A stretch of 64,000 nucleotides of DNA from Diplonema japonicum (taxonomy: Eukaryota; Protista; Euglenozoa: Diplonemea). The notes under the pieces were generated by a model. That model was given only the letters and a program-made list of their open reading frames with translations, was not told where the DNA came from and searched no databases. Each line of letters opens with the position of its first letter. The first letter of the stretch is position 1. Made by a program: the position numbers and the translations under genes. The DNA is taken from contig OZ025744.1 of assembly GCA_964019335.1 (NCBI GenBank), forward strand, positions 62,001 to 126,000, given 5' to 3'. Below, piece by piece: positions 1 to 64,000 of this stretch.

Positions 1-220
1 CTTTAGGGTGTGATACGTCATTCACGATAGTCATGCTGGTGTTCTGAAGCTTCAAAGCAAGGTCTTGCCCGGCCTCCACACACCTTGATTGGAAGATTAG
101 ATGATCCAGCCCGTCATTACACCTGCTGTTGGACATTAGGTAGTACTCGCTATGCGTGTTTGGGCATTCTCCTTGCCACCATGCCGACACAGCCAAGCCT
201 ACCAACAGGCCAATGTGCAT
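1..220 (-). CDS. 5' part of a secreted/surface Cys-containing protein running off the window edge
   Basis: Manual translation from ATG at 220: MHIGLLVGLAVSAWWQGECPNTHSEYYLMSNSRCNDGLDHLIFQSRCVEAGQDLALKLQNTSMTIVNDVSHPK, open to base 1. Hydrophobic N-terminus; same strand as all neighbours. Confidence 0.6.
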   Translation of the reverse strand, partial: MHIGLLVGLAVSAWWQGECPNTHSEYYLMSNSRCNDGLDHLIFQSRCVEAGQDLALKLQNTSMTIVNDVSHPK

Positions 221-350
221 GGGTTATGGTTTGCACCCACCCACCCCTCTGCCCACCACGCCTGCAATGCTACGTATATTTTGTAAAAGAGAGATAAAAA
301 AAAAGAAATAACTGTGAAAAAAGAAAATAGTACTGAGATGGGGTTTCTAG

Positions 351-3300
351 TTAACTAACCAGCCAGCTTTTAGAATACGGCTTCCCGTTCAGCTTCCGGA
401 CTGCCATGCCGTCTCCTGAGGCATTCCACCCACTCCATGTGGGGCTGTACTCAGAGGCTTCGAATTTAGCACGTTTCGGATAGTTCGTCTTGCCTCTGAC
501 CACTTTGATCTGCGGGAGAAGTACACCTTGCCGTTTGTTTGTGTGAAGAATTTTCATGGGGGAAGACTGCCGGATCCAACACTTGGTACGGGTTCGTATG
601 TCAGGGCAAATACCGTGCGACATGATTTCGCCTGAGAGTGGTGTGCACTGGGTGAAGGTTTGCTGCGGCTTAGGCCGCCTGACGAGACGCTGCGAGACCA
701 CTGCTTTGCGGCTAGTTTTCTGGATGTACTTCGACCACTTGAACCCGTCTGTTATGATCTCCTTCATGCTGCTAGGTAGAGCTTCCATAGAAGGTGATGT
801 TGGCGGTAGTACGTTCTCACGTTGGTAGTCTTCTTCAGGTCGCTGTTGTTGTCGGGGACGAAAAGCCACCGCTGCAGGAGGCGCTTTTGCTAACAAGTGG
901 GTTTGGAAAAACCTAAACTTCATGCGCTTTTTCACCTTCGCTGCAAGAGGCGTTGTCGAGGGTTCGCTGTCCTGCAGCTCTGTGTCACTGCAGGACTCCT
1001 CTTCATTTTCGACTTCTGCTTCTTCTTCTTCTGTCTCAGCCTCCTCTACTTCCTCCTTCTTGATCACGTTTTTTTCTTCCTTCTTCAGCAGCAACATGAT
1101 CTGCTTCCCTGTCTTGTAAAAGACTTCGTACTGCTGCACCATTTTCGAAAAGTTGTATCCTTTGTCTACAACTTCGCCTTCGTTGGGCTTTGCCGCACCT
1201 GATGTGTCTGGCGGCGCTTCTGCGTCCGTCTTCTTTTTCTCAGCAGCGTTGGTCTGCAGCACTTGGTACAGGCTCACCCCGTCCTCCTCCTCTTCTTCTT
1301 CGTCGGACGCCCCTTCTTTTGCAAGGATGGAGCTCTTGTTGATCATCTTGAATGATGAGAATCTTCGAGACATGCCCATCTCCCGCATCTGTGCTGCAGG
1401 GTTGATGGGCCATGGGACGTCGTTGTAAAGATTGTGCTTCGTCGTGTCCAGCTGGTAAAGCCCGGGGAGCTGTGACTTGGCTAGTGACGTGACGCGTTCG
1501 CCCCACATGGTCCACAGCACCACGTAACAATCCCTCCCTGCCGTCATCACGCACACAGGACTGTCCACTATCTGAAGCGCTGTCACCCCCTCTTCGTGCG
1601 CCTTCCATGTGTGCAGTAATTTTGCCGACGTGCAAGGCATGGACCCTGCCGACGGGCGGCGCAGCCCTCGCATTCCTACATCCGGCGTCATCGCCCCGTG
1701 CCGACCACCACTGCCCACATGTGTCTCGATCCCTTCCTTGATGCTGTACAGGTTGATGATACCCAAATCGTCCGCCGTGTACAGCAACGCAAGCTCGGAG
1801 TGAAATGCCATCAACACTACGCTAGGTGTGTACCTAGTGCTGGTGCTGTGGTTGTTCACCCACCGCGACATGCAGGTGTACGGGTGCGCCACGTTGGGTC
1901 CTGAGAGGGTCCATGTGTGGAGACCGCCACTGCAGTCGGAAACAGCAAAGCACGGATACGGCTTCAGAGGTATGACACATGTCACCTCCGATGTGAGCGG
2001 GCTGCTTGTACATTCAGCAAGCTTGCGCCATTGCGAGGCGATGCCGTTGACTGTAGGATTCGTGTCCCAGACGGAGACGATGTTCTGCCCTTCACCGAAG
2101 AGGATGACGCCCATCTCGGGGTAGAGACAGAGAGACTTGGCGCTCATGCGGGTGGCACGTCCGCCTGTGGTGAGGAAGGGACCCACATTGAAGATGCCTT
2201 CGATGTGTGACACCACCGTGGTCACACCATCGGTTGTGAGGCAGAAGATAAAGGGCGTGCCAGGTACCATTGCAATATGCGTGATTTCGCAGCTGGAGGG
2301 GAGCACTGTCTGCGAGATAGTGTTTCCTGTAGACGTGTTGATGGCAGCCAACCGCCCGTCGAAGCACCCCATGTAGCACTTGCTGTCCTCCTGCGTGACG
2401 TGCAACACTCTGATGTCGTCTGTGAAGAGCTCGTCAAAGGTCAGCAGTATCCTGCCTGTCACAATGTCCCACACCCGGAGCTCTCGTCTTGACGCAGTGA
2501 GAAAGGACTTCAGGGAGGGTATGTACTGCGCAGTGGAAATGGGGAAGTCGGTGGCTGTCTTGGGATCCAGAGACTTGCCCTGCATGTTGTACTGAAACAC
2601 ATAAATACGCCTCCCAGAGGAGGTGATGATCTGCTTCGTGCCGGCATGGAAGGTCATCGACGTCCACTTCTTCGTCTTAATCTCCGACTTGGAAGCACCC
2701 GGCTCGCACAGCAAGGTCTGAACACACCGTAAAGTCCTGCAGTCCCACACCTTCAGCATACCGGCCTCGTCCAGAGACAGGCATTGCGGCGTGCTTGGGA
2801 CCTGAACAATCCCCACAATTCGGTAAGAATGCGGTTTCGACCCATCGCGCAGGATGAAGGGCTTGGAGTTCGGAACGTTGATGGCCCATGCAAGAGGGGT
2901 GTACTCATGACCGCACGACACAAGAAGGTTGTACTGGTGGCAGTAAATCATTCCGGTGACGCCGCGTTTATGTCCAGACAGAGTTTTCAGCGTTTTGTGT
3001 GTTTTTAATGACAGGCACTTGATGGTCGCATCGAGGCTGCACGTCACCACGTCACCAGCGTAAGGGAGAAACAGAACACCAGTAATGGCGTCTCTATGCG
3101 GGGTGCACATTGCGATTACAACGGGTTCAGAGACTTCCTTGTACTGTGTTTTGGTGGCGAAGATGTCCCAGACTTGAAGTTCGCCGTTGCGACAGCCGAC
3201 GTAAAGGTGGCGGGTCTTGTGGTTCCACACAAGCTTCGTCGCGGTTACAGCGCATTTCCGTTTGGTTCTAACCTGTGCGGTCTTGGATTCGTAGACCCTT

Positions 3301-4145
3301 ACGAAGGTGTCGGCGGTGGCAGTGATGAACAGGTCCTCTTTTTCTATAACGAGGAAATCAACCAGCGCGCCTTGCTTCGGCGAGATTGCGTGGCTCTTGA
3401 GGACATGAAAGCTCACATCGTCCAGGATCTTAATGCTGTCAACATCCTTATTCCTGATGTGCGTCCGCAGGGTAGAAGTCGCAACGTTGTGCGACATCGT
3501 CTGTATTCTGCTTAGCGAAGCGCTGGATTCCTTGTGAATGAGAACGTAAGGCCTGATATCGTCTTGAGATATAGTACCTGCCCTGCCCTTCATGACAGAG
3601 TCGAAGAGGTATGCAAGGAAGATTTCCCATGTGATGCGGTTGGTCTTGTTGTGGTCTATGGCACGGAAGAGCTTCCACAGGCAGAATTCAACGTCGGATT
3701 GGACTGTGAAGTTATCAGCGGTGATCTTGTCGGTGCCCTGCCCTGTGAGGTCCCAGCGTGTTTTCATGTTGGCTTCCCAACGGTTTACCTCTTCTCTTAA
3801 AATGGTCCCTTCTGGGGACTTTAAGAATTCTTCGTCTGAAGTGTTTGAGTACAGGTCTAGACGGAGTTTGTACCTTTCTGCCTCTGTCTGTGCGTGTTCT
3901 CTTGACCTTGTGCCAGGTGGGCTTTTGGTCGTGGAGGTGCCCCTTATGAAGTCCGACACAAGCATCACGAACGAGTACACTGCCAGGCTGCCGACGAAGA
4001 AAAGTTGTAGCTTGCCGATGTGCACCTCTAATTTTTGCATCAGGGCGATGGCGTACTGTCTGGATGTGACGTGCCAGTTGCCCACCTCTTCTTCCTTCGG
4101 TATGCCCTTATCCTCTTCGCTTTCGCTGTCATTGTCGCCACTCAT
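351..4145 (-). CDS. WD40-repeat protein with N-terminal EF-hand-like motif (WDR49/WDR64/EFCAB8-like, probably ciliary)
   Basis: 1264-aa ORF; LFRAIDHNKTNRITWEIFLAY EF-hand-like motif followed by many WD repeats (LSGHKRGVTG, LKVWDCR, LRVWDIVTG, WKAHEEGVT); acidic and basic tail. Confidence 0.8.
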   Translation of the reverse strand: MSGDNDSESEEDKGIPKEEEVGNWHVTSRQYAIALMQKLEVHIGKLQLFFVGSLAVYSFVMLVSDFIRGTSTTKSPPGTRSREHAQTEAERYKLRLDLYSNTSDEEFLKSPEGTILREEVNRWEANMKTRWDLTGQGTDKITADNFTVQSDVEFCLWKLFRAIDHNKTNRITWEIFLAYLFDSVMKGRAGTISQDDIRPYVLIHKESSASLSRIQTMSHNVATSTLRTHIRNKDVDSIKILDDVSFHVLKSHAISPKQGALVDFLVIEKEDLFITATADTFVRVYESKTAQVRTKRKCAVTATKLVWNHKTRHLYVGCRNGELQVWDIFATKTQYKEVSEPVVIAMCTPHRDAITGVLFLPYAGDVVTCSLDATIKCLSLKTHKTLKTLSGHKRGVTGMIYCHQYNLLVSCGHEYTPLAWAINVPNSKPFILRDGSKPHSYRIVGIVQVPSTPQCLSLDEAGMLKVWDCRTLRCVQTLLCEPGASKSEIKTKKWTSMTFHAGTKQIITSSGRRIYVFQYNMQGKSLDPKTATDFPISTAQYIPSLKSFLTASRRELRVWDIVTGRILLTFDELFTDDIRVLHVTQEDSKCYMGCFDGRLAAINTSTGNTISQTVLPSSCEITHIAMVPGTPFIFCLTTDGVTTVVSHIEGIFNVGPFLTTGGRATRMSAKSLCLYPEMGVILFGEGQNIVSVWDTNPTVNGIASQWRKLAECTSSPLTSEVTCVIPLKPYPCFAVSDCSGGLHTWTLSGPNVAHPYTCMSRWVNNHSTSTRYTPSVVLMAFHSELALLYTADDLGIINLYSIKEGIETHVGSGGRHGAMTPDVGMRGLRRPSAGSMPCTSAKLLHTWKAHEEGVTALQIVDSPVCVMTAGRDCYVVLWTMWGERVTSLAKSQLPGLYQLDTTKHNLYNDVPWPINPAAQMREMGMSRRFSSFKMINKSSILAKEGASDEEEEEEDGVSLYQVLQTNAAEKKKTDAEAPPDTSGAAKPNEGEVVDKGYNFSKMVQQYEVFYKTGKQIMLLLKKEEKNVIKKEEVEEAETEEEEAEVENEEESCSDTELQDSEPSTTPLAAKVKKRMKFRFFQTHLLAKAPPAAVAFRPRQQQRPEEDYQRENVLPPTSPSMEALPSSMKEIITDGFKWSKYIQKTSRKAVVSQRLVRRPKPQQTFTQCTPLSGEIMSHGICPDIRTRTKCWIRQSSPMKILHTNKRQGVLLPQIKVVRGKTNYPKRAKFEASEYSPTWSGWNASGDGMAVRKLNGKPYSKSWLVS

Positions 4146-4260
4146 ATATGGTTTTTTCTTCTTCTTTTTTTTTTTTTTTTTTTCCCTTGTAGACCTAGGT
4201 TAAGAATACAGGTAATTCATGCCTTAAGAATATGAAAAAAAATAGTTAAAAAAGCGGTTT

Positions 4261-4293
<33 letters not shown>

Positions 4294-4537
4294 TGTAAAT
4301 CGTATTTTTTTTCTTTTTTTTATAGAGACAGTCTTTAAAAAAAAAAAAGAGAGGAACAAAATGTGAGAGGGTTTTTTTTTTTTCCCTTTTTCTTTCCCCC
4401 TCCTTTTGTTTTCCCTAAGGAAAAAGAAAAGGAGATTTGGAAAGAAAAAAAAATGAGAGATTTTGTAAAGAAAAATAATTCTATAAAGAACTTCTAGAAT
4501 GGGGGGGGGGGGGGGATCGAAAGTTTTTGAAAAATTC

Positions 4538-5739
4538 TTTTATTTCACAGTTTATTTCCCTCGGCCTAAATTCTCAAAGAGCGGGGAACGTAAGTAGAGT
4601 TTTTCCCCCCCGGGCAAATAAACTAACATAATTCTTCCAGCTCTTTTTTTTATCAAAGATGCCAAAAAGCAAGAAGGTCAAGCGCATGGAAGAGATCTAT
4701 TGAGTCAAACACATATAAGAACCCTTCCTATGAAAAAGCGTGGACTGCGATGCTCGAGTCAGAGAACATAGCAGGGAAGCCGCGTGAGCAAGATATCGTT
4801 ACCTACTTCCAAAGCAGGAGGGAAGCCGGGCTCAAGGCATCGAGCCTCTGGTGTCTTTACTCCAAATTGAACGCAACCTTCAAAGCCAAGTACAACTGCA
4901 AACTACAAGCTTGGCCTCGCTTGACGTCTTTGTTAAAGTCCTGGGACCGTAACGAAGAGCGTCACGTGGCTGCCACTTTATCAAGTGACGAGGTTCAAGA
5001 TTATATTGAACAAAAAAAAGGGACCGCTAACGCCGCTATCGTTGCTTGCATGTTTAGCGGGGGCATGAGAGCTTGCGAAGTGGTGTCGATGGAAATCAGC
5101 GACATTGTTAAGAATCAAGTTGATGGGAGGTTTATCTGCACCATAGCACGTTCAAAGACGGGTGGGCACACAAAATTCCACATGTCTGGCATTTATGCAT
5201 CAGCAATGGACCAGTACTTGTTGCTACGACCTAAGAAAGAGACCAAGCGTCTGTTCCTTTCGGAGAGAGGAACGCCCATCGGCAAAAACAAGGTATACAA
5301 ACTGGGGTACGATGTGGCATCCGTCATCGGAAAGCCCGCCAATGAGATATCCAAGTTTACGTCGTTTCGACGTTCTGCGGCCACAGCTGCTGCTTGAAAA
5401 CGGCGCATCTATCTCCATGATGAGTAGATAGTTCCCACTCCACCCCTTTTTTTCTTTTCTTTTGCCATTTTTATTTTCATTCTACAAACAAGCGTGATAG
5501 TCCAGCGTATTCCGGAGTCCACGTCCCGCTCTTTGAATTTAGGCCTCGGGAAAATAAACTGTAAATAAAACGCCGTATTCCGGGGTAAAGTAGGGTTTAC
5601 CTTTTCCCTCGACAGATTGTCCTGGCTTCTCGGAACCAATTTTTACCGAGCGAAGCGAGGTAAAAATTATGTCCTCGGGAGCCACAATCTGTCTCGGGGA
5701 AATAAACCCTACTTTATTGCCCCGGAATAAATAGTTATT
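4538..5739 (+). mobile_element. Crypton-like tyrosine-recombinase element, family A (asymmetric IRs + terminal hairpin)
   Basis: Left IR 4538-4591 is the imperfect reverse complement of 5521-5570; 154-nt hairpin at 5576-5729; ends AATAGTTATT; encloses a recombinase ORF. Confidence 0.8.
4659..5431 (+). pseudogene. Tyrosine recombinase (Crypton-type), disrupted
   Basis: ORF 4750-5397 contains SSLWCLYSKL, GGMRACE (catalytic R), RSKT (K) and PIGKNKV, then KFTSFRRSAATAAA where the H of HxxR is missing. A frameshift continues ENGASISMMSR; the C-terminal W/Y box is absent and the N-terminus is frameshifted. Confidence 0.8.
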
Positions 5740-5743
5740 TTTT

Positions 5744-7474
5744 TCACGCCAAAGTGTTCGGGGCCAACCTTCCCAACGGGGTTCTTTTGACCTTCTTTTT
5801 CAGAGTATGACTTGCGTCCTGCTTCTGTGCGACCCCATCCTGCTCTTTGCGCAACACACCCCCACCCTCAGTTGCTAACCAGTCCGCCAGCGCCCAAGAT
5901 ATCCCCCTCGTAATCGGGTTGGCAAACTTCCCATCATAAGCGAAGGGGGGAACGGGGAAAAAACAGTAGTCGGTGCCGAGAAGAGGGGGCTGGTGGTTCA
6001 AAGTAACGGGTGGAAGAGGGGACCTGCAAGGTTTGTTTCGTGACAGGATGCGCATGATGACGGTACGGGAGGCGGCGGGGACCTTGTTGGAGCAAGGGGG
6101 GCTGGTGCTCTGCCCGCCGAAACTGAAGGCCCGCAGGGTGTAGTTGTCTGTGAGACAGTTGGAAATGTATCTCACAACATGCGCAGGAATCTCATTATCC
6201 GTCAGGGTCAGCCTTGAAAGACTAGTGTTCCCGCGCAGTGCAGTGCCCCAGGCGTAGCCGCCCATTTCTGATGAAAAGTTGGAACCAAAATCCAGTGAGG
6301 TCATGGTGGTGCTCTCCCCCACAACATCTGCTAACCCAACGCTGCCCTTCTCGCCTATCCCGCACTGGTTCAGATTGAGCATCGTTAGGCCTGACCTCTT
6401 CAGTGATTTCGCGAGTTCCATTGCACCGCTCATTCCTATGGGGTTGTCCTTTAGAACGACTGTCTTGACCCCGGCTATTGTCGAAATCAGTTGCGCCACT
6501 GCTGTTACCCCCTTGTCGGTCATGCCCACCTTTTCCAAGCTTAAAGATTCTATTTTGCATTCTCGTTTCGTGTTTAGAATCGCTTCGCACATTTGCACAA
6601 CACCGTTGTTGCCGATGTCCGGGTTGAACCCGAGGTTCAGGTCGCGTATACCGGAGAACGCGACTCCATGGAGGGAGCTGCGGAGGACATCTGCCGTCAG
6701 CATGGTGTTCTGAAGCTCGAGCTGATGGAGCTTTTGAGACATTACAATCGAGCTTGAAAGGTGCCCCAACATGGTAAACGCGTTCCCTTTGAAATTGAGC
6801 TCTCTTAAGGGTGAGAGGGGATCGCGGAGAACGTCTGCAAGGCAATGCAACCCGTTGTTGGTCAGACCGACCTCACGAAGACCAAGCGAGGTAAGGGATG
6901 TGTTGAATGGAAGGGCATAATGGGTTAAAGCAGCAGCCCCATGGTCCTGTAATGGGTTCCCTCCAAGGTGGAGTTGAACCAGGTTTGTGTTGTGAGGGCC
7001 AAGGCCCTTTGACAGATGGTGTATACCTACCGAGGTGATGTGATTGTCACCAAGCTTTAAACGTGACAGTGGGGGGTTGGAACGGAGCACCTCTCCGATG
7101 GCAATGCAGGAGTTGTCGTTTAAGCCGCATGCGAAGAGCTCCATTACTGAAACACCCTTCAGCATGGTTTTTCTGAAGAGGCTGTCCGTCCCCGTGCATC
7201 CCGGTTTGTTATAGGAGAGGACGAATTCTGCGTACACGTCGAGCCGTCCCCATGCCTTTATCATGCCTACTATCGATTTGAACATTCCCTCGCCCATGCC
7301 GAGGTGCGACAGCATCAGCTTCCCGAAGGGTCGCCCCTTTGCCTTGCTCGTCTTCAGGTCGCTGACCACTCGCTGGCTCACCGCGGTCCCCGTCAGCCTG
7401 CACTGCTTCACGTAAATAGCTATCATCTCGTCGATACAGGTCTCAAGGTGTGGCCGTTGTAGGGCGTCTGTCAT
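5744..7474 (-). CDS. RNI-like leucine-rich repeat protein (NLRC3/CARMIL-like LRRs)
   Basis: 576-aa ORF with ~28-aa LRRs (LSRLKLGDNHITSVG, LVQLHLGGNPLQDHGA, LTMLNLNQCGIGEKG). Confidence 0.8.
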   Translation of the reverse strand: MTDALQRPHLETCIDEMIAIYVKQCRLTGTAVSQRVVSDLKTSKAKGRPFGKLMLSHLGMGEGMFKSIVGMIKAWGRLDVYAEFVLSYNKPGCTGTDSLFRKTMLKGVSVMELFACGLNDNSCIAIGEVLRSNPPLSRLKLGDNHITSVGIHHLSKGLGPHNTNLVQLHLGGNPLQDHGAAALTHYALPFNTSLTSLGLREVGLTNNGLHCLADVLRDPLSPLRELNFKGNAFTMLGHLSSSIVMSQKLHQLELQNTMLTADVLRSSLHGVAFSGIRDLNLGFNPDIGNNGVVQMCEAILNTKRECKIESLSLEKVGMTDKGVTAVAQLISTIAGVKTVVLKDNPIGMSGAMELAKSLKRSGLTMLNLNQCGIGEKGSVGLADVVGESTTMTSLDFGSNFSSEMGGYAWGTALRGNTSLSRLTLTDNEIPAHVVRYISNCLTDNYTLRAFSFGGQSTSPPCSNKVPAASRTVIMRILSRNKPCRSPLPPVTLNHQPPLLGTDYCFFPVPPFAYDGKFANPITRGISWALADWLATEGGGVLRKEQDGVAQKQDASHTLKKKVKRTPLGRLAPNTLA

Positions 7475-7571
7475 TTTCTTTTTTTTTTTTTTTTTTTGTT
7501 ATGTCTAAAAACTTTTCTAAAAAAATTTTCTTCGGGAAAGGGGAAAAAAAAAAAAAAAAAACGTTGCAACA

Positions 7572-7604
<33 letters not shown>

Positions 7605-7606
<2 letters not shown>

Positions 7607-8214
7607 TAGAGTCCTAACTCGACCCCTAAGTTTCTGAACCGCTCAAATTCCGCCCCCTAGGTTTCCGAAATGCTCAAAGTCCACCCCCTAAGTCTTCAAA
7701 ACGCTCAAATCCCGCCCCCTAAGTTTCCAAAGTGTTCAAAGTCTCTCAGGTACTCTGCCACTTCTTCATCAAACTAATATATATATATACTAATATATAT
7801 ATAATAAAAAAAAAAAAAAAAAAAAAAAAAAGAAAGCCAGGATTGGTTTTTGTGATAATGATGGGGAAAAGAGCTGTAGGAAATGTTGGGGTGAAAAAAT
7901 GTTGTTGAGCATTTATGAAACATCGGGGGCCCAGGTTGGGCATTTCCGAAACTAAGGGGTCCGGATTTGAACATTTTGAAAACCAAGGGGGTCTACTTTG
8001 AGCATTTATGAAACTAAGGGGACCGAATTCACGCATTTTAAAACTTAGGGGTCGAGTATGAGTTTTTTTGAAGATTTGGGGTACTACACAGAGATTTAAG
8101 AAACCTTGGGGACCGGATCAGAAACTTTTTCCTCCTTAAAGATAGACCTTGAACATTTCTCAAACTAAGGGGGTGGATTTTGAGCATTTCTCGAACTTAG
8201 TTAGAAGTTTTCTC
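7605..8214. mobile_element. Foldback/MULE-like non-autonomous element with modular ~30-bp subrepeats in inverted arrays
   Basis: Left array 7605-7745 of units like CTCAAATCCCGCCCCCTAAGTTTCCAAA; right array ~7906-8200 of reverse-complement units (TTTGAGCATTT..GAAACTAAGGGG). A second partial copy lies at 25121-25205. Confidence 0.65.
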
Positions 8215-8337
8215 AAAAAAAAAAAAATGAAAGTCAGCGGAAAACAAACAAACAAAAAAAAAAAAGGAACAAATAAAAAATAAAAAAAATATGACCACAC
8301 ACGCGTGTTAATTCCTTTTTTTTTCCCCCCCTCCCCC

Positions 8338-9441
8338 CTACTTCAACATCAACACCATCCTGTAAGAAATGTGGTCCGGAACGAAGACGATTTCTTTCTT
8401 TTCGGCTCTTTCGAAGAGGATCCCGATGTTAACGGCGCCGGGGTTTGTTTGGTTCGCGAGCACCGCGAGTGCAGAGTAGGCCGAAGACCCAACATCGACA
8501 GACGCCTGGGGGTCCCACGTACCCCCTGCATCAGAAGACGTCCAGATCGTCATGTTCTGCCTGGTCACCGAAGCCTGCGTGGGCCCGGACAACATTAAAA
8601 CGTCTAGTCCTTCAGGGGAAAACCCACCAGTGTTAATAGTCGACATTTCACAACCCTCAACCGACTCAGGAACACGCACCTGGTAAGGCGGGAGAAACGT
8701 GTCACCATGGTCGTAAGAAACAGCCTGCAACCGGTGAACTCCAAGAGACCTCGAGTTAACCAACACCGACCCATTGTACAACTCCACAGCTTGACATTCG
8801 TTGGGGTGGTAATGCGGGGAAGTAATAAGCCCTCCAATAGACCATGTTGCTCCGTTGTCGTCCGACACCAGCACATGCCCGGTGCTGTCCTCCCCATCAC
8901 CGTGAATAATGTTGGTGTGGTATGACGGGACTAATATCCTGCCTGTTTTCAACTGGATGCTTGCAGGTGGTCCGGTTCCAACCCATTTCCAAGAAGGGTC
9001 GACGGTGGTGGAAGAGATGTCAGTTGGGTTTGACCAGGTGTCGCCGTTGTTGTCGGACATTATAAGATGGACCTCGCGGTTGTCGCGGCAGAATGGGATT
9101 AGAATACGTCCTGTGTGGATTTGAACAGGGGCGGCGTTTCCAATGGTGTGGCCTGGTTCGGTGTAAAGAGTTTTTATGTTGCCCCATGTCTGGCCGTGGT
9201 CCATGCTTTCTTTGTAGACTAAGGTGGTGGGAGCGTTGTCCGCGCACGATCCCGTTCTCGCCTCGCCGAACGCCAGAAGCTTGCCGTTTGCCAGCTGCAG
9301 CAAATCGGGGATTTTAATACAGTAGTAACCCGCCTCTCCTTTGCTGAACACATTGACCTCCCATGTTGACAATGATATTCGCAGCGCGGTACCGCAGATC
9401 ACAAGACTTAATAGTGTAAGCAAGTGGATGACGATGTTCAT
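8338..9441 (-). CDS. Secreted GH33 sialidase-like protein (BNR/Asp-box propeller)
   Basis: Likely start MNIVIHLLTLLSLVICGTAL (signal peptide) after an A-tract; five Asp boxes (SMDHGQTW, SDNNGDTW, SDDNGATW, SYDHGDTF, SSDAGGTW); NECQ, NSR, RQNMT and SAYS catalytic motifs; RIP motif reads KIP. Confidence 0.85.
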   Translation of the reverse strand: MNIVIHLLTLLSLVICGTALRISLSTWEVNVFSKGEAGYYCIKIPDLLQLANGKLLAFGEARTGSCADNAPTTLVYKESMDHGQTWGNIKTLYTEPGHTIGNAAPVQIHTGRILIPFCRDNREVHLIMSDNNGDTWSNPTDISSTTVDPSWKWVGTGPPASIQLKTGRILVPSYHTNIIHGDGEDSTGHVLVSDDNGATWSIGGLITSPHYHPNECQAVELYNGSVLVNSRSLGVHRLQAVSYDHGDTFLPPYQVRVPESVEGCEMSTINTGGFSPEGLDVLMLSGPTQASVTRQNMTIWTSSDAGGTWDPQASVDVGSSAYSALAVLANQTNPGAVNIGILFERAEKKEIVFVPDHISYRMVLMLK

Positions 9442-10230
9442 TTTTTTTTTTCTTTTTTTTTTCCCCCTTTTTTTCCCCCTCTTTTTTTTTTTTTTTGAAA
9501 CGTCCGCGGAAAATAAAAGGGAAAACAATGAAAGGGAAGAAAAAAATAAGGTTGAAAGGGGGGGGGGGGGGGGGGGTGTAATGGAGGACAAACGGAAATG
9601 GGCGAAGGAAATATTAAAAAAAAATATATGAGTTAAAGGAAGTCTTTGTGAGACGCCCCCTTGTTCTCATGCTCTACCTGCACCTATCCCCCTTCAGCAG
9701 CGGTTTCTCCTTCTTCGGTGGTCGTGCCGGCCTCCTCCCCAGCTTGGCTACTTTTTCCCTTCTTTCCTTTGCCCTTTGCTTCCCCAGCTCCTCCAGGTCG
9801 TACTTGGTCTTCGTTGATGCAAAGATTGCTCTTCTACTCCACCCGATCACCGCCTTCGTCCCTCCGATCAAAAAAGGGAAAAAAAAAAAAAAAGCGTTTG
9901 AAAGTGAGGAGACAGTAAAAGAAAAAAAAATCATAAAACTACCTTTTTTTTCTTCTTCTTTCTTTCTTTCTTTTTATTCACTTCCCTCCTCCCGTCCGGC
10001 TTACTTTTTTGTGCTTGAACTGGCTGTTCAAATCGTGCCCATTATGGGGAAAAAAAAAAGAAGAAGAAAAAAAGGCCTGTTGCTTGAAGCCCTCCCTGCC
10101 TGAAGCCTTGAGAAGTGACAAAGGACAAATAATAAAATGGGGGGGGGGAAGAAATTAGGAGCACATATGCATCTAATACCCAAAGCATTCCTTTTTATCT
10201 TTTCGCTTTTTTTAAAGATTCTTTTATTCT

Positions 10231-10586
10231 TTTTATTTAATTCTGTAAAGTTACATGAGGAAATTCCTAAAGAGCCATAAAAATCAGAAATCACTTTATC
10301 GTTCACGAGTAAAAATAAAGTGAAGAATAAAAATAAAGTAATAGGCCGAATTTGGCTTAAAAAAGTGCCGTAAAAATAAAGTAAAATCTGATTTTTACTC
10401 TGAGCAATTTTCGGGCTTTTTCGGCATTCGTCTTCATTTTTTGCATCTGGTGGCCGCTGACACCGCCGTAGGTCAGTGGTCAGGATCCTCGGCCACTGTT
10501 TCAGGCCCCCCGATTTTATCGAAAAAAGTTCAGGGTCCAGGATTTGATCTGGCGTCTCCAGGAGACGAGTGCGACGACTTTGCGCT

Positions 10587-10624
<38 letters not shown>

Positions 10625-11139
10625 GCTTTTACAAACGTCGCTTGACACATACATTAATCGCCTCGCAAAATATGGACGAAACCCAACCAACCCAAACCAC
10701 AGCCAGGTATCTGAGGCAAAAAACAGTCAGGCATCCGAGGCAAAAGAGGCATAAACACACTTTACCACGTTTCCGGGCCACCAAGCATCACACCTGAGCA
10801 AATGCCGAAAATTACACTGGCCATGCATACAGGCGTTCTTTTGCACAATACCTTGTTGATGAAGGAACTTGCTGTTTTGGCTGGAAGTCAGACCTGATCA
10901 AGCCCCCATGATCAAGCGCCGTCACAAATTACACAAAACCTACAGAATTCTGTCAATTTGACATCGTCTTCTCAGGCACTCAGGCTTAGTCTTGACATCA
11001 GTGTGAACATTTCGCAGAAGTGAACATAAAGGGTTCACAGTGTCCGAAATTTCCTCATTTAACTTTACAAAAAAATTAAATAAAATATCATATTAAATAA
11101 AAATCAGGTAATCTGATTTTTATTTAATAAATAGTCATT
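10231..11139 (+). mobile_element. Crypton-like element, family C, with decayed tyrosine-recombinase C-terminus
   Basis: Left IR 10231-10265 pairs with 11048-11085; perfect 17-bp hairpin 11091-11129; ends AATAGTCATT. 10801 onward translates NAENYTGHAYRRSFAQYLVDEGTCCFGWKS (HxxR and GWKS boxes), with SSAVTNY following in another frame. Confidence 0.75.
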
Positions 11140-11563
11140 TTTTTTTTTTTTTTTTTTTTTTTTTCGATGTTTTACAGCCTGATCTTCCTCCCTCCTCCGT
11201 CCATCGAATCACGCAAAAAAAAAAGAAAAAAGGAAGAAAAAAAAAAAAAAAAAAGAGGTCAAAACATGATGGCCAAAAGAAAGAGAAAACGTATAAAAAA
11301 TAAAATAAAAACCCAGGCCGGGTTCTGTGCCCCCCAGATCTGCTTACCTTTATCAAAAAAACAGAGCTGGGCAACAAAGTGTAGAGGTAATTAGCCATAA
11401 AAACAAGGACGGGGGAGATATCGCAAAGGGGGAGAAGGGAGTGGGGGGAAAAAAAAAAACCGATAAAAAAAAACAAAAAAAGGGAACCTTCTCTCTCTTT
11501 TTTTTATGTACAACTCCCACAGAAGTGGTTCCCCCCCCTCCCCCCTGTTTTTTTTTTTTGTGC

Positions 11564-11607
11564 GTGAGCACCCCCATGCACACTGAAATTTTATCGAGTT
11601 TTTTTTT
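11564..11607 (-). repeat. Dispersed ~45-bp hairpin-containing repeat, copy 1
   Basis: Reverse complement of 15052-15094; related copy at 38322-38360. Confidence 0.75.
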
Positions 11608-12179
11608 ATTTCACTCTTCGTCATTTTCTTCACTCACTAGGGGCCTCATTATTTAACGCGAAATGGCCATTGTTTAACGCGAAACGGCCATTATTTAACG
11701 CGAAATCGCCATTATTTAACTAGTTAAATAATGAGATTTTGCAGTTAAATAATGGCCCTTCAGAGTGGAAAAATGAGTCTCGCCGTGGAAAAAAATGCAC
11801 CCAACCCCTTGAAAAATCTTTTTGGGGTGGGCGTATTTTGACTATTTTTGGCCATCTGAGGCCATTCCAGCCCTTAAAAGTGGGAATAAGTGCCTTACTT
11901 CCCCTTTAAATGCCACGGCGAAATAGCAACCCCATATTACCTTAGGAAAATCCCCAAAAAGGCTGACCTGCGTGAAAAAAAACAGCAGTGAAAGCAGTGA
12001 AGAGTGAGTGACTCAAATGACGAAGAGTGAAATAAAACGACTTACTTGCCGCCAAATGAGCCATTATTTAACTCTCGTTACCCGTTTTTTTGCACTCGGG
12101 CCCTGCGGGCCCTCGTGCAAAAAATTCGGGAACTCGAGTTAAATAATGACTCATAATTTGTTGGCAATAAATAGTTATT
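11604..12179 (+). mobile_element. Non-autonomous Crypton-like element, family B, copy 1
   Basis: Perfect 23-bp IR 11604-11626/12015-12037; terminal hairpin ~12042-12169; AATAGTTATT end; 21-bp tandem repeats at 11647-11720; near-identical copy at 63155-63729. Confidence 0.9.
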
Positions 12180-12219
12180 TTTTTATTTTTTTTTTATTTC
12201 TTTTTTTTTTTCCCTCTTT

Positions 12220-12663
12220 TTACGCAGCAGCAAGCTGGGCTTCCCGCACCCTTATCGCAAGGATGGCCAGCAGCACCGCGAAGCTTGGCGCAATGACCAA
12301 AATTATGGCGTGATTTCCATAAGGGACCTCATCGTCCTCGTCGTAGCCGTCCTCTACGCATTTTGGGGCGGTCATGTTCCACGCCACCGAGGCACCGCCA
12401 TTCTCAAGGACACAGGCAATTACCTGATGAAGATGTTGTAAAGATTTACTAGTTGCACATACATGACAAGTGTGGTTCGTCCGCTCGTATTGGCAAGTTT
12501 CATTAACAGGCACCATCCCCCCTTCCGTGCATTCGGTAGCAGACTCTGGCTCCTTCACTGTGCTATTCAGAGGTGGGGTCACAGAGCTGTAATCACATGT
12601 GTCCGTCTGCCCTTGTGCGCAGCCACAGAATATGAGCAGCACTGCAATGCTTCTACAGATCAT
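12220..12663 (-). CDS. Small type I membrane protein with a Cys-rich (sushi-like) ectodomain; probable 39-nt intron at 12424-12462
   Basis: Start MICRSIAVLLIFCGCAQG (signal peptide); C..C..C..WNMTAPKC pattern; TM segment HAIILVIAPSFAVLLAILAI; in-frame GTATGT...CAG segment. Confidence 0.7.
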   Translation of the reverse strand: MICRSIAVLLIFCGCAQGQTDTCDYSSVTPPLNSTVKEPESATECTEGGMVPVNETCQYERTNHTCHVCATSKSLQHLHQVIACVLENGGASVAWNMTAPKCVEDGYDEDDEVPYGNHAIILVIAPSFAVLLAILAIRVREAQLAAA

Positions 12664-12875
12664 TTTTCTTCCCCCCCAGCGTGCGTCCCCCCCCCCCCCC
12701 CCCCCCCCCTCTTCCTCTCCTCGCCCCCTGAGCTTTTTTTTAATTTTTCTGGCGGAAAGAAAGGGAGAAAGAAAAAAAGAAGAAGAAGAAGAAGAAAAGG
12801 GTACAGTGTTTTTGTTGTAAAACAAAAAAAAAAACAATAAAAAAAAGCAAAGTAAAAAAAAAAAAAAAAAAAAAA

Positions 12876-12990
12876 GTGGCGATGTTTTTTTTAAGGGCAC
12901 ATCCCACTTGAGGACCACCCTCAGGGGGGTATATCTTTTTGATGCTATCTATCTGGAGCCTCACTTTCATTCCATTAGCAGGGCATTTGG
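12876..12990 (-). mobile_element. Extreme 3' remnant of the non-LTR retrotransposon family
   Basis: Translates ANGMKVRLQIDSIKK, resembling AIGTKARLQKGSIKR; shares the 3' end CTCAAGTGGGAT.TGCCCTTAAA..CATCGCC with the copy at 58605. Confidence 0.7.
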
Positions 12991-14322
12991 TCATACCCTT
13001 TCACAATCCTCGTCTTCTTTCTTTTCCCGCCACCTCCTCTTCGCCTTCGAATACTTGCAGAGAAGAGGGTGTGTCTCCCCACTACCCAGCCACGGTCCGG
13101 TAGCTTTGTATTTAATTCTTTCCGGCGGTTTGGGAGGGAAAACAGATTGTTTACTACTCCGAAGCAGCTTGGCAGGAGAAGCAGAATATACCCACCAACC
13201 GGATTTACACGTTTGGTCCTGAACTAAGGTACAAGCCTCGGGGGAAGAGAGTGAAGGAAGAGGCCTTTGAATGTTAACAGGGAAACGAGGGGAACGATAT
13301 GGCCCTTGAGGCGGGCGGTCTCGAAGAGATTTTTTAATTGCAAGCCGAATTCGCCGGCGTTGAGCCTCGACAGCAGATTCACACAGACCAAAGGGAAGGG
13401 GGTCTACCAGAGGCTGGCTGGGGTACGCGGGTTCACTATCTTGCTTCATACCCTTTGTGGAAGATATGTTGAACTTGAATATCGCGTCCATTTTCGTTTT
13501 CATCAACTTCTTTCTACGAATAATGACAGTCATGACATCGTTGTGGGTGAGCTTCCATTGGAACATTGGCCTCGAGGGTATCAGTAAGAGTTGAATTACA
13601 AGGTCAGTGCGTTGCCTCTCCAGCGCCTCCAGGTGCTTGTGTAGCATTGTGTGAGAGTGCACGGCGTGCTGCCATGAGTTGACCCATTTTGACTTTGTCT
13701 TGTAGCCCCCGATTCTGCTTAGTTCCTTACGCTGTTTTGTTATTACAGAGACGAACCCTTTGAAGGCAGCGGTTGTTTTCCTGCATTTCGCGCCGTTTTT
13801 CTTTTCCCAAACGGTGACTTTCTTGCAGTACAAATGTACCTGTGATATGAAATACTCCTTCGCAACGTTCTTCTTCAGCGAATCCTTGCACGTCGTGGTT
13901 TCCAGCAGACGTTTCAAATGCGCTTGGCTCTCCTCCGTTCCGTACTTCACAGCCTGTCGAATTTTGTATTGTAAATCTTTGCTGGCGTCCTTCTCCTGGC
14001 GTTTCCACATTTCTACGAGATTGCTTCTCCATTCTAGCTTTCTTCTGTGCCACACCAAAAATCTTTTTTGAACGCTTTTCGCTGCGCGTTGCAGTGCACG
14101 GACTTCTCTCGCGCTCCATATTGCGATGTTGAAGCTTTTCAGAAACCTGCACACTAGCACCGCCGAGTCGTGAAGTACATCCGGGGGGTACTCCACGAGC
14201 TTTGAGTAGCAGTCTCCCCTGATGACCCTCACCTTCCCCAAAGCTTTGTTCTTCACATTCCGGCTCTGTGCTCCGACCCCTTCCGCCAGCTCTTCCGGCC
14301 GCATGAGGCTGCAGTGCTGCAT
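12991..14322 (-). CDS. Hypothetical basic coiled-coil protein with an IQ-like motif
   Basis: Likely start MQHCSLMRPEEL after an A-rich leader; RAAKSVQKRFLVWHRRK is IQ-like. The upstream ORF extension runs through repeat DNA. Confidence 0.65.
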   Translation of the reverse strand: MQHCSLMRPEELAEGVGAQSRNVKNKALGKVRVIRGDCYSKLVEYPPDVLHDSAVLVCRFLKSFNIAIWSAREVRALQRAAKSVQKRFLVWHRRKLEWRSNLVEMWKRQEKDASKDLQYKIRQAVKYGTEESQAHLKRLLETTTCKDSLKKNVAKEYFISQVHLYCKKVTVWEKKNGAKCRKTTAAFKGFVSVITKQRKELSRIGGYKTKSKWVNSWQHAVHSHTMLHKHLEALERQRTDLVIQLLLIPSRPMFQWKLTHNDVMTVIIRRKKLMKTKMDAIFKFNISSTKGMKQDSEPAYPSQPLVDPLPFGLCESAVEAQRRRIRLAIKKSLRDRPPQGPYRSPRFPVNIQRPLPSLSSPEACTLVQDQTCKSGWWVYSASPAKLLRSSKQSVFPPKPPERIKYKATGPWLGSGETHPLLCKYSKAKRRWREKKEDEDCERV

Positions 14323-14398
14323 TTTCTGTTGGTTTTGTGTTGCATGTTCCTTTTTTAGTTTTTTTTTGCAATAAAAAATAGGGGGGGGGGAAAAAGTT

Positions 14399-15536
14399 GT
14401 CTCGATTTTAGTGGTGCCATGCAGTATGTGACACAGCGGCCACCCTTGTGAAACTTCGCCCCGAAGCCTCCCAAGTCCCCTGTGGTCCCGTAGAAAGTAA
14501 GAGTGGAGAGGTAAAGAAAGCTTGGAAATTGAAATAGGGAGAGGGGCCACAGAAGCAATTAAACACCAACTAGAGAGTTGTGGGAGGCTTGCTTCACTGG
14601 CACGATGCCGCGGGGAGGCTACTTGCCTGACCTGGTGAAGCCACCTCCTTGTTCGATGTAATGGGATAAGGGACTCTCCGTTGAGGGCGATGCTAACTGG
14701 CGCCACGCGTAGGGTGGGCCTCCACCCCCTTCCAGGTTTCCCCACGTGTACGGCTTTAGAACGAGAGTTTCCCTTTCACTTGTGTTTCTCCAAACCACAA
14801 TTAACAGGAACCACCACAGGGAGGTTGGAAACATTGGTCCCCAAAAAAAAAAGAGACATTCATGAAGATCGAATCGTCATTACGAGTGATAGGCTGTTTG
14901 CCAAAAAAAAAAAAAAAAAAAAAAAAAATTGTCCCACAATCGGTCGGCCTAGGCCGGTTGTGACTCTGTGACTCATAATGACTTCGGTCCATGGACATTT
15001 ATATAAAGTGTCATTTATATAAATAAAAAGTGTCCCTACGTAGGTGGAATTAAAAAAAACTCGATAAAATTTCAGTGTGCATGGGGGTGCTCACTGTTCA
15101 GGTAGAAATTCACACTAATCGGTCACCGTTCTGCGGTTGCTGTCTGGTGCCTGCGGTGGCTGTTTGTCGCGATGAGATGGACGGCATCTGGGCGAGAAAC
15201 ATTGCTTGGAGTCGTGCTAGGTAGGGGGGGGTTTGGCTCGAGGAGAAGAGTGGTCTCCTGTCGTAGCCGTGTGCCGTCGGGCCCCCAAGATTTCGAAGGG
15301 TATGCACCCTTGATTTGGCGTTGGCGGGGAAGGCTGACCTTCCACAGCGTGCTGAGCATTTCAAAAAATAATAATAAAAAAAAAAATCACTATGATAGGA
15401 AGTGGTTAGCAAGGCCCGCCGCGGTGGCGTGCCTACCTTATGTTGCTCCCCTTTTGGGGTCGTTCCCTGCTACCCACCAAAAAAAGAGTAGTCTCGATTT
15501 TAGTGGTGCCGTGCAGTATGTGACACAGCGGCCACC
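14399..15536. repeat. 46-bp direct repeats (14399-14444, 15491-15536) bounding ~1.05 kb of GC-rich non-genic DNA
   Basis: GTCTCGATTTTAGTGGTGCC(A/G)TGCAGTATGTGACACAGCGGCCACC occurs twice with one mismatch. Confidence 0.75.
15052..15099 (+). repeat. Dispersed hairpin-containing repeat, copy 2
   Basis: CTCGATAAAATTTCAGTGTGCATGGGGGTGCTCACTGTTC. Confidence 0.75.
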
Positions 15537-15666
15537 TCGTCCCTTAAAAAGCAAAGAAAGCGTTTGGAAAAAAAAAAAAAAAAGGGACCACAGTGATGTA
15601 ATGGGGAAGAAGGAAGAAAAACGTTCATCACGGTTTTTACAACAGAGCTAGAGAGCCTCATTAAAC

Positions 15667-16302
15667 TTAAAATTTTACAATGACAGGCCTCCAGTTGCAG
15701 GCGGGGGCTAGAAGCACTTGAAGTGTTCCCCTCGGAATGTTAATAAGGCGGGTCAGGTCGACGATTCTTAAATGATCACACTTGTTTAAGAAGTATCTAC
15801 CAATACTGGTGAGGTTGGGGAGGGAGATGGTGACAGAAGTCAGTTCGCATCCGAAAAGAAAATTATCACCAAGCGCTGCGACACGGCCTAAGGAGTCGGT
15901 GACAACAAGCCTCCTCAGACCAGAAGGAAGGTCCGTCTTCCTCATGAAGACTAGCGTGACGTACTTGTGACCCACATCAACCTCCAGAATCATCTCGGGG
16001 TCTGCTGATAGAAGTCTTTCAAGCTCAGCCACCCTTTCAGGGTTCTCATTCAGCTCCCGCAGTGTCACTGTTTCGTTCCTCTCCTCCAGACGGACCACGG
16101 ACCCTTCCATGAACCCGCTCCCCTGAACCGTCTCGTCCCCGTTCCTGTCCAGGACATTCCCTTCCCATATCAGGTTGAACCTCGGTTCCCGCAGACGGGC
16201 AGCACACGCTGCCTTTGTGTACAACTTCCCCACAGTCTCTTCCCCGGACACTTCCACATTGTGAACACCACCTCTTGTCTTTACAAATATTGTGATGCTC
16301 AT
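15667..16302 (-). CDS. Ubiquitin-like domain + BspA-type LRR protein (paralogue 1)
   Basis: Start MSITIFVKT, ubiquitin-like N-terminus (FNLIWEGNVL), then LGDNFLFGCELTSVTISLPNLTSIGRYFL repeats. Confidence 0.8.
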   Translation of the reverse strand: MSITIFVKTRGGVHNVEVSGEETVGKLYTKAACAARLREPRFNLIWEGNVLDRNGDETVQGSGFMEGSVVRLEERNETVTLRELNENPERVAELERLLSADPEMILEVDVGHKYVTLVFMRKTDLPSGLRRLVVTDSLGRVAALGDNFLFGCELTSVTISLPNLTSIGRYFLNKCDHLRIVDLTRLINIPRGTLQVLLAPACNWRPVIVKF

Positions 16303-16420
16303 CTTTTTCTTTTCTGCTTCCATACTTGATTTCTGCATTCCGAGGCAAAAAAAAAGAGGCATAGAGGGGATACATTGTAGAAACAGGACACTCACGCTGG
16401 ACGAAAAGCACTAATAGTCT

Positions 16421-17206
16421 TCAAAGACTGGTAAAGACGCTCATATCAACAGCACTCAATCTCTCGCAGCTATATAAGAAGTGAGAACCAAGGTGGGTGA
16501 CCTTGGCGAAGCTACTCAGATCGATGGTTTCCAGCTTGCCACAGTAAGATAAGAAGCTTTCACCAACAGAAATCATGTTGATGCATGAACTCAGATCGAT
16601 GGATTCTAGATTCTCGCACCCAAACAAGAAGTCATCGGCTATTGCGGTAACATTGGCGAACGAGCCCAAATCGAGAGTTTTCAATTTGCAGCACTGGCAT
16701 AAAAAGAACTCGCCAACAGAGGTGACGTTGGGCATGCTGAGGACAACAGAGGTCAGGTTACTTCCTTCAAGAAACAGATCATCGATACTTGTGATACGTC
16801 CTGTGGTGTCGGTGACAACAAGATTCCGCAGATCAACTGGAAGGTGTTGCTGCCCTATATACACATTTGGGTTGTCGCCCACTTCAACCTCTAGAATCAT
16901 CTCGGGGTCTGCTGATAGAAGTCTTTCAAGCTCAGCCACCCTTTCAGGGTTTTCCTTCAGCTCCCGCAGTGCTACGGTTTCGTTTTTCGCTTCCAGACAG
17001 ACCACGGACCCTTCGACAAGCCCGCTCCCCTGAACGTCGCCCTCGTTCCTGTCCAGGACATTCCCTTCCCATATCAGGTTGAACCTCGGTTCCCGCAGAC
17101 GGGCAGCACATGCTGCCTTTGTGTACAGCTTCCCCACAGTCTCCTTCCCGGACACTTCCACATTGTGAACCTCACTTATCGTCTTTACAAAGACTGTGAT
17201 GCTCAT
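16421..17206 (-). CDS. Ubiquitin-like domain + BspA-type LRR protein (paralogue 2)
   Basis: Same Ubl N-terminus plus ~5 repeats of the type VTSVGEFFLCQCCKLKTLDL. Confidence 0.8.
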   Translation of the reverse strand: MSITVFVKTISEVHNVEVSGKETVGKLYTKAACAARLREPRFNLIWEGNVLDRNEGDVQGSGLVEGSVVCLEAKNETVALRELKENPERVAELERLLSADPEMILEVEVGDNPNVYIGQQHLPVDLRNLVVTDTTGRITSIDDLFLEGSNLTSVVLSMPNVTSVGEFFLCQCCKLKTLDLGSFANVTAIADDFLFGCENLESIDLSSCINMISVGESFLSYCGKLETIDLSSFAKVTHLGSHFLYSCERLSAVDMSVFTSL

Positions 17207-17484
17207 TTACTTTTTTTCTCGTTTCTTTTTTTTTTTTTTTTCTTTCTTTTCGCGTGACACTGTCTGGTTCATGGCTTTTCGGGGGAGAAAAACAAAAGAA
17301 GAATTAGAAGAGGTGGTAACCAACCTGGTGCATGGTAGCATTTTTTTTTTTTTTTTCCTTCGAAAAAAAAAAAAGAGAAAAAAGAAGAGTGAGCGGGTTG
17401 TTTGTGCAAACTTTTTTTTTTTTTTTTTTTTTTTTTATAAAAGCAAACAACAAAATTTATCCACAATTATTAGTTTTCTTTTTC

Positions 17485-18036
17485 CTACTTCCTGTACACA
17501 AAGTAGACGAACAGTATGGCAACCGCGAGGAAGGCCGCACCCGCGTACCTTGTGAAGCCCTTCGCCATACCTGACTCGCCGTTCCGCCAGTCCTTTACGC
17601 AGTCAGCGTTCGCCTGCACAACCGACCGTCCCCATGTAGTGATGAGCCCGCCTGTCTTCGCGTTGTAGATATGCAGTGTGGGCATCATGGTGGCGCCCAT
17701 CGTGTGCAGCATTGTCTGTTTTGCAGGCGACGCGAAGGGTACTCCAAGGAATGGGTATTTTGCGAGGTACTGCTGACAATCAGTGTCCGTGCGATCACCG
17801 GGGATGAGGACTACTTTGAAGTCAGGATTACTTTCACATAGCCGTGCAAGAACCGGCGAGAAGGACCGGCAGGGTGGGCACCACGACGCTGAGAAGTAGA
17901 ATCCTATCACACTGACGTCTGAGAACTCACTCGCCACATCTGCCAGCTTCCCGCCAGGAGACTGCAATCCACATGCCTTAGCAAGGCTTACAAGGTCGTG
18001 ATCAGACATGGGTGCTGTTTCCTTGGAAGATTTCAT
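17485..18036 (-). CDS. Tryparedoxin/nucleoredoxin-like oxidoreductase with C-terminal membrane anchor
   Basis: FYFSASWCPPCR active site; C-terminal YAGAAFLAVAILFVYFVYRK. Confidence 0.85.
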   Translation of the reverse strand: MKSSKETAPMSDHDLVSLAKACGLQSPGGKLADVASEFSDVSVIGFYFSASWCPPCRSFSPVLARLCESNPDFKVVLIPGDRTDTDCQQYLAKYPFLGVPFASPAKQTMLHTMGATMMPTLHIYNAKTGGLITTWGRSVVQANADCVKDWRNGESGMAKGFTRYAGAAFLAVAILFVYFVYRK

Positions 18037-18072
18037 GAAAAACAGGAATGGAGGGGGGGGGGAGAGAAAATA

Positions 18073-21000
18073 TCAAAAGAGTTCAGAATCGGTCGAGCTT
18101 GCCCTCCTTGCCTTCTTCTTCGTGTTCTGCTCCGGCTCATTCCCCGTGTCCCCTTCGTCTTCGCTGTCGCTGAACTGATAGTCCAGCTTCACGTCGAAGG
18201 TTAGTTCTTCTTCTTCTTCCTTCTTTTTCTTCTGTCTAGCCTTCTTCGGCGATTTGTCAGGTTGCAGCTTCTTACTATAAGGAATGGCCCCTACTTCTTC
18301 CGCCCATGAAGCGCTGTACCTCTCCAGCTCTTCAGTGAGGTCTTCACCGCGTTGCTGCACGCCTTGGGATACGAGAGTGTCTTTCCATTTCTGTCGGAGG
18401 GTTTCTTTTTTGTTCTCATTTATTTTTACCTGTATCGAGTTCAGTAAGGTCTTGTCCTGAACCTGTGGAAGCACATGCTGCACCAAGTCCAGCAACCCAA
18501 GCTCCGTAGCCTTCGCAGGGTTGTACAAGCGAAGGTGTGTGAGAAGCTGTTGTGTTGGGAAGAAAAATTATTATTACCCGCCTCCATGTCTTTCTTCTTA
18601 ACTGTACCTTCAAGAATTTCTTCGGGATCGTCTTGTCTCCCAGTTCATGCTCTGCGTGTGACTCTAGCAGGCAAATGGCTGCAAGCTCTTCGTGTCTCGT
18701 CAATGTCTTCAGCTTCTCCATGTCCAGAACCTGTTTGCGCGCAGGTTGCTCAGCTTCCTCATCGGAAGCCGCGGTAGCAGGTTTGGGCTTACGGAGTGCC
18801 TTCAGCTCAGCCGCATCTGTTAGATTGGCCACGAAGGCCAGGAAGGCCGTGTGCATGCCGGTAAACTTCTCTTTTGTGGAACATTGTTGTGCATCAGCAG
18901 GGACCACATGGTAGCTGTCCCTTGCAATGTGTCGCAGCGCCTCGACGCTCGCATCCCTCACCATTCTCTGCCTGAAGGTTGATGAGAATGCGTACGCTGG
19001 GAAGAACACAGTCAGCATCTGCATTGCGTGTACCACTGAGTCGCCCTCCCCGAGCTGCCCCGTCACCATGCCTCCTTTGTTGCTGCTGAAAGCTGGGTTA
19101 AAATAAAACAGCAGCAACTGCGCCAACACCTTCGCCTCGTGCCCTTCTGGCACTCGGTTGCACGACAGCAGCTTCGTGAGCCCCGCCGTCGCGACCCCTT
19201 GCAGGGCCCTCTTCCTCAGCACCGCTTCCTCAACCGGCTCATTCTCGAACTCCATGTCAGTACCCTCCCAGGTGCTGTCACCATGACACGCGAACCGAAT
19301 AATGGTCTTCAGCACGACCACCGCTTTATCCCTTGCAGCCTCCAGGTGGTCTACTCCAGGTGCAGAAGGGTTCACAGCATGCGGTGCCGTGTAGAACCCA
19401 GCGGGGCCGTGCTCTAGGAAGGTGTCGATCAGCCCGTTCAGCGCTTCGCACATAGCGAATCTGCACCGCTCGTGGGTGTGGTAGGAGCTCTTTCTCAGCG
19501 CTGTGAGCATGACTTGTGAGTACGTGGGGGCTGCGCTTCTTTTAGTGACGGAGTACACAGCCAGCACGCGCAACGCTTTCGACCTTATGAAGGCGTTCCA
19601 GTGACTCTGCGAGGCAGCGAGGACCACCTGCGCGTACTGCTCGGGAACGTTCACCCCACGCTCCACCGCCACGACGTGGGTGATGATCTCGACGATGCGG
19701 ACCCAGAGGGCGGTGTCGGTCGCGGTTTCGCCTTCGAGGTGGCCAAGCAGCTCCTCCTGCTCCGCAAGGACTGCAAGCTCTTTGTGAAGAAGCTGCGTGT
19801 CGTTCCTTCTACGGAGACCTTCAACTTTCGACTTTATCGAGTAGACAGTAGTGCGGGTGTGGTTGATGAGGTCTTGCTTGCCTTGGTCAGCGCGGGCCTG
19901 TGCTTCAGCGTCGAAGAAGAGGTCTTCGTTGTCTTCCTCGATAATCTCTTCTGTTGTGGTGGACATGTACCGCTTCAACCTGTCGATGATGATCGTGATC
20001 ATCCTGTGCAGCTCCTCCTCACGATGCACGTAGAAGTGCTTGAACAGAGACACAACAGAACCGACAAAACGTGTCGGATGGTCTACCTGCGTGATGTTCG
20101 CGAAGGTGTAGATGGCTGTGAGGATGTGCTGTCTCTGCGCTTCGGTGTGAAGATCCGGTTCGTATAGAACGCACAGCTTCAGGACCTGTTCTGCGAGAAG
20201 TCCGGCTTGAACGGGTGTGAGGTCCAACGGCATCGTTGGGTTCATTGTTTCCGCGATGACGTCAATACAGCCTTTGAGAAGATCGGCGGTGGTGTCGATG
20301 GGAGGGGCATAGATGTCCGCCCTTTCGGAGTCCTTCTCCTTCAGTTTTTGAACGATGACGCGGAGCATCAGAACGGACTCGGCGGTGAGGACCTTCGACA
20401 AGGCGTCACGCTGTGCCGTGTCCCATGCAAGGATGGTCTCGTCCTTGCCCAACGACGGCGTTGCGAACTTCACATCAAATACTACCTCAGCAACCTGTGT
20501 CGTGACCTTTTCATGTAACTCGATGTCGAGAAAACTGAGCATCATCGACGCATCACCGTTCTCCCGTTTCAACCAGTTTTGAAGCACGACATGAGTGAGT
20601 TTTCTAATGGGTTCTGAACGCTCTGCAAGTCCCCTGGTGAAGAGGTCAATCCGTTCTTGAATTCCCAGCCACGAGGGGGGAAGACGTGAGATATGTTTAT
20701 AAGCAAGTTTTCTAACAGCAGGAGAGACGTCAGAAGTCAGTCGGAGGAGGTGCGGAACAAGATGTTTCGATATTTCAATTCGGTTAAGAACGCCAACGCG
20801 GACCTGGTGGGAGTCGTGGGAGAGAAGTTGTAAAAAATGCTGGGTGAAGTCGCATTGCGGGCCGAGGCTGGGTTGCTGCAGAAGGTACGCGCTGTCGATG
20901 GCTTTACACCTGACGAGAACTGCCTTGTCGTCCAGACGATTGTGCGACGCCACCGCGATTTTATCAAGAACGTCGTCGTCTGCTTGATCTTGGTTGTACG

Positions 21001-21418
21001 CTGCGAGGCATTCGTGGAGAAGCTCGCAGCAGTTTCTTCTGACGTATTTGTCAGCAGATTCCGTGCATTCCACTGTTTTTTCCATCAGAAAATTCGTAAT
21101 TTCGTTGTCGCTGAGTCTTACTAGCAGGACGTTCACAAGCTTTAATATCTTGTCCACGCATCCTGATTGATGCGAGACCAGTACGCACCCTAAGCCTTCC
21201 CACAGCATTTCTCTGAACGCTTTCGCCCCCAACTTCTCATTCATTGCCGCCAGCCGTCCTGCCAGTCTTTTGTGAGTCGCGTTCGATTTCTGCCCGCTTC
21301 CCAGGATGGAGCACAGGTCCTCTAATTCGGTGTCTTCGTGCTTCTCCTTCTTCGATTTCTTCTTCTTTTCTTCTTCAGCCTCAGTTGCTTTTCGCTTGGC
21401 TGGTTTTTTGCCAGGCAT
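18073..21418 (-). CDS. NCAPG: Condensin I subunit CAP-G (Ycg1/Cnd3), two exons (intron 18547-18607)
   Basis: HEAT motifs (ESADKYVRRNCC, RLDDKAVLVR, DVSPAVRKLAY, RGLAERSEPIR) and Cnd3-type C-terminus (GLTKLL, LFYFNP, QMLTVFFPAYA). Splicing GTACAG...ACAG joins the two ORFs in frame (KFLK|LLTHLRLYNP). Confidence 0.8.
18547..18607 (-). other. 61-nt GT-AG intron
   Basis: Removal fuses ORFs 18416-21418 and 18073-18528 in frame. Confidence 0.75.
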
Positions 21419-21623
21419 TCTTTGGTTCTTTTTCTCTCCCCTCCCACCTCCTCCTTTCTAAAAACGGTATTTTTTTTTGGGGGGGATATTTTATGAAAAA
21501 TAAAACAAGGCATTCCAGAGGAGACAACAAATCTTCTATTGAGGGAAGAAGAAACCCCCCCCCCCCCCCCCCCCCTGCGCTCGGAAAACTCTGTTAGCTG
21601 AAGGAAAAAAAAAAAGAAAATAT

Positions 21624-21856
21624 TCTAGCTATTTACTACCAACAAGCAATGATTTCACCGTTACCTCGATAGGCGGGGGGAAAAAAAAAGTCATTCCTTG
21701 GCGATAGCTAAGTGGTTTTATTTAGAACTCTCTGAAATTCCTTCACTACGAGAGGGGCAAAAGGGGTGACGGTACAAAACAAGTTGTTTGTCTCCATTTG
21801 TTGACTAAGAGCTGCCGCGTGAAGTTTCAGAAATTTCAGAAGAGTGAAAAATAAAA
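21624..21856 (-). mobile_element. Degenerate, internally deleted Crypton-like element (family B-related), reverse orientation
   Basis: IR 21716-21740 versus 21831-21856; 21624-21652 resembles the reverse complement of the family B terminus; residual hairpin between them. Confidence 0.55.
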
Positions 21857-24800
21857 CTCAAAGTACAGGACAAGCCCCCCGCTAGAGGGCCGCCCTATGG
21901 GAGGGGGGGGTCTATCTGTTAATACTCCCCTTCTGGAGCATTGCTTTCATTCCGATTGAGGCCGTGAGCGTCTTGCGGAGTCGTGTGATGCGGTCCCGCT
22001 TGTAGTCGGCTTTCAATTCCATTAGCTTGTCGTGCGTGGAGCGGGTGGCGAAAATTGGCCTCCTGGAGAAACCAATAGCTGCCTTTCCTCCAATGGCGAT
22101 GAGGGACTTCACTCTTTTTCTCTCGTCCGCTGGGAAGGGGCGTCGCTTCTTCCGTGCCCTGCATGCTGTGTTTATCTTTACGATGAGAGCTTTGATTCTG
22201 CGCGCCCTATCTTTCAGCAGGCCTCCCAAAGACTTTCCGGTCGTCCATTCGAAGTCAATGGCCAGTTCCACCGCCGACACCTCCGAGGTAGTGTCCTTCT
22301 CCACCCAGCGCAGTTGTGACAACCATTGTAGCAGCGGGTTCAGGTACTGGGACAGGACCCCGCTCACTCCTTCGAGCTCGCCAGCTATCGGAACGGGGCA
22401 TTTCTTACCTACCACATTTCGAATCCACGGTAGCGGCTGTGTGTTGACATCCTCCTTCTGCATGAGCTCTACGTCTCGTTTCTCAACCACCACGGCTAAG
22501 TATCGTTGCAGCTTCTCTAGGTACGCAAAGTCATGTCCTCTCGGCAGAATCGCGTGCAATTCCAGACATAGGGGCCATCCTGTCCTGTTGCGCAGTGGTT
22601 CCAAGCCGTCCTGTGCTAGCTCTTCCTGTGCGCAGGCGCACTCGTAGAGTTGGTGGCGAAGTAGGGTTACCGTGTCCGGGTACGGTGATTCACACAGGTC
22701 GCACCTGAACCCTTGTGTGCGTGATACTGTCGTTGTTGGGACTTGGCTTATGCTCTCTTCGACTTCTTCGGTGCCGTCACCTTCTGGTGCCAGGGGGACG
22801 CTTCTTTGATTCGTTCCTGCATGCGGGCTAAGGTAGGGGACCCCTCCGGTGATAACCCGTCTCAGGCAGTAGGACATGAGCGGGTCTTTGGCTGTTTTCC
22901 ATAGTTGGTTGGTTTTGGGATCCGCTCCCGCCTCCATCCCTCTCACTGTGTTCCTCTCGTTCGCCAGCGACCTGCTCCGGGCTTTCCTCACCGCGTTCCT
23001 AAAGACGTGTCCGCGTTCGGCCCAGGGTTTGTTCCCACAGTCTAGCAATTGCGCCCAGCTCCATCCTATATAGGGGAGCCACCGACAGACCAGGTTGCCT
23101 ACTGGTCCCATCGGGGTGGACCCCGTGCCGTACCCCGCAGCGATCCGCATGCATCTCTGTCGTAGTCGTTCGTCGTCGAGCGCTCCGGACACCACCTTCA
23201 GGGAGTGGTATATCACATAGGAGAGGGGATCAGAGGACTGTGTTCACTGCGGTAGGAGAGCGTCCACGGTGGTGAGGGCCCCATAGGTTGCATGTTACCC
23301 TTGTCGACAATTTCTTGAGCGTCTCGTCACATGGGGGGGAGAACGGTCCGCTGTAGAGGCATGACGGAAGAATCGTCGTGCTGACCATGTGTGCTTTCGT
23401 CTCGAAGGCTAACCTCGTGCAACCCAGCCGGTCTAGCGAGTCAAGCGCATTCGCGGTCGGTTTGTTCCATTTCGTCCCTGTCCTGCGCGTGTTGATTTTC
23501 ACGCCAAGCCCTTTGAGGTCCGACACCGTCTTGTATGGTACAGGTACTTCCGAGCCTTTCTTCATCGCCGTTCGGTCTCCCACGACTCTCGACTTGAACC
23601 CTTCCGCGGTGCCAAAGCCCACCGTCTTTTCCTTGTTGACCTGCATCCCCGTCAGGTCGCAAAACTCTAGAGTCCCTTCGACCGCTGCCTGCAGTGAGTC
23701 CCGCAGCTTCGCTAACAGATAGGCGTCGTCGGCATATGCTAGCACCTCGGCGTCCGGCGCTACCTGCTCGACGGCCCGTATCATGATGGACAGCAAGGCG
23801 TTGATGATGATGACCGACAGCGGGCACCCCTGGAGGATACCGTTTGTGGCCTCAAACGTGTCACCAACTCCTATGGGGTACTTGAACCTCCTCGTGATCT
23901 GGGAGTACATCCCTTGGAGTGCTCTTCCTATAGATTCGTCCATTCCCAGGGCGCTCATGAGGTCAAGGGACAGCTGTTGTGGCACCAGGTCGAAGCACTT
24001 TCTAAAATCCAGGGCCAGTCCCTCCAGCGGCTCCCCATCCACCAAAGCCAGCTCCAGCTTGGTACACAGTTCCATGAGGGCTGTCGTCGTACTGTGCTTG
24101 GGCCTAAACCCGTGCTGTCTCGGCGTGATCCAACGTTCCTGCCAGTCAAGGACACCCTTCAGCCTCGTACACGCCCACAAGCGGTAGATGGTGCTGGTCA
24201 CCGTGATGGGTCGGTGGTTCAGAGGAGCTGACCCTTCACCCTTTGGAATCAGTGACACCAGGGCTGTCGTGATCTGTCTCGGCCACTGGCCTGTCTCCTC
24301 AATCAGGTTGAAGAGGTCTGCGAAAGCTCTCAGGATGCTCACCGGAAGACGTTTCAGCTCACTCATCCGCCAACCGTCCACGCCACAGGCCCCTTTGTCC
24401 GGCTTCTTCTTGATCACTTCCCTCAGCTGTTCCGCTGTGATCGAAGTACGCGACATTAGGGTTTTCTTGATCATGTTCCCGTAGCGCTGTGCAAATCGTT
24501 CGTACTGTGGCTCGTCCTCTGGTGCCCGTGCAGAAAAGACGCCCGACCAAGCGTCTCGCATCACCTCGTCCATCTTCCGTAGGTTTGCGGTCACTCCACC
24601 ATCTGCCGTCTCAACCACATCTGTCCTTTGGTTTGGGTGGTCTTTGATCCAGGCTGTGATGTGTCTGCGCTCCTTCCCAAAATCAGAGCGTATTGAACGT
24701 TCGTATGCTTTCGCCTGCATGTTCTTGCGGCATAGGAGCAGCTCCGACAACATTCCCTGGGAGTAGTCCTCAGCTATTTCAAGCTCCCCCCTGATGCTAT

Positions 24801-25105
24801 CAATACTCCCTGTCGCGTCGATCTTGCAGAACTCGACCTTAAGCTCTTCCCCTAGCGTCGTTATGTTTCTGAGCGCGTTCCGTATCTCCACCGGGAGCGG
24901 CCCGCAGTGTCCACCCTCATAGAGTTTCAACATTTGCTGTTTTGCACTTCGAATTTTGAGCTTCAACTTCTCAAGCCGCTGTTGTCGATTTGTTGCCGCC
25001 CCGACTGCCGACTCCGTTGACCTCGCACTCAGCTCTGACCTCGTAGGCTCCCGTACCTTGCCCCTCCCGGTGTATACGTTGCGTACCGGTCCCATGTACC
25101 CATGT
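21857..25105 (-). mobile_element. 5'-truncated non-LTR retrotransposon (RT + CCHC knuckle + C-terminal domain), frameshifted at ~23220
   Basis: RT motifs LIPKG, HRPIT, QHGFRP, LDFRKCFDLV, ILQGCPLS and YADD in 23230-25095; continuation 21912-23216 has CDLC...HQLYEC; homologous to 58605-59337. Confidence 0.9.
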
Positions 25106-25120
25106 AATAAAATAAAAAAG

Positions 25121-25205
25121 GGGTAGAGTCCACCCCCCTAAGTCTTCAAAACGCTCAAATCCCGCCCCCTAGGTTTCCAAAGTGTTCAAAGTCCGCCCCC
25201 TCAGG
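25121..25205. repeat. Partial copy of the foldback left array
   Basis: Begins GGTAGAGTCC and matches 7680-7742 almost exactly. Confidence 0.75.
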
Positions 25206-25250
25206 TTTAACCTTTTCTTTTTTACGCATCATCTGCTTCTACAGAAGCAT

Positions 25251-25889
25251 TTAACTTCTACCTAAGGTAATCCTCCAGTTGCTGATGAGGGGTAGAAGTT
25301 CCTGGATCTTTTGCGGCGGTAGACTAGTGTGTTCCAAATCGACTGTTCTTAGATTGTCGCAAGAGAACAAGAAGCATGTTCCGACAGTGGTGAGGTTCGG
25401 GATGACGATGGAGATAGAAGTCAGAAAATCACAGCCGAAAAGAAAGTCATCGCCAATTGTTGTGATACAGCCTGTGGTGTCGGTGACAATAAGCCTCCTT
25501 AGTCCACAAGGAAGGTCAGACGTCTTCAGTGCCAATGTGGTTTCGCTGTTCATCAGTCCCGCATCAATGTTCAGAGCAATATCGGGGTCTGCTGATAGAA
25601 GTCTGTGTAGCTCAGCCACCCTTTCAGGGATATGCCTCAGCTCCCACAGTGTAACTGTTTCGTTCCTCTCCTCCAAACAGATCACAGACCCTTCCATGAA
25701 CCCGCTCCCCTGAACCGTCTCGTCCCCGTTCCTATCCAGTATTTTCCCTTCCCATATCAGGTTGAACCTCGTTACCTGCATACTTGTAGCACACGCTGCC
25801 TTTGTGTACAGCTTCCCCACAGTCTCCTTCCCGGACACCTCCATTTCGTGATCCTCACTTATAGTCTTTACAAAGACAGTGATGCTCAT
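25251..25889 (-). CDS. Ubiquitin-like domain + BspA-type LRR protein (paralogue 3)
   Basis: Start MSITVFVKT; colinear with paralogue 1. Confidence 0.8.
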   Translation of the reverse strand: MSITVFVKTISEDHEMEVSGKETVGKLYTKAACATSMQVTRFNLIWEGKILDRNGDETVQGSGFMEGSVICLEERNETVTLWELRHIPERVAELHRLLSADPDIALNIDAGLMNSETTLALKTSDLPCGLRRLIVTDTTGCITTIGDDFLFGCDFLTSISIVIPNLTTVGTCFLFSCDNLRTVDLEHTSLPPQKIQELLPLISNWRITLGRS

Positions 25890-26433
25890 CTTTTTTCTTT
25901 TTTTTTTCCCTTGCCGAAGTAAAAAAAAAAAGTTTTTTTTCTTTTTCAGCATTTTAATAAAACGGAGACGGGCAGGCGGGCGGGGGGTGTACAAAGAGGG
26001 AGGAGGACCGACGGCAATCTTCTTCTTTTTTTCCCCCCCCCCTTTTTTTTTCTCGAACCCGCAAAGTCTTTTTTTGTTTTGTTTTGTTTTTTGTTTTTCA
26101 TCTCTTCTTTTCCAATACACCCATGTAGCTAAACAGGCATGGTCTGGATAAAACTTCAAATATAAAGGGGGGGGGGGGGGGGGTGGAGGAAGAAAAAGAA
26201 GAAGCGGGGGGGGTATGCCGTCAAGTCGATATTGAAAGGAGAAAAAAAAAGAAGGAAAAAAAAAGAATTATTCTTTTTGAAAAGCATTTTATATAAATGA
26301 AAAAAGATCTTTTTTTTTGTCATTTTTTCTTCCTGTGGGGGGGGGGGGGGGGGAGGAGGGTTGCCCGTTGCGATACAAAGAAAAAAAAAAGGGAAGAAAA
26401 AAAAGGGGGGGGAAATCCGCTACTCTTTTTTTT

Positions 26434-26520
26434 TTTTATTTCACTCTTCAGAAATTACTTCACGCACTGGGGGGCCCATTACTTCACGCTAAATCTCATT
26501 ACTTCACCGCAGTTTCACTA
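26434..26520 (+). mobile_element. Left-end fragment of a family B-related element
   Basis: TTTTATTTCACTCTTC start followed by repeated ATTACTTCAC boxes (variant of CATTATTTAAC). Confidence 0.6.
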
Positions 26521-26525
26521 CTTTG

Positions 26526-26568
<43 letters not shown>

Positions 26569-26727
26569 ACTACCACAGTTATAATAGTACCCCTCCCTCC
26601 CCCTCTCTCTCTTTCTCTCTCTCTCAGATAAGGTTGTGTAGAGGCTTTTAAAAAAGGGAAAAAAGTCGCACTTCTCACACAGCAACCTATTGCTATCTTT
26701 ATTTTAATTTTTTTTTTGTTTGTTTTC

Positions 26728-28727
26728 CTAACAGCACCCGCCGCCGCCTTTCTTCGGGACTTCTTTCGGTTTTTCAGCGGGCTTCGGGGCGGGTTTGGGA
26801 GCTTCTTTTTTCTTGGCTTCCTCCGCCTCCCTGCGTTTCCTTTCCTCCTCCTCCCTCTTCTTGCGGGCTTCTTCTTCCTCACGGCGCCGCCGCTCAGCTT
26901 CTTCTTCTTCTTCAATCTCCCGACACCGTCTGTCGAAAGCTGCCTTTTCGGTAGATAAGGATGACGTGGCTTCGCGGTCAGTGTCATCTTTCTTGTTGAA
27001 GGCTTCTGAAATAAGTTCTGAGAACAAATTGTCTTCGTCCTCGATTGCGTGGACGAGGGTGCTTGCAGTGTCTACACGTTTGTGCAGACTCTCGAGTTCC
27101 ATTTTGAGATCGCGTTTTGCTTTAAGCAAGTGATGCGGGCAGCCTGCATACAAAGGATCGACTTCCGCGTCGCGTTGCTCCGAGGAGACCTCGCTGTTGT
27201 ACCACAACCCTCTTTGGTGGCAGATGGTCAGCACCTCCTCGTCAGCTTTTCCAACGAGGCTTTCGTCAAATCTCTTCCCGTTCACACCATCATAGAACGC
27301 AGACCTGCACGCCACTGCCTCCTGCGTGTCAACGTCGACGGGGCATCCGAGGCTCTGTTGATTTTTTTTTGGGGGGGGATTTTTTGTTTCTTTGTTACCT
27401 CCAGTTCGCAAGGTACTGTCAGTAGCCTTGCAGCCGCTGTGTTGCCGTGCTGTTCCAGCATATCCGGGGGGAGCAGGCAGATGGTGCCCCCCTCCCACTG
27501 CGGCGACGTTCCGTGGTGGATGTAGCTTCCTATCTTGAACGCGACGATCTCATCCTCCGCACCCTTTTTAAAAAAAAAAATTTTTTTTTTAAAAAAAAAC
27601 TTCCCGTAACATACAGCGGGTTCCAGAGCAGGATGCGTACCACGGTCCGGGTCTTCACTACCGCCACAACCGGACAAAAAGTCGATCCTGCCCCTTTCGG
27701 TGTTGACAATGGGCTGCCAAGTGTTGCTTGCGATTCTGTGCCTGCACTGGAAGAGTATGTGAAGCTGTGCGCGGATGCTATCGTACGTGTCGTTGCTGTA
27801 TTGCGACGGGAGGGAGGCGTAGGTGGAGTCCGCAGAGCGGCGTTGCGATTCAAGGCTGCGGAGGAGGGATTGGTACTCCTGCTCGTACCGTGCAAGGTCG
27901 GCTTGGGCGGTTTCCGTACGCTTCTTGTGTTCTTGGAAGTTCTTTGAACGTGATGCAGACTCCTCTTCGGTGCTGTCGCGGTCCACTCGAACATCGTCAA
28001 CGTTGACCTCTGGAAGGTCGACAGTGCGGAGAGCATCGAGCCAACCGGCAAGCTTCGCGTTCAAATGCTCGCGATCTTTTTCAGCATGGTTTGCTTCTTT
28101 CAACAGACTGCTCATCATGTCTTGCATTGCCTCTGCACGTGCTTCCCCGTCGTAGTCACGCGTGTCGACTTCTGGCTCGGGTTCTGGTTCTGGCTCGGGT
28201 TCCTTGTCTCGCTTCACCCTTTTCTCCCTCTTCGGTTTAGGGGGGTCCGGGCAAAGTTTGTTGGCAAAAGCTACGTAATCCACTTCGCCGGTGTTGAAGG
28301 GGTCCGCTGTAGCTAGGAGCTCGGCTTGTTCTTGGCCTCGCATCTTTTTTTTTTTTTTTTTTTTTTTTAAATTTGTATAATGCATACATCGTTGTCGCCG
28401 CATCCCATCGCCATCAGGAATTCCTCGGTTTTCAGGATACCGCTCTGTGCTCTGTCGAATGTGTAGAAAGCTTCCAGCAATGCTTTCTTGTCGAAGCCCT
28501 TTGTGTGTTTCACCTTCTCGTAGCACTCCTTGAACTCATCGAAGTCGACCCTCACGTCCTCTCCGACCTCAGGTATCAGCTCCTCAAGAGTCTGGTACGT
28601 TGGGTTGCAACCCATCATGTGAAGCGCATTCATCAAATGGTCGCGTGGGATGTACTTGAAATCCCCGTCAACCACGCACTGGTCGGAGAAGGCCACATTT
28701 ATATCATCGGTGATCTTCATACGCTGC

Positions 28728-28732
<5 letters not shown>
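26728..28732 (-). CDS. Calmodulin-like EF-hand + coiled-coil protein ending GGGGCC; four exons (introns 28344-28387, 27564-27614, 27355-27398)
   Basis: Start MAQRMKITDD. Splicing restores the calmodulin-like GDND|MRGQEQAELLATADPFNTGEVDYVAF and joins three separate ORFs in frame (LEPA|GAED, CELE|SLGC). Confidence 0.8.
27355..27398 (-). other. 44-nt A-rich GT-AG intron
   Basis: GTAACAAAG...AAAAATCAACAG; needed to join reading frames. Confidence 0.8.
27564..27614 (-). other. 51-nt GT-AG intron of alternating T/A tracts
   Basis: GTATGT...TAAAAAG; in frame, otherwise encodes low-complexity FFFKKKIFFFKK. Confidence 0.75.
28344..28387 (-). other. 44-nt GT-AG intron with poly(A) before AG
   Basis: GTATGCATTATACAAATTT(A)nG; removal restores the EF-hand. 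Confidence 0.85.
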
Positions 28733-28762
<30 letters not shown>

Positions 28763-29275
28763 GTGTCTACAATTTTTTTTTTTTTTTTTTTTTTTTTTAG
28801 CTGAGACCAAAAAAAAAAAAGACGGGGGAGGTGGAATAAATAGGATAAAGGGGTGGGGGGGGTTTTTTTTTTCTCTAACAAAAAAATAAAGTGACATGGT
28901 TTTTTTTTTTTTTTTTTTTTTTTTCCAATGAAAATCTAAAACAGGAAGAAAAAAAAAAGTTTTAAAAAAAAAATTATTTTTCATGTGCAATGTCGATCGG
29001 AATGAAAAGCGTACTGTGAAATGGATTTTTTTTTTTTTTTTTTTTTTTTAAATTTCACTCTTGCCTCATAATTTAACGCGAAACGCACTTTTATTAAATT
29101 ATGGGGAAACTTTGGGTATTTCGGGAGAAGAGCTGTACGAGTAAGTATACTGCAAGGTGTCGCAAGACGACGGGTCTGCTTTCAGCGCAAGAAACAGCAT
29201 GGGACCTCCGGAGCTTTCTACTTTTTTTTTTGCCGAAGGGACAGGCAGCCGATGTTTTCAACATCTACCTTTCCT

Positions 29276-30691
29276 CTATTGACGACAAGAAACCGTACAG
29301 AGCGGGTTGAAGGAGTTTGTTGCGTCCACCCCCCCCCCCCCCCCCCCCAATATAGCTTTTTTTTCTTTTTTCTTTTTCTCCCCAACATACTCTAAATTCT
29401 CGCTATTGAAATCCACCAACGTAACCCCTGGGTTCTCCACGAACCTCGGCACAGACACCACCCGGGTCTTCCCGCCTTTCTCCAGCTCCACAAGGTCGGT
29501 GGAAAAATCGCTCGAGTTCCCAGCGAAGACCAAATGCGGCGCCGTGTCATACTGCATCGGGTCAACCTTCTTAAAAGGGTAACACTGCAACGTGTCCGGA
29601 GCCGTAGGCGCCATAAGACCCGATTTAACCAGCGTTTCCAAAAGCTTAACATTGGGTGTTCCCAGAGTATAGGTCCGAAGCTCGGTCAGGTTTTCACCAG
29701 AGGTCCCGAAAACGTTGACACCTTTGTAAACAAAGGTAAACGGCGATGGGACCAACGACGTGTTCACCGCGTCAAACGATTTACTTAACAAACACGGATG
29801 AATAGGTTGGTAAGGGATGAACGCGTTTGTCGGGTCCGAACCAGTGGGCATGACATCAACAGGCATCGCATCAGCAACCTGAGAAATCCATAGATCCGCG
29901 AGATTCATGGAAACCGCGAGGGGTGCTTCATTGAAAATCTGGTGGTCGGACATTTCCAATTTGATTTTCTTGGCGACGACAGTGTCCTCTGTTGGTGCAA
30001 CAAGCCCACCTGTCACGATTAGCTTGCTGATGCATCTAACAATTCTCTCACACCCTAGGTTACCCCGTAGAAAGCTTGAAACAGCATCCAATTGCAACTC
30101 GTGTTGAGGAGTATTTGCTCCAAAACCCAACCCGCTTACAAATGCGATATAACAGGGCGGCTTTTCTGCGTTAACAGGTATCGTTCTGTCAGGTTGTGGG
30201 TGCAACGGTGGGAAACACCAATCGTCGACTGTGAACACTTTTCCTGAAACCTGTCCTTTGACGCACACAACTAACCCTGTACACATTTCATGGAGTTGTT
30301 TGATCCCCGACAAGTCGATCCTTCCACTTTGGTCCTCCAATGACAATGTGTCCGATTCATCCGCACGAAATTCCGCTTTCGAGTCCTCCAACGACATCCT
30401 CTCACTCTCTCCCATTTCTATAATATATTGTTCCAGGAAATCCGGTTTATGTTTCATGTTCTTATACAGCGCACCAACTATAACAGTTGGCGTGTCCTGT
30501 TTCAAGTTCACGACGCGAGACATTGGTACGCCTGGCCATCTGCTCTCGGAGGACTTGCGGCACCGCTCATAACAGAACTCCATTCTTGCGTTGTACAGAT
30601 GGGAGTACTGCTGGTTGAAGGTCTGGTCCTTCAAGAGAAACTTGTGATGCGTGTACTCGAAGTCATCACACGCTTGCCGGGGAAGCGTCAT
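29276..30691 (-). CDS. POLD2: DNA polymerase delta small (B) subunit; true C-terminus probably on a further exon
   Basis: FNQQYSHLYNARM, LEDQSGRIDL, DVMPTGSDPTNAFIPYQPIH, GTSGEN, APTAPDTLQCYPF and PHLVFAGN motifs; GTATGT donor at 29390. Confidence 0.92.
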   Translation of the reverse strand: MTLPRQACDDFEYTHHKFLLKDQTFNQQYSHLYNARMEFCYERCRKSSESRWPGVPMSRVVNLKQDTPTVIVGALYKNMKHKPDFLEQYIIEMGESERMSLEDSKAEFRADESDTLSLEDQSGRIDLSGIKQLHEMCTGLVVCVKGQVSGKVFTVDDWCFPPLHPQPDRTIPVNAEKPPCYIAFVSGLGFGANTPQHELQLDAVSSFLRGNLGCERIVRCISKLIVTGGLVAPTEDTVVAKKIKLEMSDHQIFNEAPLAVSMNLADLWISQVADAMPVDVMPTGSDPTNAFIPYQPIHPCLLSKSFDAVNTSLVPSPFTFVYKGVNVFGTSGENLTELRTYTLGTPNVKLLETLVKSGLMAPTAPDTLQCYPFKKVDPMQYDTAPHLVFAGNSSDFSTDLVELEKGGKTRVVSVPRFVENPGVTLVDFNSENLEYVGEKKKKEKKAILGGGGGGVDATNSFNPLCTVSCRQ

Positions 30692-31106
30692 TTTTTTTTT
30701 CTTTTTTTTTTTTTTTTTTTTCCTTTTTTCTTTTTTGGAAGTGAAGTCAACTGAAACATGAATAACAACGGGCTACAACAGGGGGGGGGGAAAATTAGGT
30801 GGGGGGGGGAGGAAAAAAAATGTCGGATTGGCAAATTCAATGGCCTTCAGTTGGCCTCAAGAATTCTCTCTCACTTAGGACTCGCTGAAGGGGAGGTGCC
30901 GTCACACCTGAGACCTAAGACCCGAAGACCTTGGTCCTGCTGCCCCCAGTAAGTCAAAACAGTCAAAATAAAGACGATATGATTTAAGAGGCACAAGAGG
31001 GGGTTAATCTCCTCACCCACCCATAGACAAAGAGATCCAATCTGAGAGTGGGGGGGACGGAAGGGAAGGGAAAGGGGGAGGGAGGTTATACTTTTATTAC
31101 CCTCCC

Positions 31107-31146
<40 letters not shown>

Positions 31147-31298
31147 CTCTTCTTTCTTTTAAAATTATTGCATCGCTCCAGTCGCCCTAAAGATGACCGG
31201 ATAACCCAACAAAAAAAGATGCACTCAAGGTGTCTCGCACCCAAAGAATTATTTTTTTTTTTTTTTCCCGCACGTAAATGAACTTTTTTTTTTCTCCT

Positions 31299-32264
31299 TC
31301 AACAGTCGGAACGTGACACGAGCTCTTCTTCTTCACTCTCGGACTGCGCACTAGACACCAGCGCGTCTTCTTCTTCTTCTTTTTCGTCCTCCAATTCTTC
31401 TTCTTCTTCTTCTTCTTCTTCTTCATCTATTCTTCCTTTTTTGGACGGTTTTGTTTTTTTTCTGTTCGCCTCTGTTCGTTCCTCGGCCTCCATGGAGAAG
31501 CTCGTCATACCACGCCGCCTTCCGTACTCCCCGAGGATCGCTGAAGAGCGTGATCCGGGAGGCGGGTCGGTGGAGAAGGACTTCCGAAAGGTCTCCTTGC
31601 TGAGCAGCGAATAAGCCCTTGCTGTCAGCGCTGACGGGGTCGCTTGGAAATTAACCTTTCGGTGCTTTAACTGCACACCATACACGCAAACGATGGCAAC
31701 GACGATGACGGTGCAGTACGCACTACAATGGGAACGGATGAAGGCAGCGAGGAGGTCCGCCTCGAGCTGCGTTTCACTAAACGCAAGAGCGAGGTCATAA
31801 GCAGTGGCACCCTGAAGGTTCACAGTGAAAGGGCTTGTCTGAGCGTCCAAAAGTACGGTCAGTGCTGGGAGGTGTCTTGTAGCAACGGCCATGTGTAAAG
31901 GGGTGTTTCCGTGAATATCTGGAATACTTCTTGCGTCGCATAGAAGTTGGATCGTCTCGGCTGTCATCTTGCTCTGTATGGCAAGGTGCAACGGGGTGTT
32001 GCCGGAGTGGTCCTTCACCCCTGCAAGCTCTCCCTTTCTGGTATCGGCAGCCGTTTCGTAAAGCGTCTTCATTCCTTCGTCCCAACCGTAATCTGCGAGA
32101 ACATGTGCCGCGGTCCGTCCTCTCGAATCGACGGCTGTTTCCGGGTTAGAACACCATCCGGGGGACAGCAAATCCTCCAGTTCTTTAAGCCCGCCACCTC
32201 TACCAAAACACGCCCTTATCCACGCTCGGGACGCTTCGTTTGTAACGCTCCATGGGATGTCCAT
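31299..32264 (-). CDS. Ankyrin-repeat protein with acidic tail
   Basis: GRTAAHVLA, GNTPLHLAI, GNTPLHMAV, GATAYDLA. Confidence 0.8.
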   Translation of the reverse strand: MDIPWSVTNEASRAWIRACFGRGGGLKELEDLLSPGWCSNPETAVDSRGRTAAHVLADYGWDEGMKTLYETAADTRKGELAGVKDHSGNTPLHLAIQSKMTAETIQLLCDARSIPDIHGNTPLHMAVATRHLPALTVLLDAQTSPFTVNLQGATAYDLALAFSETQLEADLLAAFIRSHCSAYCTVIVVAIVCVYGVQLKHRKVNFQATPSALTARAYSLLSKETFRKSFSTDPPPGSRSSAILGEYGRRRGMTSFSMEAEERTEANRKKTKPSKKGRIDEEEEEEEEEELEDEKEEEEDALVSSAQSESEEEELVSRSDC

Positions 32265-32375
32265 GTGCCATACTTTTTTTTTTTTTTTTTTTTTCCCTTT
32301 TCTTTCTTTTATATTTTTTTTGTTGTCATAGGGGGGGGGAGGGGGCCTTTTTTTTTTCTCTTTGATAAAAGAGGC

Positions 32376-33725
32376 CTAGTTCGGATTGTTTTCTTTTTTG
32401 TTCCGTTTTCCTTTTCTAATCGCGCGCATCGAGGCCGTGTCGGACCGGAACGCAGACTGTGCCTGGGATATCAGTTTCATCATTTTCTCGTCGGAGGGAA
32501 GAATAGGTAACCGAAGACAGGGTTTGCCTGTTTCAGCACGGAGCATATCCGTTAGACGATACCTATCACGGAGGAAGTTTGACAGCACAGTGTTTACATA
32601 GTGGCGAGGCGCGGCGGGCTCGGAGTGCCTGCGGGCACGGGCCCAGATTTTACGCCACTTCAAGTTGAGCAGTGTGAGCTGCGCCTGTCGTCGAATCACA
32701 AAGCTGCGCAGCACATTGTAACAAGACATCACATGCCGTTTGTAGCCCAGTATCGCGTTTACAGTTTTGGACATTCCGTGGATCTGCGTCAGAAACAGTT
32801 TGATTTTGTCAACCCTCATTCGTTTCACCTTAATCGACATGGTGACAGCGAACAACAGCGAGCCGGTTAGGACGCCGCATAATTTTGAAACAGCCGCGTT
32901 CCGCTTGGCCTCTAGCCATCTTCTGAACACAATTTTTGCAAACGTAAACGTTCGTATCCATTTCCCCGGGCGTTTCCGCTTCTCGAGAGCTTCCTGCCAC
33001 ATCAAGACACTGTTCACTGTGCACATTGCTATTCTCCACGCGTCTCGGGCTGTTTTTTGTACTTCATCGTACTCCCTTCGTCTTGCACGCGTGGCCTCCT
33101 TCTCTTTCTTCTTTATTAGGCAGTTTAAGTGCGTTGCATCCTTCTCCTTTTCGGTTTCCAGCCGCTTCACAGTAGCTTGTTCTTGCCGTTTGCCCGAGGC
33201 CTTTGCGTGCATACGCTTCCGTTTAACAATTTCCCCCTTCGTTGGAACCCGTTTGTTCCTGATTATAAGCTGGTTTACGTATCTTCTTGGAGATGCAAGC
33301 TTGGCTGTGTTTCGTTGGTAAACCATAGACGATGTGTCGATCCTTTTGGTGACTGCGTCTATGCTATAGTATCCGCCGGGGGGCTGCCTTGGGCGAGGAC
33401 GTGCCCGTGGAGGAGGTCGTGGCGGTGATGGTGGTTTCGGGGATGCAGCAGGCGTGGTTAGGACAGAGGGCGGCCTCTGTTTCGCTTCCAACGCAGCCAG
33501 AATATCCCTGGTATTGTCGCTGCCCACATTCCTGCCCACCCCGCCCAACAGTTCTTGTTGCCTGCGCGTAGGCGGCCTTGAAGCCGTCACCATCATCGCG
33601 CTCAACAGCTTCTTCATTTCCTCGTTCCGCACGCTTGTCAGCGACGATATCATATCCGCCTGCCTGCGGGGGAACCGCGCCACATGTTCATCCCATGCCT
33701 CGGGGGGGAGCTCCGTGATGAACAT
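32376..33725 (-). CDS. Hypothetical basic coiled-coil protein
   Basis: Likely start MFITELPP; long open frame with Pro-rich linker and helical basic C-terminus. Confidence 0.7.
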   Translation of the reverse strand: MFITELPPEAWDEHVARFPRRQADMISSLTSVRNEEMKKLLSAMMVTASRPPTRRQQELLGGVGRNVGSDNTRDILAALEAKQRPPSVLTTPAASPKPPSPPRPPPRARPRPRQPPGGYYSIDAVTKRIDTSSMVYQRNTAKLASPRRYVNQLIIRNKRVPTKGEIVKRKRMHAKASGKRQEQATVKRLETEKEKDATHLNCLIKKKEKEATRARRREYDEVQKTARDAWRIAMCTVNSVLMWQEALEKRKRPGKWIRTFTFAKIVFRRWLEAKRNAAVSKLCGVLTGSLLFAVTMSIKVKRMRVDKIKLFLTQIHGMSKTVNAILGYKRHVMSCYNVLRSFVIRRQAQLTLLNLKWRKIWARARRHSEPAAPRHYVNTVLSNFLRDRYRLTDMLRAETGKPCLRLPILPSDEKMMKLISQAQSAFRSDTASMRAIRKGKRNKKENNPN

Positions 33726-33796
33726 GTTAACCCCCCCCTCCCCTTCTTTGTATTCTTGGAGAGGGGAAAAGAGAGAGGGGGGGAAAAAAAAATTGT

Positions 33797-34573
33797 CTAC
33801 GCATGCGTGTTCCATGTGGAGACCCTATCACGGTGCCACGCCAACTGGCTGTCCACACGAGGTATAGGCCACTCCGGTTGCTTGATAGGTGAAAGGTCCC
33901 ATTTTGAAGGATCATAGATGGCCTGTTCCGGGGTGTCTCGTTCTGGGCGGCGAAGGCCGTCGCCCCAAGGGGTTTGGGTATCTTCGGGGTGATGAGGTGC
34001 AATACCTGACACAGCACGAAATCGTGGCGGAGCAGAGGACGATGGAGAGGTTGGAAGAGACAGATTCGACGGTAGGTCCAGAGACTTACCAGTTGTCTTA
34101 GACATTTCGTGCGCGTACCAGTCGTCCATTTCGGTTATCAAACGACAGGTTGCATCACGGGCAGTCCATACAGCCCATTTGTGCAGATGGTTGGTGGACA
34201 CCCTGTGGTAGTCGATTATGATTTTAATCTCCGGGTCGTCGATTTCTTTCATTCTGAAACGAAGAACCGAAGGTTCGCAGCGTGCCTTCCGCACATGTGT
34301 CAGAATGAACAGTTCTGTTGTCTCGCCCTGTTTCCAATGGTGCTCATATGTGGTGTCCTCGTGCCACTTGTGGTACCTTCTCGGGAGCATGCGATTGAGC
34401 ACCGCGGCCAGCACCGCGATTTTATCAATGCTTACGGTGCCCCATCTCCAATAGTCGTCCCTCCTCGGGCCCAGCTTTTTATCCTCGAACAACGACCGTT
34501 GTCCGGGCACCTTCCTCAACATCTGTTGCTTTTTCTGATACCCTCTCAGAACATATTTCTGAGGGTTCGTCAT
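33797..34573 (-). CDS. Hypothetical protein (258 aa, basic, Trp-rich)
   Basis: ORF starts after an A-tract, lies on the cluster strand and has coding-like composition. Confidence 0.7.
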   Translation of the reverse strand: MTNPQKYVLRGYQKKQQMLRKVPGQRSLFEDKKLGPRRDDYWRWGTVSIDKIAVLAAVLNRMLPRRYHKWHEDTTYEHHWKQGETTELFILTHVRKARCEPSVLRFRMKEIDDPEIKIIIDYHRVSTNHLHKWAVWTARDATCRLITEMDDWYAHEMSKTTGKSLDLPSNLSLPTSPSSSAPPRFRAVSGIAPHHPEDTQTPWGDGLRRPERDTPEQAIYDPSKWDLSPIKQPEWPIPRVDSQLAWHRDRVSTWNTHA

Positions 34574-34893
34574 TTTTTTTTTCCACCCCTTAGAAATAGT
34601 TTTTTTTTTCCACCCAAAGGAACATATGATCTCGATTACAAAAAAAAGGGGGTGGGGATAATCTATTTGAATAACTTAAGGGGATAAAAAGAGGGGGGGG
34701 GGGGTGTTTTTTGTGTGTGAGGAGGGGCTTAGAGGGCAAAAGAAAAAAAAAAGGAACAAAATCTAAAAGTAAATCTAAAACTCAAGCACCACCATCCCGT
34801 CCCAACTCCGCGGGGCCATGTCAGCGTAGCCCTCTTCGGTGTGCTATGTTATTTTCATTTCACCCTCCCTTCCCTTTTTTTTACCCCACCCAT

Positions 34894-37800
34894 TCATACC
34901 ATATCTACATTAAGGCGTGCGTGCCGCATCACGTTTGAGATGGCAGTATCTGAGATCCCACCGGGGGAGGACTGGTAAGAAGGAGGTGGTGGAGGCCCAG
35001 GGGTGACCTTTGGCCCCCGCCCCACTGCAGGAGCGAGCAGCGGAGGGCCACGCTGAACGGACGACGCAAAGCCATCAATGCAGGCACTCGGGTACGACAT
35101 CACCTGCGAAGAAGGCGACAGCCTTGCGGCGCCAAACCGGTGCAGCGCACTCACCGACGCCTGGTGGTTGACAGGCGTGCCGTACGAGTAAACTGGCGCC
35201 CCAACAAGTTCCGCTCGTTTCGGCGTCCTAGCCACATTGTCCTGCAGCTCGAAAACATCCATGCTGCCCTTATCGTGCATCGAGTACGACCCCGATTGTG
35301 CCGGCAGGGGGAAGGAGGTGGTAGTGCCCATGTCTTGCACCTCCTGCACATGAATGTCGCTCACAATCGGCTGCGGCGCCGGTGGCTGCACGTGTACTTT
35401 CGGCTGCGGTGGCGGGGGTCGCCTCGGCCTTTCCACGTGCTGCTTCAGCTGCATCTGCAGCTTCTGGTGGTCTTCGATGATCTGCTGCAGCTGCATCGCA
35501 CTCTGCGTTTGTCCGGAAGTTGGATTGCTCGGGACCGGATCAGGAGGCGGCGGGGGATTGTACATCGGCTTCACCTGCACTGGTACCGGCACGGACACTG
35601 GTGCGCTAACCTTGTTGCTGACCTCCTCTTTCTGCAGCTGCACCTGCAAAGCTGTCGGGTTTGCAATAAACGACTGCAGCACGGTCGAGCCTGGCACACT
35701 GTTCAACGGCACTGTGCTCTGTGACGGCAGGTTGGTTGGCGTGCCCCGCGACACGCTACTGCTCGGCGCCGATAAGGGCATGTGCACGACAGGCGACTCG
35801 ATCACAGGCTGCTCCGACAGCACCTGCGGTGCATACGGCACTGAGGGTAGGTTGTACACCTGCATCCGTGTACGCAACGACGCAGGCGACTCCACACTTA
35901 TCGCGCCCTCCCACTTCGATCTCGGCAACTCCTCGACAGGCGGCGGTGGTGTGGGCGGGGCAGGGAGGGGCTGCAAGGGCTGCGTGATCTTGCCCTTCCT
36001 TCCAGGAGTAGTGCTCCTCATGGACGACGACGTCGGGAGCGGAGAGTGAAGGGGCGGCGAGTAGGACCGCGACATAGGAAGGGGTTCAGGAGGTGTGGGC
36101 GGCTGCTTGGGGGTCATGGCAGGAGTCATGGTGAGGGATGGACCCACCACCGACGGGGACATCGAAGGGTCTGTGGACAGATCCTTGTCGAAGAGAACCG
36201 TTGGGGGGATGTCGCGCGACACGGGTTCCTGCACAAGGTCCTGCGGCAACAGCGGCGGGGGAGGGTTGTCGAGAAGGCCTGCAAGAGGCGACACTGCTCC
36301 AAGGTCAAGGTCGGGCGTGCAGGCCGTTAACGTGACACAAGCAGTTTTGTCTGGCTCGGGAGACGCTTGGACCTGGAGACTTGGCTCGTTAGGCACCTTA
36401 ACCAACGTGAAGACTTCACCCTCCTTCAGCCCCATCATGGTCCCCGTCACTTCGTCATTGTTTAGTTCAATCCCAGATGAAGAGAACAACCGCAACTGGC
36501 TTGGCGGCAAGGACACCCACCTTCCCAGTGTTTTCTTCACAGTCCCCACCTTGACGTCGCCTAGACTCCCCGCTGCCATTGAGATCCGGTACCGTCGCTC
36601 TTCCCATTTGGCATCGACCACAAAGCCGGTTTTGTTCACTTTGCGCAGTTCTGACAGCCATTCAATATCTCTGGCGGTCTCTGGGGAGTACATCCGGTGT
36701 TCCTGGGCCGGTTCTTCCTCAGTCCCGTCTGGGACGTACACGTTGATGGGCAAGATGTTGACGTTTGGTTCCCCTGCGTTCACCAAATCGTCGATCTGCT
36801 GCCTGCAATCCATGCCGACGACCTCGATGGGCATCCCCTGCCGTCTCGACGCGGCATCCGTCAGTGTGTCGACCAGGTTCTCGTAGTCCCCCTCGCTGTA
36901 CCATGTCAGCCCTTTGTGTTCCCTTGCCTGCACCCCAATGTACCCCGTCAGAGAGGTGTACACGGTCGTCACATCGGTTATCGAAACGGAGTGCTCGACC
37001 AGTCCGGCTTGGGTCATCAACAAGACCCCGGAGTCTGTGACAATGACAACCTTGTTGCCCAGTCCCAAGGATGCGGCGTGCAGTGCGGGGGTCGACCCCT
37101 TCGGCCAACCTTGCCCGACACATTGCATGGCGGTTTGCACCCGCTCGTCGGTGTCCTCGATGTCAACGAACCCTATGCCTGTAAGGGGCGAGGTGCTGAT
37201 ATGCGTTCCCTTAACCTCAATCATCGCGGCAGGTAGGGGTTCATGCGTTGGGATGTAGTACGCCGTTCGCTTCGGAGGGCGGAGAAGCTGGCGTTCTACC
37301 CATCCTGGTGGCGGGCCGTCTGGCGACTCCAACGGCGATGACAGCATGCTTATATTATTCACACTTGTAGCTACATTGTTGTTGTTGTAGTTGTTGTTTT
37401 CAGGAGGGATGGCTGTCAAGGTAACGCGTTCTGCTGAGGACGCACGTTCGATGGCTGTTGCGGTGTCGTAGGCAGTCTTCCTCTGCGACATTCTCCATTC
37501 ATGGCGGTCTTCTGATTTCGAGTGCATACGTTGCACTTGTTCTTCACACATAACGGGTAAAGGTGGTGACGGTGATCGAGACGGTGCCGCCTTAGCAGTG
37601 CTTGAAGGGAGGCTCACCGGGGACGGTGGTCTCGGTGGCGGCGGAGGAGGAGGAGGTGTGGGTGGTTCCGTGCATTTTGGTACGTTTTGAGCGGGCCTGG
37701 CAGATGTCACTGTATTCATCACTAGAACGAATGAATCTAGTTTCACAGGGGTGCCTCCCATCGCACTTATAAGCTTTTTAATCAATTGGCTTGCTTGGTC

Positions 37801-37950
37801 TTTTGACGCCACGCTGAAGAAGCCCAGCTCCCTCAACGCCCCGCAGACACCGTCCTCGCCCAGCGCCCTGTTCCCGTCCTGCAGCGTTGCATATCTGTTG
37901 AACACCTTCACCAACGCCTTGCGTTTTACATCTCTTGCGCCGTTCTCCAT
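34894..37950 (-). CDS. Proline-rich multidomain protein (EF-hand-like N-terminus, internal ubiquitin-like domain)
   Basis: 1018-aa ORF; VFNRYATLQDGNRALGEDG is EF-like; VGTVKKTLGRWVSLPPSQLRLFSSSGIEL is Ubl-like. Confidence 0.75.
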   Translation of the reverse strand: MENGARDVKRKALVKVFNRYATLQDGNRALGEDGVCGALRELGFFSVASKDQASQLIKKLISAMGGTPVKLDSFVLVMNTVTSARPAQNVPKCTEPPTPPPPPPPPRPPSPVSLPSSTAKAAPSRSPSPPLPVMCEEQVQRMHSKSEDRHEWRMSQRKTAYDTATAIERASSAERVTLTAIPPENNNYNNNNVATSVNNISMLSSPLESPDGPPPGWVERQLLRPPKRTAYYIPTHEPLPAAMIEVKGTHISTSPLTGIGFVDIEDTDERVQTAMQCVGQGWPKGSTPALHAASLGLGNKVVIVTDSGVLLMTQAGLVEHSVSITDVTTVYTSLTGYIGVQAREHKGLTWYSEGDYENLVDTLTDAASRRQGMPIEVVGMDCRQQIDDLVNAGEPNVNILPINVYVPDGTEEEPAQEHRMYSPETARDIEWLSELRKVNKTGFVVDAKWEERRYRISMAAGSLGDVKVGTVKKTLGRWVSLPPSQLRLFSSSGIELNNDEVTGTMMGLKEGEVFTLVKVPNEPSLQVQASPEPDKTACVTLTACTPDLDLGAVSPLAGLLDNPPPPLLPQDLVQEPVSRDIPPTVLFDKDLSTDPSMSPSVVGPSLTMTPAMTPKQPPTPPEPLPMSRSYSPPLHSPLPTSSSMRSTTPGRKGKITQPLQPLPAPPTPPPPVEELPRSKWEGAISVESPASLRTRMQVYNLPSVPYAPQVLSEQPVIESPVVHMPLSAPSSSVSRGTPTNLPSQSTVPLNSVPGSTVLQSFIANPTALQVQLQKEEVSNKVSAPVSVPVPVQVKPMYNPPPPPDPVPSNPTSGQTQSAMQLQQIIEDHQKLQMQLKQHVERPRRPPPPQPKVHVQPPAPQPIVSDIHVQEVQDMGTTTSFPLPAQSGSYSMHDKGSMDVFELQDNVARTPKRAELVGAPVYSYGTPVNHQASVSALHRFGAARLSPSSQVMSYPSACIDGFASSVQRGPPLLAPAVGRGPKVTPGPPPPPSYQSSPGGISDTAISNVMRHARLNVDMV

Positions 37951-38257
37951 TCCTTCATCGCTCTTGTTTCATCACTCACCTGTGTGTGTGTGTTTTTTTT
38001 TTTAAGTGCTTTTTTTTGTAAAAGAAGCAAGGGGGGATGAAAAGCGTGGGAGAGAGAGGGAGCAAAAAAAAAAAAAAAGAAAAAAGAAAAAAAAGCACCT
38101 TTCTTCTTCGATTTTCCTTTGTTCTGTAACAATACAAAAAAAAAAAAAGAAAGTCTAAAAGTATGGAGCATGGAGAAAAAGATCGTTCTTGCAAAAAAAA
38201 AAAAGATCAAAAAAAAAAAATAGTTAGATGAAAAAAAGTAAAAAAAAAAACAGAAGG

Positions 38258-38288
<31 letters not shown>

Positions 38289-38321
38289 TATATATATATA
38301 TATATGCAAAAGAGAAGAAAT

Positions 38322-38360
38322 TCGATAAAGTTTCAGTGAGCATGGGAGTGCTCACTGTTC
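38322..38360 (+). repeat. Dispersed hairpin-containing repeat, copy 3
   Basis: TCGATAAAGTTTCAGTGAGCATGGGAGTGCTCACTGTTC with a perfect 9-bp stem. Confidence 0.7.
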
Positions 38361-38469
38361 GAAAGAGAAGAATAGTGTTTATCAGAGTGGTCAAAGCCGG
38401 ACAAGCAAACTGCCTCTCTTCTTCTCTTTTTCTTTTTTCAAAACATTTTGTTAGGCATAAGTAAAAACG

Positions 38470-38509
<40 letters not shown>

Positions 38510-39796
38510 ACTGACCACCTCTGATGCGTCCACCAGTCTTCGACTATATCTGCAACAGTGACCTTTCAGAGGGTGGTTTCAAGTCTTTCCCTTTTTCTTT
38601 TTTTTTGTAAACCCGCTTTAAGTGCCACAACCATACCCTTGAAAGTCAATCAAGTTTCTTTTGGTCTTCCAAATTAATCATCGAAAACACCCCCGGCATC
38701 ACGTTGGGGTTTATGGGGACCGGGTCAAGAAAGACCTTTCCCCCCTAAATGATAGGACCTTTTGGGCTTCCGGCTGAGCATTGGGGACACGCTAGCAGTT
38801 TTCTCAAAAAAAAAAAAAAGAAAGAAAAGATAAGAGGCAGAAGGACCTATTTAACTAACAATAATGACTGTCTTCGTCATCTTCCAAAGAAAGAAACGGG
38901 CAGCTTCCTTTGGAATGGGAACAAGGGTGGGGAGGGAACAAAGACACCAATGCTCGCATTAGCACACCAGTGAGTAAGCTAGGAAACTAGCCCAGATAAA
39001 AAAAAGAAGGAATTTAAAGAGTCCTTTTTGAAGATGAGCCGCGAAAGCGTCAGATCCCAAAGAAATCTAAAGAAAACAAAAGGGAGGCAGAAGGAATGGA
39101 GAGGAAGGAATTAAAAAAAAGAAAAAAAAAGAAAAAAAAAGAGAGAAAAGGTTGGGAAGCATGGGTAGTATTCTTACTCCCCTCACCTCCCTCCCTCCCC
39201 CCCCCCTACTTTTTCTTTTCTTTTTCCTCAAGAAACAAGAATGAAGTAATCTAGAAAGGAAATAGAGAGGGAGAAAGAATGTGAGAGAGGAGAGGTCCCT
39301 CACATTAAAATGTTTTGAACCGATGCGAAGGGTAAAACTGGAACCATAGCCAGACGGGTTTAGAGATATGGGGCGCTATTTTTAACTTAAACTTGAAACG
39401 CACTCAGATCTTCTCCCACTTGACCCGCCAATAAAAATGGAGAACACACACTTATTCACTCTGTTTTGTAGTCACTGAACCCTACTTAACCCCTTCAGAT
39501 GCTGCCTCCACGCACGTTGTGTTGCATTTGATAGGGGGGTGGGGTGGGCAGAGACCTTTCTTTGCATATCCTGCAACAGAGTAGAGAATCTGTTCAAACA
39601 CCTTGTTTAAAAAAAAAAGGGAAAAAAAAAAGAAAAAAAAAGAAGAAAAAAAACACCAATCCATGGAGAGCAACAATAAAAAAAAAGAAGAAACTAAAAA
39701 AAAGAGAGGTAAATCTTCTTTTAGTAAGTCTTCTTTTTTTTGTTTTTGTTATTGTTTTTGTTTTGTATTTTTTCCCCCCCCCCTCTTTTTGTTGCC

Positions 39797-41695
39797 CTAA
39801 CACGTGCACTTAGAAGGAAGACAGGGACCGCCACACCCAAACTTCTTAGCTTTCTGGCACCACGGGTCCGCCAGCTCACCAACCTTGCTGAAGATGACGA
39901 AGGATGTGGCCTCCTCGGTGGTCTCGGGAAGGACCAGAGAGGCCCCCGCATCCACCTGAACCCTGTGCGACACCATCTTCTGCTCTGCCAACCCCCACTT
40001 GGGAGCGCAGGAGGCCGACTCGAACCCAACCAGAGGGAGCAGGGCGGGGAAGCCACCGTTCACCTTCCCCGAGCACGGAGGGCAGTGGTAGTGCGACAGG
40101 ATGAACTCGCAGACCTCAGTCCCGTAGCAGCTGAGGGTGATGGTGGTGTCCTTGGGAATGGCAGCAGGGGTGTGCACCTGCATCTCCCTCATGTTCTCGG
40201 GGATCATCGTCAGCACCGCCTCGCTGTTGCTGAACTCCATCTCCCCGTTCACATCCTTCCCCGGAACGGTGGCCCCCGCAATGCTCACCTTCACGCCCGG
40301 GGTCGCAGTAGTATCGGGTGCTGGTGTGTCTGGTGCCAGAGTGTCAGGAAAAGGGGTAGGTGGAGCATCAGTGTCCGGTGCCAGTGTGTCAGGAAAAGGG
40401 GTAAGTGGAGCATCAGTGTCCGGTGCCAGGGTGTCAGGAAAAGGGGTAGGTGGAGCATCAGTGTCCGGTGCCAGGGTGTCAGGAAAAGGGGTAGGTGGAG
40501 CATCAGTGTCCGGTGCCAGTGTGTCAGGAAAAGGGGTAGGTGGAGCATCAGTGTCCGGTGCCTCAGTATCAGGAACCTTGTAGATGCACTTGCGGTTGTG
40601 GGAGGCCCCGTTGCCGTCCACTATTGTGCTGTACTGCGGAGGGGACTCGTTCACAGCCCACCACTGAATCTGAATGCCTGGTGCTATCTCAACGAAGAGT
40701 GAGTTAATGTCCCACCCGTCGTTCCCTTTGTTCGAGATCTCCACACGGTCCAGCTCGCTCACAGGGAAGGTGCATGCCCCGTATGACCAGATGCTGCTCC
40801 CTCTCCTTGGGGAGGCAACACCGGTACCGGAGCAGACTGTACCTGATTTGGAGATGAACTTTGGTTCATAAGTGTGTGACGATTTTGCATATTCCGATGT
40901 CTGGGTCACGATGCGGACCCTGAACGTAACAGGACGCAGGATGCTCCTTTCGAAAATACTGCCCGAGTTGCCATCGATAAAAGGCGTCAAGGTAGGGGGG
41001 CGCTCGTTCACGGCGACGAGCTGGACGAAGTTGTTGCGCTCCTTGTGGTGGTAGGCAGACGCGATGGACCACCCATCGTTGTTGGGGGCGGGAATCTCGG
41101 CACGGTCGAAGTTAGAGAAACAGCCTGCTACAGACCAATGGCTGTCACCCTGGTCTGGTACATCGATTGTTGTACCGGCACAGGTGCTACCTGTGGTGGA
41201 AACGAACGTTGGCTTGAACTCAGCGACAGACTGCGAGTTGCTGCCCGTATGCGTGGTCACCAGTATCCGGAGCGGGAGCATTTCAAAGATCCCTGTTTTG
41301 AACTGCGGTTCAAGGGGATCAACATCGACCCATGTGTCGAAGGCACGGGGCGACACGTTGACAGCCCACAAAGGCATCCAGGCATCTCTGATCCATAGGT
41401 CCACCCTGCGGATGCGCCACCCGTCACTACCAGGAGCAGGCACCTTCACCTGTGTGACGTCCTCTGCCGAAAACGAGCAGGATGCTGACACAGTGTCCAC
41501 GTCCCCGCTACCTGGGGAGTTGATCGAACCTGTCGCGCAATTAGAAGTCGCTGAGTAGATTCTCGGATAGAACCGATGGCTGGAGTGGATGTGTTTGGTG
41601 GCCGAGGTGTATGTTGTGAAGCGTATTTTTACAACGGCGGCGCTAGCATGCCAAGCGCACGATGAAAGAAAAAGCAGAATCACGATGCCGCGCAT
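39797..41695 (-). CDS. Secreted protein: three PLAT/LH2-like domains, PDT-rich stalk, Cys-rich C-terminal domain
   Basis: Signal peptide; three repeats ending DGWRIRRVDL / DGWSIASAY / DGWDINSLFVE; (PDTLAPDTDAPPTPF)n; HCPPCSGKVNGG...CAPKW domain. Confidence 0.8.
   Translation of the reverse strand: MRGIVILLFLSSCAWHASAAVVKIRFTTYTSATKHIHSSHRFYPRIYSATSNCATGSINSPGSGDVDTVSASCSFSAEDVTQVKVPAPGSDGWRIRRVDLWIRDAWMPLWAVNVSPRAFDTWVDVDPLEPQFKTGIFEMLPLRILVTTHTGSNSQSVAEFKPTFVSTTGSTCAGTTIDVPDQGDSHWSVAGCFSNFDRAEIPAPNNDGWSIASAYHHKERNNFVQLVAVNERPPTLTPFIDGNSGSIFERSILRPVTFRVRIVTQTSEYAKSSHTYEPKFISKSGTVCSGTGVASPRRGSSIWSYGACTFPVSELDRVEISNKGNDGWDINSLFVEIAPGIQIQWWAVNESPPQYSTIVDGNGASHNRKCIYKVPDTEAPDTDAPPTPFPDTLAPDTDAPPTPFPDTLAPDTDAPPTPFPDTLAPDTDAPLTPFPDTLAPDTDAPPTPFPDTLAPDTPAPDTTATPGVKVSIAGATVPGKDVNGEMEFSNSEAVLTMIPENMREMQVHTPAAIPKDTTITLSCYGTEVCEFILSHYHCPPCSGKVNGGFPALLPLVGFESASCAPKWGLAEQKMVSHRVQVDAGASLVLPETTEEATSFVIFSKVGELADPWCQKAKKFGCGGPCLPSKCTC
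40325..40575 (-). repeat. 45-bp coding tandem repeat (~5 units)
   Basis: Encodes PDTLAPDTDAPPTPF. Confidence 0.9.
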
Positions 41696-41881
41696 ATTAT
41701 AAACCTATTTTGCAGAGGTGGAAGAAATCTCTTTTTTTTTAATGAAGGACCGGGGGGGGGGGGGGGGGGGAATACACATTAAAACGCATGGAGATTTGTG
41801 GGGGGGGGGGGGGGGATGTACAAGAATCTATTGTATTTTTTCTTCTTCTTCTTATTGTCATTTTCTTGTGTGAGGAACTTT

Positions 41882-43855
41882 TCACGTACTCGCCATCACC
41901 TTCTTCCACTGCTTCCACTGGGTGTTCTGGTCGACATCTTGGCGGGGCGAGACAGGCGCACTTTTATTTATTTTTTTTTTTCCTTGAAAGAAGCAAGAAA
42001 CCCCCCCCCCCCCCCCCCAAACATACTTTGCAGCGACCCCGGCCATCTGTTGGTTAAAATGGCTGTAGTAGCTGGCGTATGCAGATGGATAATACGCTGC
42101 GAGGTAGTTGAGATAGTTGGCCCACTGTTGGTAAGTGTCTTGTTGCTGGTCTTGTTGCTGGGAGGCCTGCGGAGGGGTGAGACTGGCCCGCGAGGCAAGT
42201 GGCGAGGGAGGCGAAAGAGGATCGACCCTCTGCGTCACGGGCATGCCTGTCATCAGCCCGTCTTGGTAAGACAGTGCTTCGATTTCCAAATCGGACAAGA
42301 CCGCACGTAACTGCGTCCGCAACTCCTGCGTGCTGCGAGCGTTGTCATGGCTCCGATCGTCGGACTCAAGAACCTCCAGCTGCCTCATAAGCTCTTCCAC
42401 TTCTCTCCTTCTAGTTTGTATGCTTGCCGCATGAAGGTCGGCAAGACCTGAATCATCAGCATAGCCTGCGACCACTGGGTCAGGGCTTAGCTCCTCTTCC
42501 AACCATGACTCGTCTTCGTCTTCGTCTTCGTCTTCTTGGTCCTCTTCTTCCTCCTCCATCATCCCTTGCAACGCGGTGCGCAGGGTTTCAATCTGCTTGT
42601 CTTTGTCTTGCATTTCAGTTGTCATTTCTTCCCTAACCTGCCGGAGCTGTTCTTCCAACTCTTCAACATTTTGAGAGTCACGACCGTGGCCGTCATCGGG
42701 AGGGACATCGTCCAACGGGGGCGGGGGGTACGAAGGGGGTTGTGGTGCTCTTGTTGTCACGAAGCTGAAGACATCATCCGACACATCGCTCATGAGATCG
42801 GGAGAAGAGTGCTGGAACGGGAGGTTGATCTCCGACGGGGAACGGGGCACTGACGGCACCTCGGCAACACCGTGATGAGGGACATCGTCGTCCTTCTCCA
42901 ACATGATCATGTCGACTACCCGTTGTGACGCGTCAAGCGTGGCGATGTGAAGCTTCTGCTGCGATGTCAGAAGCGTGGCCTGTTCCTTCAAATCCTCTAT
43001 TTGCTTCCGAAGGGTCATTGGGTCCCGCGCCTCGTCCAGACGGTTGCTTAAAATCTTCGGAACGTCATGATCCTCCACACCCTCGGGGGGCGTGGGCAAC
43101 GGCGGCAACCCATGAACGGGTTCCGTTGTAGTGATCTCTCTTTTGCTGTCCGCTGGCTTGGCATCCGGTGCAGGGTTCTTAATGGTTGAAATACTTGCGA
43201 ACAACGACACACGGGGCTTTCGCCTTTCCATGTCTGCACGGGCTATTTCATTGTAAGTTGCAATGGGTATCATTTTGTCCTCGGTGCGAGGGGGGACCCA
43301 TCCGTCGGGTTTTTTTAAGTTCAAAGCGGGATGGATTTCTGTCCAAAGTCGGGGGAATGACGAAACCCGCATGTCGGCAGGTGGGTTGAGGTGCCTGACA
43401 CAGGTGGTAAGAATCGCACAGACCTTTTCGATGTCCTCTGGGTCATTGAAGGACAGAAGCATATCGTATTGCGGCCTCTGCTGCTCGGGTGCGATCCGCA
43501 GGGCGATTTTTCGCGGGGTTTCGTTAGGCAACATTATGAGTTCGGTGATCTGCCCGATCGGCACGCACCTCGTCGCGATGGCGTCAGCATGCCGCAGCGA
43601 CGCCAGCTTCTCACCGGCATATGCCACGATTAGATACGTCCTGCTTATAATCATCATTCTGTTGTAAGCCTTCCCCTTTTTCTCATGCCCGTACCGCTTC
43701 ACCATCTTCAAGAACAGCACTACTGACGCCCCCAGGTCACGGTGTCGGAAGAGCGCGTTCTCGAACGCGGTTTCTGTTTGCTTTTTGGGGCACTTCCCGA
43801 CCTTCAACACCAACGGCAGGCTTGTAACCGGGTCCAACACAGTTCCACGGGACAT
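41882..43855 (-). CDS. Hypothetical protein (PH-like N-terminus, coiled coils); probable 66-nt intron 41961-42026
   Basis: 657-aa ORF; in-frame GTATGT...(G)n...AAATAAAAG segment otherwise encodes low-complexity sequence. Confidence 0.75.
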   Translation of the reverse strand: MSRGTVLDPVTSLPLVLKVGKCPKKQTETAFENALFRHRDLGASVVLFLKMVKRYGHEKKGKAYNRMMIISRTYLIVAYAGEKLASLRHADAIATRCVPIGQITELIMLPNETPRKIALRIAPEQQRPQYDMLLSFNDPEDIEKVCAILTTCVRHLNPPADMRVSSFPRLWTEIHPALNLKKPDGWVPPRTEDKMIPIATYNEIARADMERRKPRVSLFASISTIKNPAPDAKPADSKREITTTEPVHGLPPLPTPPEGVEDHDVPKILSNRLDEARDPMTLRKQIEDLKEQATLLTSQQKLHIATLDASQRVVDMIMLEKDDDVPHHGVAEVPSVPRSPSEINLPFQHSSPDLMSDVSDDVFSFVTTRAPQPPSYPPPPLDDVPPDDGHGRDSQNVEELEEQLRQVREEMTTEMQDKDKQIETLRTALQGMMEEEEEDQEDEDEDEDESWLEEELSPDPVVAGYADDSGLADLHAASIQTRRREVEELMRQLEVLESDDRSHDNARSTQELRTQLRAVLSDLEIEALSYQDGLMTGMPVTQRVDPLSPPSPLASRASLTPPQASQQQDQQQDTYQQWANYLNYLAAYYPSAYASYYSHFNQQMAGVAAKYVWGGGGGVSCFFQGKKKINKSAPVSPRQDVDQNTQWKQWKKVMAST

Positions 43856-43983
43856 TTTCTTTTTTTTATGGGGGTCCCCCCCCCTGAATGAGCTTTTTTT
43901 TCTTTTTGGAAGGAATCACTTTGTAAAAAAAAAATAAGGGGGCAAACCAGGAGACACCAACGTTCGGTAAAACGGGGGGTAGA

Positions 43984-44172
43984 GGGGGGGGGGGGGGGGG
44001 GGGGGGGGTCATATTAGCCTTTAAAACGTTGATTAAGTCACTTTTTTCAGTTTTGCCAAACAGAAAAAAAAGGTTTCTATGTCCCTTTTATAGGCCGTTA
44101 GACACATTCTTTGACAAAACTGAAAAAAAAGTGACTTTAATCGACCACATATGACCCCCCCCCCCCCCCCCG
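43984..44172. repeat. MITE-like inverted repeat bounded by a G-run and a C-run
   Basis: (G)nTCATAT...GATTAAGTCACTTTTTTCAGTTTTGCCAAA (44031-44060) pairs with 44110-44142...ATATGA(C)n. Confidence 0.65.
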
Positions 44173-44280
44173 GGTGGCTATGTTGGCAAGAAACGGGGAG
44201 ACGTTTCCGTTTCCTTATTGTCAAATAAAAAAGCTAGCCTAGAGGGGGGGGGGGGGGGGGGGGGTGCGGTCGCAGTGTGT

Positions 44281-44838
44281 CTATTGTTTCAGGTCCAATA
44301 GCATTTTGAAACCCTGCTCCGCACCCCGACCCATTTTCTCGGTTCCTGAAATCCTCTCGAAGCCCATTCTCATGTAAAGCGGGACGCACGGGTTAGATGC
44401 ACGCACCGACAGTGAGATGCCCGGGTGGTTTTGCTTCTTTGCGACGCTGATGAGTTCGGTGAGGATTTTCGTACCGACACCTTGCCCGCGGGACTCCTTT
44501 GTGGTGCCGATCGCCAGCTCCGGGATGTCCTCTGCAACAAAGCCCATCGACCCAGGTAGGAACCGGTACCAACCTGCGCCGAGGAATTCGCCCGTTTCGC
44601 TGTCTTCAGCTAGTACGGCTGTGTCGCCGCTCTTCTCCCCCCACCCTTCCACGTAAGCTGCGAGTTCCGGTTTCGTTTTCGCCAGCGCTTTGTCCTCTCC
44701 ACCCTTCTCCATTTGCGCTGCTACATACAGCATATCCCATAGCCTCTCTTCGTCCTTTGCACTGTTGCTGACACGCAGCGAGCACCGTTCTCTGTTAGCT
44801 GACGTTGTTGACATCAACTGCCGTGTGCGTGACAGCAT
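44281..44838 (-). CDS. GNAT N-acetyltransferase, bacterial-like, with possible mitochondrial presequence
   Basis: YVEGWG, GAGWYR, PELAIG, RGQGVG (acetyl-CoA loop), ISLSVRASNP, LYMRMGF. Confidence 0.85.
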   Translation of the reverse strand: MLSRTRQLMSTTSANRERCSLRVSNSAKDEERLWDMLYVAAQMEKGGEDKALAKTKPELAAYVEGWGEKSGDTAVLAEDSETGEFLGAGWYRFLPGSMGFVAEDIPELAIGTTKESRGQGVGTKILTELISVAKKQNHPGISLSVRASNPCVPLYMRMGFERISGTEKMGRGAEQGFKMLLDLKQ

Positions 44839-45029
44839 GGGAGAAGGACTTTTTTTTTTTCCTCGTGTTTTGTTTGCATCACGGGAAAAAATAAATAAAA
44901 TAAAAGGAATTTACTCATACAGAATTTCTTTCTTTTTTTTTTTGTAAACGAAAAAAAAAAGTATACAAGGGCGGGGGGGGGGGGGGATAATAATACAATT
45001 TTCCTCAAAGTTACCTTAAAAAAGAAAAA

Positions 45030-46309
45030 TCACCCTTCTTTGTTCTTCTTCCCTCGGAGGTTCATAAAGCCTTTCAGAAGGGACTTCCCGGGGCTGGACG
45101 GGCTCCCAGGTTCCTTCCCCGTCGGTTGCTTCTGCTGCTGTTCACGCTTCCTTCGAAGCTGCTCCCGATCGCGGTCCCTCTGCTCCTTGAGCTCTTGGAG
45201 GCTTGCCTTGGCCTCTGACCGCATCTCGTCGAGCTGCGTCTGCGTCAAGAGGAAGGAAGATAGACCAAGAGAGATGATGGGCGCAGGATCGGTTAAGGAA
45301 GAAGCAGTGTCTTGAACCAATGTGACCACAGAGGCAAGATCTTCTGATTCAAGGATTTTTTCGGAGTAGATAGAGAGAAACGCGAGGGAGAAGGCGAACG
45401 TGAACCGTATACCGTACAACAGGTAGAAATCCCACAGTTTGAGCACGGTGGCCACAGGAAAGGAATCCACGAAGACGGTGAGAAACCACCGGACCACAAG
45501 GTTGGTCAGGCAAATATTGAATTCTTCGAGCTTCTCCACAACACCGGGAAGAGACTCTTTGACAAGATTCTCCAGTACTCTCTGATCGGCGTTGCACGAT
45601 TCCATCCCAAGCCCGTAGTAACCCCCATTATATTCTGGTGAGGTTGTCAGTCTGGTCAGGATTTCATACGCGGATTCTTCAGAGACAAAGAGCAAGAGAA
45701 TGCCGGTGATGAAGTTCATCCCTTGACAGTAACCATCGCTGTTCACAGCGCTGTATCGAAGCAGAACGGTTTGCAGTTCTTCCCTTGTGGACTGGCCAGC
45801 GTCGAAGTGGTTGCAGTCGGGGAAGGTTCGGTCCATATCTTTCTCGATGGCGATGATGGAGGGATTTGGAGTTTTCATTTCCGACGCTATTTTGTAAGGT
45901 GTGATTTGGTGCGTGATTGTATTGTGTTCTGTGAACCTTTTCCAGAGGTTTTCTCGTTCGGGGTCCGGCAGCCCGTGTTTCATCAACAGATCTAGAAACG
46001 GTTTGTTGTCCGCCGTCAATTCGTCTCGTTTGTGAATTTTCAGAAACTCTTCCATCTCCTTGCTGCGGTGGGTCCTGCCGTTTTTTTCTTCTCCGTCCAC
46101 CACGAAACCGTACCTGTCCCTTTTTCTCAGTGTCGCAGCGCGTTTCCTAGCGATATATTTCACAGGGGACGCCGGTTGTGAATTGCCCAGCCTTGCACGA
46201 AGCGCTTTACTCCTCGCGATTTGCGAGTCCAGCAACCGGATGTGATTCTTGAACAAATCATCAGGCATCACTTTGTTTTTGTGTAGGTGTCTTATCAGGA
46301 CTTCTTCAT

Positions 46310-46313
<4 letters not shown>
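45030..46313 (-). CDS. TBC-domain Rab GTPase-activating protein
   Basis: Start MDEEVL after a long A-tract; DRYGF, IEKDMDRTFP (R finger), YCQGMNF (Q finger), WFLTVF, LWDFYL. Confidence 0.9.
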
Positions 46314-46371
<58 letters not shown>

Positions 46372-46602
46372 GCAGCCTGGGAGGGAGTGGGGTTTTTTTT
46401 TGTTTCTTCTGCAACAGTAAAAAAAAAAAAAAGGTGAGAAAAAAAAAAGAAGAAAATAACAGGGGAGAGAGGAGGGAATGTGTGAAGAAAAACAAAAAAA
46501 AAAAAAAAAAAACAAAAAAAAAAAGGATTCTTATACAACTTTCAACTATCTAAAAAGAAAAAAAAAAAAAAAAAAAAAAGAAAGCTTCGCTCTCTCACCC
46601 CT

Positions 46603-48144
46603 TCACAGCATATCAACATAGGTCTCCGGCGAAAAATCATTCTTGCTCGGCACGTCCCACCTAGACTCACCACTGTGTGAATTAAAATAGTACACCCGAG
46701 AAGTAGTCGTATCAACGTGTGCAGTCCACTTTGGTGGAGAGATAGGCGGGGGGGATCGAGAGGCAGGCGGTTGCGAACGTCGGGCCCTTGTCCGGGACTT
46801 AGGGGATGCACGGACCTCTTGATGGCGCAGTTCAGCAATTCCGTTTAAAATGGCCTTTCGTGGTCCCAAGGCAGCGATACCCATTCTGACAAGGTCCTCC
46901 TCAGAGAGAAGAGACAAACTTTGAAAATCAATCTCGTTAACCGCAAAGACGTCAGCGTACTCCTTTAACCCTAGCGATTCAAGCCATACCCCAACACCTC
47001 TACATCTCGGGCTCTGTCCTCTTGTCGGGCTTGACACATGAACAGGACTCCCAGAGAAGCCTTCCCATTGCGACACAGCGGAGTTGTACTGCTGTTTCAA
47101 CAGTTCCGCCTGTCTGACCATCGCACCGTTGTTCCTGTCAGAACGGATGAGGTACTCGTTGATGAAGGCTTGTTGGTTGCGCTGGAGTTCGATGAGCTCC
47201 TTGTGTGCTTCAACCTGTTCCTGAATGGTCATTTTGAGCATTTGAACTTCTTGGAAAAGCGCGATGTAGTCCTGTTCTTGAATAGCCCATGATGTTGCTG
47301 ATGCACGGTGCTTCGGGCTGAGTTGTTTCTCGGCCTTGTGAACAGATGAAGCAAGCTTGGATCGATGCGACTCCACGGCAGACGGAGTGAGACGCGCGGA
47401 CCCAGAAGACACAGCAGGTTCAGATGTCGCAACAGAATGAAATTTTCCGGACGGTATCGGGTCTGGTTGGTCGATGTCTTGCGGAGGAGGCAGCGGAGGT
47501 GTTCTCGGACCGGGAACCACGTGCTTATCGTCCAGGTGAGACACAGACAAACGCGTGGGAACGGATGGTTTGTTAACAACCTGCTTCGGTTGAAGCGGCT
47601 TTCCCTCCGCCTCCGCCTTCGCCGACATATCATCCAACAAAGTCGTTGTCACATTAACAAGGTACTCATATGGCCTGGACTGCTTGTAAATCATGTCGAG
47701 CTTTTTGTCGAGCTGCTCGGTGTCTGCTGATTGCCCGTACTTTTCATACAGCGAGATAACAGCGTCTTTAGCTTCCGTTTTGCTTAGTTTACCATATTGT
47801 GGTGGGACCCACCCGTGTGGGGGGCCTTCACCATACAGACTTATAAGGGTTTTGATAACGATGTCAGGATTCTTGCCTGTGTTAATGACACCGTCGATTT
47901 TGTCCAATTTTGAGAAATCTCCGTACGCCGAGTTGCCATCAGGGGTTGTTGCTTTGTATAGGTAGAATCTCTCCATATAAGTACGCAGGGCCTCGGGGCT
48001 CATGACAGACTCCCGCCTGTCTTTTTGAGCCTCATCTGCCAAGTGGTCCGACGAAGGCTGTTGTTGTTGTTGTTGCTGTTGATCAGTCATTTTCTGACTA
48101 GACGCATCGCCCTTATCCTTCTTCTTCCCTAAGCCGAACACCAT
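46603..48144 (-). CDS. SAM- and WW-domain protein
   Basis: WLESLGLKEYADVFAVNEID...LGPRKAIL (SAM); WTAHVDTTTSRVYYFNSHSGESRWDVP (WW). Confidence 0.85.
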   Translation of the reverse strand: MVFGLGKKKDKGDASSQKMTDQQQQQQQQPSSDHLADEAQKDRRESVMSPEALRTYMERFYLYKATTPDGNSAYGDFSKLDKIDGVINTGKNPDIVIKTLISLYGEGPPHGWVPPQYGKLSKTEAKDAVISLYEKYGQSADTEQLDKKLDMIYKQSRPYEYLVNVTTTLLDDMSAKAEAEGKPLQPKQVVNKPSVPTRLSVSHLDDKHVVPGPRTPPLPPPQDIDQPDPIPSGKFHSVATSEPAVSSGSARLTPSAVESHRSKLASSVHKAEKQLSPKHRASATSWAIQEQDYIALFQEVQMLKMTIQEQVEAHKELIELQRNQQAFINEYLIRSDRNNGAMVRQAELLKQQYNSAVSQWEGFSGSPVHVSSPTRGQSPRCRGVGVWLESLGLKEYADVFAVNEIDFQSLSLLSEEDLVRMGIAALGPRKAILNGIAELRHQEVRASPKSRTRARRSQPPASRSPPPISPPKWTAHVDTTTSRVYYFNSHSGESRWDVPSKNDFSPETYVDML

Positions 48145-48157
48145 CTTGTTTCATTAA

Positions 48158-48193
<36 letters not shown>

Positions 48194-48717
48194 CCCTTGT
48201 TTTTTCTCCCCCCCCCTTTTTTTTTTGAGTTTGATTTTTTTGTTTTTTTTATCGGGGGGGAAAAAAAAGAAGAAAAATAAGAGGGGGGGGGAATCTAACA
48301 ACAACAGCAACGACAAAAAAAGAAGAGAAAGGTGGCTTTCTAGAATTGTGGGGAGGAGGTAATGCATTAACACCCTAACAAAAAAAACATGGGAGAATGG
48401 AAGGGGGGGGGGGGGGGGGGAAGGCCTTAAATAAGCACCTACCCACCATTCTCGTGATTGTTGGAAGGAGAAAAAAAAAAAAAAGAAGAAAAAGAGACAA
48501 GTCAGGAACTTGTCTTTTTACAAAGAAAACTTTTTTTTTTTAAAAAAAATAATACGGAGTCGGTTTGATTTTGTTTGTGCACTTTTTTTTTTTTTTTTTT
48601 TTCTTTTTTCTCTTTTCTTTTTTAAGAACAATTCAAGTTAGAATAATTCAATTGTCACTATGGCTACTTATTTTTGTTATTCGTCCATAGTCGAGTCGCG
48701 CGGAATGGGAAAAAAAA

Positions 48718-48748
<31 letters not shown>

Positions 48749-48906
48749 CGAAATCCCCCCACGTTAGGGACGGAGCGCCCTAACAAGAAAAAAAAATCAA
48801 TCTATTTCTAATAAATTCTAAAAAAAAAAGAGAAGGGGGGGGGGGTTTTTTTTGGGAAGGGGCTGACATATTTCTAAAACAAAAACACAAAAAAAAAAAA
48901 GAAAAC

Positions 48907-51900
48907 CTAATACGCAATAGGCTGCGCGGAATAGTATGTTTCACTAAGAGGATTGGCATAGTCCCGAGGAGGCCCGGGAGGAGCAAAAGAGTGCGAAGGT
49001 CGGTTAGGGCGGGGGGTGATCAACCCCTCAGCTCGGTTATGAATAGAAGGACCATACCGGGGATGGCTGTATTCAGGTTCATGCTTGTACAAACTGTAAG
49101 GCACTTTGGTGCTCGCACGGCCTTCATCCTCAAGAAGCGGGACCTCTTTACTGGGTTCCTCCTCTCGAAGGGGCGCGGGGTTATTCTCGGCGGGCGTGTT
49201 GCTTCCACACATCTTAAAGAGAAGAAACGCAACAACCAAAAAGCAGCACAAAGCAGCAAGAGCAACCACCAACCACACCCACCAAGGTATCCCATCATCA
49301 TCGTCTGAAGAAGGGCTCTGCGTCTTGCAACATGTTGCAGCGGTGCAAACATTGTTGAGGCAGTCCTTGGTAGCTGCATCGTCAACCAACGTATTACTAC
49401 TACATTGATTTACACCAAACGCCGTGCATTTCACATTCGAACACCCAACTACAGTGGCGGTCGACTCTTGTAACGTACGTCCTGCGATGGTGACTTGGTT
49501 CGGCGCCGCGCGGATTTTGTCGCTGAGACCCCGCAGCGTTTCGCACGCCGTGAGCTTGTTGCCAATTTGGTGTATCTCAAACGTAACAACATCGTGGGTG
49601 GTTCCTTCCTGCGGGCTGGACGGAGCGACCCTGCACTTTGTGATGTACCCTTGAGGGACCGACCACAACAATGACACATCCGACATTGTGGCTTTGCATA
49701 ACGCGTCTTCTGTTGTTGCGATGCCTGTAGGGAGTGACAGAGTGACGAGAAGATACGCGCCGGAGCTGTCCATGTCGATGTTGGTTACTTGGACGTCCGG
49801 TGGGTCTACGTTGTTGAAACGGAAGTCTGCCGACACACACGGTGCCATGACCACCGACAGCTGGACATCGTCGTCCAAGATGTTGTCGTCCACCCCTGTG
49901 ATGGTCACCGTTTGCAATACGCTCCAGTCGGATGTCCCAAATGTCACTTTCGTGGCTGACAGTGTTGCTTCCGTTTGGTCCGATACGCTCATCCCGCATG
50001 ACACCGGCTGTGTCGGCTGTGCGGACAGGACAACTGTGAAGGTTGAAAACAGTCCCGACTCGCCTATCGTGTGTCCCGTGGTGGGGTTTACTACCACCTT
50101 CGCCTCGTCGTCGTCTGTGTTCCACGCAGAGACGGACGCGATGCGTTGGTTCGCGTACCGCGCGTCCGTTGACATCACCGCACCGAAGTTGATGAGGTAC
50201 GGGATGTTTCCATCTGCTTCCGTGTCGTCCACACCCGTCACAAGGATGGTCTGCGGGATTCCCCAGTGGTTTATCCCCATTGCGGCACCGGATGTGAATA
50301 ATAGTGTGCTTGGTGAGACCACTCCTTCTGATACATCTGACGATGATACAGGGATCGTCACGTCGCCGGTCGGCTGGGTGTTCAGCACCACCGTGATGAA
50401 GCTGGTGTTCCCCGTCTCCGACGTGAAGACCCCCGCAGGGTTCGGAGTCACGGTGATGCCCGCAACATCATCCTCCGCGTTTAGAACAGTTATCTCAGGC
50501 ACGGCCAGCATCGAGTACCTCGGGTCTGTGCTGATGGCACCACTGCTCGTCACTTTGAACACCATGTCACCATCGTCAACTGCGTCTTGTACACCGGTGA
50601 TGGTAACGGTACGCACATCTTCCCATGACCCAGGGGTGAAGGTGACCTCGGGAGGGTCCAGCCTGCCCTCAGACGTGTCCGACGAGAAGAATCTGATCAC
50701 TACGTTCGCAGTGGGCTGGGACGTGAGCGAGACATTGACGTACGCCTTGCTGCCTGTCTCCGAAGTGCGGAGGCCTTGAGTCGGGGTAACCACTATGCTG
50801 GCCACGTCGTCGTTGATGTTGTACAGGCGTACATTAGGAGGGTCGATGTTGCTGTACACAGGGTCAAGCGTGCTCACCTGCGAGGTAATGATGTCGTACA
50901 TGATGTCGTCATCGGCGATCCTGTCCTGCACGCCCTTCACGGTGACGGTGTGGATGTGCTGCCAGTTCGACTCTTGGAACACAACCTGCGGCACATTCGG
51001 TTCGCCCTCGGTGTGGTCAGAGCTTGTCAAACCAATAGTCAGGTCGTGTGTGGGCTGCGACCCCAACCTAATCGTGAACCATGCTGTGACGCCTGCTTCA
51101 GAAGTGTTGATCCCAGATGTGGGGCTCACAATGACACCTGCCTCGTCATCATCAGCACAATACGCAGTGACAGGCGGGACGGGGAGTGCATCGTACTTAT
51201 CATCCGCCGATTGTGCGGGACCGATATTGATGGCGAAGTTAGTAAGCCCATCGGTGATGGAATCTTGAACGCCGATGATGTTCACAACAACGGGGATGTT
51301 CCAGTTCGCAGCAGTGAACTGTACGGAGTTCGGCTGCGGAAGACCTTCTGTCGTATCTGTGGACACAAGAGGGATCACCACAGTGGAGATAGGCGCGGAC
51401 TTGAGGGTCAGCGAGAATGAAGGTGTCAAACTGTTGTTCTCCGCGGTGACCAGCATTGGGTCAGATGTGACAACAATACCAGCCACGTCGTTGTCGGCGT
51501 TGATGAGTGTGCGTGCCATCCAGACCACACCGCTGTAAGAGGACTCCGAGCTCTGCGTCGTGGCCGTCACGTTGTACGAAACGTCGCCGTCGGCAACGTT
51601 ATCATCAACACCTGTCACTGTGAAGGTCTGCGGGGTGTTCCAGTTCGCTGGCGTGAACGTCATACTCGCAGGCGACAGAGACGCCTCTGTGATGTCAGAC
51701 GCCCCTACATTGACCATCACACTCAAAGCAGGTTGGGACAGGAGCTCCACAGACACCAATGCGGTGTCGCCGCTCTCAGACGTGATCAACGATGTCAGCG
51801 GGATCATCCTCACACCGGCCACGTCGTTGTCCAGATTCTTCGCGCTGACATCCGGCGGGTTGATCCCATTGTACAACGGGTCCACGCTGATAGTCGGGCT

Positions 51901-54900
51901 CGTCACCACTGTGAATATAATGTCCCCGTCCTTCACCATGTCGTCGACACCCGATACAGTCACCAACTGCGGTGCACCCCAGTGTCCCTGTCCAAGCGGA
52001 GATGAACCTGGGCTGAACACTAGCTGGCTTGGTGAGATGGTGCCTTCTGTTTCGTCTGTTGACTGCAAGTTGATGGTGACGTCCGCTGTAGGCTGTGTGT
52101 GCAGTGCGACGGTGAAGACGCCCACCCCTCCAGCCTCCGATGTGATGATGTCCGTGATCGGCGCGACCGACACACCGATCGTGTCGTCGTCAATGTTGGT
52201 GACCAGCACGTTTGTCGGGTCCAGTCCATTGTAGTCGGTGTCCGCAGACACGACACGACCCATGATGATGGTGTACGTCACGTCACCATCGTCCGTGGCG
52301 TCCTGCACACCGGTCACAGTGATGGTCTGCGGGGCACCCCAGTTCGACGACGTGAAGGTCACGCTAGCTACAGAGACGACACCTTCTCCTGTGTCACTGC
52401 TGTGGATGGGAATCGTCACGTCCTGGAAAGGCTCGCTCTCAAGCGTGATAGTGAACGTGTCGACAAGCCCTGCCTCTGAGGTCATCAGCCCTGTGGGCGT
52501 CACCGTGACAGAGGCCGCTCGAGAGCATGATGTGTCGGGTCCTGTGGCATCGTCGCCAGGAGCATTTCTGAAACTGTTCGCGCACGGTATGCACTGATGG
52601 TTCTGCACCTTCTGGTTTCTCTCGCAGTATGTCACATCGCAGTAAGTATCCGGCCCTGCAGCGTCGTCGGCAGGTAGATTCGTCGATCCAGAAGGGCACG
52701 TCAAGCACACATGGTTCAAAACCCGCTGATTCGTTGTGCAGATCGTGTGGTCGCAGGTCGTGTCGGGCCCATTGGCGCTGTCGCCTGGTGCATTTGTGCT
52801 CCCCGGTGGACATGCTGCACATGCGTTCGACAGCACCCTCTGATTGCTTGCACAGAGAATGGCATTGCATAGCGTGTCGGGCCCGCTGGCAGGATCATTT
52901 GCTGTGTTCACTGTTCCAGCAGGACAGGCCGCACAGGCATGGTTGAAGACCCTCTGGTTGGTACCGCACAGGGTCGGATCACAGAAGGTGTCGGAGCCCG
53001 AAGCCTGGTCGCCCGCGATATTGGTCGACCCAAGGGGGCACTGCAAGCACTGGTTGTTCACCACACGCTGGTTGGCACCACATATGACGGTGTCGCAAAC
53101 TGTGTTAACGCCCGTGGCGAGGTCGCCCGCTAAATTGGTCATGCCCAACGGGCAGGCAACACACGCGTTGGACTCAACACGCTGGTTGGTACCGCACGCA
53201 GTGGGGTCGCAGAAGGTGTTGGGCCCAGCCGCGTTGTCGTTGGCAGTGTTGGTAGACCCGGCAGCGCAGGTGGCACACGCATGGTTAATAACCCTCTCGT
53301 CCACACCGCACAGTGTGTCTTCGCAAAAGGTGTCGGACCCCGTGGCAGGATCACCTGCAGCGTTCGTGGACCCTGCGAGGCACTGCACACACAGGTTGTT
53401 CTGCACCCTCTCGTTGATGAGGCACAGCGTTGTGTCGCAAAAGGTGTCGGGCCCCGTGGCGTCATCGTCCTGCATGTTCGTGGACCCCGCAGCACACTGC
53501 CTGCAGGTGTGGCTCGCAACGTACTCATTAGTACCGCACAGGGTAGGATCGCAGTTGGTGTCGGCCCCAGCGGCACTGTCGGTTGGGACGTTTGTCGACC
53601 CTGCAGGGCACGCCACGCAAGCATGGTTCAACACACGCTGGTTCGCACCGCATAAAGTAGGGTCGCAGCACAGGTTTGTCGTGCATGTTGCAGCGGTGGC
53701 GCCGCAGAGGATGAGGCTGTTGGACGACTTCGCCTGCCAGCCCACGGGGCATGTGAAGAGCGCGTTGTTGCAGGTTGCGTCGCAGCACGTGTTCGAGGAG
53801 CAGGACGCAGGGGTCGGCCCGCATATTATGTTATTCTGGTTCGGCTTTGCAACGTACCCACCGCCACACGAGAAGAGAGCGTTGTCACATGTTGTGTCGC
53901 AACAGATGGCAGGGTTGCAGGACGCAGCTGTCGCACCGCACCGGATGGAGTTCTGGTTTGCTTTAGGGTTGTACCCTGTGGGGCACGTGTAGCCGGTGTT
54001 GGCGCAGGTTGCATCACAGCATATGGCATCTGTGCAAGCAGCAGCGGTGGCCCCACAACGAAGCGTTGCCATGTTAACCTTGGCAACATTGCCGGCACTG
54101 CAGGATGCCCAGCCACCGTTAACGCAGGTGGCATCGCAGCAACCTGCATTGGTGCAGGACGCAGCAGTGGCACCGCATGTGATGGCGGCCTGGTTGCCTC
54201 GGGCAACGAATCCCGTCGTGCAAGCAAACGCAGGGTTTGAACAGGTAGCGTCGCAGCAAGTGTTTTGCGTGCAGGACGTGACAGCGGCACCGCATCTAAT
54301 GGACGACTGGCCGGCTTTGGCAACCGCTCCAATAAAGTTTAAACAGGAAAAACCGGTGTGGTCGCATGTTGCATCGCAGCATGTCCCCGCGGAGCACGAC
54401 GCAGTTGTCAGCCCGCAGAGAAGAGAAGCTTGGTTCACCTTTGCTGTGAAGCCAACAGGGCAGTTGAAGGCCGCGTTATTACACATTGCGTCGCAACAGG
54501 TTGTGAAGGTGCAGGCAGCTGCGGTCCCTCCGCATCGTATTCCAGCGGGAGCGGCTTTGTCACGATAGCCAGTGGTGCAACCTGCCCAACCGGAGTTGTC
54601 GCAGGTGACGTCGCAGCATGTGGTTGTGGAACAAGATGCAGCTGTTGCCCCACAGGTGATACCATCCAGAACGGGTTTTGGAAGGAAGCCTGCCGTGCAT
54701 CCAGGCCACAAACCATTGTCACACGTTACCAAACAGCAGATGGCAGTTGAACATGACACTGCTCCTGCTCCGCACACTATTGTGTTTGATGCCGCTCGGT
54801 CAGTGAACCCCACACCACAACCGGCCCACCCTGCGTTGTCGCAGGTGGCGTCACAACACACAGCGTCGCTGCAGGCCACCAGAGGCGCTGCACCGCAAGG

Positions 54901-55020
54901 AATACCCACACTTCCCGCTTTCAATGAGAACCCTGTCCCGCATGTGTTCCACGCGTTGCAAGTCTGGCCTTCTACAAGGCTTACTACTATCGCTAGCAAG
55001 ACTACAAACGATTTTATCAT
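48907..55020 (-). CDS. Giant type I membrane surface protein: two classes of Cys-rich repeats + ~8 Calx-beta/cadherin-like repeats + TM
   Basis: 2037-aa ORF; signal peptide; CCDATC repeats; CGxNQRV..C..C..GSTN repeats; TSE.G..FT..L.SQPT...FT..NW..PQT.TVTGVDD...DGD repeats; TM WWVWLVVALAALCCFLVVAFLLF. Confidence 0.88.
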   Translation of the reverse strand: MIKSFVVLLAIVVSLVEGQTCNAWNTCGTGFSLKAGSVGIPCGAAPLVACSDAVCCDATCDNAGWAGCGVGFTDRAASNTIVCGAGAVSCSTAICCLVTCDNGLWPGCTAGFLPKPVLDGITCGATAASCSTTTCCDVTCDNSGWAGCTTGYRDKAAPAGIRCGGTAAACTFTTCCDAMCNNAAFNCPVGFTAKVNQASLLCGLTTASCSAGTCCDATCDHTGFSCLNFIGAVAKAGQSSIRCGAAVTSCTQNTCCDATCSNPAFACTTGFVARGNQAAITCGATAASCTNAGCCDATCVNGGWASCSAGNVAKVNMATLRCGATAAACTDAICCDATCANTGYTCPTGYNPKANQNSIRCGATAASCNPAICCDTTCDNALFSCGGGYVAKPNQNNIICGPTPASCSSNTCCDATCNNALFTCPVGWQAKSSNSLILCGATAATCTTNLCCDPTLCGANQRVLNHACVACPAGSTNVPTDSAAGADTNCDPTLCGTNEYVASHTCRQCAAGSTNMQDDDATGPDTFCDTTLCLINERVQNNLCVQCLAGSTNAAGDPATGSDTFCEDTLCGVDERVINHACATCAAGSTNTANDNAAGPNTFCDPTACGTNQRVESNACVACPLGMTNLAGDLATGVNTVCDTVICGANQRVVNNQCLQCPLGSTNIAGDQASGSDTFCDPTLCGTNQRVFNHACAACPAGTVNTANDPASGPDTLCNAILCASNQRVLSNACAACPPGSTNAPGDSANGPDTTCDHTICTTNQRVLNHVCLTCPSGSTNLPADDAAGPDTYCDVTYCERNQKVQNHQCIPCANSFRNAPGDDATGPDTSCSRAASVTVTPTGLMTSEAGLVDTFTITLESEPFQDVTIPIHSSDTGEGVVSVASVTFTSSNWGAPQTITVTGVQDATDDGDVTYTIIMGRVVSADTDYNGLDPTNVLVTNIDDDTIGVSVAPITDIITSEAGGVGVFTVALHTQPTADVTINLQSTDETEGTISPSQLVFSPGSSPLGQGHWGAPQLVTVSGVDDMVKDGDIIFTVVTSPTISVDPLYNGINPPDVSAKNLDNDVAGVRMIPLTSLITSESGDTALVSVELLSQPALSVMVNVGASDITEASLSPASMTFTPANWNTPQTFTVTGVDDNVADGDVSYNVTATTQSSESSYSGVVWMARTLINADNDVAGIVVTSDPMLVTAENNSLTPSFSLTLKSAPISTVVIPLVSTDTTEGLPQPNSVQFTAANWNIPVVVNIIGVQDSITDGLTNFAINIGPAQSADDKYDALPVPPVTAYCADDDEAGVIVSPTSGINTSEAGVTAWFTIRLGSQPTHDLTIGLTSSDHTEGEPNVPQVVFQESNWQHIHTVTVKGVQDRIADDDIMYDIITSQVSTLDPVYSNIDPPNVRLYNINDDVASIVVTPTQGLRTSETGSKAYVNVSLTSQPTANVVIRFFSSDTSEGRLDPPEVTFTPGSWEDVRTVTITGVQDAVDDGDMVFKVTSSGAISTDPRYSMLAVPEITVLNAEDDVAGITVTPNPAGVFTSETGNTSFITVVLNTQPTGDVTIPVSSSDVSEGVVSPSTLLFTSGAAMGINHWGIPQTILVTGVDDTEADGNIPYLINFGAVMSTDARYANQRIASVSAWNTDDDEAKVVVNPTTGHTIGESGLFSTFTVVLSAQPTQPVSCGMSVSDQTEATLSATKVTFGTSDWSVLQTVTITGVDDNILDDDVQLSVVMAPCVSADFRFNNVDPPDVQVTNIDMDSSGAYLLVTLSLPTGIATTEDALCKATMSDVSLLWSVPQGYITKCRVAPSSPQEGTTHDVVTFEIHQIGNKLTACETLRGLSDKIRAAPNQVTIAGRTLQESTATVVGCSNVKCTAFGVNQCSSNTLVDDAATKDCLNNVCTAATCCKTQSPSSDDDDGIPWWVWLVVALAALCCFLVVAFLLFKMCGSNTPAENNPAPLREEEPSKEVPLLEDEGRASTKVPYSLYKHEPEYSHPRYGPSIHNRAEGLITPRPNRPSHSFAPPGPPRDYANPLSETYYSAQPIAY

Positions 55021-56011
55021 TTAACTTTTAGTTTTTTTTTTTCTCTTTTTTTTTTCTTTTTAGTGCATTCCTGGATGGTAGGGGAGGGGGTTTTTTTTTT
55101 ATTTCCGGAAATTAGAAGAAAAAAAAAAGAGAGGAAAAAAAAATGTAATAACCTGAGCCAAATATTTTGTTGGGGGGGGTGGGGAGAGAGAGGGGAGAGG
55201 GGAAACGAAAGAAGAAGAAATAAAAACCTTTCTTTTATTTTTTTTTTATTCCTTCTTGTCCTCCCTTTTTATATTTTGTCTCCATGGGAGAGGGGGGGGG
55301 GGGGGGGGGGGTTATAGAGAACAAAAGGAAAAAAAAAATGGAGTGGGTTGCTTCCATGAGGCAGTTTTGTCACAGCAAAAAAAAAGGGGTGAGAGAGAAT
55401 CAGAAGAAAGAAAACGAGGAAAATGGGGGGAGATAAAAGAAAGAAGGGGGATGGGACGGAAAAAAAAAAAAGAGTTTTGTTGCGAAAGGGAAAAAAAAAT
55501 ATTTTCAAGTCTATTGCCCCCCTCCCCACATCATTTCTTTATGGCCTTGCTTCCGACCAATCTATTTCACACCGAATTAGTGCAGATAACTCATCTAGAG
55601 AAGAACAGGCCTTTCTTTCTTTCTTTTATGTAATTCACTTTGTGCCCAAAAAAAAAAAAAGGAGGTGGCCACACTGTAACCTTTCATGAGCGCAAAAAAC
55701 CATTTGTATTTAAGTGGATTTTCGACCTTTCTTTTTTCTTTTTTTTGGGTTCTAAGTGAAATACCCTTCATTTATTTTTTTTTTATTTTTTTTTATTTTT
55801 TTTTATTTTTTTTTTACGAACATATCTCCCCCCCCCCCCCCCCCCGACGAAAAAAAAGAAAAGTCGCTGCCGGGACTTTTTTTTTTCTTTTTTTTTTTTT
55901 TATATTTACTATTTCAATTTTAATCGACACCGCCACCGCGCAGTGGAGTTTTAATAAAACCAAAATATTTCTTCTCAAAAAAAAAAAAAAAAAGGGGGCG
56001 GGAGAAGAGGA

Positions 56012-56657
56012 TCATGAACATGACGAAAAGTTCGGTTTGCAGATTACAAGCACGGCAACCAAGATTACAACCTTTTTTTTTTTTTTTTTTTTTTTTTAAA
56101 TCCCATACCATAACAACAACGACAACCATGATCGTCATCTTGGCTTGCTGGCAGCACATCTTGCGCCTCAACTCGCGGCCCCTTTTGAAGAAGGTCTGCC
56201 CCTCATTGGCTAATGCGTCTGATTTCTGCACCATGTTTTCAAGCTTGTCATGGCGGTCCAGCATCTTGTCCATGTTTTCCATCATAATATCCTGAATCTC
56301 TGCAATTTCTCCCTGTACCTTCTTCGCTATGTCGTTCCGGGGGTCATTTGCGTACTCAGATTCTCTTTTAAGAGTTTCTGAGGGGCTTGGCCAGTCCTGT
56401 CTGTCGCCTCGGCATTTTACTTCGACTCTCCCTAACATATCAAATGAAGTGCGGACGGGCATATCGGTGGTGCTCACACACACAATGAGGACGTCCCTCC
56501 CCGTGGCAAGGTAGTTGACATCCACCCCCTGGCTGTCGTCCGTCAGTTTTGTCCTGTTATATTTGTTGATCCTTGCCTCTTTGTCGGCCAGCCTCTGGCA
56601 TGTTTCAGCGAGCGCCGCGTATCCCTGTTCGAAAAAAAAAAAAGTTTTTTCTTTTTG

Positions 56658-56693
<36 letters not shown>

Positions 56694-56755
56694 CCCTGCT
56701 GGATGCTCCGCAACCCTATTCCCCTCCAGAAATATTGCCGAATACTTGATTGGCA

Positions 56756-56756
<1 letters not shown>
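56012..56756 (-). CDS. VAMP7: Longin R-SNARE VAMP7-like; three exons (introns 56625-56693, 56072-56108)
   Basis: Spliced product MPIKYSAIF...HPAG|GYAALAE...; SNARE motif IMMENMDKMLDRHDKLE; TM completed as MVVVVVM|VVILVAVLVICKPNFSSCS*. Confidence 0.88.
56072..56108 (-). other. 37-nt intron GTATGGGATTT(A)nG
   Basis: Removal completes the VAMP7 TM helix and C-terminus. Confidence 0.85.
56625..56693 (-). other. 69-nt T-rich GT-AG intron
   Basis: GTATGA(T)n...CGAACAG; joins the longin N-terminus in frame. Confidence 0.85.
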
Positions 56757-56787
<31 letters not shown>

Positions 56788-57344
56788 TGTGTTTTTTTTT
56801 TCTTCTCCCCTTTTTTTTTGTTGGAAAATGAAAAAAAAAAAAAAAAAAAATGCGCAACAATAAAAAAAAAATAAGACGAGAGGAAAAAAAAAAAAAAGAA
56901 GAAGAATGAGTCTGGACACTATTGGAAAAAAGAAATAAAAAAGAAGGAGAAGAAAAAAAAACCCCCCCCCAAGACCTTTTTATTATTATTTTTTTCATTT
57001 TATTATTTTCTTTTTTTTAGCAGAGTGACCCTTCTATTCTTCTCGTAATTTGTAAAGAAATGTACATTAGCATAATCTTCCTTTTTCTTCTTCCCTTTTT
57101 TTTTTTTTTTCGTATTGCTAATTACATTTTCTTTTTAAAAAAAAAAGCTTTTTGCCCCTCCACCTGCTGCCAAAAAAAATATATAAATAGGGGAAACACA
57201 AGACGCAAAAAGTGAAACAAACAAGTATTTCGAGGTACCCCCATTTTCCCCCCATCCCGCCGCCTAGCTGCCTTGACCGGCTTCTCGTGGGCGGGAAAGG
57301 AAAAAGAAATGTATGAATTAAAGGGGTCGAACTCCTCACCAACC

Positions 57345-58061
57345 TCACTGCAAGGCCTTCACAACAGCCTCCGCGCAACCTCCTGCGGATTGCGGGTTCT
57401 GGCCTGTCACCAAACGTTCATCAGTGACGGTGTTGGTGCCCCAGTCCTTGACGGACACAAACCGCGCACCACGCTCCTTCAGCACAGTTTCCAACATGAA
57501 GGGCATCACCTCAGACTTCTGAACCGCATCCTCTTCGGTGTTTGTGAAGCCGGTCACGAGCTTTCCTGCGACAAGGTGGGACCCGTCGGAGAGCTTGATG
57601 TTCACAAGGGCGGCAGGCCCATGGCACACCGCAGACACAACACCACCCTTTTCGTAGATGGCGGCTGCTGCCTTGTTCTGTGCTTCGCAGTCCGGGAAGT
57701 CCCACATCACCCCGTGACCGCCAGCGTAGAAGATCGCGCTGTACTCGGCAGCAGGCTTCGGCAGCTCCGCTAGCGACACCGTCTTGAGGCTCGTCCCGTC
57801 GTTGTGCATCTGTTCTGTTTTGAACTGCTGCGACTCGGCGTCCTCTGCGTAGGCGGACAGGCTGCTCTCGTCACACGCCGCGTCACCACCCTTCGGGCTC
57901 ACAAACACCACCTCGTACCCAGCCTTCTTGAAGACGTAGTACGGGTGCGCCACCTCCGGAAGGTACCACCCCGTCTGAGGGGGCGTCACACCCTTGCTTG
58001 CCTCAGCCTTTGTGGCAGGCATCGCGGTGAACTGGGACACAACCAGGAGGACAGACGGCAT
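57345..58061 (-). CDS. DJ-1/PfpI family Hsp31-like protein (glyoxalase III-like)
   Basis: GWYLPEVAHPY, FYAGGHG, AVCHGP (nucleophile Cys-His), VTGFTNTEE, TGQNPQS. Confidence 0.9.
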   Translation of the reverse strand: MPSVLLVVSQFTAMPATKAEASKGVTPPQTGWYLPEVAHPYYVFKKAGYEVVFVSPKGGDAACDESSLSAYAEDAESQQFKTEQMHNDGTSLKTVSLAELPKPAAEYSAIFYAGGHGVMWDFPDCEAQNKAAAAIYEKGGVVSAVCHGPAALVNIKLSDGSHLVAGKLVTGFTNTEEDAVQKSEVMPFMLETVLKERGARFVSVKDWGTNTVTDERLVTGQNPQSAGGCAEAVVKALQ

Positions 58062-58574
58062 CTTGTGTGTTTTTTTTTTTTGTTTTGTGAAAACTGTGGT
58101 ATCGGTGTGGGAAAGGAAGAAGGAAAAAAAAAAAAAAAAAGAAAAAAAAAAAAAGAAGATTTCTTTTCATCTGAAATGAGGAGAGAGAGAACAGTGTAAG
58201 CAGGCATTTGATATTAAAAAAAAGAAGAAGAAGAAAAGGGGGATACGTAAGTACCCCTCTTTTTTTTGTTTTTATGTCTCGCAATCAGAGCATTGCCCCA
58301 TTCAGTCTCATAGGCTCCTTTACAAAATGTGGCGCGCCGTGTCCTAAAGGCGGCGCCGGGACGGTGGCCAACCCTCCCAAGGGGGGTACTTTTGTAGGCT
58401 GGCTGGTCCCTCCGTTGGAAGCTGCGGATGCGGCAGTGGGCATTCTTTTTTTGTTTTTTGTTTTTTTTTTTTATTGTTTCCCCTCTTGATATGGCATAAG
58501 GAACGCTTCTTTTGAAAGAAAAAAAAAAAAGAAAGATACGTAGTTTTATGAACATATTGAGAAAGAATTATAGT

Positions 58575-58604
<30 letters not shown>

Positions 58605-58605
<1 letters not shown>

Positions 58606-59337
58606 GCGATGTTTAAGGGCAAATCCCACTTGAGGGGGGGGGTGGGGGTCTATCTCTTGATGCTTCCTTTTTGGAGCCTCGCTTTCGTTCCGATAGCGGA
58701 TACCAGTGTCTTTCGCAGACGGTTGATGCGGTCTTTCTTCAGGTTGGTCTTCAGCTCTCTTAGCCTGTCCTGGGTTTCTCCTGAGGCGAAGATCGGTCTC
58801 CTTGCAAAGCCTATCGCTGCCTTCCCTCCTATTGTCATGAGGGACTTCACTCTCATTTTGCCCTTCGCTGGGAAAGGCCTCTTCCTCCCTTGTATCGTGC
58901 ACCTGTCGTTCATCTTTTCGATCAATTTCTTGATCCTTCGTGCCTTTTCCACCTGCGTCATCCCCAGCGATCTACGTGTTGTCGCTTCAAAGTCTAGGGC
59001 CAACTCCACCGCCGTCACCTCCGACGTCGTGTCTCCTTCAACCCATCTTAGCTCCGACATCCACTTCAACAGCGACTCCGCGCACATCTGTAGTACACCC
59101 CCACCACTTTCCGTTCCCATGGCAGTTCTCCTCCAATATCTTCCACTTGCTCGCTTCGCTACTATCAACGCCAGGTACCTCTGCAACCTCTCCAGGTGTG
59201 TAAATCCGTACCCCCTCGGCAAGATCCCGTGTAGTTCCAGGTAGAGAGGCCAACCCGACCTGTCGCGCAGCGGTTCCAACCCGTCCCTCGCCAGCTCTTC
59301 CTGCGCAAGTGGGCATTCGTACAGCTGGTGCCGTAGC
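58605..59337 (-). mobile_element. 5'-truncated 3' fragment of the same non-LTR retrotransposon group
   Basis: 229-aa ORF colinear with the end of 21912-23216 (HQLYEC, ELALDFE, IGGKAAIGF, LQKGSI); bounded by A-runs on the + strand at both ends. Confidence 0.85.
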
Positions 59338-59366
59338 AAAAAAAAAAAAAAAAAAAGAAAAAACCC

Positions 59367-59849
59367 CTACACTTTCTTGACCTTTTTATTTATGTTGATC
59401 TGAAGCTCCCTGTTTATTTGGTTGCAGATTTTGTCCGGGATCTTATTGTCGTTGGGTATGCCGGGGGTGTTAAGCTCAATGACTAGAACCTTTCTATTTT
59501 GCCTCGCGAGTTTCAACAATTCCTTGCCGCTGTCGATGTAAAGACGGTTGTTGTTAAGCCGCAGCGTGGTGAGGGAGGGGTGGACGAGCAGCACGTCCAC
59601 AAGCTCCAGTATATTTTCGGTTGACAGAAAATTGTTGGACAAGTCTATCTCCTCCACATTATCCAGGCAGCGCAGTGTGTCCACAAAACACAAGAAGCCA
59701 TGCTCCGTCCCGACGTAGTTGTTGCTGAGGTCCAAAACCTTCGTGTGCAAGCCCCCTATTCCCAGCATCGAGGCCAGTTTTGTATTTGCTTTTATACCGT
59801 GTTTGTGGCAGTTTGTCAGATAAACGTGTTGCGGGTTGACAGGTGCCAT
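59367..59849 (-). CDS. Small leucine-rich repeat protein
   Basis: Start MAPVNPQH; LDLSNNYVG, IDLSNNFLS, LRLNNNRL. Confidence 0.8.
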   Translation of the reverse strand: MAPVNPQHVYLTNCHKHGIKANTKLASMLGIGGLHTKVLDLSNNYVGTEHGFLCFVDTLRCLDNVEEIDLSNNFLSTENILELVDVLLVHPSLTTLRLNNNRLYIDSGKELLKLARQNRKVLVIELNTPGIPNDNKIPDKICNQINRELQININKKVKKV

Positions 59850-59937
59850 GTTGCCGGCTTTCTTTTTTTCTTCTCCCTCCCCCCTTCCCCCCACAATCTG
59901 TCATGAAGTTTAAAAAAAAAAAAAAAAAGATCGTTTG

Positions 59938-59980
<43 letters not shown>

Positions 59981-60127
59981 AAGAAGAAAAAATACCTCAC
60001 AATTTTCTTTTTTTTTTTTCGAAACGCTTTCGAGCCGCTTTTTTTTGTGATTCTTTTTTTTTTTTTTTTTTTTTTTTTGTAGCAGCTCCGAGAGGGGGGG
60101 GGGGAAAAAAGAAAACCATTACCCATA

Positions 60128-60934
60128 TCATGTACCAAATCCTTTTGTGAGAATTTTACCAACCAGGTCGGTGCCCCCGGTCTCCTTCACACCGCCGTTT
60201 TCAAACACATGGACATGCGTTGGGCGGACATGGTGGAGGACCGATGCGGCGTGGGTGACAAGTACGAGCGAGAGATCTTTCGCCGATTTTAGGTATTTCT
60301 GAAGTGCGATGCCTACTTTCTTTGTAGCGTCAACGTCAAGGCCGGAGTCTGGCTCATCGAGGATGGCAAGCTTGGGCTTCAGCACAAGGAGGTGGAAAAT
60401 TTCGTTGAGCTTTCGTTCTCCTCCCGAGAAGCCTGCGTTTAAAGGACCGTTCACCAACAGCTTGCCCTTTTTTGATTCTCGTTTTATGTCCAACATCTCT
60501 AAGGCATCATCAATACGTGCCTCAAAGTCCAAAACAGACAGAATTTTCCCGTCTTTTTCAGTTTTATACCGCTCGGTCAGTGCGTGAAAGAGGAATTCTC
60601 GGTTTGGGAGGCCGGGGATTTCTATTGGTGTTTGCTGCCCCACGAACAAACCGTTTCTAGCCCGTTCTTCGGGGTCTCCTGCAGTCTTCCCCATGAATTT
60701 CACGGTGCCCTCTGTCTTAAGCCCTGGGTCGCCACCCACGGCCTTCACAAAGGAGCTTTTCCCGCACCCGTTGGGGCCCATTACGACGTGGACCTCGCCC
60801 CCGCCGACACGCATAGAGACGGAGTTCAATATTTTCTTCCCTTCAACCGTGCAAACCTTCAATTTTTCAACGTTCAACAGTGGTATCGTAGAGTTCGCCG
60901 CCTTGCTCGGACCTGATGCAGGTATGGCAGCCAT
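60128..60934 (-). CDS. sufC: Fe-S cluster assembly ABC ATPase SufC
   Basis: GEVHVVMGPNGCGKS (Walker A), PEERARNGLF, QTPIEIPG, LNAGFSGGERK, AILDEPDSGLDVDA, VTH and PTHVHV are SufC-typical motifs; single NBD, no TM. Confidence 0.88.
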   Translation of the reverse strand: MAAIPASGPSKAANSTIPLLNVEKLKVCTVEGKKILNSVSMRVGGGEVHVVMGPNGCGKSSFVKAVGGDPGLKTEGTVKFMGKTAGDPEERARNGLFVGQQTPIEIPGLPNREFLFHALTERYKTEKDGKILSVLDFEARIDDALEMLDIKRESKKGKLLVNGPLNAGFSGGERKLNEIFHLLVLKPKLAILDEPDSGLDVDATKKVGIALQKYLKSAKDLSLVLVTHAASVLHHVRPTHVHVFENGGVKETGGTDLVGKILTKGFGT

Positions 60935-61095
60935 CTTTTTTTTTTTTCTTTCCCCTCTCCCCCCTTCCTGACCCAAGATAACTTTTTTTTTTAAGAAGAT
61001 GTGTTTCACTATGGGGGGAGAAGAAAAAAAAATTTTTTTCCCCCTCCTTTTTTTTATATTTTTTTTTTATTTATTTTTTTTTTTTTTTTTTAAAT

Positions 61096-62664
61096 TCACC
61101 CTCTCAAAATTCTTCCCAAGCACGCAGCGACGTAAGGCAGCAACAGGAACCTATAGAACACCCACGGGATGGACGTCAGCAGTTCGGGATGCGGGACCGC
61201 AACGTAAATAACCGGCAAAAGCGACAGCACGAGCACGGTTTTGAACAACCTCCCACCGACGGACCCACAAGGCCGGGCAACGTTCGACAAAAACGCCACT
61301 ACAGGCGAGGCGAACAGCGCCAACGGGCAGTAGTGCACGGTGCAGCTCGCGATAAATATTGTCGACACCCAAGTAAACCCGAAGTGAAGCGGCACAAACA
61401 CGCCTTTAGGTATGATGAACGCCACGGGAATCACCGCAATTAGGTGGAAACCGCTCAAAAAAGCGAGTAAAATACCGAACCCGACACGATACGGCTGTTC
61501 ATCTACAGAAAAGCTGGACGCGACGGAGGACGCGATCCCAATCCAGATTACGGCCTGCACGGTGTCGTAGTCCACAAAATGGTTGTTGTTCGTGTAGAAG
61601 TAGATCCAAAAAGATTGGTGCAACCGTTCGCAGAGATTGTTCATACCCCTCAGGATCCCGACGATAACAGCGGAGGTTTCCAGTATATTATCGTGGGAAT
61701 TACCGGTGTTCCCTTCGCCTTTCAGTGTTACAGCGTGTACCCCAACATCACGTAGAGAAGTATGCACCGCTCCTTCTGAACACAACGCGGCATGGCAATA
61801 TCCCCAAAACGACCAAAAATTGTTCCAAAGCTCCTTTGCAGAACCCGTTCGTGGGTTGGGAAGAACGGCGACCATCAAATTCCACAAAAATCCCCATTCG
61901 TCTTCTGGGTACACGGGAAGACGCTTCTCACCTCCTTGAAAAACAGTGTACGCGGACTTATTCTTGAATAAAGCAGAGACGGAATTGACCAGATCCATGT
62001 TCGGCTGGTACGCATTTGTAGATAGGGTTTGTAAATGGGTGATCGAGTGTTGGTGATTTGAATTGTGATAATCCAACGCAATACAAGCTTTAATGAAACC
62101 AGTATTAAGATGGAATTCACGACCGGACGTTTCTGTGAGATATTTCGAGAAGTTTTCAACGCCGGTTCTGTAGGATTCCCCGCCTACAACCACCAGATAA
62201 ACATCCAGACCTAGATATGCTTCGCCGGAAACCTTTGCGAGGATTTCAAGAGACAGAGAGAGGGATACTGTGTCTCTCCACCACACGGTTATGAGAAACG
62301 CGGAGCTGCCGAAGCCCCGGTCTGATTCCACTTTGATTATTCTGTTTTTTGTGCCGTTTTGTACTTCTAAAAGCCCGCCCTTGATCCTGGTTTTTACGAA
62401 GGATTCTGTTAGTTCGCCCCATCCGTTTTCCCCTGCTTTTTTTAACTCTTCTGCGACAGACAGCACCCTCGCCACGTCCTGGCGGACGATGGGGTTCCTC
62501 GTGCCGCCTATCATCAGCGAATTCTCGGAGAAGTACGTCCCCCTGGAAAAATTCAAAGGGAGCAACACTGTTCCCGCCACGCTTGCGGCGCATAGGAGCA
62601 GCGCAATGGTTTTGATGTGCTTTATGAGGATGCTGAATAGAATCTTTTTGAGTCCGAGGCCCAT
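61096..62664 (-). CDS. GAA1: GPI transamidase subunit GAA1/GPAA1
   Basis: N-terminal TM then TYFSENSLM; PNMDLVN; RGMNNLCERLHQSFWIY; multiple C-terminal TMs. Confidence 0.88.
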   Translation of the reverse strand: MGLGLKKILFSILIKHIKTIALLLCAASVAGTVLLPLNFSRGTYFSENSLMIGGTRNPIVRQDVARVLSVAEELKKAGENGWGELTESFVKTRIKGGLLEVQNGTKNRIIKVESDRGFGSSAFLITVWWRDTVSLSLSLEILAKVSGEAYLGLDVYLVVVGGESYRTGVENFSKYLTETSGREFHLNTGFIKACIALDYHNSNHQHSITHLQTLSTNAYQPNMDLVNSVSALFKNKSAYTVFQGGEKRLPVYPEDEWGFLWNLMVAVLPNPRTGSAKELWNNFWSFWGYCHAALCSEGAVHTSLRDVGVHAVTLKGEGNTGNSHDNILETSAVIVGILRGMNNLCERLHQSFWIYFYTNNNHFVDYDTVQAVIWIGIASSVASSFSVDEQPYRVGFGILLAFLSGFHLIAVIPVAFIIPKGVFVPLHFGFTWVSTIFIASCTVHYCPLALFASPVVAFLSNVARPCGSVGGRLFKTVLVLSLLPVIYVAVPHPELLTSIPWVFYRFLLLPYVAACLGRILRG

Positions 62665-63047
62665 TTTTTTTTTTTTTACACCACTTTTTTTTTTTTCCTA
62701 TTTTGTAATGGGAGGTTTTTTTTTGGGGGGGGGGAGACGGAATATAAAAATAAATAAAATAAAATAAGAAACATTGCTTTCACGAAAGTGGGGGGGGGGG
62801 GGTGGAGGGCAAAAAATTAAATAATAGCCTCCCCTCCCATATTTTGCAGATGAAAAAAAAAAGAAAAAGAAATAGGTGCCTTTTTTTTTTCCTGCAGGGG
62901 TTTCACCCTGTCATTTTCTTCTTCTTCATGTGGCTCGCTTTTTGTTTTAGATATTTCTTTCTTCTATTTATGCACCCCCCCCATTTTTTTTCCTCTTTGC
63001 GGTTGAGCCTCATGTGAAGGCACGCTTTAGCACAGTAGCTGGAAGGG

Positions 63048-63078
<31 letters not shown>

Positions 63079-63154
63079 AAGAGGACTGGCCATTTTTCTA
63101 TTATTCTCAGGCCCTTTTTTTCTTCTTCTTCTTCTTCCCTGTTTGTTTTTTTTT

Positions 63155-63729
63155 TTTTATTTCACTCTTCGTCATTTTCTTCACTCACTAGGGGCCTCAT
63201 TATTTAACGCGAAATGGCCATTATTTAACGCGAAACGGCCATTATTTAACGCGAAATCGCCATTATTTAACTAGTTAAATAATGAGATTTTGCAGTTAAA
63301 TAATGGCCCTTCAGAGTGAAAAAATGGGTCTTGTCGTGGAAAAAAATGCACCCAACCCCTTGAAAAAATTTTTTGGGGTGGGGGTATTTTGACTATTTTT
63401 GGCCATCTGAGGCCATTCCAGCCCTTAAAAGTGGGAATAAGTGCCTTACTTCCCCTTTAAATGCCACGGCGAAATAGCTACCCTGTATTACCTTAGGAAA
63501 ATCCCCAAAAAGCTGACCTGCGTGAAAAAAAACAGCAGTGAAAGCAGTGAAGAGTGAGTGACTCAAATGACGAAGAGTGAAATAAAACGACTTACTTGCC
63601 GCCAAATGAGCCATTATTTAACACTCGTTACCCGTTTTTTTGCACTCGGGCCCTGCGGGCCCTCGTGCAAAAAATTCGGGAACTCGAGTTAAATAATGAC
63701 TCATTATTTGTTGGCAATAAATAGTTATT
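63155..63729 (+). mobile_element. Non-autonomous Crypton-like element, family B, copy 2
   Basis: Near-identical to 11604-12179 over its whole length, with unrelated T-rich flanks. Confidence 0.9.
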
Positions 63730-64000
63730 TTTCTCTTTCTTTTTTCTTTTTTTTTTCTGTTGCCTCACAATATTTTTTTTTTAAGACTTTTTTTTTCAGT
63801 GTGCAGGAGGGCTGCTCGCTACTAAAAGGGGAAAAAAAGAGTTGGTTTTTTAGATTTTTTTTTTTTTTTGCACGGTATAAACCTTGGGGATAAATACTGC
63901 ATGTTGCCACTCCTCTTTTTTTCTCATAACAATAAACTAAGCAGTACTTTAAGAAATAAAAAAAAAAAAAAAAAAAAAAAAAAACACCATTCGATCACCG

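What the first reader, a model, noticed from the sequence alone, without database searches (positions are those of the whole stretch)
4538..63729. A group of tyrosine-recombinase transposons with one shared asymmetric architecture
Seen: three families with largely unrelated sequence (A 4538-5739, C 10231-11139, B 11604-12179 and 63155-63729) share one plan, as do fragments at 21624-21856, 26434-26520 and ~29050-29090. The plan is TTTTATTT-starting left IR, body, right IR ending AAATAAAA, short spacer, hairpin, then AATAAATAGT(T/C)ATT. A and C contain tyrosine-recombinase remnants on the same strand (R and K boxes in A; HxxR, GWKS and a candidate catalytic Y in C). B is non-coding, and its two copies 51 kb apart are nearly identical with different flanks. 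Known: Cryptons are eukaryotic YR-only transposons bounded by short direct repeats; here TTATTT occurs at both ends of A and B. Inference: an active, diversified YR transposon system with MITE-like derivatives that inserts into T-runs. I cannot tell whether it has been described in this lineage.
Basis: partly seen in the sequence, partly recalled or inferred. Interest (0 to 1): 0.88.

Follow-up and report, generated by a model that had tools for sequence, protein, structure and literature searches.

The report
Hairpin-ended tyrosine-recombinase transposons in a diplonemid
The window holds several copies of very small, recently active jumping genes of a diplonemid protist; they encode only a tyrosine recombinase, yet their ends are built like those of rolling-circle Helitron2 elements, a combination I could not find described.

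Summary
The 14-base tail AATAAATAGTYATT occurs 4 times in the window and 278 times in the 62.5 Mb genome, against 0 for the control. About 90% of 81 sampled tails close the same plan: a left inverted repeat (IR) starting TTTTATTT, a body, a right IR ending AAATAAAA, a spacer, a hairpin and the tail.

At least five sequence-unrelated families share the plan. A, B, C and D2 each carry their own tyrosine-recombinase (YR) gene or remnant on the same strand.

Family B is a deletion derivative of a 1.66 kb element. Its only ORF is an intact 378-aa YR with the catalytic residues R, K, H, R, W and Y. Sixteen 571-bp B copies are 99.6% identical on average. An intact A-type YR is present in the Diplonema japonicum transcriptome.

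The genome shows no Helitron Rep domain and only 2 PIF1 helicase hits, so the Helitron2 rival lacks an enzyme.

Tail and left IR, joined as in natural head-to-tail pairs, pair with the right IR and spacer into one 140-256 nt hairpin. Insertions lie in T-runs, without target duplication.

Verdict: a new variant of Crypton-class YR DNA transposons. This scan noted the same system earlier on other DNA of this genome. Whether folded DNA is the substrate is unresolved.

The parts
4538..5739 (+). Family A element (1202 bp; truncated relative to about 1.43 kb full-length copies). Left IR 4538-4585, YR remnant 4660-5431, right IR 5525-5570, spacer plus hairpin 5572-5725, tail 5726-5739.
   Evidence: 97% identical to the D. 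japonicum transcript protein P0001
4750..5397 (+). Degenerate A-type tyrosine recombinase ORF. The R and K boxes are present. The His of HxxR is deleted, and the W and Y region is lost.
   Evidence: Pfam PF00589 E 8e-9; alignments
10231..11139 (+). Family C element. Left IR 10231-10265, YR box-II remnant about 10798-10887, right IR 11048-11085, short hairpin 11095-11125, tail 11126-11139 (GTCATT variant).
11604..12179 (+). Family B non-autonomous copy 1. Left IR 11604-11638, 5' iteron palindrome 11645-11777 (CATTATTTAAC at 21-bp spacing), right IR 12003-12037, spacer plus hairpin 12038-12165, tail 12166-12179.
63155..63729 (+). Family B non-autonomous copy 2, of the young 571-bp class. Left IR 63155-63189, right IR 63553-63587, hairpin 63588-63715, tail 63716-63729.
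21620..21856 (-). Complete miniature element (about 235 bp) of a B-related family on the minus strand. It has a left IR TTTTATTTTTCAC..., a right IR ...CTAAATAAAA and a variant tail GTAAATAGCTAG. It abuts the 3' end of a high-copy repeat.
26426..26520 (+). Left-IR fragment of a B-like (G) family, cut off by a poly(A) run.
29041..29328 (+). Decayed B-type element: a left-IR-like end near 29050-29090 and a YR coding remnant at 29123-29328.

Best explanation
These are DNA transposons whose only enzyme is their own tyrosine recombinase (YR). By that criterion they belong to the Crypton class. The host is Diplonema japonicum or a very close relative.

A full element of about 1.4-1.7 kb reads, in order:
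- a left IR starting (TT)ATTT;
- a family-specific array of short repeated motifs;
- the YR gene;
- a right IR ending AAATAAAA;
- a short spacer;
- a 40-190 nt hairpin;
- the invariant tail AATAAATAGTTATT.

Short copies (230-900 bp) keep the ends but have lost the gene, and are moved in trans.

Inferred mechanism: the YR exchanges strands at the two ends and joins the tail to the left IR, presumably as a circle. The same joint is seen in natural head-to-tail pairs. This joint then recombines with a T-run, usually near its 3' edge, without a target duplication beyond a possible TT.

In the joined form, tail plus left IR lie opposite right IR plus spacer. The whole region is one long imperfect palindrome, and the tail's AAATAG is always unpaired. 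I take this palindrome to be the scaffold that the recombinase recognises.

Shown: the anatomy, the YR linkage, recent amplification, T-run insertion and the joined form as DNA. Inferred: the circle, the strand exchange, and whether the palindrome acts as duplex, cruciform or folded single strand.
For: - Tail count: 278 in the genome against 0 for the control. 75 of 81 sampled tails belong to families A, B, C or D, and about 62 show the complete plan.
- IR pairing: left and right IRs match at 29-35 of 40 positions within a family. Between unrelated families the left IRs are mostly no more than 13 of 31 alike, and D1, D2 and D3 show compensatory blocks.
- YR linkage: genes or remnants lie on the same strand in A, B, C and D2. 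A and B YRs are only 27% identical, so each family has its own lineage rather than a captured gene.
- Autonomous B: a 1662 bp element with one ORF, an intact 378-aa YR. R142, K169, H249, R252, W275 and Y284 are conserved in at least 90% of 61 homologues.
- Recent activity: five autonomous copies are 98.4-99.9% identical, and sixteen 571-bp copies average 99.6%.
- Expression: an intact A-type YR is in the D. japonicum transcriptome.
- Protein family: the profile finds 7587 homologues, mostly 300-450 aa. 60 of 61 tested carry only PF00589, with no reverse transcriptase. The best solved relatives are XerC, XerD, XerA, IntI4 and Cre.
- Joined form as DNA: junctions TAG(T/C)TATT|ATTTCAC occur in three independent pairs, at least two of them between different families (L026, L035, L054).
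- Folding: joined constructs of five families fold into one hairpin with dG -34 to -79, against -8 to -23 for shuffles.
- Relatives elsewhere: two metagenome contigs (L077, L078) have the same cyclic order IR-YR-IR-hairpin, and the joined form folds at dG -82.
- Target: T-runs on both sides with a 5' excess (median 7.5 against 4, p 5e-4). 55 of 56 copies have no target duplication.
Against: - No empty site, excised circle or de novo insertion was seen. The public runs are short Logan contigs that break at the repeats.
- The exact boundaries are ambiguous by about 2 bases, because both flanks are T-rich.
- The plan is almost that of Helitron2, which uses a different enzyme.
- Families whose YRs are only 27% identical share the same tail. 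So the tail may answer to one active enzyme or a host factor rather than to each family's own YR.
- One autonomous copy (L012) has a 16-bp flanking direct repeat that conservative recombination does not predict.
- The A and C copies in this window are dead.
Confidence: 0.75

Rival explanations
1. Helitron2/Helentron-type rolling-circle elements. The asymmetric terminal IRs, the 3' hairpin and insertion after T-runs would serve a HUH Rep/helicase supplied in trans. The YR genes would be cargo.
For: Published Helitron2 features are a 5' asymmetric terminal IR 0-2 bp from the end, a 3' one just upstream of a 3' hairpin, a 5' hairpin, a 5' T, insertion between TTTT and T/C without duplication, and occasional 7-19 bp duplications (PMC3627910). 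Here I see the same layout, T-run targets and one 16-bp duplication.
Against: The genome gives no Helitron_like_N candidate (the bacterial controls cannot ring, so this negative is weak). It gives only 2 PIF1 hits, one of them a single 503-aa frame. Four families each carry a different, co-diverged YR at the same place and strand. The 1.66 kb autonomous form has no room for RepHel. The IRs are 30-45 bp rather than 8-15, and the hairpin is up to 190 nt.
Confidence: 0.07
2. RNA-mediated copies. Read on the other strand, each element ends in GTGAAATAAAA followed by a long A-run. They could therefore be retroposed by the abundant LINE machinery or by a DIRS-like reverse transcriptase in trans, with the right IR plus spacer acting as a DIRS-type internal complementary region.
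For: The T-run is longer on the 5' side. L012 has a 16-bp flanking repeat and an A-rich tail in that orientation. DIRS elements have an internal region complementary to both termini (PMC6681497), as seen here. LINE-like repeats are very abundant.
Against: 55 of 56 copies lack duplications. Many copies have only 3-4 T at the 5' side. Junctions between different elements are exact, with no A or T run. The YR gene would be antisense to the RNA. None of the 61 homologues tested in Pfam has a reverse transcriptase domain.
Confidence: 0.08
3. The same YR transposons, but the palindrome is nothing more than duplex binding sites. Inverted arrays of recombinase-binding motifs (iterons) would organise an ordinary double-stranded synapse, as in other site-specific systems, and no hairpin would ever form.
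For: In B the hairpin arms are made of the same 12-nt motif that is repeated at 21-bp spacing in the 5' region. Top and bottom strands fold equally well, so there is no sign of a chosen strand.
Against: In the autonomous B copies both hairpin arms changed together (T:A to A:T) while the 5' iterons did not. Pairing runs on across the joint into spacer and tail in five unrelated families, with a conserved unpaired AAATAG. The loop of the A hairpin occurs in both orientations.
Confidence: 0.4

Closest known systems
Crypton DNA transposons (Goodwin 2003; Kojima and Jurka 2011, PMC3212892)
   Same: A tyrosine recombinase is the only enzyme and there is no reverse transcriptase. There are no long terminal repeats. 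A short shared sequence sits at both ends (TT to TTATT). Movement is presumed to go through a circle. Feature-based look-alike clusters are eukaryotic YR-only proteins, some with the Crypton-linked DUF3504 domain.
   Different: Cryptons are described as lacking terminal inverted repeats and as having only 4-6 bp direct repeats. These elements have a 30-45 bp asymmetric IR pair, a long 3' hairpin, an invariant 14-nt tail, iterons, T-run targeting and abundant MITE-like derivatives. They are only 1.4-1.7 kb long, with no GCR1_C or DUF3504 domain.
Helitron2 / Helentron (Bao and Jurka 2013, PMC3627910)
   Same: Asymmetric terminal inverted repeats, with the 3' copy just upstream of a 3' hairpin. 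There is a 5' hairpin. Insertion is at T-runs without duplication, and the 5' end is T.
   Different: There is no Rep/helicase in the elements and none was found in the genome. The enzyme is a Xer-like YR. The IRs and hairpin are several times longer.
DIRS1-type YR retrotransposons with an internal complementary region
   Same: A YR enzyme. An internal segment is complementary to the start and the end of the element, so that the joined ends can pair with it.
   Different: There is no reverse transcriptase, RNase H or methyltransferase. There are no DIRS-type terminal inverted repeats. The size is 1.7 kb rather than about 5 kb.
Folded-DNA recombination sites of bacterial Xer/IntI recombinases (integron attC, CTX phage attP(+)); from my own knowledge
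   Same: An imperfect hairpin with conserved unpaired bases serves as a site for a Xer/IntI-like YR. XerC, XerD, XerA and IntI4 are the best solved relatives.
   Different: The host is a eukaryote. No strand bias was found. No evidence for single-stranded intermediates was obtained. This is a resemblance only.

Membership tests
Crypton (YR-only DNA transposon class) | Encodes a tyrosine recombinase with the catalytic R-K-H-R-(H/W)-Y residues, and no reverse transcriptase or other transposase | tested here: met
   The 1662-bp B element has a single ORF. It matches PF00589. R142, K169, H249, R252, W275 and Y284 are conserved. 60 of 61 homologues carry PF00589 only.
Crypton (YR-only DNA transposon class) | No terminal inverted repeats; only 4-6 bp terminal direct repeats | tested here: not met
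   TTATT is present at both ends, but there are also 30-45 bp asymmetric IRs, a hairpin and a tail. Head-to-tail joints leave only TT shared.
Crypton (YR-only DNA transposon class) | The YR groups with a named Crypton clade (F, S, A, I, V...) in a tree | not tested
   No named Crypton reference sequences could be obtained. The Atlas look-alikes are leads only. Named hits are uncharacterised insect proteins.
Crypton (YR-only DNA transposon class) | Insertion without target-site duplication | tested here: met
   55 of 56 copies have no flanking repeat beyond T-runs. No empty sites were available to confirm this.
Helitron2 / Helentron | The autonomous copy encodes a Rep (HUH) plus PIF1-like helicase | tested here: not met
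   PF14214 gives 0 candidates (weak, because the controls are silent). PF05970 gives only 2 hits in 62.5 Mb. The autonomous elements encode the YR only.
Helitron2 / Helentron | Asymmetric terminal IRs, a 3' subterminal hairpin, a 5' hairpin and insertion at T-runs | tested here: met
   compared with the description in PMC3627910. The IRs and hairpin here are much longer.
DIRS-like YR retrotransposons | Reverse transcriptase and RNase H alongside the YR | tested here: not met
   There is no second ORF in the elements and no reverse transcriptase in the homologues.
DIRS-like YR retrotransposons | An internal region complementary to both termini | tested here: met
   Right IR plus spacer pairs with left IR plus the first part of the tail in five families. 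The definition is taken from PMC6681497.
Folded single-strand recombination sites (attC-like) | One strand is the substrate, seen as strand-asymmetric pairing or shown by experiment | tested here: inconclusive
   Top and bottom strands fold with similar energy. There is one compensatory change within B and strong covariation between families.

The most novel reading that the evidence does not exclude
A eukaryotic transposon whose Xer-like tyrosine recombinase acts on a folded DNA hairpin, as single strand or as cruciform. The hairpin would be formed when the joined ends pair with an internal complementary segment. That is the logic of integron attC sites and the CTX phage attachment site, and of the DIRS internal complementary region, but in a 1.7 kb DNA-only element. 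Such an element would also be a plausible ancestor of the DIRS end structure, and an example of convergence with Helitron2 ends.
Probability: 0.3. Interest if true: 0.9.

Novelty: new variant of a known kind. Interest (0 to 1): 0.72.

Why it matters
Eukaryotic tyrosine-recombinase DNA transposons (Cryptons) are poorly understood. Their ends are hard to define, and no transposition mechanism has been shown.

This genome offers a compact system that looks active and has sharply defined ends:
- a 1.66 kb autonomous element with one gene;
- hundreds of near-identical miniature derivatives;
- several sister families for comparison.

The end structure links three topics that are normally kept apart: Helitron2 termini, the DIRS internal complementary region, and folded-DNA sites of bacterial Xer/IntI recombinases. 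It therefore makes a testable case for what those structures do.

No recombinase-type transposon is mentioned in the one diplonemid genome paper I could read (PMC10161547).

Tried and rejected
- Read laying. All public runs are short Logan contigs that end at the repeats. No empty allele and no interpretable circle joint was seen.
The 1.6-2.0 kb contigs behind the closest foreign YRs (P0003, P0006-P0008) could not be read.
I could not fetch further YR families, copies of the high-copy repeat, or empty sites noted by earlier readers.
- The search for homologous proteins with the single B YR found nothing. The full HMMER scan did.
A single protein gave 2 loci.
- tRNA-like parts in C and D: ARAGORN found none in the window, and Rfam found only a sub-threshold miRNA-model match on the D3 hairpin (L019) in representative C and D loci.
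- Strand asymmetry of the hairpins: none.
- Orientation relative to neighbouring long ORFs: 27 same against 24 opposite, so no bias. T-runs and A-runs are equally common in the window.
- A TTATT(T) crossover core, as in Cryptons, is rejected as the overlap. Three independent head-to-tail joints read TAGTTATT|ATTTCAC, not TAGTTATTTCAC.
- Target duplications: none except in L012.
Full report
**Setting.** The window is G000:C97:62001-126000 of a 62.5 Mb, 132-contig genome. Nearly all long ORFs lie on the minus strand, as in euglenozoan polycistronic units. A protein from the EukProt Diplonema japonicum transcriptome (P0001) is 97% identical to the family A ORF of the window. The genome is therefore D. 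japonicum or something very close to it.

**Observation.** The tail AATAAATAGTYATT occurs four times in the window, all on the + strand, against none in 100 shuffles. It occurs 278 times in the genome, against 0 for the reversed control.

I fetched 3 kb upstream of 60 tail sites, taken in contig order, and added loci found through the YR. Of 81 distinct tail sites, 36 belong to family B, 23 to D, 9 to A, 7 to C and 6 to none. The loci fetched through the YR add some A and autonomous B copies to these counts. About 62 sites show the whole plan: a left IR starting TTTTATTT, a body, a right IR ending AAATAAAA, a spacer, a hairpin and the tail.

In the window the hairpins fold with z-scores of -5.8 to -11.2. 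Left and right IRs match at 29-35 of 40 positions within a family. Left IRs of unrelated families are mostly no more than 13 of 31 alike. The related families D1, D2 and D3 differ by blocks that changed on both sides. The shared plan is therefore real and maintained by selection, not by common descent of the sequence.

- 21624-21856 is a complete miniature element on the minus strand.
- 26426-26520 is a left-IR fragment only.
- 29041-29328 holds a left-IR-like end plus a B-type YR remnant.

**The enzyme.**
- The A ORF (4750-5394) matches Phage_integrase at E 8e-9. It has lost the His of HxxR and the W and Y region. The intact A-type protein exists as a transcript.
- Family B, non-coding in the window, is an internal-deletion derivative of a 1662-bp element (L013:2933-4597). 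That element's only ORF is an intact 378-aa YR. Five such copies are 98.4-99.9% identical, and sixteen 571-bp derivatives average 99.6% identity. Amplification is therefore very recent.
- C carries an HxxR..GWK remnant, and D2 carries a clear N-terminal-domain remnant. Both lie on the same strand as the plan.
- A and B YRs are only 27% identical. Each family has its own recombinase lineage, which argues against gene capture.

A profile of these YRs finds 7587 homologues among 1.84 billion representatives, mostly 300-450 aa. Of 61 examined, 60 carry PF00589 alone, and the R-K-H-R-W-Y residues are at least 90% conserved. A few named relatives are uncharacterised insect proteins. The best solved relatives are XerC, XerD, XerA, IntI4 and Cre, aligned over both domains.

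**The Helitron2 rival.** The plan is strikingly like that of Helitron2: asymmetric terminal IRs with the 3' copy just upstream of a 3' hairpin, a 5' hairpin, and insertion after TTTT without duplication (PMC3627910). B even has a 5' palindrome made of iterons.

Even so, the genome gives no Helitron_like_N candidate (a weak negative, because the controls are bacterial). It gives only two PIF1 hits. The autonomous elements have no room for a Rep/helicase. I reject membership but keep the resemblance as a finding.

**Ends and target.** Three independent head-to-tail pairs, at least two of them between different families, read ...TAG(T/C)TATT|ATTTCAC... (L026, L035, L054). This is what recombination between a tail|left-IR joint and the 5' junction of a resident copy would give.

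Single copies sit in T-runs. The run is longer on the 5' side (median 7.5 against 4, p 5e-4). The base after the tail is T, C or A. 55 of 56 copies have no flanking duplication. L012 has a 16-bp one that I cannot explain.

**The palindrome.** When tail and left IR are joined as in the natural pairs, five families each fold into one continuous hairpin of 140-256 nt, with dG -34 to -79 against -8 to -23 for shuffles. The right IR pairs with the left IR, the spacer pairs with the first bases of the tail, and AAATAG stays unpaired in every family. This is the geometry of a DIRS internal complementary region (PMC6681497), here in an element without reverse transcriptase.

Two metagenome contigs that encode relatives have the same cyclic order, IR-YR-IR-hairpin. 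Their joined form folds at dG -82, and the gene is inverted relative to the plan.

Evidence that the pairing itself matters:
- a compensatory T:A to A:T change in both hairpin arms of the autonomous B copies, while the 5' iterons stayed unchanged;
- both orientations of the asymmetric loop in family A.

Evidence against a single-strand reading:
- both strands fold equally well;
- the arms are built of iterons spaced 21 bp apart, as duplex binding sites would be.

I leave duplex against folded DNA open, at roughly 40:30, with the remainder undecided.

**Literature.** Searches found no description of YR transposons with this end structure. The D. papillatum genome paper mentions TATE, MULE and Helitron-like ORFs but no recombinase-type DNA transposon.

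**Earlier notes of this scan.** They describe the same system on other pieces of this genome. I tested the joined-hairpin idea and agree with it. I did not find the strand specificity that one note proposed.

**Verdict.** This is a real and apparently recently active group of compact YR-only DNA transposons. As far as I could find it is undescribed. It is a new variant of the Crypton kind, with Helitron2-like and DIRS-like end architecture.

Noticed in passing
window 21857-23216 (-), and loci L039, L061, L068: A very young, high-copy repeat: 464-620 first-look candidates, and the 40 scored are 98-100% identical. Its 3' end normally reads ...CTGAG TTTTATTTTT. In the window the miniature YR element starts exactly there. 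In three other copies the same end is followed by TTT plus a solo tail AATAAATAGTTATT and then unrelated DNA. This could be a footprint, a target look-alike or a deletion product; I cannot tell which.
   Followed up: partly
L012 (G000:C36:1-7000), flanks of the autonomous B copy: This copy alone is flanked by a 16-bp direct repeat, TCTCAAGTCCCCCTTT, with an extra TTATTTATTT at the 5' side. It lies next to a long subtelomere-like tandem array. Conservative recombination does not predict this.
   Followed up: partly
hairpin tips: window 5645-5660; L025, L062, L032 and others; L077:375-395: A 13-nt motif, CTCGCTTCGCTCG, sits at the hairpin tip in 18 of 23 D copies, some C copies and family A. In A it occurs in both orientations (flip and flop). 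The metagenome relatives carry a similar GAGCGAGCTTGCGAG at their tip.
   Followed up: partly
window 11645-11777 and 12056-12154: The 12-nt motif CATTATTTAACT is repeated four times directly at 21-bp spacing and twice inverted in the 5' part of B. It also forms both arms of the 3' hairpin. These are likely recombinase-binding iterons.
   Followed up: partly
window 9567-9960: A non-coding stretch upstream of the BNR/sialidase-like gene. Its summed contig depth in public runs is roughly a thousand-fold higher than that of the neighbouring gene. This points to another abundant repeat, which I did not identify.
   Followed up: no
G000:C74:86073, C114:139002, C25:462179 (540-550 aa frames); C66:174577 (818 aa): Further Phage_integrase hits lie in much longer open frames. 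They may be other YR element types, for example retroelements. They could not be fetched.
   Followed up: no
L077 and L078 (contigs JAAUXV010002448.1 and JAAUYM010029031.1): Relatives from an unidentified organism have a hairpin of about 190 nt placed before IR1 and the YR gene, with IR2 at the other end. This is the same circle order as here, but the gene is inverted relative to the plan.
   Followed up: partly
genome-wide, families A-D: Families whose YRs are only 27% identical share an identical 14-nt tail and identical IR ends (TTTTATTT and AAATAAAA). This suggests cross-mobilisation by one active enzyme, or a constraint from the target or a host factor.
   Followed up: no

Follow-up and report, generated by a model that had tools for sequence, protein, structure and literature searches.

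A Subterminal Hairpin with Recurrent Tandem TC/TC Mismatches in a Small Tyrosine-Recombinase Transposon of Diplonema japonicum

In the stretch of Diplonema japonicum DNA analysed here, called "the window" (64,000 nucleotides, positions 62,001 to 126,000 of contig OZ025744.1 in assembly GCA_964019335.1), we lean towards reading the imperfect hairpin at 5576-5729 as a subterminal feature of a dead transposon copy, from a very small kind of DNA transposon (1.2-1.7 kb) whose sole gene encodes a Cre-like tyrosine recombinase, and in which an intrastrand fold kept by selection presents the recombination site. This transposon family is apparently undescribed. The evidence supports the view that the interruptions of the hairpin stem are a selected structural feature of self-folding DNA and not decay, because they are found again in five families with divergent, covarying stems, because they reach into the inverted-repeat pair (IR-L and IR-R) and are kept in non-autonomous copies (MITEs) that have lost the ORF, because they reappear as purine-purine tandem mismatches in another organism, and because the polarity of the trunk is uniform, with the purine strand predicted to be the more stable one.

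Results

Position and Ends of the Element

The features of the window are collected in Table 1. The family A element starts with ATTTCAC directly after a TTTT run (4538-4541) and finishes with ATAG-TTA, which is adjoined by a second T-run (5738-5744). The sequence-only reading had called the hairpin terminal; the hairpin itself stands, but it is subterminal, since ATAG-TTA and the T-run come after it. IR-L and IR-R are ~36 nt each, and the CTCG of IR-L (TC 4561-4562) opposes the TC of IR-R as CCC-TC-GGCC against GGCC-TC-GGG, the two repeats giving a 2x2 CTCG/CTCG loop when joined and folded. At least 17 further family A copies exist genome-wide, 83-99% identical over the hairpin, with similarity extending across the whole 4542-5737 span, and the end form of the window element is that of all other families.

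Table 1. Coordinates of the features discussed (window positions).
Feature	Position	Strand	Remarks
Decayed family A element	4542..5737	+	Order: IR-L, recombinase remnant, IR-R, 154-nt hairpin, ATAG-TTA, T-run
IR-L including T-run/ATTTCAC end	4538..4573	+	Based on inverted repeats I1 and I3
Tyrosine-recombinase ORF remnant, 215 aa	4750..5397	+	Pfam Phage_integrase match
IR-R	5535..5570	+	Ends GTAAATAAAA, complementary to the 5' end; CTCG with TC at 5546-5547
Imperfect hairpin, 154 nt	5576..5729		Two TC/TC tandem mismatches in trunk, 3-nt bulges, 3x3 loop
Hairpin tip ACC-GA-GCGAAGC-GA-GGT	5645..5661	+	GCGAAGC mini-hairpin (5650-5656) within one tandem GA/GA mismatch
Third-family copy	10232..11137	+	IR-L, IR-R, hairpin, AATAAATAG-TCA-T run; hairpin is a 13-bp perfect stem only
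Family B non-autonomous copy (MITE) in poly-T	11608..12177	+	Hairpin ~12046-12174, tip 12092-12118
Second family B MITE copy	63159..63727	+	Tip 63642-63668

The recombinase remnant matches Phage_integrase (PF00589) with E = 1.1e-8 and 35.4 bits (curated cut-off 27.1). A deletion of ~170 nt near 5422, seen by comparison with the other copies, has removed its C-terminal part together with the last catalytic residues; the frame stops after an RRSAATAAA stretch, without the catalytic W and Y, and the window copy is dead. None of the 12 family A copies examined has a complete unbroken recombinase frame, and the tree of family A bodies is an unresolved star. Contig depth within the window element is ~12-25 times that of the flanks (runs X4 and X6), which roughly matches the copy number, and the Logan contigs that cover window positions 3300-7300 break at the repeat.

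The Families and Their Recombinase

Five families share one plan and one end form, the elements being bounded by T(n)/ATTTCAC on the 5' side and AATAAATAG-TTA/T(n) on the 3' side. All 35 of the 35 copies examined are flanked by T-runs at both ends, lying in poly-T in a single orientation, and elements also occur as head-to-tail tandems with 2 to 14 T between the units. The hairpins measure ~130-190 nt, the elements 1.2-1.7 kb, and IR-L lies 0.4-1.5 kb from IR-R. The family B MITE gave 685 first-look candidates, the scored full-length copies being mostly 97-99% identical, and tandem dimers occur too. In the third family, at least 30 other copies carry ~105 nt extra inside the hairpin, while ~10 share the short form of the window copy.

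An intact recombinase ORF of 378 aa was found in an autonomous family B element (L061; 1.67 kb, ~1428-3098). It spans L061 positions 1785-2918. No other long ORF lies on the sense strand, and the one further ORF listed (102 aa) is antisense inside the first; the recombinase is the only gene of the element, and there is no RT, DDE or Rep. The intact family B protein matches PF00589 with E = 4.8e-9, and R142, K169, H249, R252, W275, and Y284 are invariant in this protein and 15 relatives. Against solved structures, the family profile reaches E = 1.5e-12 with Cre and only 1.8e-3 with IntI4; by this profile comparison, the nearest match of the recombinase is Cre, and neither IntI nor XerCD. A word-indexed protein search with the intact recombinase gave zero matches, whereas a full HMMER scan found relatives that include insect proteins and a diplonemid one (a Rhynchopus humris transcript). 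The closest relatives (P0002-P0007) are encoded on Logan contigs of 1.3-2.0 kb.

Mismatches of the Stem and Their Polarity

All the strings quoted in the sequence-only reading are present where it had placed them. In the trunk of the family A hairpin, CCC-TC-GAC (TC 5609-5610) opposes GTC-TC-GGG (TC 5694-5695), and nearer the tip, GGCTTC-TC-GGA (TC 5630-5631) opposes TCC-TC-GGG (TC 5675-5676). CTCG and CGAG together occur six times in this hairpin against 1.07 in shuffles (P = 2e-4), and families B and C show a similar excess. Among representatives of four families, 11 of the 14 tandem stem interruptions have TC/TC or GA/GA set between C and G (C_G), a type that a random tandem mismatch would have with a chance of ~2 in 100, the 14 cases coming from related families and being incompletely independent of one another. 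The claim that many interruptions are TC opposite TC in CTCG, or GA/GA in CGAG on the other strand, is thereby borne out, and the mismatches are not random in type; GA/GA is enriched over random but is not the sole type, as the remaining tandem interruptions are TT opposite GC, a second recurrent type present in A2, B, and C.

The mismatch sites persist while the stems between families diverge and covary: seven compensatory stem pairs separate family A from A2, and the mismatch site stays unpaired. Across 17 family A copies, the trunk mismatches are unchanged save for one adjacent substitution (CTCGTGG, in L016), and the trunk CTCG sites are inverted in none of the 17. The same mismatches are kept in the ORF-less family B MITEs as well as in intact autonomous copies, and the IR-L/IR-R pair bears the same mismatch type as the trunk.

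The trunk and IR-L/IR-R mismatches also have a uniform polarity in the five families, with pyrimidines on the ORF strand and purines opposite. Unpaired plus-strand bases are pyrimidine-rich, purines making up 6 of 24 in family B and 8 of 41 in family C, and the minus strand is predicted to be favoured by 3.6-3.8 kcal/mol in B and C (L063). Two contigs of another organism (L082 and L083), which encode related recombinases as found with a single-protein query, have a hairpin in which one strand bears five tandem mismatches of purine with purine, set between different flanking pairs; in L082, 37 of the 41 unpaired bases are purines, and that strand is predicted to be favoured by 5.5 kcal/mol. With respect to the ORF, these two contigs have the reverse of the polarity seen in the five families. 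Across B, C (L063), and L082, the purine strand is thus predicted to be 3.6-5.5 kcal/mol more stable. Folded as DNA, the 154-nt hairpin of the window reaches -48.1 kcal/mol on the plus strand and -46.8 on the minus strand (z = -9.7 and -8.9 against shuffles); in this copy, the trunk and the tip favour opposite strands, and so its two strands fold about equally well. Strict strand specificity thus finds partial support, from the trunk but not from the tip, and folding each strand as DNA gives unequal strands in B, C, and L082 but about equal ones for family A in the window. Three-nucleotide bulges recur in the hairpins, and joined ends fold as a single predicted hairpin of -73 kcal/mol in family A and -68/-72 kcal/mol in family B.

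The Hairpin Tip

Families A, A2, and C have the GCGAAGC heptamer at their tip, which agrees with the GNA triloops that had been suggested, but in 2 of the 4 intact family B copies examined the loop is GGC/GCC and not of the GNA type. The idea that the GA of the tip stays on the plus strand failed: of the 13 family A copies having a tip, 9 carry GA and 4 carry TC on the plus strand, the same 12 tip nucleotides being reverse-complemented in L009, L010, L015, and partly L011. The family C hairpin is T- or Y-shaped with two heads, and these heads are flipped between L077 and L081. The tip is deleted altogether in L012-L014, L016, and L018, family A copies with common deletion endpoints at different loci. 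Both family B copies of Table 1 have the tip GCAC-TC-GGGCCC-TGC-GGGCCC-TC-GTGC (0 expected in shuffles); a fully paired tip occurs in ~46 family B copies in both loop orientations, and in the TC/TC subfamily, the two tip orientations stand at ~100 to 2.

Discussion

Most of the above can be brought together as follows. The element would excise as a circle via recombination inside its flanking T-runs and reinsert into other T-runs; excision as a circle by recombination of end sequences has been proposed for Cryptons. Once the ends are joined, in a circle or a tandem, a single imperfect hairpin of ~230-255 nt would form from IR-R, the 154-nt hairpin, the T-run, and IR-L, with the T-run crossover site placed in its stem, at cleavage positions that we infer. 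Selection would maintain the intrastrand fold by letting the stems covary while keeping the interruptions as tandem mismatches, pyrimidine against pyrimidine when the ORF strand folds and G·A within 5'-CGAG-3' when the other strand does, along with 3-nt bulges. Because the intrastrand fold is what selection seems to maintain, the recombination site is probably assembled or displayed by this fold, and the purine-mismatch strand would fold better, much as in attC. The GCGAAGC tip would be a nucleating mini-hairpin of unselected orientation that can be lost, and its frequent inversion would most likely come from template switching across perfect arms. Since the tip-deleted family A copies lie at different loci, and some ten third-family copies have only the short hairpin, the tip and trunk may be helpful without being essential. 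Also counting against this reading are the variable tip orientation, the ~46 family B copies with a fully paired tip, the equal folding of the two strands in the window copy, the reversed polarity in L082/L083, and the far greater likeness of the recombinase to Cre, an enzyme of duplex DNA, than to IntI.

How the fold would be used can be thought of in two ways. A strict attC/CTX-type mechanism, in which only the purine-mismatch strand leaves the duplex and folds, one strand pair is exchanged with duplex poly-T, and replication resolves the product, is to us a minority possibility. The uniform polarity of trunk and IRs in the five families and in L082 argues for it, as do the energy gap predicted between the strands, 3.6-5.5 kcal/mol, which exceeds the 2.12 of attC (PMC5027507), the recurring 3-nt bulges that recall the extrahelical bases of attC, and the obedience of IR-L and IR-R to the same mismatch rule at a distance of 0.4-1.5 kb when integrated. 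Insertion is also orientation-specific, but an asymmetric duplex core would explain this equally. Against such a strict mechanism, the tip flips and is dispensable, the family A strands of the window are about equally stable, the nearest solved enzyme is Cre rather than IntI4, and a source of single-stranded DNA would be needed.

Alternatively, the joined ends could extrude as a cruciform on a supercoiled double-stranded circle, both strands folding and the IRs being brought to a working distance or into a four-way junction, a route that we consider unlikely. It would tolerate either tip orientation, given that one arm always has GCGAAGC; the joined ends are one long palindrome, and a Cre-like enzyme is expected to work on duplex DNA. 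However, a cruciform gives no reason for the uniform purine/pyrimidine polarity of the trunk and IRs in every family, and the tandem T·C mismatches would weaken one of its two arms.

It is quite improbable that the palindrome is instead an array of duplex recombinase-binding sites, with the CTCG pairs as half-site asymmetries, or an RNA structure of the 3' UTR. CTCGG-like words do recur, the hairpin lies 3' of the ORF, and perfect-stem tips and short-hairpin derivatives exist, but the motifs stand at exactly mirrored positions and are complemented, not reverse-complemented, which is meaningless for a duplex dimer site; moreover, the other organism keeps purine-purine loops between different flanking pairs, and the tip inversions suggest that hairpins form in vivo. 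The covariation of the stems and the retention of the feature in ORF-less MITEs speak against this reading as well, and RNA structure was rejected; so does the stability of the tip, GCGAAGC being exceptionally stable as DNA with a melting temperature of 76.5 C, while the sole RNA value given is the 39 C of the tetraloop r(GCGAAAGC) (PMC13037366). Finally, random decay of an old perfect palindrome can hardly be credited and was rejected, for although the window copy is dead and family A hairpins carry deletions, the type bias (11 of 14), the covariation, and the persistence of the mismatches, the same in young family B copies (97-99% identical) as in autonomous ones that are intact and invariant in family A save for the one adjacent substitution, all speak against it.

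To return to the putative selected fold presenting a recombination site, bacteria (integrons and CTX-type phages) are, to our knowledge, the only source from which tyrosine recombinases that act on folded single strands of DNA are known. The present system has intact genes for the recombinase, non-autonomous copies by the hundred that are almost identical, and a simple poly-T target, together with ends in which stems covary, G·A tandem mismatches are held, and the design reappears in a second organism; therefore, the use of DNA secondary structure by eukaryotic Crypton-type elements becomes directly testable. It also provides a natural d(GCGAAGC) mini-hairpin and CGAG tandem G·A apparently under selection in a eukaryotic genome, and it defines a compact 1.7-kb element that integrates in a site- and orientation-specific manner.

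Comparison with Known Systems

One comparison is with Cryptons (Goodwin 2003; Kojima and Jurka 2011, PMC3212892), which also have a tyrosine recombinase as their sole gene, short identical end sequences as the presumed crossover substrate (here the T-run), a presumed circular intermediate, and non-autonomous derivatives; the relatives of the present recombinase include proteins of insects, where CryptonI and CryptonA are known. Cryptons have been described without terminal inverted repeats or hairpins, the word "hairpin" occurring zero times in PMC3212892 and likewise in a 2026 paper (PMC13465315), whereas the elements described here have IR-L and IR-R (~36 nt in the window copy, with its 154-nt hairpin), a hairpin of ~130-190 nt, a size of 1.2-1.7 kb, a poly-T target used in fixed orientation, and hundreds of MITE-like copies. 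DIRS, Ngaro, and VIPER elements were rejected as candidates, there being neither an RT ORF nor room for one in 1.2-1.7 kb, and the ends consisting of an inverted repeat and a hairpin instead of split direct repeats.

Helitrons/Helentrons and IS200/IS605 use HUH enzymes for hairpin-guided single-strand transposition. Like our elements, they have two unlike ends, a hairpin that is subterminal on the 3' side, and insertion in one orientation into short T-rich targets, but a Rep/HUH protein is absent here and the enzyme is a tyrosine recombinase, so that mechanism was rejected. In parvoviruses and AAV, terminal hairpins flip and flop, the whole palindrome being inverted in about half of the molecules. 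The two-headed family C hairpins and the two tip orientations recall this, yet only the tip inverts here and the trunk never does (17 family A copies), which, with the ~100 to 2 ratio of family B TC/TC tips in place of 1 to 1, excludes a whole-hairpin flip-flop and implies that inversion is not a built-in step of replication or transposition.

The d(GCGAAGC) hairpin and Py-GA-Pu tandem sheared G·A pairs are familiar from phage single-strand origins and promoters. Here, the exact heptamer is found at the tip, and one strand of the trunk has CGAG at the mismatches, in this case in transposon ends, a role as building blocks for which we found no reports in the literature.

In CTX phage, two inverted segments of attP fold to reconstitute a duplex core that XerCD recombines with a duplex target, the differences from our elements being the bacterial host enzymes and the single-stranded genome of a filamentous phage. 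The attC sites of integrons, whose partner enzyme IntI is also a tyrosine recombinase, share the imperfect bulged hairpin, the enrichment of purines in the unpaired parts of one strand (here with the tip excepted), the GAA loop, and a strand difference of a few kcal/mol; in attC, purines abound in the bottom strand, which has the GAA loop and exceeds the top strand in folding stability by 2.12 kcal/mol (PMC5027507). The present elements differ from attC in their eukaryotic host, in a hairpin 2-3 times longer, in tandem G·A within CGAG as against an unpaired central spacer, in a tip that flips, and in an enzyme that is Cre-like, not of the IntI type. It is conceivable, though rather doubtful, that they represent a eukaryotic transposon superfamily, present in this protist and at least one other organism, in which a Cre-like recombinase acts on a folded single strand chosen by sheared G·A pairs, bulges, and GCGAAGC, as a counterpart of attC and of the attP of CTX phage.

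The hairpin and the elements that carry it

As single-stranded DNA, the hairpin at 5576-5729, a long imperfect palindrome, has folding energies of -48.1 kcal/mol (plus strand) and -46.8 kcal/mol (minus strand), with shuffles averaging about -19 to -20 kcal/mol (z = -9.7 and -8.9, respectively), and every motif string quoted in the sequence-only reading was located in the window at its position. It closes a 1.2-kb repeat (4542-5737), the family A element, in which a T-run is followed by ATTTCAC, the left inverted repeat (IR-L), the remnant of a recombinase ORF matching Pfam Phage_integrase (E = 1.1e-8), the right inverted repeat (IR-R), the hairpin, AATAAATAG-TTA and another T-run. In the 62.5-Mb eukaryote assembly, family A has at least 17 more copies, with 83-99% identity over the hairpin; none of the 12 copies examined showed a recombinase frame that was both complete and unbroken, and the window copy lacks about 170 nt near 5422.

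Family B follows the same plan, and its genome search returned 685 first-look candidates; among the 40 scored, full-length copies were mostly 97-99% identical and some were head-to-tail dimers. Its autonomous element L061 (about 1.67 kb) has a single gene, an intact ORF of 378 aa, and open frames of 405-440 aa are present at further loci. The intact protein matches Phage_integrase (E = 4.8e-9) and keeps R142, K169, H249, R252, W275 and Y284 together with 15 relatives, its closest solved relative being Cre (E = 1.5e-12), followed by the weaker matches of XerC/D and by IntI4 (E = 1.8e-3). A full HMMER scan gave 1549 relatives, of which the closest (34-40% identity) lie on Logan contigs of 1.3-2.0 kb, approximately the element length, and the more distant include insect proteins and a transcript of the diplonemid Rhynchopus humris. 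We also observed that in the 5' part of family B (window 11640-11740; L061:1463-1575) the unit CATTATTTAAC(GCGAAA..GC) is repeated in direct and inverted orientation, making another palindrome that is 5'-subterminal; the repeats may serve the recombinase as accessory binding sites.

A third family has about 10 genomic copies with a short hairpin and at least 30 with about 105 nt more inside it, and the long trunk may therefore be dispensable for the element. In family C the hairpin has two heads and takes a T or Y shape (L077:3106-3304; L063, minus strand; L081:2426-2625), with a GCGAAGC unit ending each head. A further perfect hairpin, about 22 bp long (AAAACTCCCGGACGGAAAAA...), lies at L063:2820-2890, immediately upstream of one end of a family D-like element, and has no relation to the CTCG pattern.

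Features of the elements (window positions unless a contig is named) and tandem interruptions by family
Feature	Position	Remark
Trunk TC/TC tandem mismatch 1, inside CTCG	5609-5610 vs 5694-5695	
Trunk TC/TC tandem mismatch 2, inside CTCG	5630-5631 vs 5675-5676	
Long-range inverted repeat, TC/TC mismatch	4561-4562 vs 5546-5547	
Family A tip, ACC-GA-GCGAAGC-GA-GGT	5645-5661	
Family B tip	12092-12118 and 63642-63668	0 matches expected in shuffles
Family B non-autonomous copies	11608-12177 and 63159-63727	~570 bp
Third family, same plan (IR-L, IR-R, hairpin, AATAAATAG-TCA-T run)	~10232-11137	hairpin only a 13-bp perfect stem
Head-to-tail family B dimers L035, L041, L049	C95:332288-333451, C47:149236-150425, C113:76460-77574	only 2-14 T apart
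Family A interruptions		4 TC/TC or GA/GA in C_G (two trunk, one IR pair, one tip); no other tandem
Family A2 interruptions		2 TC/TC or GA/GA in C_G; other: 1 TT/GC
Family B interruptions		2 TC/TC or GA/GA in C_G; other: 1 GC/TT, and a CTC/TCT triple in the IR pair
Family C (L063) interruptions		3 TC/TC or GA/GA in C_G; other: 1 TT/GC

Two further observations concern the window. A 417-aa ORF (8338-9591, minus strand) with a lysine-rich, low-complexity N-terminus has repeated Asp-box motifs (SxDxGxTW), and its product looks like a bacterial-type sialidase. Within 3300-7300, the summed depth of contigs, the form in which the read data were available, is higher over the hairpin than over the flanking gene, about 70-130x in the large sequencing runs X2 and X5 and about 15-27x in X4 and X6; transcripts or a multitude of contig variants may account for this.

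Stem mismatches

The earlier proposal that the stems are interrupted by TC opposite TC in CTCG, equivalent to tandem G·A mismatches in CGAG on the other strand, was borne out by tabulation: in DNA-fold loop tables of families A, A2, B and C (L063), 11 of 14 tandem (2x2) interruptions were TC/TC or GA/GA in C_G, two types that together are expected for about 2 in 100 random tandem mismatches, the four families being related and the cases not independent. CTCG and CGAG are enriched in the hairpins (e.g., 6 occurrences where 1.07 are expected, P = 2e-4). Except at their ends, families A, B and C cannot be aligned, and between A and A2 7 stem pairs have changed in a compensatory manner with the mismatch site still unpaired. 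Decay is ruled out as the origin of the mismatches, since they are carried by young, near-identical family B copies and by intact autonomous ones. ORF-less MITEs retain them too, which argues for a function of the DNA in cis and not of an mRNA, and these comparisons show the mismatches to be a selected, maintained feature. The GCGAAGC unit is a DNA-specific ultra-stable mini-hairpin melting at 76.5 °C, compared with 39 °C for the tetraloop RNA r(GCGAAAGC) (PMC13037366).

Similar hairpins were found in a second organism, in two metagenome contigs (L082 and L083) retrieved with the distant recombinase relative P0010. Both contigs combine a recombinase ORF with an IR-L/IR-R pair and, adjoining IR-L, a hairpin some 180 nt long, and therefore have the same circular order of parts as the Diplonema elements. 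The 2x2 loops (CGAA/TGAG, CGAG/CGAG or, in L082, CAAG/CGAG, TGAG/CGAA, TGAT/GAAA and CGAA/TGAG) are all purine-purine on one strand, purines make up 37 of 41 unpaired bases in this type of hairpin, and its strands fold to -53.2 vs -47.7 kcal/mol. These contigs confirm the pattern independently, and tandem G·A-type mismatches of uniform polarity mark a wider group of elements.

Strand polarity and the tip

The strand specificity of the sequence-only reading is partly supported: in the trunk and inverted repeats the mismatch pyrimidines always lie on the ORF strand in the Diplonema genome, and the tip is not strand-fixed, its orientation varying in families A, B and C. Purines account for 6/24 unpaired plus-strand bases in B, 8/41 in C and 5/30 in a family A 'flop' copy, and the minus strand is predicted to be 3.6-3.8 kcal/mol more stable in B and in C (L063); we infer from these models that the purine strand would be the preferred folder. 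In the window copy of family A, GA lies on the plus strand in the tip and on the minus strand in the trunk, so that their effects cancel and both strands are about equally stable.

Nine family A copies have the tip ACC-GAGCGAAGCGAG-GT and four (L009, L010, L015 and part of L011) its reverse complement, with all trunk CTCG sites unmoved; five others lack the tip, two deletion types being each common to two loci. In family C, comparison of L077 with L081 shows both heads of the T-shaped hairpin flipped. Of the family B copies, about 100 have TC..TGC..TC, two are fully flipped, and in about 46 the tip (GA..TC) is perfectly paired, its loop being GCA in 29 copies and TGC in 17. Two of the four intact autonomous family B copies examined have GGC, which is not GNA on either strand. 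Inversion is frequent where long perfect arms flank the loop and rare with 6-bp arms, a dependence that fits template switching or recombination across the hairpin arms and not a programmed whole-hairpin flip-flop. Tip inversion is indirect evidence for DNA folding in vivo.

Ends, insertion and a possible mechanism

The 35 family B copies with flanking sequence all have the form T(n)|ATTTCAC ... AATAAATAG-TTA|T(n), always with the T-run on the plus strand of the element, and tandem copies have 2 to 14 T between units. Families A, A2, B, C and D share the end (A/T)AATA(A)ATAG-YTA-T(n). At L077, the end of a family C element, a T-run and the beginning of one of family D follow one another; elements do insert beside one another's ends. 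At L079:1650-1720, a family C end directly adjoins tRNA-3'-end-like sequence (GGTTCGAACCCC...), possibly an insertion beside a tRNA gene.

When the right end is joined in silico to the left, mimicking a circle or the tandems in the genome, the predicted fold is one continuous hairpin of 255 nt in family A (-73 kcal/mol) and 228 nt in family B (-68 and -72 kcal/mol), where IR-R pairs with IR-L and the T-run with the A-run at the IR-R end. This IR stem has its own interruption, CTCG/CTCG or CTC/TCT, at which IR-L and IR-R differ exactly by complement without reversal, a relation easily understood if the repeats pair and hard to explain if they are two duplex binding sites. Excision and integration would proceed by conservative recombination inside the T-run, via a circle with the junction ATAG-TTA-T(n)-ATTTCAC, and the folded joined-end hairpin, as a single strand or as a cruciform, would present or regulate the recombination site.

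Comparison with known systems

We found no such elements in published work on tyrosine recombinases, Cryptons, hairpins, MITEs and diplonemids. Cryptons are described without inverted repeats or hairpins (PMC3212892; PMC13465315), whereas the present elements have both. The likeness to integron attC sites is closer than first stated, extending to the purine strand, the GAA loop and the energy gap between strands: the strand recombined in attC, the bottom one, is rich in purines, its loop is usually GAA and its fold is 2.12 kcal/mol more stable than that of the top strand (PMC5027507), and this purine-rich, better-folding strand resembles the hairpins described here, whose strand preference is that of predicted folds.
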